Origin: an uncultured candidatus Porisulfidus sp.
GTDB taxonomy: Bacteria; Pseudomonadota; Gammaproteobacteria; Poriferisulfidales; Poriferisulfidaceae
Direction: 5' to 3'
Assembly: GCA_965116025.1 (NCBI GenBank)
Contig: OZ220480.1
Span: forward strand, 992,001 to 1,056,000
Length of the DNA: 64,000 nt
The notes under the pieces are model-generated. The model worked only from the letters and a program-made list of their open reading frames with translations. It made no database searches and had not been told where the DNA came from. A program made the position numbers and the translations under genes. This document shows, piece after piece, positions 1 through 64,000 of this stretch (position 1 is its first letter; each line of letters begins with the position of its first letter).

Positions 1-1143
1 ACGATCGAGCGCTCCATCGTGGGCGAGCTGGCCAGCGCCACGATCGGGAAGCCCGCGTTTGGAGGCATTGAGATCGGCTACGCGAGCAAGGGCGACATGC
101 CGGTGAGCGGAGCGTTGGGCGTCTATGACAACGAGATTGACGAGACCGACGGAGGCGACGTTTATGGCGTTGGCGGGCGATTGTCCATCATGCCCAAATT
201 CGGCGACGACTCTTTTCTGCATGCCGGCGCGTCGTTCTACAACGCGGACTACAATGGCGCGAACCACCGCATGCGCACGCGCATGGGCGTGCATACCACG
301 GGTCGCCCGTTCGAGACTGATAACCATACGAGCGACGATGTCACCCAGTTCGGCGTGGAGCTCGCGTACGTCAACGGTCCGTTCTCGCTGCAGGGCGAGT
401 TCATGAACGTCGAGTCCGACGGGACCGACAACAACAAATGCGCCGCGGCTGGCGAGTATACGCCCGGCGTGGTCGCAGTCGATGAGAAAATCGTGAATTC
501 AGCCTATTTGACGGATGCGAACGGCCACAAGATCCAGGCTGCGAACGTCTTCGCGGATCTTACGGCGGAGCAATTGAAAAAGTCCGATGGCACGTCCTAC
601 GACGGTTTGCAGGCCAAGTTGAATGATCTGTACGATGGCGACACCAAGACGTTTCCAGGATATACCGTAGTGAACGAGCATAAGAAGAAAGCGAAAATGG
701 CGATGTACAAGGATATGTATAAGAACACTTGCGATCTCGAGATGGACGGCTTCTACGTCCAGGCCGCGTACACGCTCACGGGCGAGACCCGTGGCTACAA
801 GTCGGGTTCCGGCGCGTTCGCCGCGATCAAGCCGAAGAACCAGGGCGGCGCTTGGGAGTTGGTCGCGCGCTACGAGGACTCGGAGGTCGATATCCCAGGC
901 AGAAGCCTGAGCGCGGAACTGGAGCGCATGGTCCTGGGCGTGAACTGGTACGTCAACAAGAACGTCAAGTTCATGATGAACTACGTGGATTCCGAAATGG
1001 ACGGATGCGACGGGGGAACCAAGATGTATACGGCGGACGAAGGCGTGACCGTGCCGACTGATCATGGTATGAAGCATAAGTTCAAGAAATGCAGCGAGAA
1101 TGACGGGGACGCGGTCTCGCTTCGCGGCCAGTACGTGTTCTGA
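1..1143 (+). CDS. OprO/OprP-family (phosphate-selective) porin, 5'-truncated by window edge
   Basis: Frame open from window start; motifs GFYVQAAYTLTGETRGY, GAWELVARY, LGVNWY; C-terminal aromatic beta-signal QYVF. Confidence 0.8.
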   Translation, partial: TIERSIVGELASATIGKPAFGGIEIGYASKGDMPVSGALGVYDNEIDETDGGDVYGVGGRLSIMPKFGDDSFLHAGASFYNADYNGANHRMRTRMGVHTTGRPFETDNHTSDDVTQFGVELAYVNGPFSLQGEFMNVESDGTDNNKCAAAGEYTPGVVAVDEKIVNSAYLTDANGHKIQAANVFADLTAEQLKKSDGTSYDGLQAKLNDLYDGDTKTFPGYTVVNEHKKKAKMAMYKDMYKNTCDLEMDGFYVQAAYTLTGETRGYKSGSGAFAAIKPKNQGGAWELVARYEDSEVDIPGRSLSAELERMVLGVNWYVNKNVKFMMNYVDSEMDGCDGGTKMYTADEGVTVPTDHGMKHKFKKCSENDGDAVSLRGQYVF

Positions 1144-1188
1144 CCGGTCTCCCGTATCGGGAATCCTAGATTCCTGATCGACTCCACG

Positions 1189-1229
1189 AAAATCCGCCGC
1201 TTCGGGAAACCGGGCGGCGGATTTTTTTT
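1189..1229 (+). terminator. Rho-independent terminator
   Basis: AAAATCCGCCGC...GCGGCGGATTTT stem followed by a T-tract directly after the porin stop. Confidence 0.85.
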
Positions 1230-1289
1230 GCGCTCCGGGCCGGGCTTCGGTCAGATATTTCGGAATCCGGAAGCGGTCTCGCCGGGCCT

Positions 1290-2462
1290 GTGATAAACTC
1301 AAATTCAAGATCGAAGAACCCGTCCGCGGACGGACTCCCAAAAAGGAGGTGGATTCTGGAACAGTCGCCTTCACCAGCCTTTCCAGGTCGTCCGCCCAGA
1401 ATCCGCGGATTGACCTTCCCTCCCTCGTCTCGTTTTGGCTATCCGCTCGCGTGCGCATTCCTTAGCCTGTCTCTCGCGGCCTCGGCCCAGGCGCTCTCGG
1501 AGAACGAGATCGACCGTCTGGTGGACGAGGGCGCGCGCATGAAGGAATTGATGATGCGCATGCGGACTCAGCTAAGCCAGTCCACCACGATCAGCGACCG
1601 AGCGCTAGGTTTTCCGGGGCGGAATGGCGAAATCGGATTGGGCGTGGCGGACGATTCCCCATGGGCCTCGATATCGGCGATGCTGGATGGCTCGGCGCGG
1701 GAGCGATGGTTCCGGATGATCGAGCGGGGAGTTTTGGGTCGCTTCGCCGGCCCTTCCAGCGGCCGGGACCAAGACGCTCTGGCGCCCGCGGTGGTGGGTT
1801 TCGTGCATGGTGAGGAGATTCCTTGGTATGGCTCGCTGCAGTTTCGTGGATACGAGGATCGCTCGGGCGAGGCGGATTCCTCTGAGGTGCAGGCGCGGCT
1901 GATGGTGGCCCCGCGATTCGAGGACGGGAGCTTTCTGCATGTGGGGTTGTCGTTTCAGTCGTTCAGCTATTGGGGGGACGACACGGGTCTCGACTTGTCG
2001 CTTGGCGAGGAGTTGGAGTCACGAGGCTCCGGTCGGCATCTGGCGTTCGACGTAGGGTATTCGGGAGAGTCCTACGCGATCCAGGCTCAATTCCTGAAAT
2101 CCCAGATTCGAGCGGAAGTGTTTCCGTTCCGCGGGCGGGCGAAGGCGCATTCGGATGGCTTCCATATTCGGGGCGCCTGGAGGATCACGGGCGAGCGGAC
2201 GCGGAGCAGTTACGCGCCGGGCCTGCTGGCGTATATCGAGCCTAGGGACGAGGAGGGGATTTGGGAGCTGGTGGTGCGCTACGCGAACCTCGCCGACGCG
2301 CCGGACGCGCTGGACGGAAATCCGGATTCCATGCTGCTGGGGATTCATTGGCGCGCGGACTCCACGCTGGCTTTGGAACTGGACTATGTCGAGGGGAACG
2401 GGGAAGACTTCCGGGCGCTTAATGACGGCGGCCTGACCCTTCGCGGCACCCTCTCGTTCTGA
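1290..2462 (+). CDS. Divergent OprO/P-like porin paralogue (start uncertain, possibly CTG at 1356)
   Basis: Signal peptide ending ASAQA; GFHIRGAWRITGE, GIWELVVRY and LGIHW match motifs of the upstream porin; terminal LSF. Confidence 0.65.
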   Translation: MINSNSRSKNPSADGLPKRRWILEQSPSPAFPGRPPRIRGLTFPPSSRFGYPLACAFLSLSLAASAQALSENEIDRLVDEGARMKELMMRMRTQLSQSTTISDRALGFPGRNGEIGLGVADDSPWASISAMLDGSARERWFRMIERGVLGRFAGPSSGRDQDALAPAVVGFVHGEEIPWYGSLQFRGYEDRSGEADSSEVQARLMVAPRFEDGSFLHVGLSFQSFSYWGDDTGLDLSLGEELESRGSGRHLAFDVGYSGESYAIQAQFLKSQIRAEVFPFRGRAKAHSDGFHIRGAWRITGERTRSSYAPGLLAYIEPRDEEGIWELVVRYANLADAPDALDGNPDSMLLGIHWRADSTLALELDYVEGNGEDFRALNDGGLTLRGTLSF

Positions 2463-2478
2463 TCGACGCGAGCGCGGG

Positions 2479-3870
2479 ATGAGCGTGGCGCGTCGCGCGC
2501 GCGGGGTTTTCCGGGCGTTGGTCCCGGTTTTTTGGTTCGCCTTGGCGGGAGCGGGACACGCGGCGGAGCCTCGGCTGTCTTTGGTCGCGACTTGGGTTTC
2601 GGGCCAGCCTGGAGGAACCGAGTCGCTCTCGTATCAACCCAAGTCCCGCATGCTCGCCGTGACCGACGGCGAGGCCGGGAAAATCTATCTGGTGTCCCTG
2701 TCGAGACCGGACTTTCCGGTGGACGCCGGAGAGTTGGCTTTGGACCTGCCGGACCGCCACGTGATCAACGCCGTCGCCTTTCACCCGAATCAGGACGCGC
2801 TGGCGGTCGCCGTCGCCGGGCCGGTCGGTTCGGTGGGCGAAATACTGTTGCTGGACCTGCGGGGAAAGGAACTGGCTCGGTATCCCGCCGGGCATGGGCC
2901 GGATGACGTTCGATTCAGCCCGTCCGGGAAGTGGCTGGTGGCCGTGAACGAGGCCGAGGAATATTGGAGGGAAGAGGGCGCGTGGCGCTCATATCCGGGA
3001 AGCGTGACCTTGGTCGATCTCGCGGAGGGGCTGCTGATCGGGGCCGCGCGCGAGGTCCGGCTTGACGCTCTTTCGCGGCGGCGCGGCCTGACGGCCTTGG
3101 AGGATGGCAGATTTCTGGAGCGGGAAGTGGATGGCGGGGAGGTGGAGATTCCGCTGGACTCCCGAGATCCGACGAGCTTGGAGCCGGAATGCGCCGCGTT
3201 CGCCCCGGACGAGACGACCGTTTATGTCAGTCTTCAGGAGAACAATGGAGTGGCGGTGATCGATGTGGCGCGCGCCGTGGCGCGCGACGTCATCGCCTTG
3301 GGAACGACTGAGCATTTGGCGGATCTGAAGGACGACGGACGGGTCTCGTTCACGGATTCCCTGCGGGCTTTCCGGGAACCGGATCAAATCGCGGTGACCC
3401 CGGACGGACGATATCTGGTGACGGTGGACGAGGGAGACACTGACCCGAAAGCCTCGAGAACGTGGAAAGGGCCGGCGGGAGGGGGGCGGACGCTCAGCGT
3501 CGTGGACTTGACGATGGGCGAGGTGATTGGCGACACTGGCGGCCAACTGGACGAGATGGCGCATGCGGCGGGAGTCTATCCGGATGGGCGAAGCGATAAC
3601 AGGGGGTCGGAACCGGAAGGGGTGGTGGCGTTCGAGTCGGGAGGGGGATTCTGGGCGGTGGTCGCGCTGGAGCGCGCCGACGCGCTCGCGCTCGTCGACC
3701 TTGGAGAGCCCCGCGACCCGCGGGTGCGGAAAGTGATCTCCCTGCGCCGCGAGGGAGAGGGTCGGCTGGGGCCGGAAGGTATCGTCTCTTTCGAGCGGGA
3801 TGGCGCGCGCTACGTGGCGACCGCCAACGAGAAGTCGGGCACGGTCAGCGTCGCGCGGGTGGAGTTCTGA
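2479..3870 (+). CDS. Secreted beta-propeller protein, choice-of-anchor I / alkaline-phosphatase-associated type
   Basis: Signal peptide; motifs VAVNEAE, LEPE, YVSLQENNGVA, DNRGSEPEG, GPEG, ANEKSGTVS. Confidence 0.65.
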   Translation: MSVARRARGVFRALVPVFWFALAGAGHAAEPRLSLVATWVSGQPGGTESLSYQPKSRMLAVTDGEAGKIYLVSLSRPDFPVDAGELALDLPDRHVINAVAFHPNQDALAVAVAGPVGSVGEILLLDLRGKELARYPAGHGPDDVRFSPSGKWLVAVNEAEEYWREEGAWRSYPGSVTLVDLAEGLLIGAAREVRLDALSRRRGLTALEDGRFLEREVDGGEVEIPLDSRDPTSLEPECAAFAPDETTVYVSLQENNGVAVIDVARAVARDVIALGTTEHLADLKDDGRVSFTDSLRAFREPDQIAVTPDGRYLVTVDEGDTDPKASRTWKGPAGGGRTLSVVDLTMGEVIGDTGGQLDEMAHAAGVYPDGRSDNRGSEPEGVVAFESGGGFWAVVALERADALALVDLGEPRDPRVRKVISLRREGEGRLGPEGIVSFERDGARYVATANEKSGTVSVARVEF

Positions 3871-3907
3871 AAAAAGACCCGGCCACGAAAGGGTTCATGG
3901 CCGGGTT
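3870..3907 (-). terminator. Rho-independent terminator of a minus-strand small transcript (hairpin may act in both directions)
   Basis: Minus strand AACCCGGCCATGAA-ccct-TTCGTGGCCGGGTC followed by TTTTTT. Confidence 0.8.
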
Positions 3908-3986
3908 AGAAGCGTGAGCGGCCGACATCCGTGTCGACCTTTGACCGGACGTCCTGTCCGGCGTAGCCTCACTGGAGGAATAGGTT

Positions 3987-4058
3987 TTAGTCCAAGTAGC
4001 CCAAGTGGATCACGGTGAAGACCGCGGTCCAGATCATCAAAGCGGCGATAATTTCCAT
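3987..4058 (-). CDS. Small hydrophobic peptide, 23 aa (MEIIAALMIWTAVFTVIHLGYLD)
   Basis: ATG..TAA read directly; single TM-like helix; lies between promoter and terminator; SD weak. Confidence 0.5.
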   Translation of the reverse strand: MEIIAALMIWTAVFTVIHLGYLD

Positions 4059-4112
4059 GCGTGTTTCCGGTGGAGTTCTCGGAAGCCGCCCCGCGCGGCT
4101 TTCCAATAGTTC

Positions 4113-4142
4113 ATAATATAAGGATATTTTCATATATGTCAA
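4113..4142 (-). promoter_or_regulatory. sigma70-like promoter
   Basis: Minus strand TTGACA-N18-TATTAT in an AT-rich patch. Confidence 0.7.
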
Positions 4143-4476
4143 GCCCCCATGTCGCGGGTCCTGCGCATGGTGGAGTCAAGAGCTGGGAAAATCAGGTTTT
4201 TCTGGAGGATTCCGCGCTGGCTTTCCTGGCGGGAAACACCGGTATCCCCTACATTTCCGGACGTTTCCGTGACTGCCGCCCTCGCGCGCTGGAAAGCGGT
4301 CTGGGGGTCGCGAGTCTATTCCGCCCGATCCTGGTCAGGATGGGTTGGATGAGGCCGGGCGCTCGCGCGCTATGATCGATTCGGTCATCTCGACCGGGAT
4401 CGCGCCGCTCGCTCGACGGAGATTCCTTACCGACGATGGAGAGCGGACGGAGAGATCGCTCGCTTTCGGCCTCGGG

Positions 4477-5085
4477 TCAGTCTTTCAGCCGCGGCGCGAG
4501 ATAGATCCCTTGCGCCAGCAGGAACAGGACCGGCAGGCCCAAGGCGAGGCCGAACAGCTTGAACTGCACCCAGATCTCTTCGGAGAATCCATACGCCACG
4601 TATAGGTTGAGGATCCCGCAGACCAGAAAGAATCCGACCCACGCGACGTTCAGTCGCCGCCAGGTTCGCGCGTCGCTCAGAGAGAACGCCTTGCCGAACA
4701 TTCGCTCCACGAGGGTGCGGGAGCCGATGTATCCGGACGCGAGGAATGCCGCCGCCAGTCCCCAGTAGAACGCGGTGGGCTTCCACTTGATGAACGAGGG
4801 GTCTTTCAGAAGAAGGGTCAGCCCCCCGGCGACCAGGACCACGGCCAGCGCGGCGAGGTGCGTGTTTCCCAGATCTCCCATCGCCCACAGAACTCCGCAC
4901 TGGACCAGCATGGCCGCGATCAGCGCGGATGTGGCAAAGTAGATCCGGTCCCCGGACTCCCCGACGGTCAGTTCCAGGGATGTCGCGTCGGAGAGCGCCT
5001 CGACCCAACCGACCGGCAAGTCGGGGTAGAAAAAGTACGCCACCACGAAAATCGTGATGGGCAACAGCTCGATGAACAGTTTCAT
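4477..5085 (-). CDS. yciB: Inner membrane protein YciB (intracellular septation protein A)
   Basis: MKLFIELLPITIFVVAY, FIKWKPT, WVQFKLFG motifs; start re-called at ATG 5085. Confidence 0.9.
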   Translation of the reverse strand: MKLFIELLPITIFVVAYFFYPDLPVGWVEALSDATSLELTVGESGDRIYFATSALIAAMLVQCGVLWAMGDLGNTHLAALAVVLVAGGLTLLLKDPSFIKWKPTAFYWGLAAAFLASGYIGSRTLVERMFGKAFSLSDARTWRRLNVAWVGFFLVCGILNLYVAYGFSEEIWVQFKLFGLALGLPVLFLLAQGIYLAPRLKD

Positions 5086-5109
5086 GATCGCGCCATTATA
5101 AGGAGCCCC

Positions 5110-5727
5110 ATGACCCAGCGTTTCTCGATCCACCCGGAGAACCCCCAGTCTCGCCTGATTCGCCAGGCAGCGGACGCGTTGCGGGACGGCGGATTGCTCG
5201 TCTATCCGACCGATTCCTGCTACGCTTTCGGTTGCTCGGTCGGAGACAAGGCCTCGATGGAGGCGATCCGCCGCCTGCGCGAGCTCGGTCCCAAGCATCC
5301 GTTCACGCTGGTTTGCCGGGATCTTTCGGAGCTTTCCCTGTACGCCCGGATCGACAACGCGGCGTACCGGATCTTGAAGGCTCACACGCCGGGGCCGTAC
5401 ACGTTTCTGCTAGGGGCGACGCGAGAGGTGCCGAGGCGCCTGATGGAGCCGAAGCGGCGCGTCATCGGACTGAGGATCCCGGACCATGAGGTGGTGCGGG
5501 CCTTGCTGGAGGCGCACGGCGCCCCTCTGATGAGCTGCACGCTGATGTTGCCGGACTTGGAGGACCCTCCGGTGGAGGCGGGCGAACTGTACGACCGGCT
5601 GAGGGGGCGGGTTTCCCTGATCATCGACAGCGGATTTTGTCCGAGCGTGCCGACCACCGTGGTGGACTTGACCGGTGGCGCGCCGGAGGTCATTCGTCAC
5701 GGCGGAGGCGACTTCCCCTTGCTATAA
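5110..5727 (+). CDS. yciO: Sua5/YciO/YrdC family threonylcarbamoyl-AMP synthase-like protein
   Basis: IHPENPQ.RLI, YPTDSCY, PGPYTF, GLRIPD motifs; SD AGGAG before ATG 5110. Confidence 0.85.
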   Translation: MTQRFSIHPENPQSRLIRQAADALRDGGLLVYPTDSCYAFGCSVGDKASMEAIRRLRELGPKHPFTLVCRDLSELSLYARIDNAAYRILKAHTPGPYTFLLGATREVPRRLMEPKRRVIGLRIPDHEVVRALLEAHGAPLMSCTLMLPDLEDPPVEAGELYDRLRGRVSLIIDSGFCPSVPTTVVDLTGGAPEVIRHGGGDFPLL

Positions 5728-5784
5728 TCCCATGATCGTGTCCAACCTCCCGTTTTCTTCCGGTTGGCGCCCGCCCTGCCCGTG

Positions 5785-6426
5785 ATGTCCGTAGCGCAGA
5801 CGCTGGCGATCTGGGCGATACCCGTTCTGCTGGGGATCACCGCGCACGAGGCCGCGCATGGCTGGGTCGCGAATCGCCTGGGCGATCCGACCGCGGCCCG
5901 GGCGGGCCGGCTGACCCTGAATCCGTTCCCGCATATCGATTTTCTGGGGACTCTGGTGTTGCCCTTGATCATGGTCACGTCCCTAGGGGTGGCGATAGGC
6001 TGGGCCAAGCCCGTTCCGGTCGACGCGTCTCGCTTGCGCCGGCCTCGGGAAGACATGGCCTGGGTCGCGGCGGCCGGTCCCGCCTCCAACGCTCTGATGC
6101 TGATCGCCTGGGCCTTGGTCGCCCGGATTGGCTTGGCGATCGATTCCGAGGCGGGCGTGATTTTGCTCGCCATGGGGCAGGCCGGGATCATCATCAACTC
6201 GGTCCTGATGCTGCTCAACCTGATACCCATCCCGCCGCTGGACGGCTCGGTCGTGCTGGCCCGGTGGCTGCCTCCGGATCTGGGAAGAAAATGGATGGCG
6301 TTCGGGCGTTATGGCCTGATCCTGGTGCTGGGCCTGTTCTTGCTGGGAGCCATGCATGGGGTCATCAACAAGCCGCTGATCGCGGTCATCGGGGCGGCGC
6401 ACCAGTTCTTCGGGCTTCCTTGGTGA
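5785..6426 (+). CDS. Site-2 protease (M50) family membrane metalloprotease
   Basis: HEAAH zinc motif, AGPASN, NLIPIPPLDG. Confidence 0.9.
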   Translation: MSVAQTLAIWAIPVLLGITAHEAAHGWVANRLGDPTAARAGRLTLNPFPHIDFLGTLVLPLIMVTSLGVAIGWAKPVPVDASRLRRPREDMAWVAAAGPASNALMLIAWALVARIGLAIDSEAGVILLAMGQAGIIINSVLMLLNLIPIPPLDGSVVLARWLPPDLGRKWMAFGRYGLILVLGLFLLGAMHGVINKPLIAVIGAAHQFFGLPW

Positions 6427-6433
6427 GTTTCTG

Positions 6434-7648
6434 ATGGAGAGCGACGTTCCCGCTGGCCAGCGCGTCGTGTCCGGCATGCGTCCGACCGGGCGTCTGCACT
6501 TGGGGCACTACCATGGCGTCATCAAGAACTGGGTGACGCTTCAGCGTAGCCACGAATGCTTCTTTTTCGTGGCCGATTGGCACGCGCTAACCACGCACTA
6601 CGGGGAGTCGGACGACTTGGAAGACCATGCGTGGGAGATGGTGGTGGACTGGCTGGCTTGCGGAGTCAGTCCGGGAGCCTCGACCCTGTTCATCCAGTCA
6701 AGGGTTCCAGAGCATGCGGAGCTGCACCTGCTGCTTTCCATGCTCACCCCATTGAGCTGGCTCGAGCGGGTGCCGAGCTACAAGGAGATGCAGGAGCAGA
6801 CGGATCGCGATTTGGCGACGTATGGTTTTCTGGGCTACCCCCTGCTCCAGGCGGCCGATATTCTGACGTACAAAGCGCAACTGGTGCCGGTGGGCGAGGA
6901 CCAGGCCGCGCATGTGGAGTTCACGCGCGAGGTCGCCCGCCGCTTCAACCATCTGTATGGACGAGAGGAGGATTTCGCCCGACGAGCGGAAGGACTGATC
7001 GACCGCTTGGGGAGAAACGAGGCCCGCGTGTACCGAGACTGCCGTCGCCGTTTTCAGGAGCGCGGGGATTCGAACGCTCTGGATGTGGCGCGCGAGACGT
7101 TGCGCGGACAGCGAAGCATGTCGCTCGGGGACCTCCAGAGACTGGAGGGCTACCTGGAGGGGGAATGCCGCATGATCCTCCCGGAACCGAGCGAATACCT
7201 GACGGCCACCCCCAAGGTGCCGGGAGTGGATGGTCGCAAGATGTCCAAGTCCTACAACAATATCCTAGGCCTGCGCGAGGAGCCCGACGCGTTGCGCGGC
7301 AAATTGCGGGGCATGATGACCGATCCGGCCCGCAAGCGGCGCGACGACCCGGGCGATCCGGATAAATGTCCGGTCTGGGATCTGCACAAGATCTACTCCG
7401 AGCCCGCGACTCTCGAGTGGGTGGAGGAGGGGTGCCGGAGCGCCGGCATCGGGTGCACGGACTGCAAGCGCCGGCTGCTGGACGTGATGGTGGCGGAGTC
7501 GGAGAGGATTCGCGCCAACGCCAAGGAGTATCTGGCGGACCGGGCGGGAGTGCGCGCGTTGGTCAACGAGGGCTGCGAGGCCGCGCGCGATGTCGCGCGC
7601 GATACGCTGGAGGACGTCCGCGAGGCGATTGGGCTGGATTATGACTGA
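6434..7648 (+). CDS. trpS: Tryptophan--tRNA ligase
   Basis: SGMRPTG.LHLGH, GYPLLQAADIL, VPVGEDQ, KMSKS. Confidence 0.95.
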   Translation: MESDVPAGQRVVSGMRPTGRLHLGHYHGVIKNWVTLQRSHECFFFVADWHALTTHYGESDDLEDHAWEMVVDWLACGVSPGASTLFIQSRVPEHAELHLLLSMLTPLSWLERVPSYKEMQEQTDRDLATYGFLGYPLLQAADILTYKAQLVPVGEDQAAHVEFTREVARRFNHLYGREEDFARRAEGLIDRLGRNEARVYRDCRRRFQERGDSNALDVARETLRGQRSMSLGDLQRLEGYLEGECRMILPEPSEYLTATPKVPGVDGRKMSKSYNNILGLREEPDALRGKLRGMMTDPARKRRDDPGDPDKCPVWDLHKIYSEPATLEWVEEGCRSAGIGCTDCKRRLLDVMVAESERIRANAKEYLADRAGVRALVNEGCEAARDVARDTLEDVREAIGLDYD

Positions 7649-8477
7649 GCCAGGACGGGATGGGACTCCGGCGCAACGGGAGATGCCGCTGGCCTTGGTG
7701 CATGGCCAGCCGGTGGTCGATCTCCCGGAAGACTTGTACATTCCGCCCGAGGCCCTGGAAGTCTATCTGGACGCCTTCGAGGGCCCGCTGGATCTGTTGC
7801 TGTACCTGATCCGTCGGCAGAATTTGGATATCCTGGATCTGCCTCTGGTGGAGGTCACCGATCAGTACTTGCGCCATATTTCCCTGATGGAGGAGATGAA
7901 GCTGGAGCTGGCGTCCGAATACTTGGTCATGGCGGCGATGCTGGCCGAGATCAAGTCGAGAATGCTCTTGCCGATGCCGGAGGAGGAGGGGGAGGAGGAG
8001 GACCCGCGCGCCGAGCTGGTCCGCCGCCTGCAGGAGTACGAGCGCTTCAAGACCGCCGCGGAAAGCCTGGCCGATCTGCCGAGGCTGGAGCGGGACGCGT
8101 TCGAGTTCGCCTTAGATACCCGCGATCTCGCGGCGCCTCGCCCGCTACCTAAGGTCGGCATGCAGGATCTCCTGATGGCCCTGGAAGCCATGCTGGTGCG
8201 GGCCCAGTACAACGTGGCGCATGAGATCGAGACCGAGTCGCTGTCCGTTCAGGACCGGATGGCGGACATCCTGGACAAACTGGACGCCGGCGAGAGCCAC
8301 CTTTTCACGAGCCTGTTCACGGCGGGGGAGGGACGCCAAGGCATGGCGGTCTCTTTGCTGGCGATCCTCGAGCTGCTCAAGCTCGGCATGATCGATTTCC
8401 GTCAGCGGGAGTTCGGCGGCCCGATCACGATTTTCCGTCGCGCGCGCGGAGCGACCGAGGACGCGGGCCATGCCTGA
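7641..8477 (+). CDS. scpA: Segregation and condensation protein A
   Basis: FEGPLDLLLYLI, YLVMAAMLAEIKSRMLLP, DPRAELVRRL; start at ATG 7641. Confidence 0.92.
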   Translation: MTEPGRDGTPAQREMPLALVHGQPVVDLPEDLYIPPEALEVYLDAFEGPLDLLLYLIRRQNLDILDLPLVEVTDQYLRHISLMEEMKLELASEYLVMAAMLAEIKSRMLLPMPEEEGEEEDPRAELVRRLQEYERFKTAAESLADLPRLERDAFEFALDTRDLAAPRPLPKVGMQDLLMALEAMLVRAQYNVAHEIETESLSVQDRMADILDKLDAGESHLFTSLFTAGEGRQGMAVSLLAILELLKLGMIDFRQREFGGPITIFRRARGATEDAGHA

Positions 8478-9132
8478 GCCCATGATTCGGAACGCGATCC
8501 AGGCGGCGCTGATGGCGGCGGACGGTCCATTGTCCGTGGACGCCTTGCTGAAACTGTTCGGCGCGCGCGAGAGCCTGTCCCGAAAGGAGGTGACGGAGGC
8601 TCTGGACGAGCTCGCGCGCGAGTGCGAGGGGCGGAGCTTCTCGCTGACGCGGGTGGCCAGCGGCTGGCGCTACCAGATCGATCAGGATTACGCCGCGGTC
8701 ATCGGGCGCCTCTGGGAGCAGCGTCCCCCTCGCTATTCCCAAGCTTTGCTGGAGACGCTGGCGTTGATCGTCTATCGGCAGCCGATCACGCGCGGCGAGA
8801 TCGAGCGGGTGCGCGGAGTCGCGCCCAGCACTAGCATCATGCAGACGCTGACCGAGCGCAACTGGGTGCGCGTGGTCGGCTACAAGCAGGTGCCGGGCCG
8901 CCCGGCGCTGTACGGCACGACCCGGGAATTCCTGGACTATTTTTGCTTGAAAAGCCTGAAGGACCTTCCGCCGCTACCGGAGCCGCGCTCGCGGGAAGAA
9001 GTGGACCCGCAGATGAAAATCCAGGAGGCGTTCCAAACCAAGCCAAATCTGGACCCGGGTCAGGCCGACGCCGCGGTTCCGGAACCTCGGGAAGATGGCT
9101 CGGCTCCAGGCCTTCCGGAAGAAGCGACCTGA
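8470..9132 (+). CDS. scpB: SMC-Scp complex subunit ScpB
   Basis: LETLALIVYRQPITRGEIE, PGRPALYGTT.EFL. Confidence 0.93.
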   Translation: MPEPMIRNAIQAALMAADGPLSVDALLKLFGARESLSRKEVTEALDELARECEGRSFSLTRVASGWRYQIDQDYAAVIGRLWEQRPPRYSQALLETLALIVYRQPITRGEIERVRGVAPSTSIMQTLTERNWVRVVGYKQVPGRPALYGTTREFLDYFCLKSLKDLPPLPEPRSREEVDPQMKIQEAFQTKPNLDPGQADAAVPEPREDGSAPGLPEEAT

Positions 9133-9133
9133 C

Positions 9134-10003
9134 GTGTCGGGCAGCCCTCCGACGCGCCTCCAGAAACTCATCGCCCAAGCGGGGCTCGCCTCGCGCCGCG
9201 AGGCCGAGACGTGGATCAAGGAGGGAAGAGTCCAGGTCAACGGCAGGTTGGCCAGACTCGGAGACCGGGCCGTTTCGGATGACGAGGTGACGGTCGACGG
9301 GCGACCGATCCCGGAGGGCGAGAAGGCTTGCTTGGCGTTGGCTTATCACAAGCCCGTTGGGCAAATCACCAGTCGATCCGACCCACAGGGCCGCCCGACG
9401 GTTTTCGACGCGCTTCCCGAGCCTCCGCGGGGGCGCTGGATCGCCGTCGGGCGGCTGGATTTTCAGACTTCGGGTTTATTGCTGCTGACGACCGACGGGC
9501 AGCTGGCGAATCGCCTCATGCACCCGGGCGGACAGGTTCAGCGCCGCTATTTGGCTCGGGTCCGAGGCGAGCCGAGCCGGGAGCAGCTGGAACGCCTGGT
9601 CGCGGGCGTGCGACTGGAGGACGGGGTGGCGCGGTTCGAATACGCGCGCGCGAAGCGGGGCGAGGGGCGCAATCGCTGGCACGAGGTCGCTTTGCGCGAG
9701 GGGCGCAACCGCGAGGTGCGCAGGCTGTGGCGGGCGGTTGGCCTGGAAGTCGGACGCCTGATACGGATCGGTTATGGGCCGATCTCATTGTCCCGAGACC
9801 ATGCCGCGGGTGAGGCGCGTTGGCTGTCCGCCAAGGAAGTTCGGGCGTTGCGGGAAATCCGCGACGACGCGCGAGGGGGAGAGACGACGGTCAGAATGCC
9901 GACTGAATCCGTTCGTGGCAGGGCCGGGGATCATCGTCGGCTTGATCGGGGTTCCGAATCAAGGCGCGCAAGCGCTCCACCGCGTCCTCGAAGTCGTCAT
10001 TGA
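9134..10003 (+). CDS. rluB: 23S rRNA pseudouridine synthase B-type
   Basis: S4 domain RLQKLIAQAGLASRR, GRLD catalytic motif, EGRNREVRR; follows scpAB. Confidence 0.88.
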   Translation: MSGSPPTRLQKLIAQAGLASRREAETWIKEGRVQVNGRLARLGDRAVSDDEVTVDGRPIPEGEKACLALAYHKPVGQITSRSDPQGRPTVFDALPEPPRGRWIAVGRLDFQTSGLLLLTTDGQLANRLMHPGGQVQRRYLARVRGEPSREQLERLVAGVRLEDGVARFEYARAKRGEGRNRWHEVALREGRNREVRRLWRAVGLEVGRLIRIGYGPISLSRDHAAGEARWLSAKEVRALREIRDDARGGETTVRMPTESVRGRAGDHRRLDRGSESRRASAPPRPRSRH

Positions 10004-10499
10004 TCACGCAGTGCTCGAATTCCTGACAGCGCAGGATGTCAGAACGGGCCTGGGCTAGTCGCCGGGCGATTACGTGATCGGCGTCGGCGCCTCGGTCGCG
10101 CAGGCGCGCTTCCAGCGCCGCGAGAGAAGGCGGCAGAATGAAGATTCCGATGGCCTCGGGCGCTTTCCGTCGCACCAGCCGCGCGCCTTGCCAGTCGATC
10201 TCGAGAATCACGTCCAGATTCTCGCTCCGAAGTCGCTCCACCTCCGCGCGCGCGGTCCCGTACAGATGATCGAACACTTCCGCGCGCTCCAGAAATCCGT
10301 CCCGCTCGGCGATTCGCCCGAATTCCTCGGGCGTGACGAAGTGGTAATCCACCCCGTCTTTCTCTCCCTTTCGCATCGGGCGAGTCGTGTGGGAGACGCT
10401 GACCGCGAGACGTTCCTCCCGGCGCAGAAGCTCGCGGAGCAGGGAAGTCTTGCCGGCTCCGGACGGAGCGGTCACGATGAACAGTCGGCCCTCACTCAT
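9891..10499 (-). CDS. gmk: Guanylate kinase
   Basis: APSGAGKTS, SHTTRPMR.GE.DGVDYHF, LEIDWQGA. Confidence 0.95.
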   Translation of the reverse strand: MSEGRLFIVTAPSGAGKTSLLRELLRREERLAVSVSHTTRPMRKGEKDGVDYHFVTPEEFGRIAERDGFLERAEVFDHLYGTARAEVERLRSENLDVILEIDWQGARLVRRKAPEAIGIFILPPSLAALEARLRDRGADADHVIARRLAQARSDILRCQEFEHCVINDDFEDAVERLRALIRNPDQADDDPRPCHERIQSAF

Positions 10500-11385
10500 C
10501 GGTCTTCGCGCTGGAGGATTTCGGTTCTGGAGCGGAATCGGATTCCACGGTGTCCAGCTCCGCGTCCATTTCCTCTTCGCTCATGGGCCGAAACCGATTC
10601 TCTTCGGGAGCCTCGTCTCGTTTTCGGACCACGATCCTCGAGAATAGAATGCCGATCTCGTACAGCAACCACACCGGGATGGCGAGCAGGGTTTGGGAGA
10701 TGACGTCCGGTGGCGTCAGCAGCATGCCGATGACGAACGCGCCCACGATCACGTAGGGTCGAGCCTCGCGCAGGCGCTCGGGAGTGGTGAATCCCAAGAA
10801 GACCATGGCGACCGTGATGATCGGGACCTCGAACGCGATCCCGAAAGCCAAGAAAATCTTGACCACGAAATCCAAAAAGCGGTTAATGTCGGTCATGACC
10901 GCGACGCCCTCCGGCGCCGTGCTGACGAAGAAGCCGAACGCGAGCGGAAACACCACGAAATAGGCGAACGCCATGCCAAGATAGAACAGGACGATGCTGG
11001 ACAGAAGCACGGGACCTGCCAGGCGCTTCTCGCGCCGGTACAATCCCGGCGCGGCGAAGGCCCAAGCCTGATAGAGGGTGTACGGCACGGTGATCGTCAG
11101 CGCCAGCAACAGGGTGAGCTTGAACGGGGCGAGAAACGGAGAGGCCACGTCGATGGCGACCATCGTATGGCCTTCCGCGAGGCTGTCGAGCAACGGCGCG
11201 GCCAGCATGGTGTACAGCGTGTTGGCGAATGGCAATAACGCCAGCAACGCGACGCCGACCACGATCAGAGCGCGCAACAGACGGTCGCGCAGCTCGATCA
11301 GATGACCCAGAAAGGGCCGTTCTGGATCAGTTTTCTTCACGGCGCGGCGCGGCCCGCTCGCGAGCGGGGGCTTCTGACTGGACAT
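10492..11385 (-). CDS. tatC: Twin-arginine translocase subunit TatC
   Basis: HLIELRDRL, APGLYRREK, LTPPDVISQ. Confidence 0.95.
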   Translation of the reverse strand: MSSQKPPLASGPRRAVKKTDPERPFLGHLIELRDRLLRALIVVGVALLALLPFANTLYTMLAAPLLDSLAEGHTMVAIDVASPFLAPFKLTLLLALTITVPYTLYQAWAFAAPGLYRREKRLAGPVLLSSIVLFYLGMAFAYFVVFPLAFGFFVSTAPEGVAVMTDINRFLDFVVKIFLAFGIAFEVPIITVAMVFLGFTTPERLREARPYVIVGAFVIGMLLTPPDVISQTLLAIPVWLLYEIGILFSRIVVRKRDEAPEENRFRPMSEEEMDAELDTVESDSAPEPKSSSAKTDE

Positions 11386-11683
11386 CGCCCCGCTCTTCAA
11401 GCTGTTTCTCGATCGCGTCGACCAGGGGGGCGTCCGAGTCATCCTGATTCTGGACGATATCGCGCAATTCCTTGATTTCGTTTTGCTGTTGGCGCAGGAC
11501 TTCCTTGAGCTCTTCGGCCTGCAACTCCTGCTGGACGCTCTGGCGAAACTGGTGGGAGAGGCGCCGAAGGTTTCCCAGCCATTCGCCCACTTGAGCGGCG
11601 ACTCGGGGCAGGCGTTTGGGTCCGACCACGATCAGGCCCACGAGCATGACCAGAATCAGTTCCCAGAATCCAAAATCAAACAT
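11327..11683 (-). CDS. tatB: Twin-arginine translocase subunit TatB
   Basis: MFDFGFWEL...VVGPKRLP; directly upstream of tatC. Confidence 0.9.
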   Translation of the reverse strand: MFDFGFWELILVMLVGLIVVGPKRLPRVAAQVGEWLGNLRRLSHQFRQSVQQELQAEELKEVLRQQQNEIKELRDIVQNQDDSDAPLVDAIEKQLEERGDVQSEAPARERAAPRREEN

Positions 11684-11867
11684 GGCCAAGAGCCCGTCAC
11701 GACAAGTCCGCGCCTCAATATTATGACGCGCAATGGTTCCAGGGGAAACGTCGTCTCGGTTTTGAGCGTATGGGAGGGGAGATTCCGGCCTCGCCATCAA
11801 GGTTTCGGTGGCGATTGTTGTACAATTCTCCACCACGTATTTAACTCATCGTAATGAGGTGACCCAG

Positions 11868-14800
11868 ATGAAAGCCAGTCTTTCCGTTTCCAATATCATC
11901 CGCGCCGCGCTTCGCGGGGCTTCGTCGTCTTCCCGCATAGGGGGGGGGGGGGGGGGCATAGCCTCCATTTCCTGACCGTTCTGGCCGGATTCACGGCCAT
12001 TCTCGCGGTTCCGCACTCCGCCGTCGCGGTGAACGAGTGCGGCGCTACCAGCCCGGTCACCTGCGGCGACGCGAGTTACACCTCCACTAGCGACTCCCCG
12101 ATCAAGTATGAGAATCGGACCGGGGGGCTGACCTTGACCGTGAAGCCTTCCGGGGCGGGCACGGTCACCATCACTTCCAAGAAGCTTCCCGCGGACGATA
12201 CCGAGGAGTTCCCGGGGATCCACCTGGATGGGGAAGGCACCCTGAAAGTCGTTCTGGATGGCACCGTGAAAGTCGTGAACGGAGTGCCCCGAACGACGGT
12301 GGAGGCCACGTACGACGGAGAGAAGCAATCGTTCATTCGCCCGGAGCACAAGCGTGGTTCGCAAAACGACGGGGTGTACGTGGCGTACGACAAGGATGAC
12401 GACGCGGGGACAACGAAGGGCATGGTGGAGGTGATGGTGGGGAAGGGCGCGATGATCGGGAGCGCGACGGTGCCGGCGGGACGGTACGGGGTTCACGCCG
12501 CGTTCGTGGACGCGGACGGCGGCGGTTATCCGGCCGGGAAGCTCAAGGTGACGAACTCGGGGGAGATCTACGGTCATTTCGCGGGGATTTACGCGAAGCA
12601 CGACGGGGCGGGGGACATCGAGATCGAGACGTCGGAGGGGAGCGTGACGTCGATGGGGATCCGGGCGATCTCGAACAAGGCGAACCAAGCGGGTCGGGGC
12701 GGGAACGTCACGATTCGCCATCATGGCGCGATCATGGTGAAGAATCCGCCCCGGTACGCGGACGAGATCATGACGACGGGCGCGCTGACGACGGCCACGC
12801 CGGTGGAGATGGACAAAGTCAGCTTTGCCGACCGGCACCGAGCCGGGATCTACGTGGAGCATTGGGAAAAGGATGCGCCCACGGGCGCGAAGCCGAGCAG
12901 CTCGATCCTAGTCCAGTCGAGCGGTGATATCACCGCTTATGAGAACGGTAGCAAGGGCAGAAGCGCCATTTACGTCATCACGCGGGGAGCCTCCGGTTCC
13001 GTCGTGCCGGTCACGGTCGACGTGACGGGGGGCGTTCTGAGGGGGAGTGAATCGTTCGGGATTTACGTCTATCACGGGAACCACAAAGGCGGTTTGATCA
13101 AGGTGGACCTGGCGGGCGAGATCGCCCGGACGGGGAGCGGGATGAGGAACGGGAAGGATGGGATCGGGCTTTACCGGGGCTCCACGGTCGATCACGACGT
13201 CTCGGTTAATCGGGACATTGAGGTGACGCTGAGGTCCGGCGCGCGGATCGGAATGGAGGGAGACGAGCCGACCGTGGTCAGGGATGGCGTGAACGTTCGC
13301 CAGCAAGCGGACGGTGGGACGATCCGGGTGACCATCTCCGAGGGGGCGAGGATCGGGACTACGGGGACTCCGGTTGGCAGGCACGGCGTGTTCACTGATA
13401 CGGTCAACGCTGATGACGAGACTGACATCATGGTCACCAACGAAGGCTTCATCCACGCGAAGGGCTCGGGGATGGCCGCTTTGAATCTCGGTTGGGGCGA
13501 CGTGGTCGCGAAGCACTTGAAAGGCGAGATCGTCGTGGTCGACGCGCGCGATATCTTGGAATCCTTGATATCGGAGGATCACAAGCCGCAACTGGCGGAC
13601 CTGAAAGGCAGAACCGCCGGCGTTCTCGCCGTTCATGGGGGTGAGCGACCCCAAGCGGCTTCCGACGAGACGGCGGCCGACTATCGAGACCCTTCCACCT
13701 ACGAGGCCAAGATCGGGAAGATCGAGATCACGTCGAAAGCGGACATCACGTCGAAGGGCGACGGCATTCTCGCCTATGTGAAGGACTTGGACGACACGGC
13801 GGGGATACAGGGCATTGAGACGATCGTCCCGATCATGATCGATGTTTCAGGCGGAACGATCACGGCGGATGGGTATGGCGTGTACGCGGAGACGGCCACC
13901 ACCTACGAGGACGAGGACGCGCCGAAAGCCGGGAAGATTGAGGTCACGGTGGGAGAGATGGCGACGATCCGGGCCAAGAAGGATGGCGTTCACGTCAAGG
14001 GCAAGCGAACCTTCGCGTCCGACCACGCCCGGGCGGGTGAACACGACCAGACGGTCACGATCAACGGCAAGGTGATGGGCGGCGGTGGAGACCACGCCGG
14101 CGTTCGGATGGTGAACGGCGGGACGCTGGTGGTTGGGCCGAAGGCGAAGGTGGAGGCGGTGTCCGGGACCGCGGTGAGGTCGGACGGGGGGCTGACCATC
14201 ACCATGAAGAAGGACGCGGTCGGACGCATCGGCTACGTCAAGGGGAAGATGCTCAACAGTGGAACGACGACCTTCGATGGGGTGAAGGTGGGCGGGGAGT
14301 ACGCGCTCAGCCCGGGCCTCGAGACGCGCGGCGTGTACGACATTTCCAGAGTCACCCTGAAGACGATCGAGGGCGGGCACCAGTTCGAGGAGTCGGGTCG
14401 GGCGTATCACGCCCGGGCTCGGGTGTACGAGGCGTTGCCGTCGGTGCTGCTGGAGATGAGCGCGCCGGGCGGTCGTCAGGCGCGCTTGTCGGCGACGCGG
14501 GACGGCGCGGGCGTTTGGGCGCGGGTCATGGCGAGCGACGGCGAGCGCGAGGCGGATATGTCCACGACGGCGATGGACACGGCGGGGCATGATCTGTCTT
14601 GGGACTTCGAGCGCTGGGGCGTGGAGACGGGCATCGTCGTCCCCACGGACTTGCCGGGCGTGACGTTGGGCGCGAGCGCGCACTACCGTGACGGCGAGGC
14701 GGACGTCAAGCGTGGCGGGAAGATTGAGGTCTCGGGCGTGGGCGTGGGAGCTTCGGCGACCTGGCGGGGTGAGGACGGCTGGTACGCGGACGGGGAGCTC

Positions 14801-15310
14801 TCGTACACGCGTTTCGAGGACATTGATTTGAGTTCGGAGGCGCGTGGGATGGTGGCGTCCGGTCTGGACGGAGAGGGTCACGCGATCGGCGTGGAGGTCG
14901 GCAGGCGCATGGAGATGGACGGCTTCGCGCTGGTTCCGCGCGGGGGATTGACGTGGACTTGGGCGGACATTGACGGCTTCGACGACGTTTCGGGTGTCGA
15001 TGGGAGCGGTCAGGTGTCGTTCCGCTCCGAGGACAGCGTGCGCGCGCGGATCGGGGCGTTATTGGAGAACGGCCAGACGTACGCGTCATTGGACGTGGAG
15101 CGTGAGTTCTCGGAGAGTCGGGAGGCGATGGCGTCGGGAGCGCATCTGCGCTCGGAAGCGGAGTCCACGTGGGCGCGGATTGGCGTCGGGGGCGTGATGG
15201 TCTTGGATGAGAAGGGAGAGTCGACGCTCTCGGGGGACGCTCACTACGCGGCGTCGGATGGCGACAATCATGATTACGGCGCGAGCGTCCTGCTGAAGGT
15301 TCGCTTCTGA
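11868..15310 (+). CDS. Autotransporter (type Va) 1, frameshifted at a poly-G tract (phase-variable, OFF in this consensus)
   Basis: SD GAGGT + ATG 11868; G17 at 11940-11956; passenger ORF from 12029 with beta-helix-like repeats; C-terminal barrel (W.RV, LVPRGGLTW, terminal VRF). Confidence 0.85.
11940..11956 (+). repeat. Poly-G tract (G17)
   Basis: Counted directly; lies in signal-peptide coding region. Confidence 0.95.
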
Positions 15311-15321
15311 TGGGTTGTGAT

Positions 15322-15352
15322 CGCGGCCCCGGCGTTTCAAGCCGGGGCCGCG
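15322..15352 (+). terminator. GC-rich hairpin after autotransporter 1 (no U-tract)
   Basis: CGCGGCCCCGGC-gtttcaa-GCCGGGGCCGCG; homologous hairpin follows autotransporter 2. Confidence 0.55.
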
Positions 15353-15682
15353 TCAACCGCGCGCTTCGAAAGCCTTGGCGAGGCGCCAAGCCGCGGGCTC
15401 GCATGGTCGCGCGACCCAAACCGAGCATGATGGTCCGCTGTGAACTGATGACCGGGTTCCCCGACGCTATCACCGCCGTATCCGCTATCTGATCAGTTGG
15501 GCGCTACTCGGCCACTCGCTACTTTCGTCTCAACGCTGAGCTGACGCTCTCGTCAAGTCAGTGGAAAGGCGGCAATTGGGAAGCTGCCGAAGATCATCTG
15601 GGTTTTCAAGATTTTCTGATTCAGCGGTAGCGTTCGCGTCCGCGCGGAAATGTGGGTGCTCTTTCTCATGGCCTAAATGCCG

Positions 15683-16011
15683 TCACGTTTCACGTCGAGC
15701 TTTCTCTTCCAGCCCCGAGGTTCCGAAACGACGGCGCAATTCCTCTAGAACGTCGCGAGCGTCAAGGTCGCGCGAAGCTAGCAGGACCAAGGTGTGAAAC
15801 CACAGGTCCGCGACCTCATGCACGAGATGCTCGCGCTCGGCTTCGGCCGCCGCCACCGTCTCGGCCGCCTCTTCGGTGATTTTTGCCGTGATGGCGGGAG
15901 TTCCATCTCGATACAGCGCGGCGACGTAGGAGCGGTCGGGATCAGCCTCGCGGCGTTTCCGGAGCGTCTCCATCAATCGTTCCAAAACGCGTTCGGTATC
16001 GTCCGCTGAAT

Positions 16012-16015
<4 letters not shown>
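15683..16015 (-). CDS. hisE: Phosphoribosyl-ATP diphosphatase
   Basis: [35 protein letters not shown]. Confidence 0.92.
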
Positions 16016-16784
<769 letters not shown>

Positions 16785-16788
<4 letters not shown>

Positions 16789-17513
16789 GTGGCGGTCAGC
16801 GCCAGCGCCTGTTTGAGGTCAATGCTTCCTTCGTACAGGGCGCGCCCGATGATGGCGCCGCTGATGCCTTCGTCGGCGACGGCCTGAAGGGCCTTAATGT
16901 CGTCCAAGGCGCTAACGCCGCCGGACGCGATGATGGGAATGGGAAGGGCTTGGGCGAGCGCGACGGTGGATTCCACGTTGACCCCCTTCATCATGCCGTC
17001 CCGGCTGATGTCGGTGAAGATGATGGAAGCGACTCCTTCCTGAACGAAATGCTGGGCCAGATCGATGGCGTCGTGGTGGGACAGCTTGGACCAGCCGTCG
17101 GTGGCCACCTTGCCGTCCTTCGCGTCCAGCCCGACGATGATGTGGCCAGGGAATTCCAGGCATAGCTCTTCCACGAAATGGGGCTCGCGCACGGCGCGGG
17201 TGCCGATCACGGTGTAGCGGACCCCGATATCCAGATAGGTCTGGATGGCCTCCTCGCTTCGGATGCCGCCGCCGACCTGGATCGGGACGCCCGAGTGCTC
17301 CCGCGCGATTCGCTCAATGATCGAGATGTTGGCGGGCCGGCCTTCCCGGGCACCGTCCAGATCCACGATGTGCAGTCGTCGCGCGCCTTGGTCGATCCAG
17401 CGTCGCGCCATGCCGACGGGATCGTCCGAGAATATGGTCTCGTCGTCCATCCGCCCTTGGCGCAGGCGCACGCATCGCCCTTCCTTGATGTCGATCGCTG
17501 GGATGATTAGCAT
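16785..17513 (-). CDS. hisA: ProFAR isomerase
   Basis: [33 protein letters not shown]. Confidence 0.96.
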
Positions 17514-17533
17514 GGCGTGTCCGCCTCAAGGGC

Positions 17534-18172
17534 TCAGCGCCGCCCATCCCAGTGCAGAAAATTCCGCAACAACGTCAGGCCGTGCTCCCCGCTTTTCTCG
17601 GGGTGGCTCTGCATGGCGAACATTCGATTCTTGGCGACCGCCGAAGCGAATCGCACGACGTAGTCAGTGCGACCGACGATGGCTGCCTGGTCGCGCGGGG
17701 CCGTGTAGTAGCTATGCACGAAATAGAAATAACTGTGATCGGGAACGTCCTCCCACAGCGGATGGGGAGCCTGCCCGATGCGATTCCAGCCCATGTGCGG
17801 AATTTTGAATCCTTCGCCTTTCTCGACATGCGGAGCGAACGCTCGCGTTCCGCCAGCGAGCATCCCCAGGCAATCGACCCCGTCGTTTTCCTCGCTGTAT
17901 TCCATCAGAATCTGCATGCCCATGCAAATTCCGAGAAAGGGGCGGTCCCGGGCCGCGTTCCGAACCGCTTCGGCTAGGCCTTTCTCGCGCAGGGCGAGCA
18001 TGCAGTGCCGGGCGGCGCCTTGGCCCGGGAACACGACTCGGTCCGCTTGCTCAATGACCGAGGGCTCGGTCGCGACTCGAACGTCCGTGGAGGGGCCCGC
18101 CAGGCGGCATAGCGCGTTATGCACGGAACGGATATTGCCGAAACTGAAATCGACGATGGCGACGGTCTGCAT
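17534..18172 (-). CDS. hisH: Imidazole glycerol phosphate synthase subunit HisH
   Basis: FPGQG, GICMGMQ, PHMGWN, YFVHSY, HPEKSG. Confidence 0.95.
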   Translation of the reverse strand: MQTVAIVDFSFGNIRSVHNALCRLAGPSTDVRVATEPSVIEQADRVVFPGQGAARHCMLALREKGLAEAVRNAARDRPFLGICMGMQILMEYSEENDGVDCLGMLAGGTRAFAPHVEKGEGFKIPHMGWNRIGQAPHPLWEDVPDHSYFYFVHSYYTAPRDQAAIVGRTDYVVRFASAVAKNRMFAMQSHPEKSGEHGLTLLRNFLHWDGRR

Positions 18173-18193
18173 CGCGCGGCGGACAGTTCGTGG

Positions 18194-18784
18194 TTACAGC
18201 ACGCCTTTGGTCGAAGGGGTGCCGGTCTCCCGTGGATCCTGTTCCACGGCTATGCGCACGGCGCGGCCGAACGCCTTGAACGCGGTCTCGGCGATATGGT
18301 GGGCGTTGCTTCCGCGCAGGCCGTCGATATGCAGCGTGACCATGGCGTGGTTGGTGAATCCCTGAAAGAACTCGCGCACTAGATCTACGTCGAAATCCTG
18401 AATCCGAGCGCGCGGATACGGGACATGGTAGGTCAGGCCCGGGCGGCCGGAAAAATCGATGACGACCCGGGACAGCGCCTCGTCCAGAGGAACGTAGGCA
18501 TGACCGTAACGGCGGATGCCCTTCTTGTCGCCTAAAGCTTGTCGCGTGGCCTGGCCGAGCACGATGCCGATATCCTCGACGGTATGGTGCGCGTCGACCG
18601 AAAGGTCGCCGTCAGCTTGGACCTTGAGGTCCAGCAGGCCGTGGCGGGCGACCTGCTCCAGCATGTGCTCGAGAAAGGGGATTCCGGTCTGGAGGTCCGT
18701 TTGGCCGCTGCCGTCCAGATCGATCTCGATCTCGATCCGGGTCTCGCGGGTTTCGCGCTGAATGCGGGCGGTGCGGGCGCTCAT
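18194..18784 (-). CDS. hisB: Imidazoleglycerol-phosphate dehydratase
   Basis: [28 protein letters not shown]; start at ATG 18784. Confidence 0.95.
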
Positions 18785-18852
18785 TGGAGGGTGAAGAGAT
18801 ACGGCGCGACTCCGCGCCATTCTACTATGCTCGCGGCGGGGAGGAACTAAGC

Positions 18853-18928
18853 TGGCGCGCCCGGCAGGATTCGAACCTGCGACCCCTGGCTCCGGAGGCC
18901 AGTGCTCTATCCACTGAGCCACGGGCGC
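18853..18928 (-). tRNA. tRNA-Arg(CCG)
   Basis: GCGCCCGTGGCTCAGTGGATAGAGCA-CTGGC-CTCCGGA-GCCAG-GGGTCGCAGGTTCGAATCCTGC-CGGGCGCG-CCA; 76 nt cloverleaf with encoded CCA. Confidence 0.95.
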
Positions 18929-19056
18929 GTCACAGGGCAATTATAGTGTCTCTTCCAAAGGTTCGCCCAATTCAACGCATATGCCGGAGGCGGCAAGATG
19001 TTTCCGGTCTGCTACAATTCCCCCGCGCATTTCACTTATCAAAAGAGGTGACCCAG

Positions 19057-22000
19057 ATGAAAGCGAGTCTTTCCGTTTCCAATATCGTCCGCGCCGCGCT
19101 TCGCGGGGCTCCGTCGTCTTCCCGCATAGGGGGGGGGGGGGGGGGGGGCATAGCCTCCGTTTCCTGACCGTTCTGGCCGGATTCACGGCCTTTCTCGCGG
19201 TTCCGCACTCCGCCGTCGCGGTGAACGAGTGCGGCGCTACCAGCCCGGTCACCTGCGGCGACGCGAGTTACGCCTCCACCAGCGATTCCCCGATCAAGTA
19301 TCAGGATAAGACCGGGGGTCTGACCTTGACCGTGAAGCCTTCCGGGGCGGGCACGGTCACCATCACCGCCGAGGCGCTTCCCACGAGCGCGAGCGACGCG
19401 TTCCCGGGGATCCATCTGAACGGACACGGAACCCTGAAAGTCCTTTTGGATGGCGCCGTGAAAGTCGTGAACGGGGCGACCCGGACGACGGTGGACGCGA
19501 CGCTCGCGGGCGAGACGGGGACTTTCAAGTTCATCCACCCGGATCACAAGCTGGGCTCGCGGAACGACGGGGTGTACGTGGCGTACGACAAGGATGACGA
19601 CGCGGGGACAACGACGGGCATGGTGGAGGTGATGGTGGGGAAGGACGCCGTGATCGGGAGCGAGACGGCGCCGGCGGGACGGTACGGGGTTCACGCCGCG
19701 TTCGTGGACGGGGACAGCGCCAACGCGAACTATCCAGCCGGGAAGATCAAGGTGACGAACGCGGGCATGGTGCATGGCCACTACGCGGGGATTTACGCGA
19801 AGCACGACGGGAAGGGCGACATCGAGATCGAGACGTTGGAGGGGAGCGTGACGTCGATGGGGATTCGGGCGATCTCGAATAAAGCTGACAAGGCGGATCG
19901 GGGCGGGAATATCGCCATTCGCCATCATGGCCGGATCGTGGTCAAGGATCCGGCTCGGTACGCGGACACGCTGACGATGGCGAACGTGGCCACGCCGCTG
20001 GAGATGGATAAAGTCAGCTTCTCCGACCGGCACAGAGGAGGGATCTACGTGGAGCATTGGGAAAAGCGGACGCCGACGGGCGCGAAGCCCAGCAGCTCGA
20101 TCCTGGTCGAGTCGAGCGGCGACATCGTCGCCCATCCGATCCACGGCAAAGAAGGCGACAACAGAGCGAGAAGAAGCGCCATTTACGTCATCACGCGGGG
20201 GAACGGTGATTCCGTCGTTCCGGTCACGGTCGACGTGACGGGGGGCACCCTGACGGCGGACGACCCGAGTGGAAGAAATGGAGGGAATGGGATTTACATC
20301 TATTACTCTCAGCACAAAGGCGGTTTGATCAAGGTGGATCTCGCCGGCGAGATTTCACGGACGGGAGACATAAGAGATGGAATCTTTATTGAGAGACAAT
20401 ATGACGACGATAGCGACGATTCCAGTGATGTCAGCAGGGACATAGAGGTGACGCTGAAATCCGGGGCGCGGATCGGCATGGAGGGAGACGAGCCTACCGT
20501 GGGTCGGCGTGGCGTGTCGGTGACCCAGTCGACCAGCGGGGGAACGGTTCGGGTGGCTGTGGAGTCCGGGGCGCGGATCGGAACCGCGGGGACTCCGGTC
20601 GGCGAGAACGGGGTGGTCGCCGAGATCAGCAACGCCGATGACGAGAACGACATCATGGTCACCAATGAGGGCCACATCCACGCGAAGGGCTCGGGGGTGG
20701 TCGCCCTGCATCGCGGCTGGGGTGCCGTGGTCGTGCAGCATCTGGCGGGGGAGATCGTCGCGGGCGACCAGCCTAACGCCTTCTCCTCGCTCATAGAGGA
20801 TCACCAGACGGAGTTGGCGGACCTGAAGTCCCGGACCGCTGGCGTTTCCGCCATTCATGGGGGTTCGGAGCCCAAGCCGCTTCCCGGCAAGAATATCATC
20901 ATTAGCGATCCCTCCACCTACGAGTCCGATATCGGGGAGATCAAGATCACGTCGAAGGCGGACGTCACGTCGAAGGGCGACGGCATTCTCGCTTACGTGA
21001 AAGACCTGGACGATGTGGGGGCCAGGAGCCCCAAGGTGAGAGTGCCGATCACGATCGACGTGGCCGGCGGGACGATCACGGCGGACGGCCACGGCGTCTA
21101 CGCGGAGACGGCCACCATCTACCAGGGTACCTACGCGAATACGGAGATCACCTACGACGATGCCACCAAGGCCGGGAAGATCGAGGTCACGGTGGGGGAG
21201 ATGGCGACGATCCGGGCCAAGAAGGACGGGGTGCATGTCAAGGGGATGCGGACCTTCGCGTCCGACCACGCCCGGAAAGGGCAATATGACCAGACGGTCA
21301 CGATCAACGGCAAGGTGATGGGCGGTGGTGGAGACCACGCCGGCGTTCGGATGGTGAACGGCGGGACGCTGGTGATCGGGCCGAAGGCGGAGATCGGCGC
21401 GACGTCGGGGACCGCGGTGAGCGCGGACAAGGCGCTGCATGTCACCCTGAAGGAGAACGCGCATGGGCAGATCGCGTTCGTCATGGGGAAATTCCTGAAT
21501 AGTGGAAAGGACGCGCCGAACGTCTTCCAGCGGGAGTTGATGGCCGGCGCGAAGAAGATGATCGCCGTGGGGGACGCGGTGAAGGCGACGTCGGGTAAGA
21601 CGGGGACGCATGGGGTGTATGACGCGGTGTTCGAGCGGATGGTCACGCTGAAGTCGATCGCGGGCGGGCACCAGTTCCAGGTGGACTCGGAGAAGGAGAT
21701 CAGCCGGACGTATCACGCCCGGGCTCGGGTGTACGAGGCGCTGCCGTCGGTGCTGCTGGAGATGAGCGCTCCGGGCGGCCGTCAGGCGCGTTTGTCGGCG
21801 ACGCGAGACGGCGGGGGCGCGTGGGCGCGGGTGTTGGCGAGCGACGGCGAGCGGGAGGTGGAGACATCCACGACCGAGATGGACGATGCGGGTCGCGCGC
21901 TGTCTTGGGACTTCGAGCGCTGGGGCGTGGAGACGGGCTTCGTCGTTCCTACGGACGCGCCGGGGCTGATGCTGGGCGTGAGCGCGCATTACCGGGACGG

Positions 22001-22616
22001 CGAGGCGGACGTCGCGCGTGGCGGGAAGATCGAGGTCTCGGGCGTTGGCGTGGGCGCTTCGGCGACCTGGCGGGGGGAGGACGGCTGGTACGCGGACGGG
22101 GAGCTCTCGTACACGCGGTTCGAGGATGTCGACTTGAGCTCGGAGACTCGGGGGATGGTGGCGTCCGGTCTGGACGGAGACGGCCACGCGATCAGCGTGG
22201 AGGTCGGCAGGCGCATGGATATGGACGGCTTCGCGCTGGTTCCGCGCGGGGGATTGACGTGGACCTGGGTGGACGTCGACGGCTTTGACGACGTGTCGGG
22301 CGTTATTGGAAGCGGTCGAGCGTCGTTCCGCTCGGAGGACAGCGTGCGGGCGCGGGTTGGAGCGCTGCTGGAGAATGGCCAGACGTACGCCTCATTGGAC
22401 GTGGAGCGCGAGTTCTCGGAGAGCCGGGAGGTCATGGCGTCGGGGTCGCGCTTGCGCTCGGAGGCGGAGTCCACGTGGGCGCGAGTTGGTGTCGGGGGCG
22501 TGATGGTCTTGGATGATAAAGGGGAGTCGACGCTATCGGGGGACGCTCACTACGCGGCGTCGGACGGCGACAATCATGATTACGGCGCGAGCGTCCTGCT
22601 GAAGGTTCGCTTCTGA
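19057..22616 (+). CDS. Autotransporter (type Va) 2, paralogue of autotransporter 1, frameshifted at a poly-G tract (OFF in this consensus)
   Basis: Same GAGGTGACCCAGATG start; G20 at 19129-19148; ATG frame stops at 19167; passenger and barrel ending VRF lie in another frame. Confidence 0.85.
19129..19148 (+). repeat. Poly-G tract (G20)
   Basis: Counted directly. Confidence 0.95.
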
Positions 22617-22629
22617 CCGGCTTTCTGAT

Positions 22630-22659
22630 CGCGGCCCCGGCATGCGCGCCGGGGTCGCG
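22630..22659 (+). terminator. GC-rich hairpin after autotransporter 2 (no U-tract)
   Basis: CGCGGCCCCGGC-atgcgc-GCCGGGGTCGCG. Confidence 0.55.
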
Positions 22660-22819
22660 TCAATTAGCGCGTTCGAAAATTTAGGCGAGGCGCTTGGCGC
22701 GTCAGCCGAAAAACCTTGGTGTGAAGCCCGCCGAAGTCACGTGGCGGGACTGGATTTTGGATCGGCGTTCCTCTTATGTTCTACAATCTATCTCCCTCAC
22801 CTATCGCGACCAGGTTCCC

Positions 22820-25717
22820 ATGAGTCCCGGGCCCCGGACCAACGAAGCCGCTTTCAACGCGATTCTCGCGGAAACCCTCCGGCATAAGCATCCTCTCTGG
22901 AGAGACAGCCTCGGAGTGGAGCGGAACAGGGTTTTCCCTCGCGACCCCGGACTTCGGCCGGATATCCTAATCGCTCCTCCGAAAGCGCAGCCCGTCGTGC
23001 TGGAGACGGAGTTCGTTCCCGGAACCACGGTGGAAAAGGACGCGAGATCTCGACTTGGCCTGTCGGTCGGGGGACCGGAAGGAGCGATAGAGCAAGCCAT
23101 AGCGATCCGGATTCCGGCGGCCCTTCGAGAGGGACAAGCGGATCTTCCAGATCGTATCGGGACGGCCGAGTTCGAGTACTGCGTCTTGTCCGGCGCCGCG
23201 GACGATCCAGAACGCTGGCCCAAGGATGGATGGCTGCGCGGCGGAGTGGACGACATCGCACGGTGCGCGGAGCAGGCGATGGTTTCCCAGCGCTTGGTAG
23301 ACGAGGGAATATCCATTTTGGAAGAGGGAGTCAACGTCGCGACTCGGGCGATCCAGGATTCCATAAAACTGGGAGATACTGACACGGATGGCGCATTGGG
23401 GCGCGCCCTGAGCCAGAGAGCTGGAGAGCAGACCCGGCGGATGGCGATGACCATCATCGCGAACGCGCTGACCTTCCATGACTCCATCGCCGGAAGTCAT
23501 GGCATCCCGGGCCTCGCCAAATTGAGGCAAGAAGAGGCGGAGAACCTGCGACCTGCTCTTTTGGGCGTTTGGGAGCGGATCCTGAACGAGATCAACTACT
23601 GGCCGATTTTCCATATCGCCTCGGACCTGCTCGCCATTTTGCCTTCTTGGACCGCGCATCAGGCGCTGAAGGGGCTCGCGTGCGCCGCGGAACGGCTTTC
23701 CCGCCTGGGCGTGAACGCGCGGCACGACTTGTCCGGGCGCATGTTCCAGAAGATGATCGTGGACCGGAAGTTCTTGGCGACGTTCTATACCCTTCCCACC
23801 AGCTCGACTTTGCTGGCGGAGTTGGCGATCAGGCGGTTGCGTTTCGATTGGGAGGATCTGGATGGATACGCGGACCTGCGTATCGCCGATCTCTCTTGCG
23901 GCACGGGAACGCTTCTGTCTTCGGCCTACCACGCGACGCTGAGCCGATACCGCCATGCGGGGGGCGATGACCGCGAAGCGCACCGCGCCATGATGGAGCG
24001 CGCCATCGTCGCCGCCGACATCATGCCGGCGGCGGCGCATCTGTGCGCGTCTCAGCTGTCAAGTTTTCATCCCGGGGTGGTTTTCGACAACACTCGGGTC
24101 TACACGCTGCCCTATGGTGTGGAGCGAAGCGCGGGAGAGGGGACCGCCATCGGTTCGCTTGATTTGATTTCCGCGAAGCAAGCCCAGTCGCTGTTCTCCA
24201 CTGGGCAGAGACGAGCCGGGGGAGGCGGCGAGGAGGAGACGCGCGATATCAAGCTGCCGCACGGCTCGGTGGATCTGGTGATCATGAACCCTCCTTTCAC
24301 GCGGCCGACCAATCACGAGAATACGGAGGCGCCGGTGCCCTCGTTCGCGGGTTTCAAGACCACGAGAGACGAACAATGCGCGATGTCGGATCGTCTGGCC
24401 GCGATCCAGAGAGATTTGATCCTCCCTGCTGGGCATGGAAACGCGGGGCTGGCGTCGAACTTCATCGATTTGGCGCATGCCAAAGTGAAGCCGAGCGGAA
24501 TTATCGCCTTGGTTCTCCCGATCACGGTGACCAAGGGGGAATCATGGCGGGCGGCGCGCGAGTTGCTACGCAGGGAATATCGCGACATCACGGTAATCAC
24601 GATCGCCACGGTTGGAAACACGGACCGGGCCTTCTCCGCGGACACCGGCATGGCGGAGGCATTGGTCTTGGGCACGAAGGCTAATTCAGGGGAGCCCCCC
24701 GATGACGACGCGTTGTTCGTGAACCTAGCGCGTCGACCAGCGACTTTGCTGGAAGCGGCAGAGGTGAGCAGGCTGGTCGGGGAGTTGCCGGCAAGCTCTA
24801 GGATGGGACATCTGCGCGCGGGAAAGCAAGGGCTCGGTGTCTACATCCGGGCGCCTCTGGACGAAGGGGGATGCGCGGCGTTGCGAGACGCGAGTCTCGC
24901 GGAGACGCTGATGGAACTGAAGCGGGGCCAGCTTCGCATGTCTCGCTATGGAGAGAGACATAGCGTTCCTATTGTGGAGTTGGGCGAATTGGGAGAGCGC
25001 GGTTTGCTGTATCGGGATATTGGATCGCTGAATCCCGGAGCTCCGCCATATCGCGGACCCTTCCGGGTCGTCGACATCGGGCCGGCCCCGGACTATCCGA
25101 TGCTCTGGGGCCATGCCGCCGACCGGGAGCGGCGTCTTGTGGTGGCTCCAGACAAACAGGGCGAAGTCCTACCGGGTTGCGAGGACCGCGCGGTGGAGGT
25201 CTGGGAGACGGCGACTCGCATGCATTTCAGTTTGAATTTTCGGCTTAACTCTCAAAGTCTCGCGGCCTGCCGCGCCTCTGGACCGATCATAGGCGGAGGT
25301 GCTTGGCCCAGTTTTCGGCTCAGCGACTCGCGGTGGGAGGATGTCGTCGTTCTCTGGGCGAATTCCACCCTGGGTTTGATGTGCTTCTGGTGGCGAGGCT
25401 CTCTTCAGCAACAGGGTCGGAGTCGCTTAACCATAAGCACCTTACCAGAACTGAGGGTCTTGGACCCGCGAGCGCTGACGGACCTGCAGCTGGAGCGGGC
25501 CGCGGAACTATTTGGGGAATTTCAGGAAAGGATCTTTCTGCCAGCGAACGAGGCCTATCGGGATGAGGTTCGCGTCGACTTGGATCGGGCGGTGATGACG
25601 GACCTTCTGGGTTACCCCGAGGCGATTCTGGAGCCGCTGGCGAATCTCCGGTTGAAGTGGTGCCATGAGCCATCCGTTCATGGGGGAAAGAGTAGCAGGC
25701 CCTCCGCGGGCGGGTAG
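22820..25717 (+). CDS. Type IIG-like fused restriction endonuclease / N6-adenine methyltransferase
   Basis: N-terminal PD..(ETE) nuclease-like motif, FYT, motif I DLSCGTGTLL, motif IV NPPF, C-terminal TRD-like region; start re-called at ATG 22820. Confidence 0.75.
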   Translation: MSPGPRTNEAAFNAILAETLRHKHPLWRDSLGVERNRVFPRDPGLRPDILIAPPKAQPVVLETEFVPGTTVEKDARSRLGLSVGGPEGAIEQAIAIRIPAALREGQADLPDRIGTAEFEYCVLSGAADDPERWPKDGWLRGGVDDIARCAEQAMVSQRLVDEGISILEEGVNVATRAIQDSIKLGDTDTDGALGRALSQRAGEQTRRMAMTIIANALTFHDSIAGSHGIPGLAKLRQEEAENLRPALLGVWERILNEINYWPIFHIASDLLAILPSWTAHQALKGLACAAERLSRLGVNARHDLSGRMFQKMIVDRKFLATFYTLPTSSTLLAELAIRRLRFDWEDLDGYADLRIADLSCGTGTLLSSAYHATLSRYRHAGGDDREAHRAMMERAIVAADIMPAAAHLCASQLSSFHPGVVFDNTRVYTLPYGVERSAGEGTAIGSLDLISAKQAQSLFSTGQRRAGGGGEEETRDIKLPHGSVDLVIMNPPFTRPTNHENTEAPVPSFAGFKTTRDEQCAMSDRLAAIQRDLILPAGHGNAGLASNFIDLAHAKVKPSGIIALVLPITVTKGESWRAARELLRREYRDITVITIATVGNTDRAFSADTGMAEALVLGTKANSGEPPDDDALFVNLARRPATLLEAAEVSRLVGELPASSRMGHLRAGKQGLGVYIRAPLDEGGCAALRDASLAETLMELKRGQLRMSRYGERHSVPIVELGELGERGLLYRDIGSLNPGAPPYRGPFRVVDIGPAPDYPMLWGHAADRERRLVVAPDKQGEVLPGCEDRAVEVWETATRMHFSLNFRLNSQSLAACRASGPIIGGGAWPSFRLSDSRWEDVVVLWANSTLGLMCFWWRGSLQQQGRSRLTISTLPELRVLDPRALTDLQLERAAELFGEFQERIFLPANEAYRDEVRVDLDRAVMTDLLGYPEAILEPLANLRLKWCHEPSVHGGKSSRPSAGG

Positions 25718-25824
25718 ACGCGACCGTTGGGCGGAAAGAGACGTTATGCCCGGGAGATTCGGGAGCGGAAGGCGGGATCGTCGCTGGAGCACCAAGATGT
25801 ATCCCGCGAGTCGGGCGAGCTTCC

Positions 25825-26262
25825 ATGATCGCCTTGCTTCAGCGCGTGACCGAGGCCCGAGTCGTCATCGGCGGGCGAGTCGTGGCGGATGTGGACGCTG
25901 GGGTCCTGGTTTTGGTCGGCTTCCACAAAGGGGATTCACCAGAGCGGACCGAGCGGATGGCCGAGCGAATCCTGGGCTATCGCCTGTTCGCCGACGAGAA
26001 CGGAAAAATGAATCGCTCTCTGGTCGACGCGCGGGGCGAGTTGCTCTTGGTTCCGCAGTTCACGCTCGTGGCCGCCACCGACCAAGGCATGCGCGCGAGC
26101 TTCAGCTCCGCCGCGCCGCCGGAGGCCGGGCGCGAGCTTTTCGAGAGTCTTCGCGAGGCGTGCCTGCGGCGGCACGACCAGATTCAAGTTGGGAAGTTCG
26201 GGGCCGACATGGAGGTCCACCTGGTCAACGATGGGCCGGTCACCTTCATCTTGCGCGATTGA
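25825..26262 (+). CDS. dtd: D-aminoacyl-tRNA deacylase
   Basis: LLQRV, GKMNRS, VPQFTL, G.FGADM.V.LVNDGPVT. Confidence 0.93.
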   Translation: MIALLQRVTEARVVIGGRVVADVDAGVLVLVGFHKGDSPERTERMAERILGYRLFADENGKMNRSLVDARGELLLVPQFTLVAATDQGMRASFSSAAPPEAGRELFESLREACLRRHDQIQVGKFGADMEVHLVNDGPVTFILRD

Positions 26263-26278
26263 CGCCCGCGCGGCATCC

Positions 26279-27172
26279 TCAGTCCTTTTCCAGCATCGCC
26301 CGCATGACTGGCTCCAGATGGGTGGGACAGGGCGGGTCCGTTTCGGGGCACACGCTGTCGACCTGCAGGCTACGGTAGTTGTCCATCGTGAATGGTTTTC
26401 CGGGCGCCCGCTCCAGAACGCGCGCCTGCATCCGGGAAAGGAAAGGAGACAGGGGGACGATCTTGCGCTTCAGGCCAGCGGTCGAGGCGATCAGCTCGAC
26501 CAGTTCCCGTAACGTGTATATCTCCGGGCCGCACAGGTGGATGGATCGCGAATAGGTTTTCCGATCATCCAGGGAATCGCGCATGCGCGTGACGACGTCG
26601 CCGACGTAAACTGGGGCGAAGCGAGTGTTTGGGCAGGCTAGAGGAAAGAGATACGGAGCCCAGCGGAGCAGTGAGGTGAAGCGTCCGATGAGGTGATCGC
26701 CGGGGCCGAAGATCAGAGAGGGCCGAAAACTCGTGACCCTGGTGGTTCCGCTGAATTGGAGCAGCGCGGTCTCCGCTTCCGCTTTGCTGCGCAGGTAATG
26801 GCTTCGCGCGTTTCGGTCGGCGCCAAGCGCGCTCATCTGCAGCAATCTCGGGGTTTCATGCGCGTGGCAGGCGGAGACGAGATTTTGCGCCAGATCGACG
26901 TGGGCTTTCTTGAAGGTTCGCTTGCGGACGCGGGATTCGTTGAGGATGCCGATCAGGTTGACGATAACGTCCATGCCCTCGGTATGGCGCGTGAGCGACT
27001 TTCTCTGGTGGACATCCGTCTGCACCAGATCCAGGTTCGGGAGAACCAGTAAAGAACGGTGGCGAAACCTGTGCCGGGTCAGAACGCGCACGCGGTGCCC
27101 CCGCTCCACCAAATCGCTGGCCAGCGCCCGGCCGACGAAGCCAGTGCCTCCCAGAACGCATATGCGGGCCAT
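26279..27172 (-). CDS. NAD(P)-binding epimerase / complex I NDUFA9-like protein
   Basis: GGTGFVG, VNLIGILNE, MSALGA, YLRSK, RPSLIFG; start re-called at ATG 27172. Confidence 0.85.
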   Translation of the reverse strand: MARICVLGGTGFVGRALASDLVERGHRVRVLTRHRFRHRSLLVLPNLDLVQTDVHQRKSLTRHTEGMDVIVNLIGILNESRVRKRTFKKAHVDLAQNLVSACHAHETPRLLQMSALGADRNARSHYLRSKAEAETALLQFSGTTRVTSFRPSLIFGPGDHLIGRFTSLLRWAPYLFPLACPNTRFAPVYVGDVVTRMRDSLDDRKTYSRSIHLCGPEIYTLRELVELIASTAGLKRKIVPLSPFLSRMQARVLERAPGKPFTMDNYRSLQVDSVCPETDPPCPTHLEPVMRAMLEKD

Positions 27173-27176
27173 CCAG

Positions 27177-27188
27177 TCATTATAATGA
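27177..27188. promoter_or_regulatory. Palindromic shared -10 element of a bidirectional promoter
   Basis: Perfect palindrome TCATTATAATGA gives TATAAT on both strands between divergent genes. Confidence 0.6.
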
Positions 27189-27209
27189 GGTGGAATTAGT
27201 TCTCTCGCC

Positions 27210-27878
27210 ATGCTTCTCCACCTTCCCGAAGTGCTGGGTCCTGAAGATCTGGAGACGATTCGTTCGGAGTTGAGACGGGGCAGGTTCGCGGACGGTCGCT
27301 CCAGCGCGGGCCGTCTGGCTAGCGAAGTCAAAAAGAACGAGGAATTCCAGGCCCCCCGGTCCGAGCGGGAGCCTCTGGAGCTTCGCGTCGCGCGGGCGCT
27401 TCGGAATCACCCCATGGTGCGGCGTCACGCGCTTCCGTTGCGCGTCAGCCACCCGATTTTCTCTCGCTATCGACCGGGAATGCGCTACGGTTGGCATACG
27501 GACGAGGCCGTGATGGGCGAGGGGGGCTACCGGTCGGACTTGGCGGTCACCGTGTTCTTGAGCGACCTTTCCGAGTATGAAGGCGGCGCGCTGGTTGTGG
27601 AGACCCCCTATGGGAGAAGGACCGCCCGATATCCGGCGGGAGACGCCGCGTTGTATCCCGCCGGGCGCCTGCACCGGGTCGATGAGGTGACCGCGGGCGA
27701 GCGGTGGGCGGCGGTGCTTTGGATTCAAAGTCAGGTTCGGGATGAGCAGCGCCGCGAGATTCTCCAGACACTGGATGCCTTGCGCGAGCGGAACATGGAG
27801 AAGGATCCAGAGGGCGAGGACCTTTCGAGGCTCGACTGGGTGTATTCCCGATTGTTGAGGATGTGGGCGGATGTCTGA
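27210..27878 (+). CDS. PKHD-type Fe(II)/2-oxoglutarate dioxygenase (PiuC/YbiX family)
   Basis: DGRSSAG, VKKNEE, HTD, RSDLAVTVFL, YEGG.L, HRV, WIQSQVRD, LLRMWADV. Confidence 0.88.
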   Translation: MLLHLPEVLGPEDLETIRSELRRGRFADGRSSAGRLASEVKKNEEFQAPRSEREPLELRVARALRNHPMVRRHALPLRVSHPIFSRYRPGMRYGWHTDEAVMGEGGYRSDLAVTVFLSDLSEYEGGALVVETPYGRRTARYPAGDAALYPAGRLHRVDEVTAGERWAAVLWIQSQVRDEQRREILQTLDALRERNMEKDPEGEDLSRLDWVYSRLLRMWADV

Positions 27879-28671
27879 GCCTAAGCGGATTGACGAGCGG
27901 GGCTACGAGCGAGAGTTGGAGCGCCTGCAGGTCGAGTTGATCAAGCTTCAGTACTGGATTCAGTCCCAGGGCCTGCGCGTCGTCGTACTGTTCGAGGGCC
28001 GGGACGCGGCGGGGAAGGGCGGAGTGATCCGGAGGATCATCCAACACACGAATCCGCGTATCGTGCGTCTGGTGGCGTTGCCTAAACCCACGGAGCGCGA
28101 GCGGGGGCAATGGTACTTTCAGCGTTATGTCGCCCATCTTCCCCGAGTTGGCGAGATCGCGCTGTTCGACCGTAGCTGGTACAACCGGGCCGGAGTGGAG
28201 ACGGTGATGGGATTCTGCTCCGAGATCGAGACGCAGGAGTTCTTGGTCAGCTGTCCCCAGTTCGAGGAGATGCTTTTCAATTCCGGAATCCGGCTGATCA
28301 AGTACTGGTTCGCGATCAGTCGCGAAGAGCAGGAGCGGCGTTTCCAGGCGCGTCGAGACGATCCGCTGAAGCGCTGGAAACTCAGTCCGATGGATCTGGA
28401 GGCGCGGTTTCGGTGGGACGACTACACGCGCGCGCGCGACCGGATGTTCGAGCGCTGCCACACCGAGCGAGCGCCCTGGACCGTGATCAAGGGAGACAAC
28501 AAGAAGGAGGCGCGCCTGAACTGCATTCACCACCTGCTATCGGAATTCGACTACAAGGATCTCACGCCCCCCGCGCGCGAATTGCCGCCGAGCCCGAAGC
28601 TGAGCGGCTATCAAGGACCACCGTTGCCAGCGGGGCCGCCGCCGGTGTATCTATTCGGAAAGAAAACGTAA
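27871..28671 (+). CDS. ppk2: Polyphosphate kinase 2
   Basis: FEGRDAAGKGG, WYFQRY, FDRSWYNRAGVE, WKLSPMD. Confidence 0.93.
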   Translation: MSEPKRIDERGYERELERLQVELIKLQYWIQSQGLRVVVLFEGRDAAGKGGVIRRIIQHTNPRIVRLVALPKPTERERGQWYFQRYVAHLPRVGEIALFDRSWYNRAGVETVMGFCSEIETQEFLVSCPQFEEMLFNSGIRLIKYWFAISREEQERRFQARRDDPLKRWKLSPMDLEARFRWDDYTRARDRMFERCHTERAPWTVIKGDNKKEARLNCIHHLLSEFDYKDLTPPARELPPSPKLSGYQGPPLPAGPPPVYLFGKKT

Positions 28672-28684
28672 CCAGCGCGAGACT

Positions 28685-28888
28685 TCAGTTTTTGGAGCCT
28701 TTCTCCTCGTGCGCGAGTTGCACGACCTCCATCGCGCATTCCGCGTAGTCTTTCCGGTAGTCGCGCAACTCGGAATCTTCCTCCGGCGCGAAATACTCGT
28801 CCATGCTGACGCCTCTTTCTCGGTCAAGGGCGATGAATCGGCGTTGCATTTCTAGCAACTTCTCGATTTTTTCCTGCTTTTCGCTCAT
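28685..28888 (-). CDS. Small hypothetical protein (67 aa)
   Basis: Compact charged helical ORF with upstream TACAAT; no family recognised. Confidence 0.65.
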   Translation of the reverse strand: MSEKQEKIEKLLEMQRRFIALDRERGVSMDEYFAPEEDSELRDYRKDYAECAMEVVQLAHEEKGSKN

Positions 28889-29076
28889 GGCGCATAGGTT
28901 TGGTCTCGACGCGCGCTATTGTAGCAACGATTGGGTCCAGGCGCGGGGTTGGCGAGCGGGTGGAAGAGGATCGCGCCCATACCCGAAGGCGGCCCGTGGC
29001 TTCGAAGCCGCGTCGCCTGATCGGCGCCTGCGGTACAATCCACCGAAACCTCGCTCGAGAATCGGGGCGAGGAGCG

Positions 29077-29244
29077 ATGATGCGCAAGAATCAATGGTTG
29101 CTTCTGCTGGCGGCGCTGGCGTTGGCATGGTGCGCCTCGATGGGGCTGTTCCTTGCCGGAGCGTTTTCCTATCCGTGGGGATGGCTGGTGTTGCTGGTGC
29201 TGATCGGCTGGACTTGGTTCAAGGCGCGCGAGGGAGACGCGTAG
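29077..29244 (+). CDS. Small two-TM membrane protein
   Basis: SD GAGGAG, upstream TACAAT, two hydrophobic stretches. Confidence 0.6.
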   Translation: MMRKNQWLLLLAALALAWCASMGLFLAGAFSYPWGWLVLLVLIGWTWFKAREGDA

Positions 29245-29941
29245 GCCGAATCTCGCTTTGGCCGCCCGCGGCGGCGCGGAGCGCGAACGCGCGCTCCCAG
29301 ATATCGTGCCCCAGTCGCCGGCCTCGACGCTCGAAATGGGTTTCTGGCCGATCCGGCAGGTCGGGCACGCTTCTCCAGAATGACGCTTCGTCCACGATTC
29401 GCTCGATTTGCGTCGCGTAGTCCGCCCAGTCGGTCGCCAAGTGGAGGAGACCGCCGGGCGCGAGACAGCGGGCGCATTCGTCCAGAAATCGCTCTTGGAG
29501 CAGGCGACGCTTCCGGTGCCGGCGTTTGGGCCAAGGGTCCGGGAACAGGATGCGGATCAGCCGCAGACAGTCGGCCGGAAACTTGGGCAGCAACGCGGCC
29601 GCGTCTCCAGAGACCACTCGCAAGTTGTTAATTCCGGCCCGCTCGGCCTTCCGCAATACGGAAAACAGCGCGGGGCGATACGCCTCGATTCCCAGCGCGT
29701 TGCGCTCCACGTGGCTCTGGACCTCGTCCAGTAACGCCTCGCCGCGGCCGAAACCGACCTCCAGCGTGATCGGGCCGGGTCGCTCGAACAAGGTCTCTGG
29801 ATGGAATCCCCGCGCCGGGATGGCTCGTCCGTAGCGTTCCAGCAGGGACGCGAATTCTTTCTCGCGATCTTTCGTCAGGCCGCGGGCTCGATGGGTGAAC
29901 GAGCGGATCGGTCGCCGCTGGCTGGCGGCGTTCCGGGTCAC
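29219..29941 (-). CDS. trmB: tRNA (guanine-N7)-methyltransferase
   Basis: [43 protein letters not shown]; GTG start at 29941. Confidence 0.92.
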
Positions 29942-30720
29942 GCCAAGGCGCCTTCGGTCGGGCTGGAACTGGAGGCGAAGCGGCGTTTCGGCATGCGTCC
30001 GGAGCGCCACGCGAGGCGTCCCGCCTCGACCGCCAGACGCATGGCCCGGGCCATGCTCGCGGGATCGCCCGCTTCGGCGATGGCCGTGTTCATCAGCACG
30101 CCGTCGCATCCGAGCTCCATCGCTATGGCGGCGTCGGAGGCGGTGCCGACTCCGGCGTCCACCAGAATGGGCGTGGAGGCTTCCTCAAGAATGATCTTGA
30201 GGTTTTCTGGATTGCGTATGCCTTGGCCCGATCCGATTGGCGCGGCCAAGGGCATCACGGCGACGCAACCGATTTCCGCCAGCCGCCGCGCGGCGATGGG
30301 GTCGTCGCTGGTGTACGCCATCACGTCGAAGCCCTCCGCGACCAGGGTCTCGGCCGCGGACAGGGTTCGCGCGACGTCCGGGTACAGGGTGCGCGGGTCG
30401 CCTAGCACCTCCAGCTTGACCAGTTCGCGCCCGTCGAGCAGCTCGCGGGCCAGCCGGCAAACGCGGATGGCGTCCTCGGCGGTGTAGCAACCCGCGGTGT
30501 TCGGCAGAATGGTGTATTCGTCCGGTGGCAGCGCGTCCAGCAGGTTGGGCGCGTCCGGGTCTTGGCCGATGTTGCTGCGGCGCAGGGCCACGGTCACGAT
30601 TTCCGCGCCCGAGGCGGCGACCGCGGCGCGGGTTTGCTCCAGGTCCCTGTATTTTCCGGTGCCGACCAGCAGGCGGGACGTGTAGGAGCGCCCGGCGAGG
30701 ATTAGCGGATCGTCGGTCAC
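29938..30720 (-). CDS. thiG: Thiazole synthase
   Basis: [44 protein letters not shown]. Confidence 0.95.
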
Positions 30721-30721
30721 G

Positions 30722-30919
30722 TCAGCCCCCTCCGATCGCCCGCACGATCTCGATGGAGTCGCCGTCGCGCAGGGCATGCTCCGCCCAGCGGGAACGCGGC
30801 ACGACCGCGTGGTTGACCTCCAGCGCGACGCGCCCCTCCACGCGCAAGCGCCGCGTCAGCCCCTCGACCGTGATCGCCTCGGGGAGGGCGTGGGCCTTTC
30901 CGTTGACGGTGACGCGCAT
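30722..30919 (-). CDS. thiS: Sulfur carrier protein ThiS
   Basis: MRVTVNG..., C-terminal [10 protein letters not shown]; upstream of thiG. Confidence 0.92.
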
Positions 30920-30924
30920 GTCTC

Positions 30925-31320
30925 TCAGGACAATTGCTCCGTCAGTTCCGGGAGGCTGAACGTACCGTACACGGTTTTTAATTTTCCGTCCTCGACCACG
31001 ATGTAGTCGCAACCCCGGATCGTCACGGATTTCCCGGTCGCCGGCGTCTCTCCCAGCGGTCCTTGGTGGGTGCCGAACAGCAGCCACGGAACGGCGATCT
31101 GCCCGATGCTGGTTTCCGCCTGAGAAATCAGTTCCAGCCTCAGGTCGGGAAACGCGGCGAACAGTCCCTCGGCGTAGTCGCCGATCGCCCGCCCCGAAAG
31201 CGGGATCTCGGTGGCGGGGTCTTGGTACGTTCCGTCTTCCGCGTACAGGTCGATCACGGCTTGGGAATCGTGAGCGTCCCACGCCGCGAAATACGCCTCG
31301 ATCACTTCTTTTGGATTCAT
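30925..31320 (-). CDS. SnoaL-like / NTF2-fold (ester cyclase family) protein
   Basis: YFAAWDAHD, YAEDGTYQDP, FAAFPDL, GTHQG, PATGKSV. Confidence 0.8.
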   Translation of the reverse strand: MNPKEVIEAYFAAWDAHDSQAVIDLYAEDGTYQDPATEIPLSGRAIGDYAEGLFAAFPDLRLELISQAETSIGQIAVPWLLFGTHQGPLGETPATGKSVTIRGCDYIVVEDGKLKTVYGTFSLPELTEQLS

Positions 31321-32618
31321 TTCTCTCCTCTGGTGATGGTGCCCAGAGCCTGGTCCAGGTCGGCGATGATGTCGTCGACGTCCTCGATTCCGATGGACAA
31401 GCGGATGACCTCCGGTCCCGCGCTCGCCGCGGTCTTCTGCTCGTCGCTGAGCTGGCGGTGCGTGGTGGAGGCTGGGTGCACGATCAGCGAGCGCGTGTCG
31501 CCGATGTTGGCGAGGTGCGAGAGCAGTTTCACGCTCTCGACGACCTTCACGCCGCTTTCATAGCCGCCGCGCACTCCAAAAGTGAAGACCGATCCGGCGC
31601 CTTCTGGGCAATAGCGCTGGGCCAGTTCATGGTAGGGGCTGGACGGCAGGCCCGCGTAGGACACCCATTCCACTTTCGGATGCCGCTCCAGCCATCGCGC
31701 GACCTCCAGCGCGTTGTCGCAATGCTGGCGCACGCGCAGCGGCAAGGTCTCGATCCCGGTCAGCGTTAGGTAGGCGTTCATCGGCGACATGGTCGGGCCG
31801 AGGTCGCGCAGGCTTACCGCGATGGAGTAGACCGTGTAGGCGAGTTTCCCGAATTTGTCCACGAACGACATCCCGTGGTAAGCCGGGTTCGGGTCGGTCA
31901 GGTGGGCGTAGCGGTCGCTCGCGGACCAGTCGAAATTTCCGGAATCGATGACCGCGCCCCCGACCGCGTTGCCATGGCCAGACAGAAACTTGGTGGTGGA
32001 GTGGACCACCAGATCGGCGCCGTGATCAATCGGATTGCATAGCGCCGGCGTCGCCAGCGTGTTGTCGATGATCAGCGGAACGCCATGCTCGCGCGCCGCG
32101 TCGGCGAGGCCCCGAACGTCGCACATCGTGCCGCCCGGATTGGCCAAGCTCTCGCTGAAGACGGCGCGGGTGCGCTCGTTGCAGGCCCGACGGACGTTGT
32201 CCGGATCGTCCGGGTCGACGAACGCGACCTTCCAGCCGAAACGGTCGAAGGAGTGCCCGAACTGCGTGATCGAGCCGCCGTACAGCTTGTTGGACGCGAC
32301 GAACTCGTCGCCCGCTCTCATCAGGCCGAACAGGGCCAGCATTTGCGCGGAATGGCCAGAGGCCGTGCACACCGCGCCCACTCCTCCTTCCAGGTCGGCC
32401 ATGCGGTCCTGCAGCGCGCTGACCGTGGGGTTGGTCAGGCGCGAATAGATGAAACCCGCCTCGTCCAGGTTGAACAGCCGGGCGGCGTGCTCGACGTCCT
32501 GAAAGACGAAGGCGGCCGACTGATGGATGGGAGCGACCCGGGCGCCGGTGGCTGGGTCCGGCGCGGCTCCGGCGTGGATGGCTCGGGTTCGCAGGCCGTA
32601 GGGCTTGGTCGCGCTCAT
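31317..32618 (-). CDS. metY: O-acetylhomoserine aminocarboxypropyltransferase (sulfhydrylase)
   Basis: YSRLTNPT, DNTLATP, HSTTKFLSGHG, HLANIGD.RSLIVHPASTTH. Confidence 0.88.
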   Translation of the reverse strand: MSATKPYGLRTRAIHAGAAPDPATGARVAPIHQSAAFVFQDVEHAARLFNLDEAGFIYSRLTNPTVSALQDRMADLEGGVGAVCTASGHSAQMLALFGLMRAGDEFVASNKLYGGSITQFGHSFDRFGWKVAFVDPDDPDNVRRACNERTRAVFSESLANPGGTMCDVRGLADAAREHGVPLIIDNTLATPALCNPIDHGADLVVHSTTKFLSGHGNAVGGAVIDSGNFDWSASDRYAHLTDPNPAYHGMSFVDKFGKLAYTVYSIAVSLRDLGPTMSPMNAYLTLTGIETLPLRVRQHCDNALEVARWLERHPKVEWVSYAGLPSSPYHELAQRYCPEGAGSVFTFGVRGGYESGVKVVESVKLLSHLANIGDTRSLIVHPASTTHRQLSDEQKTAASAGPEVIRLSIGIEDVDDIIADLDQALGTITRGEK

Positions 32619-32636
32619 GTCTCGAACTCCTAATCT

Positions 32637-33176
32637 TTATGAAGGGCGATTCGCTTCGTGGCGATTCTTGGTTTCCACGTAGTGGGCCGCCGAGTACCGC
32701 AGGAACTCGATCTCCTCGGGACTCAGGTCGCGCAACTTTCGGGCTGGGCTCCCGATCCAGAGGCCTCCTCCCTCAAGGCGCCTGCCGGGCGGCACCAGAC
32801 ACCCGGCTCCAATCATGCTTTCGGTCTCAATGACGGCCCCGTCCAGAATGATCGAGCCCATCCCGATCAGGCATCGGTCGCCGATCTCGCAGGCGTGGGC
32901 GATGACCCGGTGGCCCACCGTCACGTCGTCTCCGATACTGACGGCGTATCCCCCGGGAGAGTATTCGCAATCGTGCGTGACGTGCACGACGCTGCCGTCC
33001 TGGATGTTGGTTCGAGCCCCGATTCGAATCGAGTGGACGTCCCCGCGCAAGACGGTCATGGGCCAGACCGAGCTGTCGTCGCCCAAGCGAACGTCTCCGA
33101 TCACCAGCGCCCGCTCGTCGACATAGGCGGTATCGGCGATGTTGGGCGTTCGGCCCTCGAATGTTCGGATGCTCAT
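32637..33176 (-). CDS. Gamma carbonic anhydrase family protein (YrdA-like)
   Basis: VIGDV, LRGDV, TNIQDG.V.HVTH, VTVGH, hexapeptide repeats; start ATG 33176. Confidence 0.9.
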   Translation of the reverse strand: MSIRTFEGRTPNIADTAYVDERALVIGDVRLGDDSSVWPMTVLRGDVHSIRIGARTNIQDGSVVHVTHDCEYSPGGYAVSIGDDVTVGHRVIAHACEIGDRCLIGMGSIILDGAVIETESMIGAGCLVPPGRRLEGGGLWIGSPARKLRDLSPEEIEFLRYSAAHYVETKNRHEANRPS

Positions 33177-33198
33177 GAAAAAGCGGGGCAAGGACCGA

Positions 33199-34434
33199 TT
33201 ATACGGACGAGAACCTTTTTTCCACGTAATCGCGCAGCATTCCCTGGAATTCCTCGGCGATTCTCTCTCCGCTGAGGGTTCGCGCCCGCTCTCCATCCAC
33301 GTATACCGGGGCGCTCGGGTTCTCGTTGGAGCCTGGCAAGCTGATCCCGATATCGGCATGCCGGCTCTCGCCCGGGCCGTTGACGACGCAACCCATCACC
33401 GCCACGTTCAGGTTCTCGACTCCCGGGTAGCGCTTTTTCCACGCGGGCATCTGCTCGGCGATATAGCGCTCGATGTCTCGCGCCAGGCGCTGGAAATAGT
33501 CGCTGCTGGTCCGACCGCAACCCGGACAGGCCGTCACCGCGGGCATGAAGTGGCGGAGGCCGAGACTCTGCAGCAGGTCGCAGGCGACCCGAACCTCCCC
33601 GGTTCTCTTTCCACCGGGCTCGGGAGTCAGCGAAACCCGAAGGGTATCCCCGATCCCGCGTTGCAGGAGCAAGGCGAGCGCCGCGCTGCTGGAGACGATG
33701 GCGCGGGTGCCCATGCCGGCCTCGGTCAGTCCCAGGTGCAACGGATAGTCGCAACGCCGGGCCAGCTCGGCATACGCCTGGACGACTAGAGAGACCCGGC
33801 TCATCTTGCACGACAGCACGATAGCGTCATGCGGCAGGCCGATCTCCTCGGCTTGGGCGGCGCTGCGCAAGGCCGACTGAACCATGGCCTCCCGCTGCAC
33901 CTCGGTGGCGTCCCGGGGGACATCGAGCTTGGCGTTCTCGTCCATCAGCTCGGTCAGCAGGGCTGGGTCGAGGCTTCCCCAGTTGACGCCGATCCGCACG
34001 GGTTTCCGATGGCGGCAGGCGAGCTCGATGAACTGGGCGAAGTGGGGGTCGCGCGAGCTGCCGCGCCCGACGTTGCCCGGATTGACGCGGTATTTGTCCA
34101 GCGCCTGGGCGCATTCCGGGAACTCCGCCAGAAGCTTGTGCCCGTTGTAGTGGAAGTCCCCGATCAATGGCACGGTGACGCCAAGAACTTCCAGTCGCTC
34201 GCGAACGCGCGGGACGGCCGCCGCCGCGGCCCGGTCGTTGACGGTCAGCCGAACCAGCTCGGACCCGGATCGCGCCAGCTCCCCGACTTGCGCGACCGTC
34301 GCCGCGACATTGGCGGTAGGCGTGTCGGTCATGGATTGCACGGCGACGGGATGCGTGGAGCCAAGCATGACCGAGCCGACGCGCACGGCGACGGTCTCGC
34401 GGCGGGAAGAGAAGACGGGATTTGGAGCGTTCAC
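33199..34434 (-). CDS. ispG: (E)-4-hydroxy-3-methylbut-2-enyl-diphosphate synthase
   Basis: [46 protein letters not shown]. Confidence 0.95.
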
Positions 34435-34490
34435 TGGGTGCGAGTAAGATTCCGCGCGATTCTCGCGGCGTTCGCCAGAAATTATATGTG

Positions 34491-35171
34491 ATGCGCTCCC
34501 ATTCGCGCGGCGTGCTCGTTACCGGAACCGATACCGGAGTCGGAAAGACTTGGGTGGCGGCCCGCTTGATTCGCGATCTGCGGAGACAGGGGGAGGACCC
34601 GCGCCCCCTGAAACCCGTCGAATCGGGATGCGTGGAGGTCGCGGGAACGCTGCGCGCCCGGGACGCGGAGGTGTTGCGCGCGGCGGCGCGGCTGGCCGAA
34701 TCGGAGCCGGTCGCGCTACGAAAGCTACGCGCTCCGATCGCGCCCATGCTGGCGGCGCGGCGGGAAGGGGTCCCGATCTGGATGCGAGACTTGATCGACT
34801 TTTGCCATCGCGATGGAGCGCTGGTCGTCGAGGGCGCGGGAGGGTGGAGAACTCCCTTGGCCGAGGACGGAGACGCGCAATCTCTCGCCATGAGTCTGGG
34901 ATTGCCGGTTCTGGTGGTGGTCGAGGATCGCTTGGGCGCCATCAACCAAGGTCTGCTGACTTGCGAGGCGGTGCGAGAGTCGGGCGCTCGCCTCGCGGGC
35001 GTCGTGCTCAACCGAATCAAGTCTAAAAAGGAGAGCTTCGGGAACTTTCCCGTTCTTGAGGGCGCTCTGGACGGAACGCCGATTTGGCGGACCGGACCCG
35101 GAGTTTGGCTCGACGAGAGGCGGGCGCGTCATCTGATCTCGACGTTCTTGACGATCCCGGCAGGCCGCTGA
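34491..35171 (+). CDS. bioD: Dethiobiotin synthase
   Basis: [28 protein letters not shown]. Confidence 0.92.
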
Positions 35172-35986
35172 TGCCCGAACTGCCGGAAGTGGAGACGGCG
35201 CGGCGCGGGATCGCGCCATACCTGGTCGGAGAAGAGGTCGACCGGATGGTCATTCGGCAACGTCGGTTGCGCTGGACGATCAGCCGGGCGCTCCCGGACG
35301 CGGTCGAGAATCAGCGCGTCCGGACGGTCCGGCGTCGCGCCAAATATCTGCTGATCGAGTTGGCGGCGGGACACTTGATCTGGCATCTCGGCATGTCGGG
35401 CTCGTTGCGGGCGCTTCGGGACCCGCCCGCGCCAGGGCCCCACGACCATGTGGATCTGCGCTTGAAAAATGGCGCGGTCCTGCGGTTTCGAGATCCGCGT
35501 CGATTCGGGAGCCTGCACTGGACTCGCGCCGACCCCGCGCGGCATCGATTGCTGAAAGACCTCGGACCGGAGCCGCTGGGCGAGGAGTTCGGCGGAGATT
35601 GGATGTACGCCCGGTCGCGCGGACGCTCGGTCGCGGTCAAGAACTTCCTGATGGACTCGCGGGTGGTCGCGGGGATGGGCAACATCTACGCGAACGAGGC
35701 CTTGTTTCGGGCGGGAATCTCGCCGGTCCGCGCGGCGGGGAGAATCGGGAGGGATCGCTATCGAGATCTCGCCAAGGCGATGAGGACGGTGCTGGAACAG
35801 GCGATCCGGGCCGGAGGGACGACGTTGCGAGATTTCGCGAAAGCGGAGGGAGAGCCGGGGTATTTCGCCCAAGAGCTCCAAGTCTACGGACGCGCGAGCG
35901 AGGCGTGCCCCCGGTGCGGAGGACTGTTGCGCGGTCGAAGAATCGGCCAGCGCTCAAGCGTCTATTGCCCGCGGTGCCAGACCTGA
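35171..35986 (+). CDS. mutM: Formamidopyrimidine-DNA glycosylase
   Basis: [31 protein letters not shown]-terminal zinc finger. Confidence 0.96.
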   Translation: MPELPEVETARRGIAPYLVGEEVDRMVIRQRRLRWTISRALPDAVENQRVRTVRRRAKYLLIELAAGHLIWHLGMSGSLRALRDPPAPGPHDHVDLRLKNGAVLRFRDPRRFGSLHWTRADPARHRLLKDLGPEPLGEEFGGDWMYARSRGRSVAVKNFLMDSRVVAGMGNIYANEALFRAGISPVRAAGRIGRDRYRDLAKAMRTVLEQAIRAGGTTLRDFAKAEGEPGYFAQELQVYGRASEACPRCGGLLRGRRIGQRSSVYCPRCQT

Positions 35987-36004
35987 AGACGGCGCTTTGG
36001 CCGA

Positions 36005-36988
36005 TCAGGCTTCGGAGCGTTCCAACCTTCGCGCTCGGTCGGCTCTCTCCTTTTCCACCTCGTACAAGGAAGACGGAAGAGGAAACCGCACGTTCTCCTC
36101 GATTCCGTCCATCGTGGAAATTTCCAGCTCCGCGTGCTCGCGCAGCGTCGTGATCAGATCCTGCACCAGTTCCTCGGGGGTCGACGCGCCGGCGGTGATT
36201 CCGACCGTCTCTTTTCCGCGCAACCACTTGGGGTCGATTTTCTTGGGATCCTCGACCAGATAGCTCGGGACCCCGCTGTCGTTCCCGACTTCGCACAAGC
36301 GATTCGAGTTGGAGCTGTTTCTCGCCCCCACCACGAGGATCAGGTCCACTTGGGTCGCGAGAGCGCGCACCGCGGCCTGGCGGTTCTGGGTGGCGTAGCA
36401 GATGTCCTTGATGTCGGGCCCGGCGATTTTCGGGAAACGTCTCCGCAAGGCATCGATGATCTCCCGGGTATCGTCGACGGACAGGGTCGTCTGCGTGATG
36501 TAGGCGACCTTGTCGGGGTTGCGGATCTCTAGGGTTTCCACGTCCTCCACGCTACTGATCAGCAACACCGCTCCCTGGATCTGTCCGAGAGTTCCCTCGA
36601 CCTCGGGGTGGTTCTCATGCCCGATCAGGATGATATCGTAATCTTGGTCGGCGTAGCGCTTTCCCTGCTTATGCACTTTCGAGACTAAGGGGCATGTGGC
36701 GTCGATCGCCTGCAGGTCCCGCCGCGCGGCGGCTTGCTCAACTTTCTGGGAGACGCCGTGCGCGCTGAACACGGCGATCGCGTCGTCGGGGATCTGGTCG
36801 AGCTCTTCCACGAACTTAACGCCTTTCGCCTTCAGATTTTCCACGACGCGTCGGTTGTGGACGATCTCGTGCCGGACGTAAATCGGCGGGCTATAGAAAT
36901 TCAATGCCTCCTCGACGATCTCGATGGCCCGGTCGACTCCGGCGCAAAATCCGCGCGGCTTGGCCAAGACAACTTTCATCATTCTCAT
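36005..36988 (-). CDS. ispH: 4-hydroxy-3-methylbut-2-enyl diphosphate reductase
   Basis: [41 protein letters not shown]. Confidence 0.96.
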
Positions 36989-37243
36989 TTTCCCGGATTC
37001 TTCACGCTCTGCGCCCGCGCCCGGAAATACACTCTACACTAAACCCGGTTTTTTCCGCTATCCATGCGGAGCCCGCGAGGGCGGGCTCGCCGTTCTCGCA
37101 TCGCTCGCGGGCCTTCTCCCACGGCGCGGATTCTCTCCATGGATATGGAGGGACTGGTCGTCGCCTGATCCTCGCCCTTGGTTCCTTGGCCTTTAGTTGA
37201 CACTGGCAGCGTCCATACCGGAATATCCGTCGACCTTTTCGCG

Positions 37244-38335
37244 CTACGGGACGTGCCGCGGTCCCGACCGGGTTCGCTGGAGAAAACCCATTCTGGAACG
37301 AGGGAGGCGGAGCGTCAGCGTCTGGAACAGCAGTTTCAAGACGACGTTCGAGCGAGCCGTGACGCTGGTGACCGAAACGACGGTCCGCACGTCGCGGCGC
37401 GAGATCTTCACTTCCCGCCCGCTCTGGAAAGCGGGACTCGCGTGGATGCGGCGCAGGGTCAGGACGGCCATTCCCAGCGCCCACAGGCAATGCAGGCGAA
37501 TGCCGGTCTCGTGGCGCGGGATGAGGGTGACGTACCGCAACGCGTTCGCCAAATGGTGGCGGGCGACCGCGACCAGCTCGAACAGGCCTTTGGCGAACGC
37601 GGGGCTGGATTCTTCGGTGGACAGGCGACTTAGGTCGTAGCCCGCCGCGCGGAAGACGTCGCGCGGCAACCAGCATGCCCCGCGCCGATGGTCCTCCCAA
37701 ACGTCCTTGAGAATATTGGTCATCTGCAACCCTTGCCCGAAAGAGACCGCCAAGGCGAGCAACTCCTCGCGCCGCTCGTCGATTTCCGAGGAATAGTCGC
37801 AGAAAAGCTCGGTCAGCATCTCGCCGACCACGCCAGCGACGTAATAGCAATACTGGTCCATGCCGGACAGGTCGTCCAGACCATCGGGAGTCGCGTTTCG
37901 CTGAAACTCGGACATGCCACGCGCCATGATTCGCACGCAACGACCAAGGATCTCTCTCTGGGCGGGGCGGAAGCCGTGGGTGATCCGAATGACCCGATCC
38001 GTGTTGGAGATCAGGTCATGCTCGTCTTCCGTGGTCGAGGAAGATAGCGACAGCCCCAGATCTCGGGCGAAAGGTTCCGGATGTTCTTGATCCGCGATGA
38101 TCTTGATGAATCGCTCCGAGAAGGCGCGTTTTCGCTCCGCGGACAGACGGGGCTCGTCCTCGATGGTGTCCGCGATGCGGCACAGAAGATAGGCGTTGCC
38201 CACCACGTCGCGCAACGCCGCGGGGAGGCGGGGGATGGTGAGGGCGAAGGTGCGGGAGACTCCCTGCAGGATTTTTTCTTGGTAAGCGAGGTCGCCAGTG
38301 CCGCCGGTCGGTCTTTTTGGCATGGAAGAGGACAT
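37244..38335 (-). CDS. Squalene/phytoene synthase family, single-enzyme squalene synthase-like
   Basis: VSRTF, YLLCRIADTIED, YCYYVAGVVG, GLQMTNILKD. Confidence 0.8.
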   Translation of the reverse strand: MSSSMPKRPTGGTGDLAYQEKILQGVSRTFALTIPRLPAALRDVVGNAYLLCRIADTIEDEPRLSAERKRAFSERFIKIIADQEHPEPFARDLGLSLSSSTTEDEHDLISNTDRVIRITHGFRPAQREILGRCVRIMARGMSEFQRNATPDGLDDLSGMDQYCYYVAGVVGEMLTELFCDYSSEIDERREELLALAVSFGQGLQMTNILKDVWEDHRRGACWLPRDVFRAAGYDLSRLSTEESSPAFAKGLFELVAVARHHLANALRYVTLIPRHETGIRLHCLWALGMAVLTLRRIHASPAFQSGREVKISRRDVRTVVSVTSVTARSNVVLKLLFQTLTLRLPRSRMGFLQRTRSGPRHVP

Positions 38336-38390
38336 GGGGTTTCAGGCGACTGGCTCTATGGCCGCGCGCGACCGTCATGATTCTCGCGCT

Positions 38391-39287
38391 TCACGTGGCG
38401 CGAGAGCGTTTGGCGGTCTTTCCGCTCTCGGAGCCAGCGGTGAGCCAGCGGCCAAGCGCGCGCAACGGGTCCGCCCGGTCTCCAAAAACGTCCAGCGCCC
38501 GCGACGCCTCCTCGCCCAGTTCGGAGAGTCGCTCGCGACTTTCTTGAGCGCCCAGAAGGACGGGATAGGTGGGACGCATGCCATCTTTCGCGAGCAGGGC
38601 GTCTTCTTCCATATCCTCCAGATCGTCGCGGATCTGGAACGCCAGGCCGATCGCTTTTCCGTACGTATCCAGCGCGTTCCGACGCGCGCGCTCGACCCGC
38701 GCCAGCTCGGTTGGCAACATGACCGCGGCATGGAACAGACACCCGGTCTTGAGCCGATACACCTGATCGAGAAAATCGATGCCGCACTCCGTCATGCGCT
38801 CCAGTTCCATATCCATCTGCTGGCCTCCCACCATTCCCAGCGAGCCCGCCGCCTCGCACAGGCGCTCGACTCCCGCGCCGCGCTGGGCGTCGGACGATTC
38901 CGGATCACCCGCCACCTCGACGATGGCGCGCATGAGCAGAGCGTTGCCCGCCATCAAGGCCGTCGCCTCTCCGTACGCCGCATGACAGGAGGGCCGCCCT
39001 CGCCGCCTGTCGTCATCGTCCATGCAGGGCAAGTCGTCGTGCACCAGGGAATAGGCGTGCACCAATTCCAGCGCGCAGGCCAGGCGGTCGAGTCGTTCCG
39101 GCCCGATCCCCAAAGCCTGGCCAGAGGCATAGACGAGACCGCCCCGAACGCATTTTCCGGGAACTAGCGCGCTATGCCGCATGGCCGCGTGCAGTTTCGT
39201 GGGAGGGGTGTTCGCGCTCGGCAGGATTTTCTCTAGCCGGTCGATGATGCGCTGGCGTGAGGGAGCGAGCAGTGCGGCTGGATTCAT
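38391..39287 (-). CDS. ispA: Farnesyl diphosphate synthase (polyprenyl synthetase)
   Basis: HAYSLVHDDLPCMDDDD.RRG, GGQQMD, KTG, GLAFQIRDD. Confidence 0.85.
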   Translation of the reverse strand: MNPAALLAPSRQRIIDRLEKILPSANTPPTKLHAAMRHSALVPGKCVRGGLVYASGQALGIGPERLDRLACALELVHAYSLVHDDLPCMDDDDRRRGRPSCHAAYGEATALMAGNALLMRAIVEVAGDPESSDAQRGAGVERLCEAAGSLGMVGGQQMDMELERMTECGIDFLDQVYRLKTGCLFHAAVMLPTELARVERARRNALDTYGKAIGLAFQIRDDLEDMEEDALLAKDGMRPTYPVLLGAQESRERLSELGEEASRALDVFGDRADPLRALGRWLTAGSESGKTAKRSRAT

Positions 39288-39626
39288 GATGGACGGTCTC
39301 TGGAGCGTGGATTAGAAGCGATGGTTCGGGCGCGTTGGGGGAAAACCGTCACCGGCCTCTCCGGTTAATGCCCAACGGCGGCTCTCGTGATAGCCGCCGC
39401 CGTTCTTGGCGCGCGGAATGATGTGATCGATCTCCAGGCTCTAGATGCCCAGTTTCCCGCCGCGGGCGTCGCGCGCCCTTTAAAATGGATCTCTCGGCCC
39501 CGGCCACGTTGATGTTCCTCGCGAGGCGCGAAGGCATGCTCCAGCTATTCAACGACCTCGCGCCGGAGCGAGCGCCTCCGGCAAAAGGGGCGACGCGACG
39601 GGCGCTGAGCGTTTCCTGGCTGGCTT

Positions 39627-39659
39627 TTGGCAACCTGCGCGCTATTGCTATAATAGCGC
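39627..39659 (+). promoter_or_regulatory. Extended -10 promoter with overlapping inverted repeat, upstream of STAS genes
   Basis: TTGGCA-N16-TATAAT with TGn extension; GCGCTATT-N5-AATAGCGC overlaps the -10. Confidence 0.6.
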
Positions 39660-39683
39660 CTCATCACATTTCGGAGAGCCGTC

Positions 39684-40043
39684 ATTTCCGACCACCAGTT
39701 TGAGTTGCGGGACGAGGACGTTCAAGGAGCGCTCGTGATCAGCGTGGCTGGTCGCGTTGATGGCGTGAACGCCCAATCTTTCCAGGAAAGCCTGAATCAG
39801 AAGGCGGACAATTCCAGCGACAGTCAGGCGATCATTCTCGACCTGGAAAGCTTGTCCTACATCAGTAGCGCGGGGTTGCGCGCGATCTTGCTTATCGCCA
39901 AAACGCTCAAGAGCAAGCGCGTGAAGTTCGCGATGTGCTCTCTGCCGGATCCCATAATGGAGATTATCCAGATCACCGGCTTTGACAAGATCATAGACAT
40001 ACATGAGTCGCGCCCAGCGGCGGTCACGGCGACGACCGGATAA
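39684..40043 (+). CDS. STAS domain anti-sigma factor antagonist (RsbV/SpoIIAA-like) 1
   Basis: GRVDG.NA, LSYISSAGLR, ITGFD; start probably ATT 39684 (otherwise TTG 39705). Confidence 0.88.
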   Translation: MSDHQFELRDEDVQGALVISVAGRVDGVNAQSFQESLNQKADNSSDSQAIILDLESLSYISSAGLRAILLIAKTLKSKRVKFAMCSLPDPIMEIIQITGFDKIIDIHESRPAAVTATTG

Positions 40044-40128
40044 ATAACGCCCGTAGAGCGTTGCCAGCGAGCCGGTCACGTCATGCCGCGTTGGCGCGCG
40101 GAGTGGATTTGATGCTTGGAGGCATCGG

Positions 40129-40488
40129 GTGGTTTCTGAGGCTCAATTCGAACTGAAAAGCGAGGAGCGCGGAAGCGCGCTCGTCATTAGCGTGACCGGA
40201 CGGGTGGACGGAATGAACGCCTTCCAATTCCGGGATTCCCTGGAGCGCGGCGTCCAAAGCCATGATGGTTCCGCCGTCGTTCTGGATATGCGGAGTTTGT
40301 CCTATATCAGCAGCGCGGGGTTACGAGCGGTCTTGCTCGTCGCCGAGGCGCTGGGTCGCCAGAGCAAAAAACTCGCGGTGTGCTCGTTGTCCAAATCCAC
40401 CATGGAAGTGATCCAGGCGACCGGTTTCGACAGCATTATCGATGTCTACGTCTCCCGCTCCTCCGCGGTCGACGCGGTCACGCGGTAG
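40129..40488 (+). CDS. STAS domain anti-sigma factor antagonist 2
   Basis: SD GGAGG + GTG; LSYISSAGLR; tandem paralogue of STAS 1. Confidence 0.9.
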   Translation: MVSEAQFELKSEERGSALVISVTGRVDGMNAFQFRDSLERGVQSHDGSAVVLDMRSLSYISSAGLRAVLLVAEALGRQSKKLAVCSLSKSTMEVIQATGFDSIIDVYVSRSSAVDAVTR

Positions 40489-40579
40489 GCGGGCGGCAGG
40501 GGAGCGCGCCTCCCGCTGGTGATCGATCGCGTCCGAAGCTTTTGGGATCGCGTTCGAGGGGAAAGAATGAACTGGCCGC

Positions 40580-43078
40580 TCAGGCGCTCTTCGGGGAGGC
40601 GTCTTCTTTCGTGGCGTTCGTATCGGATTCTGGCGTGCCAGAATCCGCCTTCGAAGCGTTGGTGGAAAGGTTTTCGGGAGGCTTGAGCGGTAGAGAGACG
40701 ATCATGTCGGTGTGTTCGCCCTCTTTAGTGTCCACGCGGAGCTCGCCGCCATGTTCCCGGATGATGTCGCTGGATAGGGACAAACCGAGGCCCGTGCCCT
40801 TGTCCGGCGGTTTCGTCGTGAAGAACGGGTCGAAAATTTTCTTCAGCGCGGACTCCGGTATGCCATTTCCATTGTCTCGAACGTGGACCTCGAGAAACCC
40901 CTCGACCACCTTCGTGCTGAGTTGGAGCCTCGGCCAATAGGCTTTCGCGCGATCCTTGTCCTCCGCCACTAAGGCTTTCCGCTTCTCGTCGGTCGCGTAG
41001 CACGCGTTGGTCACCAGATTCAGAAAGACCCGGCCCAGGTTTTGCGGCTTCACCAGAAGCTTTTCGACATCTTTCGCGTAGTCTTCCTGGATCTCGAGCT
41101 GGAAATCGGGGTCGGCGGCGCGGGAACTGTGGAACGCGAGCATGGCATGCTGGTGCAGTAGCGCGCTGATGTCGGTGGGCTGCCAGTCTCCCGAATCGTG
41201 CCGGCCCATCTTGAGCATGTCCATGACGATTCGGTTGGCGCGCTCGCCATGCTCCTGGATGCGCCCCAGGTTTCCGGTCAGGTCTTGGGCGATCTCGTTG
41301 ACCAATTCCGCGTCGTACTCTTCCGTGGCTTCCGCGCCGGGCTTGTTTTTCGCCACCTCCTCCAGCAACTCTTCCAGCAAGTCTTTCGAGACCTGGGCGA
41401 AGTTCATGATGAAGTTCATGGGGTTCTTGATCTCGTGCGCGACCCCCGCGGTCAGCTGGCCGAGGGCCGCGAGTTTTTCCTGCATGACGACCTGATCTTG
41501 CGCGCTTTTCAGCTTCTCGTTCGCTTGCTCCAGGTCCTCGTACATCTCTTTCAGCTCGTCCGCCAATTGCTCGACGAGGCTCAGGCGCTGCACTTCCAGC
41601 GCGTTTTGCCGAAAGACCTCCAGCGCCTTGGCCAACTCTCCGATCTCGTCGTTTCCAGACACCTCGATGGGCGTTTCCAGCTTGCCGCCGGCGACGCTCC
41701 GAATCTGCTGGGAAATGGCGTCCAAGCGCCGGACCAGGCGCCGTTCCACGAAAAGCCATCCGATCAGGATCGCGCCCGTGATGCTGATAATGTTGATGAT
41801 CAGCAGCAGCGTCGAGCTTGTTCTGGTGATCTCGGCGGCTCTCTCCGCCATTTTTTGCGCGGTCAGACTGTATTCGCCCACGATGCCTTCCACGATCGCG
41901 ACGATGTCCACTCCCAGGGCCTGACTGTCGCGAAGCAATGAGGAGAGTTCTTCCTTGACGGCAAGATTTCGGCCATGAAGATCGAAGCCGTTTCCCTCCT
42001 CGCGGCCGATCGAGAGCATGCTCGAGAAGGATTCCGACAGGTCGCCATGTCTGGGGTGTTCCGACAGGGCGTCCAAAGAGCGGTTGGCGAGGCCGACCGT
42101 GGCCTCGAAGTTCTCTTGGAGCGGCCGTAGCATGGCCGCGTCGCTGACCGTGAACACGGTCGCGAGCAACTGGGTGGTCAGCGTGGCGGCCTCCCGCAAC
42201 TCCACCAGGTGCCGATAGGTCTGGAACTCCACTTCGGAGAAATGCGTCGCGCGGCGCGCGCGCTTGTCGTCCAGATCCCAATATCCCGTGATCGTGTAGA
42301 ACAGCTGATCGTCGATCTCGCGAAGCAGGATGGTCATCAACTGATCGTGCGCCAGATGCAGCTCCTTCGTCAGCGCGGCGGTGCGTTGGCGGAGATCGAA
42401 CCGCTCTCGAACCAGCGTCTTGATGCGCTCGATATTCTTGATGATGCCGGCTCCATCAACCTGGATTTTTCGCGCGCGCTCGTCGTTCTCTCGCTTCCTT
42501 AACATCGCCGTGAGCCCGTCCTCGAACGCCCGCTCCTGCGCCGACACCGATGCCGAGACATCCTCGAATTGCTGGATCGTGACCGCGGTCGCGAGCTGAG
42601 GGGCCGCCGCGACCAAGGTGGCCGTTTGCTGGGCGACGGTGAACGCCGCCTGCATTTCCGGCACGCTCTTCTCGCTGATGTCGTGCTGAACGGTGTTGAT
42701 GTGGTCGAGGACGAATATGGTGAGGATGCTGATGGTGATCACCAGCGCCACGGCGCCTCCGAAACTGATATGGAGCTGCGTCGAGATCCGGTTCCAGATT
42801 TTCGGAAACCGGCCGAAGAGCCGCGAGCGTCCGAGCTTCTGCGAGGTCTGGTTGACCAGGGAGAGAGCTTTCTCCAACCCGAAGCGAAGTCGCGGCGAGA
42901 GCCGTTCCCAAGCGCTTCGTAGCCTGCCAGCCATCCGCGTTCTCGCGAGCTTTTCCAAAGCTTGGCCGATCGCCGAGAGCGCGCTCTTCAGCCCCGCGCG
43001 AAGCCGCGATGAGGTCCGTGCCCAGGCCTCTCGCAGCGTGCGGAGCGTCTTGGCTCCCACGAGCTTCTCAATCTTCAT
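40580..43078 (-). CDS. Membrane sensor histidine kinase with large helical (TorS-like) periplasmic domain, HAMP, HisKA and HATPase
   Basis: Two TMs; GNDEIGELA (HAMP); AGVAHEIKNP; NLVTNA, DNGNGI, FDPFFTTK, GTGLGL. Confidence 0.88.
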   Translation of the reverse strand: MKIEKLVGAKTLRTLREAWARTSSRLRAGLKSALSAIGQALEKLARTRMAGRLRSAWERLSPRLRFGLEKALSLVNQTSQKLGRSRLFGRFPKIWNRISTQLHISFGGAVALVITISILTIFVLDHINTVQHDISEKSVPEMQAAFTVAQQTATLVAAAPQLATAVTIQQFEDVSASVSAQERAFEDGLTAMLRKRENDERARKIQVDGAGIIKNIERIKTLVRERFDLRQRTAALTKELHLAHDQLMTILLREIDDQLFYTITGYWDLDDKRARRATHFSEVEFQTYRHLVELREAATLTTQLLATVFTVSDAAMLRPLQENFEATVGLANRSLDALSEHPRHGDLSESFSSMLSIGREEGNGFDLHGRNLAVKEELSSLLRDSQALGVDIVAIVEGIVGEYSLTAQKMAERAAEITRTSSTLLLIINIISITGAILIGWLFVERRLVRRLDAISQQIRSVAGGKLETPIEVSGNDEIGELAKALEVFRQNALEVQRLSLVEQLADELKEMYEDLEQANEKLKSAQDQVVMQEKLAALGQLTAGVAHEIKNPMNFIMNFAQVSKDLLEELLEEVAKNKPGAEATEEYDAELVNEIAQDLTGNLGRIQEHGERANRIVMDMLKMGRHDSGDWQPTDISALLHQHAMLAFHSSRAADPDFQLEIQEDYAKDVEKLLVKPQNLGRVFLNLVTNACYATDEKRKALVAEDKDRAKAYWPRLQLSTKVVEGFLEVHVRDNGNGIPESALKKIFDPFFTTKPPDKGTGLGLSLSSDIIREHGGELRVDTKEGEHTDMIVSLPLKPPENLSTNASKADSGTPESDTNATKEDASPKSA

Positions 43079-44286
43079 CGCTTGGAGGGCAAGGTGACGA
43101 GCGGCATGTATCGGCCATCGTTTCCGATCGCCGTGAGGAACACGCTGTCCGATCCCTGGTTATCGCGCTCCCCGAATCGAAGGGCGAATCCGTCCAGGTC
43201 GATGGGATCTCCGCTTTTCAGGGCCACGTGGACGCACTCCCGCTCGACCCGCTCGCCGCAACGCCGCAGCGCCTGAATCGCGAGCCGACCCGCCAGGTAA
43301 CCCTCGAACGAAATGAAGCCGGGCTCGATAGATGGGTCATGCGCTTTCAGCGCGAAGCGGTAGGCGCGGGAGACCGGCATGGAGTCGCCCGTCGGGAAGG
43401 GAACCACTTGGGTGACCAAGACTCCGGCCCCCTCGGGCCCCAACTCTCTCGCCAGGGCGTTGCTGCCGACGAAGGAGAGCGTCATGAACACCGGGTCCAT
43501 GTCAAGGAGCCGCGCCCATTTGATGAACGTGGCGGCGGGCTTGTAGGGGCCGACGATGATGATCGCCTCCGGTTTCTTCGCCCGCAAGTCCAGCAGGGCC
43601 GTCTTAACGGCGATGGTGTTGCGGACGAACACGCCCATGCCGACCGGGGAGATCTGCCGGCGCTCCAGGGCGCGAAGAACGCCCCGCAGTCCGGCGAGGC
43701 CGAAGGAATCGTCCTGATAGAGAATGGCGATGCGCTGAATGTCCAGATCGGTGGTCAGCCGCTCCACCATCTCCTCGGTCTCTTGGTAGTACGAGGCGCG
43801 CAGGTTGATGACGGTATGGCGCGCGCTATCGCGCAAGAATTCCGCGCCAGTCATGGGAGCGATATAGGGAATTCCGCTCTCTTCCGTGACCGGCACCACC
43901 GCCCGGGAGGTCGGGGTGCCGACCGCCCCGATCAGCGCGAAGACGTCTTCCACGATCAATCGCCGGGTATTGGCGATGGCCGCGTCCGGCTCGTAGGAAT
44001 CGTTCAGGGAACGCAGATCGAGCCGGCGCCCGTGAATTCCCCCTTGGCGGTTGATTTCCTGAAAGGCTGCTTGGATACCGGCGCGCATGCTGATGCCGAG
44101 CTCCCGGGCCGGGCCTTCGAAGGCGGCGGATTGTCCGAACAGGATTCGATCCTCGAACACGCCGGGCGTGGCTGATGGCTCGTTCGAGGAGCTTCGCTCG
44201 CTTTGGGCGAAGGCCGCGCCGGTCAGGATCGCGGCCCAAAAAGCCGCGAGCATGCGCGTTAAGAAAAGCCCTCGCGAGGCCGGCAC
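43075..44286 (-). CDS. Periplasmic solute-binding protein (type I, LIV-like), no transporter genes nearby
   Basis: Signal peptide; ILFGQSAAFEGP, GGIHGR, DSYEP, GAVGTPT, LRASY.QE, SFEGYLAG. Confidence 0.85.
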   Translation of the reverse strand: MPASRGLFLTRMLAAFWAAILTGAAFAQSERSSSNEPSATPGVFEDRILFGQSAAFEGPARELGISMRAGIQAAFQEINRQGGIHGRRLDLRSLNDSYEPDAAIANTRRLIVEDVFALIGAVGTPTSRAVVPVTEESGIPYIAPMTGAEFLRDSARHTVINLRASYYQETEEMVERLTTDLDIQRIAILYQDDSFGLAGLRGVLRALERRQISPVGMGVFVRNTIAVKTALLDLRAKKPEAIIIVGPYKPAATFIKWARLLDMDPVFMTLSFVGSNALARELGPEGAGVLVTQVVPFPTGDSMPVSRAYRFALKAHDPSIEPGFISFEGYLAGRLAIQALRRCGERVERECVHVALKSGDPIDLDGFALRFGERDNQGSDSVFLTAIGNDGRYMPLVTLPSKR

Positions 44287-44290
44287 GTCG

Positions 44291-44707
44291 CTAGAGGTCC
44301 TTGATCATGATGAGATGGTTCCGGCCATCGTCCCGGTGATAGCGCAGGTCCGTCATCATGGTTTTGGCCAGCGCGATTCCCGCGCCCCCGACCCTGCGCT
44401 CCTCCAGCTCGCTTTCCGCGTCCATTTTTGGCGCCTCTCGCAACGGGTCGAAGGGGCGGCCGTCGTCGATGATCTCGATGGTCACGGCGTTCCCGTTTTT
44501 GGAGAGCGCGATCTCTATCTCGTGCTTGGCGTCATCGTCGTATCCGTAGCTGATGACGTTGGTGAATATCTCTTCCAGCGAGAGACGAAGCTGGAACAAC
44601 GCTTCGGAGGGAAGGTCCTGCCGCTCGCAGAACTCGGTCAAGAACTTCTCGATCGTTCGAATTTCCTCAATGCGATTGGGAACGGTCAAAGCGCGCGAGG
44701 ATGCCAT
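44291..44707 (-). CDS. Anti-sigma factor Ser/Thr kinase (RsbW/SpoIIAB-like)
   Basis: LEEIFTNVISYG, DDGRPFDP, GGAGI, Y.RDDGRN. Confidence 0.9.
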   Translation of the reverse strand: MASSRALTVPNRIEEIRTIEKFLTEFCERQDLPSEALFQLRLSLEEIFTNVISYGYDDDAKHEIEIALSKNGNAVTIEIIDDGRPFDPLREAPKMDAESELEERRVGGAGIALAKTMMTDLRYHRDDGRNHLIMIKDL

Positions 44708-44726
44708 CTTCTCGACCTCGCCAGCC

Positions 44727-45902
44727 TCACCCCGGAATCTTAAGAGTCAGGCAGGTGATATCGTCGGATTGCGGACTGTCGCCGGCGAAGTCGCCGACGG
44801 CGTCGAACACGGCTTCCGTCGCCTGCTTGGCGCTCTCGAAAGACCGATCCTTGAAGATCTGGCGAAATCGGTCCATCTCGAACATCTCGCCATCCTCTCG
44901 CTCCGCCTCCGACACTCCATCGGTGTACAGCACGACCATGGAGCCGGGCTCCAGAGTGATCGTTTCTTCCTGGAATGGAAAGCTCTCCTCGATGCCGAGC
45001 GCGATTCCGCCAGTGGATTCCAGCAGGTTCACCGAGGAGTCCGGGTGGACGACGATGGGCAGGTTGTGCCCGGCGTTCGAGTAGACGAAATTCCTCGTTT
45101 CGGGATCATAGATGCCGTATAGCAGGGTCACGAAAGTCATGGCGTCGTTGTTCTCGGACAGCATTTGGTTCACCTGTCCTAGCACTTGGGACGGGGAAAC
45201 CGAGCAAAACGCGCAGGCTTTCAGCAAGGTGCGGCTGGCCATCATGAACATGGCGGCCGGGACCCCTTTGTCCGACACGTCGGCGATGATGACCCCCAGC
45301 CGGCCATTGCCCAAGTCGTAGATGTCGTAGAAATCGCCGCCAACGGAGCGAGCCGCCACCATATGGGCGTGGACGTCGTACTTTTCCGTCGTCGGGAAGG
45401 TGGTTGGAAGGATGTTCTGCTGCATCTGCTGCGCCACGCTCAGCTCGTGCTGGACCGCGACGAGCTTGTCGCGCGAGCTCAACGCGTCCCGCCACATGAG
45501 AAGGTTCTCGATGGTCCGCTCCACCGTCATCTTGAGGTCCGAGAAATCGATCGGCTTGGTCACGAAATCGAACGCTCCGCGATTCATCGCGGTCCGGATG
45601 TTCTCCATGTCGCCGTAGGCGGACACCATCACGGCGCGGATGTTGGGGTCGACGTCCGGGATTTGCTCCAGCATCGTCAGGCCATCCATCACCGGCATGT
45701 TGATGTCGGACAGGACGATGTCGAAATCGTTGTCCGCGCGCAGGCGCTCCAGAGCTTCCGCGCCGTTGTGCGCGAACTCGAAGATGTAGCGTCCGTGCCT
45801 GACCTCTCTGCGCATCTGCTGCAGCATGAGATGCTCCAGATCCACCTCGTCGTCGACGACCAGGATCTTGACCTTGGCGTTCTTGAGCTTATCGTTATCC
45901 AT
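44727..45902 (-). CDS. Receiver domain + PP2C phosphatase (RsbU/SpoIIE-like)
   Basis: ILVVDDE, SDINMP.MDG (REC); GGDFYD, DVSDKG, NAGH, LYTDG, DDIT (PP2C). Confidence 0.92.
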   Translation of the reverse strand: MDNDKLKNAKVKILVVDDEVDLEHLMLQQMRREVRHGRYIFEFAHNGAEALERLRADNDFDIVLSDINMPVMDGLTMLEQIPDVDPNIRAVMVSAYGDMENIRTAMNRGAFDFVTKPIDFSDLKMTVERTIENLLMWRDALSSRDKLVAVQHELSVAQQMQQNILPTTFPTTEKYDVHAHMVAARSVGGDFYDIYDLGNGRLGVIIADVSDKGVPAAMFMMASRTLLKACAFCSVSPSQVLGQVNQMLSENNDAMTFVTLLYGIYDPETRNFVYSNAGHNLPIVVHPDSSVNLLESTGGIALGIEESFPFQEETITLEPGSMVVLYTDGVSEAEREDGEMFEMDRFRQIFKDRSFESAKQATEAVFDAVGDFAGDSPQSDDITCLTLKIPG

Positions 45903-46151
45903 TCAGTACCTCATTTCCAAACTCCGTTTCATTCCGAGACGGGAGGAATTCTCCCACGCCAAGACTCTTGAGCGTCAACAATCTATAAGGGCACTTTATT
46001 AAGGTGTCAAGGCGAGTATCTAAGGCTTATTCTAGCGTATCTCCTCTTGATCTCGTTCATGGTTCACGGGGAGGATTGGACCGTATTCGGATATTAACTC
46101 ACGTTTTGCGCTGTGATTGCAGTATAGTTGGTGCGGTGGCTGGCAGACATC

Positions 46152-48444
46152 CTAATCGGTGTCGTTTAGCGGGGCTTCATAGTCTTGGCTGTATTGTTTC
46201 AATAGAAAGTCTATTTGCGCCTTTTTCGCCTCTGCTTCTTTTTGAATTCTAGAAATTTCTGACGACAACTTTTGTAATGAAGTCAAGTCTTCTGGAACTG
46301 GCTTGGGAATTAGAACATCTAAAATTTGATGCTTTGTGAAAGTTTCTCTACCCACCAGATCTGTGGGAATTAATTGCCTTGGAAATTCTTTTCTCATCGC
46401 TCGAATCAAGTATTCAACAGGAACAACATCGTCCTTAATCTTTGCAACAAGTTGCGAGGTGCATGTGTAATAATCGTTCGAAATGGCGAAAAGACCATTG
46501 CCATTATTTGTGTGTAAAGTCCCAATAATAAGATCACCCGGCTCAGCAATTATTTTTTGGGATCCCCTAATATTTTTTCCTAATCTACGATTCCCTCTGA
46601 TTTTCACCGTGTTATTCTGGCTGTCCAAACTCGGTTCCGCGTAATACTTATCAGGGTTAAGGGAAGTTGCTTTTTCTTTGATTTCCAGTAAATTCCTTAA
46701 ACGCCAACATTCTCCTGCAGCATTAATAATTTTTTCGAATTCAATGAATGCCCCCCCCCCCCCCCCCCCCCCACTGCATCTTAATAGCACCTGGCAACAT
46801 TTCTAACTCGCTATCAGTTGCAAATTCAAGAATTTTAGGAATATCATTTTCTGGAATGGGTTCTCTGTTTTTATCCTGCGACATCCCATCTGCCTTTATG
46901 TGAACGAATGTAAATTCGCTTGTGTTTGCACGGTGAATATTATCAAGAATCAGAACCGCAGTTTGTGCTGTTGTGTAAAAAACGAAAGTCTTTTCAGGAA
47001 GCCGAATGCAGGCTCTGATATTACTTTTGTTTGCGATATATTCCCGAAGTTTCCTGTATTTGTCAGCATGACATAAAGTCAGTGGCAATACTATTGCAGC
47101 TGACCCCCCCGGTTTGATAGATTCAACACATTTAACGACACATAACTCATTCCAATCATCGCCTTCGAGGCCGCTCTTCTCGATAAATTGGAGCATTTGC
47201 TCTTTATCAATAGGGGCATCAATGTTGAAGGGTATGTTTGTTATCAACTTGTCATATTTCTTCCATTCTTGTCTTTTGAAACTGTCCCCTCGTTCAATAT
47301 TACTTTGGCCATCGCCCAGAAGAATCATATTCATTTTTGCAAGGCCAGAGGTGCTGTTGCTAATATCATTGCCATAAAGGGTGCTGTTCCTCAACTCCTC
47401 TAGCTTCTGATCAAATTTTGGGCTTGTGCTGTCCAGCCCCATTTTTATATCAAAGTAACAAGAAATCAGCATTCCACCTGTGCCGCAAAATGGATCAAGG
47501 ATCTTGTCTCCTGGCTGTGGATTCAACAGGTTTGACATCATAGATGTGATGTGCCTAGGCGTGAAGTACTGACCCAAAGCACTTTTATTTCCAATACTAT
47601 ATTTGGACAAGAAAAACTCGAATGCCTCTCCTTTAATATCAATGCCACTATTCGTAAAGTTGATGGGGTTGACCCGGTCCACAAGACTTTCCAAGATTTC
47701 AGGGTTATTAATTTCTGATCCCGAAAATATTTCCCCATACTCATCTCGATAGCCCTGCAGAACTTTTTTGTATATGTCAATGAGACCTTTCCCGCTTGCA
47801 CGTGAAATTTTTCCCCAATTCTGCTGGGCAGGACGGTTGCCGCGTTCAGCCATGATCTTAATAAAGAGCAACACGCAAAATTCCCTTAATTGATTAATGC
47901 CGGCATCAATACCGTCTCTACGCATAGAGTCGGCGGCCTCGGAGAAAATATCAATTAACGAATTTACGCTATCAATCACTTCACCTTGTGAAGCTGACGG
48001 TGATTGCACGAGTTCCTGCATCACATCCAATGGCGGAATGTAGTTGACCGGGTAGTTGTTCAAAGTCAAGTCTGATCCATCAGCATGCCTTGATCGCACC
48101 TGTATTCCGTCCGAGGCAAAAACCACCATAGGGGGGCTTTCATTAGCATAAGCGACTTTCGCATATTCTGTTGCTTGATCAAGAGCGTCATCAAGTTTTA
48201 TTCCCATTTTTTTGGCTTCTAAAAATGCGATCGGTTTAGATGAGCGGGGCCCATAAAAATGGTAATCCGGCCTTTTTCCGGCCTTCCGCAATCTGGATTT
48301 CATGAGCTCGTCACAGATTGCGCCCTCAAGTCTCACGAACGCATCATCAACACTTGAATTTGTTAATTTGAATCCGGCAGACTCAATCATTGAGTTTATG
48401 CGTATCCGCGCATGCGCCTCATTAGTACTCATCTTTGACTCCAA
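46152..48444 (-). CDS. Type IIG-like endonuclease-methyltransferase-specificity fusion, frameshifted at poly-G (phase-variable, OFF in this consensus)
   Basis: HsdR_N-like RPDY...FLEAKK; GQYFTP, DPFCGTGG, NIPF; after G22 an HsdS/TRD-like ORF continues in another frame; visibly AT-rich. Confidence 0.8.
46751..46772 (-). repeat. Poly-G tract (G22 on coding strand)
   Basis: 22 C on + strand, counted directly. Confidence 0.95.
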
Positions 48445-48484
48445 GGTTTACGTGCCCTGTGTTGTGTTGCCAATTCCTCTTATT

Positions 48485-50149
48485 TTAGTTTCTGATATGC
48501 AGCTCGATTTTCGCGGAGCCGACTCCCCTAGGGTCGGACGCGGCCTCCAACCTTCCCGCGCGAGCGTCCCACACGACCACCTGCATGTCGCCCCAGGGTT
48601 CCTCGACCTCGAAGACATGCCCCATGGCCTCAAGCCGCTTCCGGTCGATCGCCAGGTCCGGTTCGATGAAGACCTTGTCAGGGAGAGCTTGATGGTGCAG
48701 GCGCGGGCTCTCGACCAGGGCCTCGGCGTCGGCGCCCTGCAAGAAACGCAGGATTCCCTGCAGCGCCATCATGGTGATCCGGCTGCCGCCGGGAGTCCCG
48801 AGCAAGGCCAGCGAGTCGGCATGATAGACGGCGGTCGGCGCCATGGAGGAGAGCATGCGCTTTCCGGGCGCGATGGCGTTGGCCTCGCCGCCGACGAGGC
48901 CGTACAGATTCGGGGCGCCGGGTTTGGCGGAGAAATCGTCCATCTCGTTGTTCAGGAGGACTCCGGTGCCGGGCACGACGAACCCGGAACCGAACGGGCC
49001 GTTGATGGACAGGGTGGCGCTGACCCAGTTTCCGTCTTGGTCCAGAATGCTGAAGTGCGTGGTGTGCCCGGCTTCCGGCTCGCTCGCGCGCGACGCGCTT
49101 GAGCGCGTCGCGCGCTCATGGTCGAAATCCTTCATCAGATCCCGAGCGTATTCGGCGCTGGTCAGCCGCCGTACCGGAAGATCCACATGATCAGGGTCTC
49201 CCAGGCGTTTTGCGCGCTCCAGATAGGCTCGCCGCGACGCCTCGATCAAGCGGTGAGCGCGGGCGACGTCGTCGCGCTCGTCCAGCCAGTTCTCCCCCAG
49301 CATGTGAAAGATTTGCGCTAGCATGACGCCAGTGGCGGAAGGCGGGGCCGCGGTAACGATCTTGGCGCCGAGCGCGTGGATGGTGATTGGTTCCCGCTCC
49401 ACCACGCGGTATCGCGCGAGGTCCTCGCTCGTCCAGATGCCGCCGCTGGCCCGCGTTTCCCGCGCGAGAATCTCCGCCAGCGGGCCGTGGTAGAAGGCCC
49501 GCGCTCCTCGTTCGGCCAGCAGGCTCAGAGTCGAGGCCAGATCGGTCTGGACGATCCGCGCGTCGGGCCGGTCCGCGGTGAAAATCGAGGATGCCGGATA
49601 GCGTCGCAGGACTTCCGCGCGGACGGTCATGGCGCGTTCCAGTTTCGGGTTGAGAGACGTTCCTTCCCGAGCATGGCGAATGGCGGGCTCCAGGGCGCGC
49701 GCCAGCGGCAGGCGCGCGTACCGTTCCGCCAGATGCGCCCACGCGGCGGCGATCCCAGGGATTCCCGCGGCCAAGGGGCCGTTGAGAGCTCGGTCGCGGT
49801 CCACTTCCCCGTTCTCATCCAAGTACAGATCGCGGTGCGCGGCTAACGGCGCGCGTTCCCGGGCGTCCAGCATCACGGTATGGTCACGGGCGGCGTCGCG
49901 CAGCAGGAAGAATCCTCCTCCGCCGAGCCCGGAGCTGTAGGGCTCCACGACTCCAAGGACCGCGGATACCGCGATGGCCGCGTCGAAGGCGTTGCCGCCG
50001 GCGGCGAGAATCTCGAGACCGGCTTCCGTCGCGGCCGGGTGCGCGGTGGCGAGGGCGTGCCCGGGCGGGTGGTCTTGGGCCACCGCGAAGCCGCAAAGCA
50101 AGTAAAGCAGCAAGCACGGGAGGATGGGCCGTTTCATGAGTTCGCTCAC
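48485..50149 (-). CDS. ggt: Gamma-glutamyltransferase
   Basis: GGNAFDAA, SSGLGGGGF, HTTHFS, LNNEMDDF, SSMAP, GTPGGSRI, SDPRG. Confidence 0.93.
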   Translation of the reverse strand: MSELMKRPILPCLLLYLLCGFAVAQDHPPGHALATAHPAATEAGLEILAAGGNAFDAAIAVSAVLGVVEPYSSGLGGGGFFLLRDAARDHTVMLDARERAPLAAHRDLYLDENGEVDRDRALNGPLAAGIPGIAAAWAHLAERYARLPLARALEPAIRHAREGTSLNPKLERAMTVRAEVLRRYPASSIFTADRPDARIVQTDLASTLSLLAERGARAFYHGPLAEILARETRASGGIWTSEDLARYRVVEREPITIHALGAKIVTAAPPSATGVMLAQIFHMLGENWLDERDDVARAHRLIEASRRAYLERAKRLGDPDHVDLPVRRLTSAEYARDLMKDFDHERATRSSASRASEPEAGHTTHFSILDQDGNWVSATLSINGPFGSGFVVPGTGVLLNNEMDDFSAKPGAPNLYGLVGGEANAIAPGKRMLSSMAPTAVYHADSLALLGTPGGSRITMMALQGILRFLQGADAEALVESPRLHHQALPDKVFIEPDLAIDRKRLEAMGHVFEVEEPWGDMQVVVWDARAGRLEAASDPRGVGSAKIELHIRN

Positions 50150-50634
50150 GCTCCTCGGAGCTTCCGGATTAGCGTTTCCTGAATTTTCTCAGGCACGAAG
50201 TGCGCGATGTCTCCGCCCAGCATGGCGACCTCCTTGACCAGAGACGACGATACGAAAGCGTATTCCTTCGCGGGCGTCAGGAAGATGGACTCCAGATCCG
50301 GCGCCAGTTGCCGGTTCATGCTGGCGAGTTGGAACTCGTACTCGAAATCCGACACCGCGCGCAATCCCCGAAGGATGGCCTGAGCCTCCTTGGCGCGGGC
50401 GAAGTCGACGAGCAGGCCATCGAACGAGGCGACCTCGATTCGGTCGTCCGTGTCGGCGAGGGCCAGCCGGGCCATTCGAACGCGCTCTTCCACCGTGAAC
50501 GTTGGCCGTTTGGCGGAGTCCGTTCCGATGGCGACGATCACCCGGTCGAACAGGCGCAACGCGCGGTGGGCCAGATCGATATGGCCGAAGGTGATCGGGT
50601 CGAAAGTTCCCGGGTAGATGGCGCGTCGGATCAT
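50146..50634 (-). CDS. coaD: Pantetheine-phosphate adenylyltransferase
   Basis: YPGTFDPITFGH, RGLRAVSDFEYE, SSSLVKE. Confidence 0.96.
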   Translation of the reverse strand: MIRRAIYPGTFDPITFGHIDLAHRALRLFDRVIVAIGTDSAKRPTFTVEERVRMARLALADTDDRIEVASFDGLLVDFARAKEAQAILRGLRAVSDFEYEFQLASMNRQLAPDLESIFLTPAKEYAFVSSSLVKEVAMLGGDIAHFVPEKIQETLIRKLRGA

Positions 50635-51275
50635 GGGACTACGCGTGGCGCGTCACTATTGTAGAGAGATTCCGCGGAGTCGGGATCGACGTGCGGCCGC
50701 GCCGCGAATAGGTGGTAGCCGACCTGCCCGGCCTGCCGAGACTTTAGCGGGGTCCAGCGGGTGGGGACCCGCGCGGACCAGTCGGCGGGAGATTCAATGT
50801 AGACGAGGCTGGTTTTCTTCAGGGCCCGAGAGGCCGCGAGATGGGTGCAAACCGTCTCGATCAGGTCGGGGCCGGACGCGAAGGGGGGATCAAGGAACAG
50901 GATATCGACCGGGTCGCGTAGGCGGTCGATGTAGGCTCGCGCCCGGGCGTGAACGACCTCGACTCGCGTAGTGGAGAGGTTTTCCACTTCTTGGCGCAGG
51001 CGCCTAGCGACCTCTCGATCACGATCGACCAGCGTCACGCGCCGGGCGCCGCGCGAGGCGGCCTCGAAACCTAGCGCGCCGCTGCCAGCGTACAAGTCGA
51101 CGCATTCGGCGCTCTCGATGCTTCCGGCCAGCCAGTTGAACAGCGTCTCGCGGACGCGGGCGGGAGTTGGCCGAACCGAAGGAAGGGAAGGGACTTGGAG
51201 ATAACGTCCGCGCCAAGCGCCGGCGATGATGCGAACGCGTCGCGGCGGTCGTCCCCTAGGGCGGGTTTTGGCCAC
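50631..51275 (-). CDS. rsmD: 16S rRNA m2G966 methyltransferase
   Basis: RIIAG.WRGR, RPT..RVRETLFNWL, DLYAGSGALG.EA.SRGA, DPPF. Confidence 0.93.
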   Translation of the reverse strand: MAKTRPRGRPPRRVRIIAGAWRGRYLQVPSLPSVRPTPARVRETLFNWLAGSIESAECVDLYAGSGALGFEAASRGARRVTLVDRDREVARRLRQEVENLSTTRVEVVHARARAYIDRLRDPVDILFLDPPFASGPDLIETVCTHLAASRALKKTSLVYIESPADWSARVPTRWTPLKSRQAGQVGYHLFAARPHVDPDSAESLYNSDAPRVVP

Positions 51276-52566
51276 CGACGATCACCGTGATCATGCGGTC
51301 AGGGTCCAGCCGGCTTTGGAAAGCCGAGACGATTCGCTCGTGGCTGATGGCGCCGATGCGGTCCGTCCAGGTATCCAAGTAGTCCAGTGGAAGGCCGTAA
51401 TACCCGATCATCGCTAGGTAGCCGATCATGCTGGCGTTGTCCGCGATTCGCAAAGGAAAGCCCAGAATCATGCTGTCGCGGCTATGCGCGAGCTCTTCCT
51501 CGGTTGGTCCATCGGCCACGAAGCGGCGGATTTCCGCGTAGGCGGCCTCCAGGGCGAGATCGACTTGATCTTTGCGCGTCTGAAATCCCAGCCGGAAAGG
51601 CCCGCTATGCCGCAGGGGAAAGAAGTAGCTGTAGACAGAGTAGGCGAGACCTCGTTCGTTGCGGATTTCCAGCATCAGGCGCGAGGAGAACCCGCCGCCG
51701 CCCAAGGTGTAGTTCCCGAGATACAGAGGAAAGTGGGATGGTTCTCCGCGGGCGACGCCTTGCTGGCCGATTAGGACATGCGCCTGCTCGGACGGATGCG
51801 GAATGGTCACGGTCCGCGATTCGGTAGGCGCGGTGGGCGGGGGCAGCGGCTTCGGGGCCGGGCCGCTGGGCAACGCGCTAGTGACGCGGTTCGCGATATC
51901 TTCGGCCTCGTCCCGGCTGACCGCTCCCACCATCGCCAAGATCGCGCCGCCGGAAGCGAAAAACCTTCGGTAGAACCTCTCGACGTCGGCCCGGGTGATG
52001 GCGGCGAGAGAATCCGCCGTTCCCGCGACGGGCGAGGAGTAGGGGTGTCCCGGGTAAACGGCTTGGTAGAAAGACCGTTTAGCGATCGCGCCGGGGTCCT
52101 CTTCCAGCCTCTTCAGCATGACTTTCATCTGTTGCCGACGGCGCTCCAGTTGCGACTCGGGAAACGTGGGCTGGCCCAGCGCCGTGACGAAGACGTCCAA
52201 GGCTTGATCAAGCCATTCGGGTTCCACCAGGGTTCGCAGGGACACCCGGGAGCGGTCCAGCAGGACCTCGGCGTTGTAGCTGGCTCCGACATCCTCGAAG
52301 CGCTGGGCGATGGCGTCCGCGTCCAAGTTCCCGGCGCCGGTGTTGAGCAAGGAATGCGTGATCTGCGACAGGCCTGGCAACGCGCCGTCGCGACTGTTCC
52401 CGGCGTCCAGCACGAGCTGGATATCCAGCATGGGAATTTGCGGGGCGGCGATGAAGAACACCGGAGTCCCGCTGTCGCTTTCCCAGTGCTGGACGCGTGG
52501 GCCGGATTGCGCTTGCGCGCTGACGGCGAGAGCCAGCAGGAGACTGGCCGAAAAAGCTCGGATCAT
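51256..52566 (-). CDS. M16 family peptidase, non-catalytic subunit
   Basis: Signal peptide; HPY, LGGGGFSSRL..EIR.ERGLAYS; no HxxEH; start ATG 52566. Confidence 0.88.
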   Translation of the reverse strand: MIRAFSASLLLALAVSAQAQSGPRVQHWESDSGTPVFFIAAPQIPMLDIQLVLDAGNSRDGALPGLSQITHSLLNTGAGNLDADAIAQRFEDVGASYNAEVLLDRSRVSLRTLVEPEWLDQALDVFVTALGQPTFPESQLERRRQQMKVMLKRLEEDPGAIAKRSFYQAVYPGHPYSSPVAGTADSLAAITRADVERFYRRFFASGGAILAMVGAVSRDEAEDIANRVTSALPSGPAPKPLPPPTAPTESRTVTIPHPSEQAHVLIGQQGVARGEPSHFPLYLGNYTLGGGGFSSRLMLEIRNERGLAYSVYSYFFPLRHSGPFRLGFQTRKDQVDLALEAAYAEIRRFVADGPTEEELAHSRDSMILGFPLRIADNASMIGYLAMIGYYGLPLDYLDTWTDRIGAISHERIVSAFQSRLDPDRMITVIVGGQNPP

Positions 52567-52568
52567 CG

Positions 52569-53927
52569 TCAAGGGGCCGGCGCGCGGGCGACGTTGAGAG
52601 GATGGATGGCGACCGTGGTGCGGGTATTCTCGGTCAGGTAGCGCTGGGCGACCTCCCGCACCTGGGCGGCGGTGACCGCCTGATAGCCGGCGATCAGCTT
52701 CCGCTCGGTCTCCCAGCCGAGGCCGTTCGTTTCGAGCATTCCGATCATGTACGCGCGATGCCGGAGGGAATCTTGGGCGTAAACCATGTGGGCGATCACT
52801 TGGGCGCGTGCGCGCCGCAATTCCGCCTCGGTGACGGGCCGCTCCCGCAGTTCGGCGATTTCCGCGAGCAAGGCCCGCTTCATCCCCTCCGCCGTATGCC
52901 CCGGGCTGGGCGTCGCGTCCAGGACGAGCAGGCTGTCGAGAGCGCTGTACAGAGAATAGGAGGCGCTGGCGCCGGCCGCGATTCTCTGGTCGCGGACCAG
53001 GCGCTTGGGCAGGCGCGCGGCGTTGCCGCCGTCCAGAATGGAGGTCAGCATGGACAGCGCGTAGGCTTCCCAGCGCTGCTTCTCGGGCAGGCGCGCCAAG
53101 GCGGGGACCTTGTAGCCGATGAGCAGGCGCTCGGTTTGGGCGGGAATGTTCAGGACGACATCGCGCGGACCTCGTTGCGCTGGTTCCCGGCGCTTTGGCG
53201 CGGGAGCGACCTCGCGCTTCGGGATGGAGCCGAAGCGCTTCTCGGCCATCTCGAAGATTCGCTCCGGATCGACATCGCCGACCACCACTAGGCGCGCGTT
53301 GCCGGGCGCGTACCAGCGTTGGTGCCAGTCGCGTATCCGTTTCTGGTCCAGTTGCGCTATGTCGTCCATCCAACCGATCACGGGTTGCCCGTACGGATGG
53401 TTCTGGAACGCGGTCGCTTGCAGTTGCTCGAAAGCGTACGCGTCAGGCTGATCCTCGGTGCGCAGGCGGCGCTCCTCTTTCACGACCTCCAATTCTTTCT
53501 GGAGATCCGATTCGTTAAGAAGCGGGCTCTGCATGCGGTCGGCCTCCATCTCCATCGCGACCTCAAGCTGATCGCGCCCGAGGATCTGGTAGTACGCCGT
53601 GTAGTCGCGACCGGTAAAGGCGTTGTCGCGCCCGCCGAGAGAGGCGATGGTGTGGCTGAAAGCTTCGCCGGGATAGCGCTCGGTGCCCCGGAACATCATA
53701 TGCTCGAGCGCGTGGCTGATGCCCGTTTGTCCCGGAGACTCATGGGCGGATCCTACTCCGTACCAGAGTTGCTGGACGGCCACCGGAGCCCGCGCGTCAG
53801 GCTGAACAAGCACTTTCAGGCCATTGTCTAGGGTGTGGCTGAACACGGTGGACGGCTCCGCTGCCCCCGCGCCAGGCAGCGTGAGGGTCGCTAGGAGAAG
53901 CGGAAAGGAAAATCGCCGGACCATCAT
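52569..53927 (-). CDS. M16 family zinc peptidase, catalytic subunit
   Basis: HALEHMMF, NAFT, VKEERR, HPYG.PVIGW. Confidence 0.92.
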   Translation of the reverse strand: MMVRRFSFPLLLATLTLPGAGAAEPSTVFSHTLDNGLKVLVQPDARAPVAVQQLWYGVGSAHESPGQTGISHALEHMMFRGTERYPGEAFSHTIASLGGRDNAFTGRDYTAYYQILGRDQLEVAMEMEADRMQSPLLNESDLQKELEVVKEERRLRTEDQPDAYAFEQLQATAFQNHPYGQPVIGWMDDIAQLDQKRIRDWHQRWYAPGNARLVVVGDVDPERIFEMAEKRFGSIPKREVAPAPKRREPAQRGPRDVVLNIPAQTERLLIGYKVPALARLPEKQRWEAYALSMLTSILDGGNAARLPKRLVRDQRIAAGASASYSLYSALDSLLVLDATPSPGHTAEGMKRALLAEIAELRERPVTEAELRRARAQVIAHMVYAQDSLRHRAYMIGMLETNGLGWETERKLIAGYQAVTAAQVREVAQRYLTENTRTTVAIHPLNVARAPAP

Positions 53928-53954
53928 CGCGGAGTATTATAGGAGCGCTTGCGC

Positions 53955-54983
53955 ATGATCGGAGAAATACGTGAAACAGTCAAAGGGATTCTCGATATGA
54001 CCGGGCGAGTCGCCGCCGTCGCTGAAGCTCGCGCCGAGCGTAGGCCAGTCGCCGCGCCGAAAAAATCCTTTTCGTCATTCGACAGAATCGTTACCGGCGA
54101 TTCGAGAAAGGTGTTAGCCACTTTGCCTGAAGAAAGCGTGGACTTAAGCTTCTGGTCCCCACCCTACTGTGTAGGGAAATCCTACGAGAAGCACTTAAGC
54201 TTTCCCGGTTGGCGAAATCTTGTTCGCGAGGTGGTTCATCAACACAAGAGGATTTTGCGGGTGGGCGGGTTTCTCGCCGTCAACATCGCCGACATTTTGT
54301 GTTTCCCCGACGCTGATATGCCCAGATTCCAGGCCAACAACGTCAATGGCAAAAAAAGTGGCGTGACGAAAGCGCAGATATTGAAAGTCCTTGAGGATCG
54401 GCCTTACGCGAGCCGCCAGGAATTGGCCAAGGTTTTCGGATGCTCGGAGCAAACCATCCAGCGTCGCGTTGAAAACAATAACGCGCGTGGCGGGAAGCGG
54501 GAGCCGGCGACCAAGGTGTTGCTGACCGGAAGCATGGTCGCCGAGTGGGCCGAGCGGGCGGGATTGTATCTGTACGATCAAAGGATATGGCATAAGGATC
54601 CCTGCTGGACGAACTGCAGGTGGCACTCCAATTCGTATCGCGCCATTGACGAGTTTGAGCACGTATACGTCTTCTGGAAACCGGGAGTCGTCGAATATGA
54701 GCGCGACCGATTAACCGATCAGGAATGGTCGGAATGGGGATCCAGAGGAGTTTGGAGGATCGCGTCGGTTCGCCGAAATGATCGGCATGAGGCGGAGTTC
54801 CCAGAAAAACTGGCGGAACGAGTCATAAGGCTGTTCTCCCCCAAGGGTGGCATCGTCATAGACCCGTTCGTCGGAACTGGAACGACGACCGCGGTGGCGA
54901 AGAAACTTGGCCGCGGATGGTTGGGTATTGACGCGCAGGCGGAATACGCGCGGATCGCGAGGCGGCGAACGAATGTCGCATGA
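53955..54983 (+). CDS. Site-specific DNA methyltransferase (beta class, probably N4-cytosine) with internal HTH
   Basis: Motif IV SPPY N-terminal; H.A.FP; motif I DPFVGTGTT C-terminal; SD AGGAG at 53941. Confidence 0.88.
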   Translation: MIGEIRETVKGILDMTGRVAAVAEARAERRPVAAPKKSFSSFDRIVTGDSRKVLATLPEESVDLSFWSPPYCVGKSYEKHLSFPGWRNLVREVVHQHKRILRVGGFLAVNIADILCFPDADMPRFQANNVNGKKSGVTKAQILKVLEDRPYASRQELAKVFGCSEQTIQRRVENNNARGGKREPATKVLLTGSMVAEWAERAGLYLYDQRIWHKDPCWTNCRWHSNSYRAIDEFEHVYVFWKPGVVEYERDRLTDQEWSEWGSRGVWRIASVRRNDRHEAEFPEKLAERVIRLFSPKGGIVIDPFVGTGTTTAVAKKLGRGWLGIDAQAEYARIARRRTNVA

Positions 54984-55638
54984 GAATATCGAGCGGTTGG
55001 AGCGGGCCGTGCTGGCTTTGGTCGTCCAGGCCTTGACCGATTACCGGCGGAATGCCGCGACGATCTTTCGGGAAGAGACCGATCAGCCGCAGGACATAGC
55101 CGAAGACATCACGCGCGAGGCGATCGAGTCGATGGGCGTCTCCGGGGTCCGTGATCGGCTTTACGGAAAAGCGGATATCAAGAAAGCCATCTATGTCTTT
55201 CTTCCCGAGCCGGTTGAAGTGGCCTTGATGCTTGACGCCAAAGCGGAAAAACAGAATGGTGACAGCACCGCGACGATACAAATGTCTCAAACATCGATGC
55301 GCGTGAAAATGATGCGGGTGGGTGAAGCGGTCGACGAGCGAGGGAAGCTCGAAAAGGTGATTCGGCGGGATGGTCGCGCGTATCAGGTGGTCACCATCAT
55401 CGTGAAATACGTGTACGAAGAGGTTGGAGAAGGGCAACGACTTCGCCGGATGATCGCCGCATGCATGCCCAACGGGGCTCTGCAGGACGAATATAATCCG
55501 ACTCCCGAGGACACGATTTGGCTTGCCGGGCGGAACGCGCCCACTCTTGGAGAGGGTTTCAGGGCGCGGCTGAGCTATGAGAAGCTTCGAGACAAGGCGG
55601 CATGGCGTGTGCGGGAGATTGATCTGGCAAGATCATGA
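54973..55638 (+). CDS. SfiI-family type II restriction endonuclease
   Basis: VVQAL..Y, AEDIT, LMLDAKAE, YNP.PEDT, WRV match my recollection of SfiI; overlaps the MTase stop. Confidence 0.75.
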   Translation: MSHENIERLERAVLALVVQALTDYRRNAATIFREETDQPQDIAEDITREAIESMGVSGVRDRLYGKADIKKAIYVFLPEPVEVALMLDAKAEKQNGDSTATIQMSQTSMRVKMMRVGEAVDERGKLEKVIRRDGRAYQVVTIIVKYVYEEVGEGQRLRRMIAACMPNGALQDEYNPTPEDTIWLAGRNAPTLGEGFRARLSYEKLRDKAAWRVREIDLARS

Positions 55639-55912
55639 AATAGCGGGAGGGTGGACGTTTGACCCAAGGGCTGAATGTCAGAGGAAGTCCCCAAGGAATC
55701 CTCTGGCGGGGTTAATCAGAAGAGCTTCTTGGCCAGCTTCTCTCCGCAAGATATCAATCGAACATGTTCCTTCTTTCCATGGAATCTGATCATGCTCGAC
55801 CGGTTCCTCAGCTTCTTCCGTTCATGCTTGGGCACGCTTCCAGAAACTGCGATTGGTCGGAATTTCCCGCCAATTCTAAGCAAAGCGGAATCGGCTTTCG
55901 GATTGATCGAGA

Positions 55913-56428
55913 TCAACGTCCGATGTCAGGCTGTCTGAACGTGCCTTTGCTACGCTCCGCCGTGTGATCACGGATGGCATCGGCGATGGGTGCTAAATTA
56001 GCTGGACCGGAAAATGTGCCGTCATCCAGCAATTCGGTAATTTCATCCGCATCCATGTCCGCGAGCCGCTTGAATACGCGGGGGATAGAATTCGCGCGCC
56101 CGCTCGACTTGACCAACTCGACATTATGGATACTGCAAAACTCCCGAATGTCTCCAATGCTAGGAAGGAACGCTTTTTTGTCGAAATATTGCGCTGCTCG
56201 GTTCATGGCCTTCGCGTTGCCCGAGGAAAGCTTCATTCTGCGGACGTAATCGACAGCGGAGAGCGTACTGCTCGTACCGTGCGTGCGCCGTGGAGTCGTT
56301 GCGGTAGATTCCTTTACTTCTGGAATGCTAGCGAGGCCACGCAACACCGACCTCATACCATAACGACGTACCAACGTCTCTAATGTTTCGGTTAGTCCAT
56401 GTTGCGGGATCGGAGTTTTATCAGACAT
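55913..56428 (-). CDS. Hypothetical protein (171 aa) coupled to ParA
   Basis: ATG one base after the ParA stop (TGA-A-ATG); no family recognised. Confidence 0.75.
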   Translation of the reverse strand: MSDKTPIPQHGLTETLETLVRRYGMRSVLRGLASIPEVKESTATTPRRTHGTSSTLSAVDYVRRMKLSSGNAKAMNRAAQYFDKKAFLPSIGDIREFCSIHNVELVKSSGRANSIPRVFKRLADMDADEITELLDDGTFSGPANLAPIADAIRDHTAERSKGTFRQPDIGR

Positions 56429-56429
56429 T

Positions 56430-57281
56430 TCAATGTGGCTCCATCTCCAAGAGCTCAAAAAACTCCTGGGCAAATAGATCGAATTGGTCTGCATTACCAA
56501 GCGAACTGCTTCTGTCTCCTCTCATTAATTTTGGAAAGCCTCTTGAATGAGGAATTTCTTTTTGAAAAATATGCCAGTCGTTCTTGTTCGCTTCTTTAAT
56601 TATCTCGGACATAGCGTGTTGTTTTTCTGGTCCGCCGTCATTTCCTCCGTCATAGAATCCATTATTGATGACAATACCTATAATCTCAATACGATGAGAG
56701 GGGTTTTCGCTCTGAAATGTATTTAGCGATTTCGCAAGCATCGGAAATCCGATGGTAGCGAAATACTCGGGCCGCACAGGAATCAAGACATAGCGAGACG
56801 CATGGTATGCCGCACGAGTGAAAACCGATTCAGTGGGGGGGCAATCGATTAAGACGATATCTTTTTCTTGGAAATGCTCTGTAATGTATCGTGCGAGAAC
56901 CTTTGGATCTGGTTTCAATGCTCGAACTAGATTGTCGGAAAAGTCGAATCTAGAAGGGATATAGGAAAGCGTCTTCTTTGGTTGTGTTTTCTGGACCGTG
57001 TCGGCAGGATCAAGCGGAGCGGGTGATTTTCGCTTTCCAGTAGGAGGGCGGTAGCCATTGAAAATCTCTACGATGGATGGCTGCTCACTTTTGAGAAATC
57101 GCGCATAGGCATCACCCATGTACGCTTGGCTCAGGTTCGCTTGCGGATCCAAATCGACAGCCAAGACGCGCTGGGATTTGCGAGCCGCATATCGTCCTAA
57201 AAGCGCGGTGATTGTTGTCTTTCCGACACCACCTTTCATGTTGATCACTGACACGCATACGGGTCCGCGTTCGGTAGCCAC
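56430..57281 (-). CDS. ParA/Soj-family ATPase (orphan, no ParB)
   Basis: Deviant Walker A NMKGGVGKTT, DLDPQANLS, IDCPP; SD AGGAGA + GTG 57281; AT-richer than flanks. Confidence 0.9.
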   Translation of the reverse strand: MATERGPVCVSVINMKGGVGKTTITALLGRYAARKSQRVLAVDLDPQANLSQAYMGDAYARFLKSEQPSIVEIFNGYRPPTGKRKSPAPLDPADTVQKTQPKKTLSYIPSRFDFSDNLVRALKPDPKVLARYITEHFQEKDIVLIDCPPTESVFTRAAYHASRYVLIPVRPEYFATIGFPMLAKSLNTFQSENPSHRIEIIGIVINNGFYDGGNDGGPEKQHAMSEIIKEANKNDWHIFQKEIPHSRGFPKLMRGDRSSSLGNADQFDLFAQEFFELLEMEPH

Positions 57282-57499
57282 TGTTCGGTCTCCTGCCAAA
57301 TCGATTCTAGCGTGAACTCGGATTATACTGGACGATCAGGATGATCCTTCTATCCAAGGTCCAATAGGCTCGAGTACCTTATTTTGACCATGCACGCGCG
57401 AGTTTCAGGCGAGAAGGAAGACTGGAAAGTTTGGCGAAATTATTCTAGAATAGGAGGGTCGAGGACGGACGAGACGTTCCGCCTTGGGAGGAGGATGAT

Positions 57500-58351
57500 A
57501 TGTCGCAAGAAGTTTTGGAACGCATGCCGAATCTGCCGGTCGCGGCGGGCAGTTTCGACCAGTATGTTCAGCTGGCCTACAGCCTGCCGGTCTTGAGCGC
57601 TGAAGAGGAGCGCGCGTTGGCGCTGAGCCTGCGAGAGGATGGAGACGTGGAGGCGGCCCGCAAGCTGGTGCTGCACAATCTCCGCTTCGTGATCCATGTG
57701 GCCCGCGGCTATTCCGGCTACGGCCTGCCGCTGGCCGATCTGGTCCAGGAAGGAAGCATTGGCCTGATGAAGGCGGTGAAGCGATTCGATCCCGCGGTCG
57801 GGGTGCGGCTGGTGTCTTTCGCCGTGCACTGGATTCGCGCCGAGATTCATGAATATGTTCTGCGCAACTGGCGCATCGTCAAGATGGCCACGACCAAGGC
57901 GCAGCGGAAACTGTTCTTCAACCTGCGCAAGGCGAAGAAACGTCTGGGCTGGCTGAACGAGGCGGAGGTCAGCGCGGTGGCGAGCGACCTTGGCGTGACC
58001 GCCCATGAAGTGCGGGATATGGAATCCCGTCTCCACCAGCCGGACATGTCGCTCGAGTTGGAATCCGACGACGAGGAGGCTCCGCGATCTCCGATCGCCT
58101 ACTTGTCGGCTCCGGGCGCCGACCCCGCGCCGCGAGAGGAAGCGCGGGATTACGCGCGGGTCCGTGGTGACCGATTAAGAGAGGCTTTGGCTTCTCTGGA
58201 TGAGCGTAGCCGATTGATCGTGCAGCGGCGTTGGCTCGCGGAGCCGAAGCAGACCCTGCATGATCTCGCGGAAGAGTTTGGCGTGTCGGGCGAGCGAATC
58301 CGGCAGATCGAGGCCGCCGCCATGAAGAAGCTGCGCGGCGCGCTGGCCTAG
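57500..58351 (+). CDS. rpoH: RNA polymerase sigma-32 factor
   Basis: [18 protein letters not shown], RpoH box [24 protein letters not shown]. Confidence 0.95.
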
Positions 58352-58392
58352 CTGAGCTTCATCAAGAAGCCCGGAGTCGAGGACTCCCGGCC

Positions 58393-59676
58393 TCAAAGCA
58401 GTTTCGAGACGCCCGCTTGAATGGCGCGGGTCAGCCGTAGCAGTTCTGCCTCCCGAATGATGAATGGCGGCATCAGGTACACGAAATTCTGAAACGGACG
58501 CAACCAGACCTCGTGTCGTAAGGCCAGGTCCCGCCAAGCCGGGACGTCCACCGGTTCGGAAGTCTCCACCACCGCGAACGCGCCGAGCGCGCGAACCCTA
58601 GTCACGCCGCTCTCCAATTCGAGTGGCGACAATTCCCGGCGCAGGATTTCCTCAATCGCCGCCACCTCGGCTTTCCAGTTTCCCGATTCCAGAAGGTTCA
58701 GGCTGGCGAGGGCCGCCTGACAGGCGGTCGGGTTCGCCATGAACGTAGGTCCGTGCGGGAACGGTCCGGCCTCGCTGATGACGCGGGCGATCTCGTCGCG
58801 AACCAATGTGGCGGCCAGACTCAGCATGCCGCCCGTCAAAGCCTTGCCGACGCACATGATGTCCGGGACGACCTCCGCGCGCTCGCACGCGAACATGGTT
58901 CCGGTCCTCCCGAATCCGGTGGCGATCTCGTCGGCGATCAAGAGCGTTTCATGCCGAGCGCATGAGGCGGCGACCGATTCCAGGAACTCGGGAGCGTAGT
59001 GATGAAAACCCCCAGCGCCTTGGAGAATGGGTTCTAGCACGACTCCGGCGATCTCCCGCCGATGGGTCGCGAGGTCGGATTCGAACCGCGCGCGGGCGAC
59101 CTCCTGCTCGGTCTCGCCGCTACTCGCGTCCGGGGGTCTTGGCGTGAAGCGTTGCCGCGGGAGCAGGCCGCGGAAGCGATCATGCAGGCTGTTGTCCGGG
59201 TCGCTGACCGACATGGCGGCGAAGGTGTCTCCATGGTAGCCTCCGCGCAGGGAGAGAAAGCGGCGCTTTCGTGGGATTCCGCGCGCTTGCCAATATTGCG
59301 TGGCTAGTTTCAGGGCGACCTCGACTGAAACGGATCCGGAGTCGCAAAAGAACGCTCGGTTGAGGTCGCCCGGGGAAATTCGTGCTAGCCGCTCCGCCAG
59401 TTTCGCGGCGGGCTCGTGGGTCAGTCCCCCGAACATGACATGCGGGAGGACCTCGACCTGTTGGCGGACGGCCCGCGTCATTTTCGGATGCCGATAGCCG
59501 TGTATGGCGCACCACCAGGACGCCATGCCGTCGATCAGTCGCCGCCCGTCGGCCAGAATCAGGCGAACGCCCTCTCCGCCGACGACCGGGAGCGCCGGAA
59601 GGAGGTCAGGGGCGGTCGCGTACGGATGCCACAGGTGGCGCGAGTCCAGGGAGGCCCATGCGGGCGCGTCGCCCAT
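58393..59676 (-). CDS. bioA: Adenosylmethionine-8-amino-7-oxononanoate transaminase
   Basis: HLWHPY, DGMASWW, DSGSVSVEVALK, DEIATGFGRTG, GKALTGG. Confidence 0.95.
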   Translation of the reverse strand: MGDAPAWASLDSRHLWHPYATAPDLLPALPVVGGEGVRLILADGRRLIDGMASWWCAIHGYRHPKMTRAVRQQVEVLPHVMFGGLTHEPAAKLAERLARISPGDLNRAFFCDSGSVSVEVALKLATQYWQARGIPRKRRFLSLRGGYHGDTFAAMSVSDPDNSLHDRFRGLLPRQRFTPRPPDASSGETEQEVARARFESDLATHRREIAGVVLEPILQGAGGFHHYAPEFLESVAASCARHETLLIADEIATGFGRTGTMFACERAEVVPDIMCVGKALTGGMLSLAATLVRDEIARVISEAGPFPHGPTFMANPTACQAALASLNLLESGNWKAEVAAIEEILRRELSPLELESGVTRVRALGAFAVVETSEPVDVPAWRDLALRHEVWLRPFQNFVYLMPPFIIREAELLRLTRAIQAGVSKLL

Positions 59677-60092
59677 CAGCTTCTCATCAATTCCAGATCG
59701 TAGGTGATCTCAGCCGTCTCTCCGAGCATCAGGGAAGCGGAGCAGTACTTAGTGACCGAGAGGTGGACCGCCCGGCGCACCTGCGCTTCCGACAAGCCGT
59801 CTCCAAAGGCCCGGTAGAGCACATGGATGCGGGTGAAGACCTGCGGAACGTCCTCCGCCCGATCAGCCTCGATTTCCAGTTCCAGCCGGTCCAGCGGCTG
59901 GCGGGCTCGTTCCAGCATTCGCACGATATCGAAAGCGCTGCATCCGCCCATCCCAAGCAGCAGCATCTCCATCGGGCGCGCGGCGAGGTCGCGGCCGCCA
60001 TGCTCTGGCGCGCCATCCATCACGACCGTATGCCCGCTACCGGATTCGCCGACGAAGGTGCGGTGCTCTTGCCAAGTGACCCGGGCTTTCAT
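59676..60092 (-). CDS. OsmC family protein (YhfA-like)
   Basis: RPMEMLLLGMGGC, KYCSAS. Confidence 0.88.
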   Translation of the reverse strand: MKARVTWQEHRTFVGESGSGHTVVMDGAPEHGGRDLAARPMEMLLLGMGGCSAFDIVRMLERARQPLDRLELEIEADRAEDVPQVFTRIHVLYRAFGDGLSEAQVRRAVHLSVTKYCSASLMLGETAEITYDLELMRS

Positions 60093-60874
60093 GCTTCCCG
60101 CAGAAGCTCGGCCAGTTGGTCACCGGGATCGTCCGCCCGCATCAGGCTTTCGCCGATCAGAAAGGCGTTCACTCCGCAGGCCCGAATTCTGGCGATATCC
60201 CGTGCGGAATTTATGCCGCTTTCCGCGACCAGCATGGCGCTCGCGGGCGCTCGCGGAGCCAACCGGATGGTCGTTTCCAGATTCACCTCGAACGTTCGCA
60301 GATCGCGGTTGTTAATGCCAATCAGCTCCGCGCCTGCGGCCACCGCGCGTTCCAGCTCGTCTTCGTCGTGCGCTTCCACCAGCACGTCCAGCCCATGGGC
60401 CCGGGCGAGCGCGTGGAGCTCCTTGATCTCGTCGTCGGACAGGGCCGCGACGATCAGCAGGATGGCGGCAGCGCCCATAGCGCAACTCTCGTAGATCTGA
60501 TAGGGATCGAGGATGAAGTCCTTGCGCAAGATGGGCAAGGTGGATCCTCTTCTGGCCAGCTCCAGGATCACTCCGGATCCCTTGAAGTAGCGCGCGTCCG
60601 TCAGCACCGACAGGGCGGTTGCGCCGCCGCGCTGGTAACCGCTGGCGATGGCGGTCGGGTCGAAGTTCTCGCGAATCACGCCGCGACTTGGGGAGGCTCT
60701 CTTGATTTCGGCGATGACGGCCGGCTGGCCTCGCTCGATGGCGGCTTGGATCGCGTCGCGAAAGCCGCCGGGCGATGGATTCTCCCGCGCCATCTCCCGA
60801 AATCCCTCCTCCGAGACTTTTTCCTTTCGGCGCGCGATCTCGTCGCGCTTGCGCGCTAGGATCTCATCCAGCAT
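60089..60874 (-). CDS. trpC: Indole-3-glycerol phosphate synthase
   Basis: IAEIKRASPS.G, LSVLTD, LRKDF, GINNRDL, VAESGI. Confidence 0.96.
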   Translation of the reverse strand: MLDEILARKRDEIARRKEKVSEEGFREMARENPSPGGFRDAIQAAIERGQPAVIAEIKRASPSRGVIRENFDPTAIASGYQRGGATALSVLTDARYFKGSGVILELARRGSTLPILRKDFILDPYQIYESCAMGAAAILLIVAALSDDEIKELHALARAHGLDVLVEAHDEDELERAVAAGAELIGINNRDLRTFEVNLETTIRLAPRAPASAMLVAESGINSARDIARIRACGVNAFLIGESLMRADDPGDQLAELLREA

Positions 60875-61906
60875 TCGCGTTGGCCTCCTCCCGCTTCAGG
60901 CGCTGACTGACCCGCGCGAGCTGATCCAGTTTCGCGGTGGCCGAACCATCCTCAAGGAGGGCGCGGGCCCGCCGGACGCCGCAGGCGATGTCCGCGACCC
61001 GTTCGGCGACATGCAGCGCCACTCCAGCGTTTAGGCAGATCAGGTCGGCGGCGGGCGAGGGCTTTCCGGAGAACGCCTCGCGGATCATGGCGAGACTGTC
61101 TTCCGGGGATTCGGCGCGCAATCGAGCGGGGTCCACGGCGGCCATCCCGTATTCTTCCGGATTCAGCGCGTCGAGAGAGATCTCGCCTCGGTCCAGGAGA
61201 GCGAAGTCGGTGGGCGCGTTCAGGGAAAACTCATCCATTCCGTCCCGCGCGCGCGCCACGATGGCGCGCGCGCCGCCCAGTTCCGCCAAGGTTTCCGCGT
61301 AAGGGCGCAACCAGCGGGCGTCGAATAGCCCGATCAGCTGGTGCTTGGCCTCGGCTGGATTGGTTAGGGGTCCCAGCAGGTTGAACAGCGTGCGGGTTCC
61401 GATTTCCTTGCGCGCTGGCGCGGCATGCCGCATGGCCGGATGGTGCGTGGGCGCGAACAGGAAGCCGATACCGGTTTCTTCCACGCAACGTCGCGCCGAA
61501 TCCGGCTTCAGGTCAATGGCGACGCCGGCCGCGGCGAGCGCGTCGGCGCTACCGCTACGGGAGCTGACCGCGCGGTTGCCGTGCTTGGCCACCGTGACTC
61601 CCGCGGCCGCGGCGACCAGGGCCACGGCGGTGGAGACGTTGAACGTCCCCAAGCCATCGCCGCCGGTGCCGCAGGTGTCGAGAATCCGCTCGGCGCCAAC
61701 TTGGATCCGCGTGGAGCAGTCTCGCATGCATCGCGCGGCACCGACGATTTCCGAGACCGCCTCCCCCTTGTCGCGCCAAGCGATCAGCAGGGACTTGAGC
61801 GTTTCCTTCTCGACCTCGCCCATCATGATCAAGCGCATCAACGCCTCCATCTGGTCGGCCTCAAGGTCAATGCCGGCCTGGGCGGCGGCGAGGGCGCGCT
61901 CGGGAG

Positions 61907-61910
<4 letters not shown>
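60864..61910 (-). CDS. trpD: Anthranilate phosphoribosyltransferase
   Basis: [36 protein letters not shown]; start ATG 61910. Confidence 0.95.
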
Positions 61911-62479
<569 letters not shown>

Positions 62480-62494
62480 GATGGCGACTCCGGA

Positions 62495-63970
62495 TTAGCA
62501 GTAGCGGTCCGCGACCTGAAGCAAGGCTTGCGCCTTGTGCATGGTCTCGCGCCATTCCCGCTCCGGGACGGAATCGTAAACGATCCCGGCCCCGGCCTGC
62601 ACATGAATTTGTCCGTCGTGAACGACCGCGGTGCGGATGGCGATCGCGGTGTCGATGTTTCCGTCCCACCCCAGATAGCCAATGGCCCCAGAGTAGAGGC
62701 CGCGGCTGGTCGGCTCCAGCTCGTCGATGATCTCCATGGCGCGAATTTTCGGGGCGCCGCTGACCGTGCCGGCGGGAAAGGTCGCGCGCAGCACGTCCTG
62801 GGCCGAGGCGCCCGGCGACAGCTCGCCTTCCACGTTCGAGACCATGTGCATGACGTGCGAGTAGCGTTCCACCGCCATTCGTTCGGTCAGTTGAACCGTG
62901 CCCGGTCGGCAGATCCGCCCGATGTCGTTGCGGCCCAGATCGATCAGCATCAAATGCTCGGCACGCTCCTTGGGGTCCGCGAGGAGCTCCTCCTCCAGTC
63001 GCCGGTCTTCCTCTTCGGTCTCCCCGCGCCAGCGGGTGCCGGCGATCGGCCGCACCGTGACGGCGTCGCTTTCGCGGCGCGCGAGGATTTCGGGGCTGGA
63101 GCCGACCACCTGCACCGGGCCGAGATTCAGGAAATACATATAAGGCGAGGGATTGAGCGCGTGCAAGCCCCGATACATGCGAAACGGATCGCCTTGGAAG
63201 GGTCGGCTAAGTCGTTGCGAGAGCACGACCTGCATTAGATCCCCCGCGGTGATGTACTCGCGCGCCCTTCGCACCGCTTCCTGAAATCCGGCCTCGGTGA
63301 ACCCGGAGGCGAACGCGGATTTCCGGTTGGGCGTTTCCGTCAGCGGAGCCGAATCCGAGACGCTCTCGACTTGAGCCCGCAGTTCTTCCAGTCGCTGGCG
63401 GCCCGCTTCGTAGGCTTCCGGCGCATCGGCTGGCTGGTTGACGATCAGCAGAATCCGCCCGGTCTGGTTGTCCAGCATGATGAGCTCGGTGGATCGCAAC
63501 AGCCACAAGTCTGGCAGGCCGAGCGAGTCGTCCGGCCGGCTCTCGGCCAAGATCGGCTCGATAGTCCGGATCAGGTCGTACCCGAAATATCCGACGAGCC
63601 CGCCTCCGAAGCGCAGGTCCTCCGGGAGAGGGGCGACTTCGTGGCTACGCAGATAGCCTTCCACGAGAGACAGGGGATCGGAGGTTTCTCGGTCAATTTT
63701 GGTTTCGCCCCGCTCCGAGACGCGAAACCGTCCATTCTGGTACGTCAGCTCCACCGTCGTGGGCAAGCCGATGATCGAGTATCGCCCGGCGCGCGTGTGG
63801 GTCTCGCCGGATTCCAGTAGATAGCTACCCGGTTGGCCCGCCATCGGCGCGTATAACTCCGCCGCCGCGCGCTGGCCCGCGGGCAACGCGGCCATTAGCG
63901 GGATATGCGTGCGGCCCTCGGAACGGTAGCGCTCGAATCGGGCGCGGCTCAGGGTGGGGGAATGATCCAA
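62495..63970 (-). CDS. trpE: Anthranilate synthase component I
   Basis: YLLES, NPSPY, PIAGT, KERAEHLMLIDLGRND, FPAGTVSGAPK. Confidence 0.95.
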   Translation of the reverse strand: MDHSPTLSRARFERYRSEGRTHIPLMAALPAGQRAAAELYAPMAGQPGSYLLESGETHTRAGRYSIIGLPTTVELTYQNGRFRVSERGETKIDRETSDPLSLVEGYLRSHEVAPLPEDLRFGGGLVGYFGYDLIRTIEPILAESRPDDSLGLPDLWLLRSTELIMLDNQTGRILLIVNQPADAPEAYEAGRQRLEELRAQVESVSDSAPLTETPNRKSAFASGFTEAGFQEAVRRAREYITAGDLMQVVLSQRLSRPFQGDPFRMYRGLHALNPSPYMYFLNLGPVQVVGSSPEILARRESDAVTVRPIAGTRWRGETEEEDRRLEEELLADPKERAEHLMLIDLGRNDIGRICRPGTVQLTERMAVERYSHVMHMVSNVEGELSPGASAQDVLRATFPAGTVSGAPKIRAMEIIDELEPTSRGLYSGAIGYLGWDGNIDTAIAIRTAVVHDGQIHVQAGAGIVYDSVPEREWRETMHKAQALLQVADRYC

Positions 63971-64000
63971 CGGCGGAACTCTTCGTTTGGCGTCCGCATT

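Follow-up and report, generated by a model that had tools for sequence, protein, structure and literature searches.

The window examined here, a stretch of 64,000 nt from the closed 2.02-Mb genome G000, contains three very long G/C tracts, and the question that these raise is whether they switch the genes in which they lie. A G17 tract at 11940–11956, a G20 tract at 19129–19148 and a C22 tract at 46751–46772 (G22 on the minus strand) are present, as a sequence-only reading of the window had reported, and its remark that no other G/C run was comparable is correct, the next longest being 7. The frame is broken at all three tracts, and lengths that are multiples of three repair every frame. We conclude that such tracts are most probably simple-sequence contingency loci that cause phase variation by slipped-strand mispairing, replication slippage being expected from established knowledge to alter their length. 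The system is most likely a long-tract variant of this known mechanism, with tracts about twice the usual length. A consensus sequence may misstate a long homopolymer by a base or two, and every ON/OFF call made below is uncertain for this reason.

Two of the tracts lie in autotransporter genes on the plus strand. In autotransporter 1, a leader common to 24 paralogues (11868–11939; conserved ATG, 24 codons, GAGG ribosome-binding site) is followed by the G17 tract, one base short of frame, so that the gene is OFF as assembled with a 35-residue product, and by a body of 1117 codons (11957–15310; PF03797, E=1.4e-24), composed in order of a hydrophobic signal region ending in A-V-A, a beta-rich passenger and a C-terminal autotransporter barrel. 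In autotransporter 2, an ATG behind AAGAGG opens a 24-codon leader (19057–19128), the G20 tract again lacks one base, which makes the assembled gene OFF with 36 residues translated, and the body of 1155 codons (19149–22616) is mosaic, residues about 100–500 being 94–100% identical to the paralogue G000:738458. ORF callers show this second gene as intact because an unconserved upstream ATG at 18981 shares its frame. The two genes are paralogous copies, and hence their tracts do not represent two independent events. The structure model of autotransporter 1 (pLDDT 78.9) has as top fold matches the barrels of EspP, Hbp, BrkA and AIDA-I; the passenger is modelled as repeated short strands that resemble pertactin and tailspikes only weakly (E of about 1e-4), and no Pfam domain was found in it. 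Judged from PF03797, the model and the fold matches, the protein is predicted to be a type Va autotransporter, with a signal peptide (assessed by eye), a passenger and, at the C-terminus, a 12-stranded barrel whose last residue is aromatic (Phe). The signal peptides are extended, and each tract is located downstream of the start codon but ahead of the hydrophobic stretch. Every third tract length would yield a complete protein; at the remaining lengths translation would stop within a few codons. No sigma-70 promoter for either gene was found in a promoter scan of 11400–26200, and Rfam returned a single tRNA and nothing else.

The third tract lies in a restriction-modification (R-M) gene on the minus strand. 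Its N-terminal part of 553 codons (46773–48432) carries a weak HSDR_N nuclease region (E=0.003, under the curated cut-off; many homologues have PF04313) and an N6-adenine methyltransferase (N6_Mtase, E=1.5e-44); TTG 48444 was rejected as its start in favour of ATG 48432. The G22 tract (46751–46772) is one base too long, OFF as assembled, and leaves out of frame a specificity (target-recognition) domain of 198 codons (46152–46748) that is 61% identical to residues 565–750 of the fused homologue P0005. Most R-M homologues are fused proteins of 740–755 residues with a short G-containing linker, the top ones spanning both window pieces, and their specificity region shows weak Methylase_S matches. 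These intact homologues place the tract in the linker that joins the methylase to the specificity domain, and three other homologues (P0002, P0042 and P0053) end just past a glycine run at about the same hinge. PADLOC reports MTase_I and REase_MTase_IIG, type I methylase models outranking the IIG ones. By its sequence the gene appears to fit a single-chain type IIG enzyme, in which one polypeptide carries the nuclease, the N6-methylase and the specificity domain. Two lengths in three would leave the enzyme without its DNA-recognition domain and, by analogy with Cj0031, presumably turn off both methylation and restriction. The gene was described as an AT-rich acquisition, and it is indeed accessory, absent from sequencing runs X2 and X3, with a GC content of 42% versus 62–63% for the genome. 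No confirmed relative of the protein was found among metagenome contigs.

The sequence-only reading underestimated the scale of the system, as G000 contains not 3 but 45 G/C tracts, of 15–39 nt (median 22, none of 9–14). Only 2.5e-5 tracts of at least 15 nt are expected by chance, a value extrapolated from the roughly six-fold drop in G/C run counts per extra base up to 8. The tracts are not placed at random relative to genes: surface, secretion, glycan or defence genes host or follow 43 of the 45, with 30 heading autotransporter genes, 8 in or ahead of defence genes and 5 in glycan or secretion genes; the other two tracts are unassigned. Moreover, 30 of the 32 Pfam autotransporter matches of G000 have a 5' tract. 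Two details noted in the window hold only in part. The tract is G on the coding strand at all three window loci, but C in the six autotransporters of family B, and two promoter-spacer tracts also depart from this rule; the CAT that follows all three tracts recurs at 5 of 18 independent loci, against 1.4%, but this is partly due to paralogy and there is no enrichment in the relative G044. Replication strand bias was rejected, leading-strand G (32 of 45 tracts) not being above background (490 of 648). The excess of repeats, their placement (in 5' coding regions, linkers of domains or spacers of promoters), a frame set by tract length with early stops, and length differences between homologous loci are the features of contingency loci.

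The mosaic family A, 24 autotransporters that include both window genes, with tracts of 16–27 nt, bears on two other explanations. The first is one-way decay, in which tracts grow as a host-restricted genome drifts, dispensable genes are inactivated, and most copies are young pseudogenes or silent recombination donors. It would account for the 20 out-of-frame genes among the 24, for a mosaic structure like that of donor pools, and for a tract in a dispensable insert such as the R-M gene, but the 24 bodies (889–1166 codons) have accumulated no internal stop, housekeeping genes are avoided, other genomes use the same tract position, and the MutS and MutL frames are intact in G000, which also led us to reject mismatch-repair loss as the cause of the tracts (MutS was in addition found in G006, G015, G044 and 4 of 5 outside genomes). 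We therefore consider one-way decay very improbable. The second explanation, to which we give scarcely more credit, is that the tracts are real but out of frame only by consensus error, the genes encoding poly-glycine or poly-proline linkers in vivo. Long homopolymers are a weak point of long-read consensus, amplified low-input HiFi libraries were used in one sponge-metagenome paper (PMC12988363) and may add noise where used, and the gene bodies are intact. Moreover, the contig of sequencing run X1, probably the source of this DNA and the only contig to cross a window tract, has the same C22 at the R-M gene, where the flanks are unique, with no gap and no variant, although the aligner skipped the repeat itself and contigs lose rare variants. 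However, this is a de Bruijn contig and it has the out-of-frame length, and family A is spread over the three frames (4 genes in frame, 9 at +1 and 11 at −1; even spread, chi-square p=0.20; in-frame alleles slightly below one third, p=0.059) rather than centred on one. In addition, selection for a linker would leave a mixture of GGN codons, the intact R-M homologues lack such a tract, and linkers cannot account for tracts in promoter spacers or for those that start directly behind the start codon. Run X3 was discarded as evidence on tract length, since over 40000–57500 it proved to be a more distant relative, and it contains only 0.06 of the autotransporter words. The paralogue G000:631630 has G23 where autotransporter 1 has G17, although the 120 flanking bases are identical, and in a second pair C18 faces C19 with 2 mismatches in the flanks, which indicates that tract length changes faster than point mutations arise. 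Exact family-A flank patterns had no match among genome contigs or metagenome contigs.

The promoter-spacer tracts argue for function. G000 contains four TTGACA...TATA(A/C)T consensus promoter pairs in total, and in two of them (15 and 21 nt; G000:789208 and 772596) the tract makes up all or nearly all of the spacer, so that its working lengths must be near 16–17, and the long tracts are probably functional. These two tracts also weigh against a view of the tracts as leaky tuners, in which polymerase or ribosome slippage gives some in-frame product from each allele, at a reduced level, with a G-quadruplex as an extra brake: spacer tracts act through DNA length only. Leaky expression would explain why tracts are far longer than switching needs elsewhere (mode 9) and why no family-A body has an internal stop when only 4 of the 24 genes are in frame; the 15-nt floor of G000 and G015 is the shortest G run for a three-tier quadruplex, and transcriptional slippage at homopolymers is documented. 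Yet it is mainly known for A/T runs, the coding strand has G in family A but C in family B and G044, which is hard to reconcile with a single RNA structure, and tracts of 9–14 nt are numerous elsewhere in the genus (G006 has 40 of at least 9, only 4 of them of at least 15), which rules out a universal 15-nt floor. Leaky tuning is thus unlikely, somewhat less so than consensus error. Under phase variation, the 45 loci would share one device, acting by frameshift at most of them and by promoter spacing at two, and an in-frame ATG or TTG immediately 3' of the tract in two paralogues could bypass the switch.

Other genomes support the contingency reading. The closest named relatives of G000 are Candidatus Porisulfidus sponge symbionts (HisF 91% identical), which suggests host association, as had been guessed from the window. 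In seven relatives, 26 of 46 autotransporters have a 5' tract (at least 9 nt, no more than 700 bp from the 5' end; a G015 match interrupted by a stop codon and a duplicated match in G008 left out), versus a mean of 0.69 and a maximum of 6 in 20,000 random placements. Tract length varies across species at homologous loci (C20/C19, G16/G15/G14, C16/C17). Homologues elsewhere have a glycine run at the same autotransporter site, in frame in P0143 and preceded in P0135 by an apparently out-of-frame leader. In-frame alleles thus exist both in paralogues and in other genomes, in line with the contingency reading. Long tracts recur in four further gammaproteobacterial families, and the same design is present in G044 (C on the coding strand), G062, G114, G314 and G328. 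G176 (25 tracts) was dropped, its tracts lying in non-coding, low-complexity, contamination-like DNA; G334 (20 tracts), where the tracts listed are clustered or close to contig ends, was left out, and contig-end tracts in G005 and G007 were regarded as possible artefacts. The absence of tracts in families f2 and f4 (0 of 18) was not used as evidence on lifestyle, the DNA sampled there being 27–37% GC.

Homopolymer phase variation has been described mostly in vertebrate pathogens and commensals, and is often credited to antibody pressure. The presence of 45 such loci in relatives of sponge symbionts, and their recurrence in other families, would instead implicate phages, phagocytosis and host recognition. 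Cells within a population would differ in which of about 30 autotransporters and about 8 defence systems they express. Selection would probably come from phages and from recognition or phagocytosis by sponge cells, a question that can be tested with existing long reads. We found no publication on long poly-G switching in sponge symbionts. A more tentative model, which we hold to be possible but doubtful, is that an ultra-long regime, near frame equilibrium and with a mechanistic length threshold, has arisen convergently in several unrelated symbiont lineages that are proficient in mismatch repair. If so, tracts would be unstable enough to reach frame equilibrium at every locus within one host, and each cell would express a random subset of the autotransporters and defence systems (24 choose 8, about 7 x 10^5, for family A alone), which in a host that lacks antibodies would serve as a barcode of its surface and epigenetic state. 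The 15-nt floor and CA context would mark a threshold, for example for repair escape or quadruplex folding, and the same threshold would let tracts emerge fast in newly acquired genes. Longer tracts need not switch faster, since in meningococcal reporters switching did not increase past G10 and was lower at G11 and G13 (PMC4085013). The median of 22 nt is at odds with the idea that mutational bias keeps G runs near 9–10. Such tracts break short-read assemblies, and gene callers truncate or mis-start the affected genes, so that annotations probably miss part of the surface and defence repertoires of symbionts.

Several known systems share parts of this design. The Helicobacter mustelae Hsr set likewise consists of numerous autotransporters, encoded by the small genome of a host-associated bacterium, and their passengers vary through recombination, but it comprises ten genes with cassettes moved into an expression site, and the parts of that report on which we draw describe no family-wide homopolymer switch (PMC2846917). 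Neisseria pilC1/pilC2 (poly-G) and nalP/mspA (poly-C autotransporters) likewise have a 5' coding homopolymer in a surface-protein gene with one frame in three ON, but the ranges given are G9–G15 for pilC, C6–C15 (mode 10) for nalP and C6–C14 (mode 9) for mspA, in one or two genes each (PMC5320596, PMC3723659). Here tracts of 16–27 nt are found in 24 family-A paralogues, plus six genes of another family. Copies of the Neisseria opa genes recombine, and family A is similarly mosaic. Opa is also a dispersed multi-copy surface family with its own repeat switch in each copy, 11 copies per strain (PMC5320596). Opa has CTTCT pentamers and small beta-barrel proteins, whereas the present family has mononucleotide tracts, 1,100-residue autotransporters and twice the copies. 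Campylobacter is a low-GC genus without functional mismatch repair, unlike G000, with a GC content of about 62–63% and both repair genes intact. Campylobacter jejuni carries poly-G/C tracts at dozens of loci, among surface, glycan and R-M genes, and in its type IIG gene Cj0031 a G9 tract, missing in other homologues, splits the gene with conserved domains on both sides (PMC4889913); the window enzyme belongs to a different, smaller family of about 750 residues, with a type-I-like methylase and one specificity domain. C. jejuni tracts have a mode of 9–10, those of 13–15 being rare in the data reported (PMC3401435, PMC6321876). As in Neisseria fetA and porA, a homopolymer between the −35 and −10 boxes may alter expression, but there C10–C14 is described as part of the spacer (PMC5320596), of which it makes up all or nearly all here. 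Extreme length, claimed for the three window tracts, is not in itself new, as gonococcal lgtA and pgtA have single runs of 19–20 G (PMC5320596); what is unusual in G000 is that the entire distribution is shifted.

The three runs described in the sequence-only reading, G17 (11940-11956), G20 (19129-19148) and C22 (46751-46772), all lie at those positions, and the reading's further claims, that multiples of three restore the frame at each and that the window holds no comparable G/C run, also stand, every other run being of 8 bases or fewer. The first two runs are in autotransporter genes 1 and 2 (ATG 11868 and ATG 19057), 24 codons downstream of a conserved ATG that a ribosome-binding site precedes, and upstream of the hydrophobic part of the signal peptide. 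As assembled, these genes yield products of 35 and 36 residues, respectively, and an autotransporter barrel closes both frames 3' of G17 and G20. C22 comes after 553 codons of an N6-adenine methylase gene (the R-M gene, minus strand, ATG 48432) and is followed by a frame of 198 codons. Position, frame dependence, gene classes and length differences between homologous loci are observed directly. Slippage in replication would alter run length, this change would be reversible, an R-M enzyme deprived of its specificity domain would lose activity, and selective agents would presumably act on the run-gated genes. That the runs instead serve a leaky tuning of expression is unlikely, and that they reflect a one-way decay of the genes is very unlikely.

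The window belongs to a single-contig genome (G000) of 2,018,984 bases and 62.7% GC, with intact MutS and MutL frames. Its two closest HisF matches are each 91% identical, one being labelled Ca. Porisulfidus and coming from a sponge; a second Porisulfidus HisF is 79% identical, and the genus is a known sponge symbiont according to a genome note (PMC12988363). G/C runs of 15 nt or more number 45 in this genome (range 15-39 nt, median 22), against 2.5e-5 expected from the extrapolated decay of shorter runs; lengths of 9-14 nt are absent. By our own assignment to gene classes, 24 of the 45 are in family-A autotransporters, with G on the coding strand and both window genes included, and 6 in family-B autotransporters, with C on the coding strand and fibronectin-III domains in two that were scanned. 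Eight lie inside or upstream of defence or DNA-modification genes (type ISP, Eco57I-like IIG enzyme, type III methylase, ATPase cassette, GmrSD, DndC, DUF499 and the window R-M gene), three in a glycosyltransferase region and two in genes for type I secretion or RTX proteins; the remaining two were placed in no class. A 5'-end run is found in 30/32 Pfam autotransporter hits, the exceptions being a weak match of 260 residues and a divergent family-A gene whose leader is uninterrupted. The longest run, of 39 nt (G000:C1:97045-97083, L102), lies towards the 3' end of a glycosyltransferase gene; the opposite strand carries TTGAAA and TAGAAT separated by 40 nt, possibly an antisense promoter and possibly chance. 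At G000:C1:604700-608700 (L107), a DDE_3 transposase interrupts a type III-like methylase, which in addition has an in-frame C23 run. Two autotransporter frames are giant, one of 9,644 codons at G000:C1:137569 and one of 12,365 codons in a second genome, at G010:C1:557861.

Family-A barrels are 86-92% identical among copies and passengers 45-63%, in mosaic blocks; in window gene 2, about 400 residues are 94-100% identical to one copy, and the N-terminus is nearest a third. In the predicted structure (mean pLDDT 78.9), short strands repeat along the passenger and the C-terminus forms a barrel; in the fold comparison autotransporter barrels match best, pertactin and tailspikes weakly. This model and these matches make a putative adhesin role plausible. 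A search for the passenger gave no match in 51/52 other genomes of the order and a weak one in the remaining genome. Glycine runs also occupy this site in two homologues from other genomes: that of P0143 (48% identical) is in frame, and that of P0135 (60% identical) comes after a leader that looks out of frame. Among family-A genes, 4 keep the frame, 9 are shifted by +1 and 11 by -1, a distribution that does not contradict an even spread (p=0.20), with an in-frame share slightly below one third (p=0.059). Gene 1 and its counterpart at G000:631630 have 120 identical flanking bases, yet G17 in one and G23 in the other, which indicates that run length evolves faster than its surroundings. At two family-A loci, G000:C1:545783 and 756392, an in-frame ATG or TTG lies 2 bases 3' of the run, ahead of a complete signal peptide, and these runs might act as a ribosome-binding element instead of a frame switch. 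Downstream of autotransporter 2, a 1007-codon gene (22694-25717, plus strand) has methylase-like motifs, and its Pfam search gave no significant match. Together, these two genes make up a roughly 6.9-kb insert adjoining tRNA-Arg(CCG) (18853-18928), whereas the tRNA of two relatives (L021, L022) is directly beside the region matching window 25822 onward.

The R-M gene (42% GC) has a close match (E<=1e-30) in 0/15 other genomes of the genus and 2/37 remaining genomes of the order, and one homologue has Ca. Poribacteria as its named source. Of two further sequencing runs, X2 has zero coverage over this gene, and an X3 contig links 45945 to 48500 through 1,772 different bases, which identifies a swappable slot here; in an X3 contig, 693 different bases between 53931 and 57323 mark a second one. 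A methylase and SfiI-like endonuclease pair lies at 53949-55638 (plus strand) and has no long run. The top R-M homologues are mostly single chains of 740-755 residues spanning both window pieces, and C22 stands in place of a short linker (e.g. Y-S-x-G-G-S) preceding the specificity domain. The product, whose nuclease match is weak, is filed as a putative type-IIG-like single-chain enzyme. In P0002, P0042 and P0053 the chain ends right after a glycine run at about the same hinge, and further homologues have glycine runs elsewhere; this family thus gains runs repeatedly. A G7 tract inside the gene (47104-47110, minus strand), where P0036 and P0040 have glycine runs, is possibly a second, weaker slippage site.

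At G000:C1:772596 and 789208 (L109, L110), before GmrSD and an RTX-repeat gene, the run fills a consensus sigma-70 spacer, of 21 nt between TTGACA and TATAAT for GmrSD and of 15 nt between TTGACA and TATACT for the RTX gene. The genome has four consensus promoter pairs of this kind, and a run fills the spacer in 2/4. Working spacers are of 16-18 nt, hence these promoters need a run of about that length. Comparable spacer runs occur in two other genomes (G030, L005; G006, L168).

Four lines argue for the presence of long runs in vivo: recurrent placement, promoter spacers, a second assembly and length differences between species. In seven single-contig relatives of the genus, assembled separately, 26/46 autotransporters have a run >=9 near the 5' end, for a chance expectation of 0.69. 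A de Bruijn contig of sequencing run X1 covers 40000-57500 with the same length, gap-free and with no variant; X1 is probably the source of the window DNA, which makes this a second assembly of the same sample. In homologous genes across species, run lengths differ and sites are the same or nearby. That the frameshifts are consensus errors is very unlikely, and the feature is real and strongly non-random, the individual lengths being those of the assembly.

Runs >=9 occur in 15/15 other genomes of the genus and 19/19 of family f3, and in 0/18 genomes of f2 and f4, two low-GC families. Two f2 genomes, G016 and G019, are small and of low GC, with no MutS match and no G/C run >=9. Runs of 9-14 are plentiful in other genus members, so that only G000 and G015 have the 15-nt floor. 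In G044 (family f3; L211-L224), which has 90 G/C runs, visual inspection of 46 runs classed 44 as poly-C placed a few codons past the start of secreted proteins, mostly about 8 codons into a large family of Ig-like or cysteine-rich proteins. CA follows the G run at 8/18 independent G000 loci vs 5.4% background (p=2e-6) and at 20/59 runs in the genus; it is not enriched in G044. Outside the order, 6/298 sampled gammaproteobacterial genomes have >=20 runs of >=15; runs of this length more probably survive in long-read assemblies. Five of the six (all but G334) were inspected. In four of them, G062, G114, G314 and G328, the runs inspected, a subset at 9-20 loci per genome, head surface proteins or sit in R-M or glycan genes, least clearly in G114. 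In G328 (L315, L320-L322, L328), a 5' poly-C run gates each of several membrane proteins of about 440 residues, a family for which a Pfam search gave no match. G176 (L304-L312) was rejected as a further case, because its runs are in low-complexity sequence outside genes, on small contigs resembling eukaryotic contamination.

We found no publication on phase variation of this type in sponge symbionts among main texts, mostly open-access ones (supplements might list such loci), and the words 'marine' and 'symbiont' do not occur in a 2025 review (PMC11868660). In the meningococcal reporters described in PMC4085013, mismatch repair was irrelevant at G10-G13 and switching did not rise with length, so escape from repair alone does not demand 22 bases. 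The mechanism proposed here would be the same as that of Neisseria pilC, nalP, mspA, opa and fetA (PMC5320596, PMC3723659), and the layout of the window R-M gene parallels that of C. jejuni Cj0031 (PMC4889913). Campylobacter poly-G loci are alike in mechanism but not in run length, with a mode of 9-10 and 13-15 rare (PMC3401435, PMC6321876). The main Neisseria species also have a mode of 9-10, with 15-19 runs per genome (PMC5953494), and single gonococcal runs reach G19-G20 (PMC5320596). Judged from sequence, the G000 runs are a new long-tract, large-family variant of this known mechanism, with presumptive switching, in an unexpected group.
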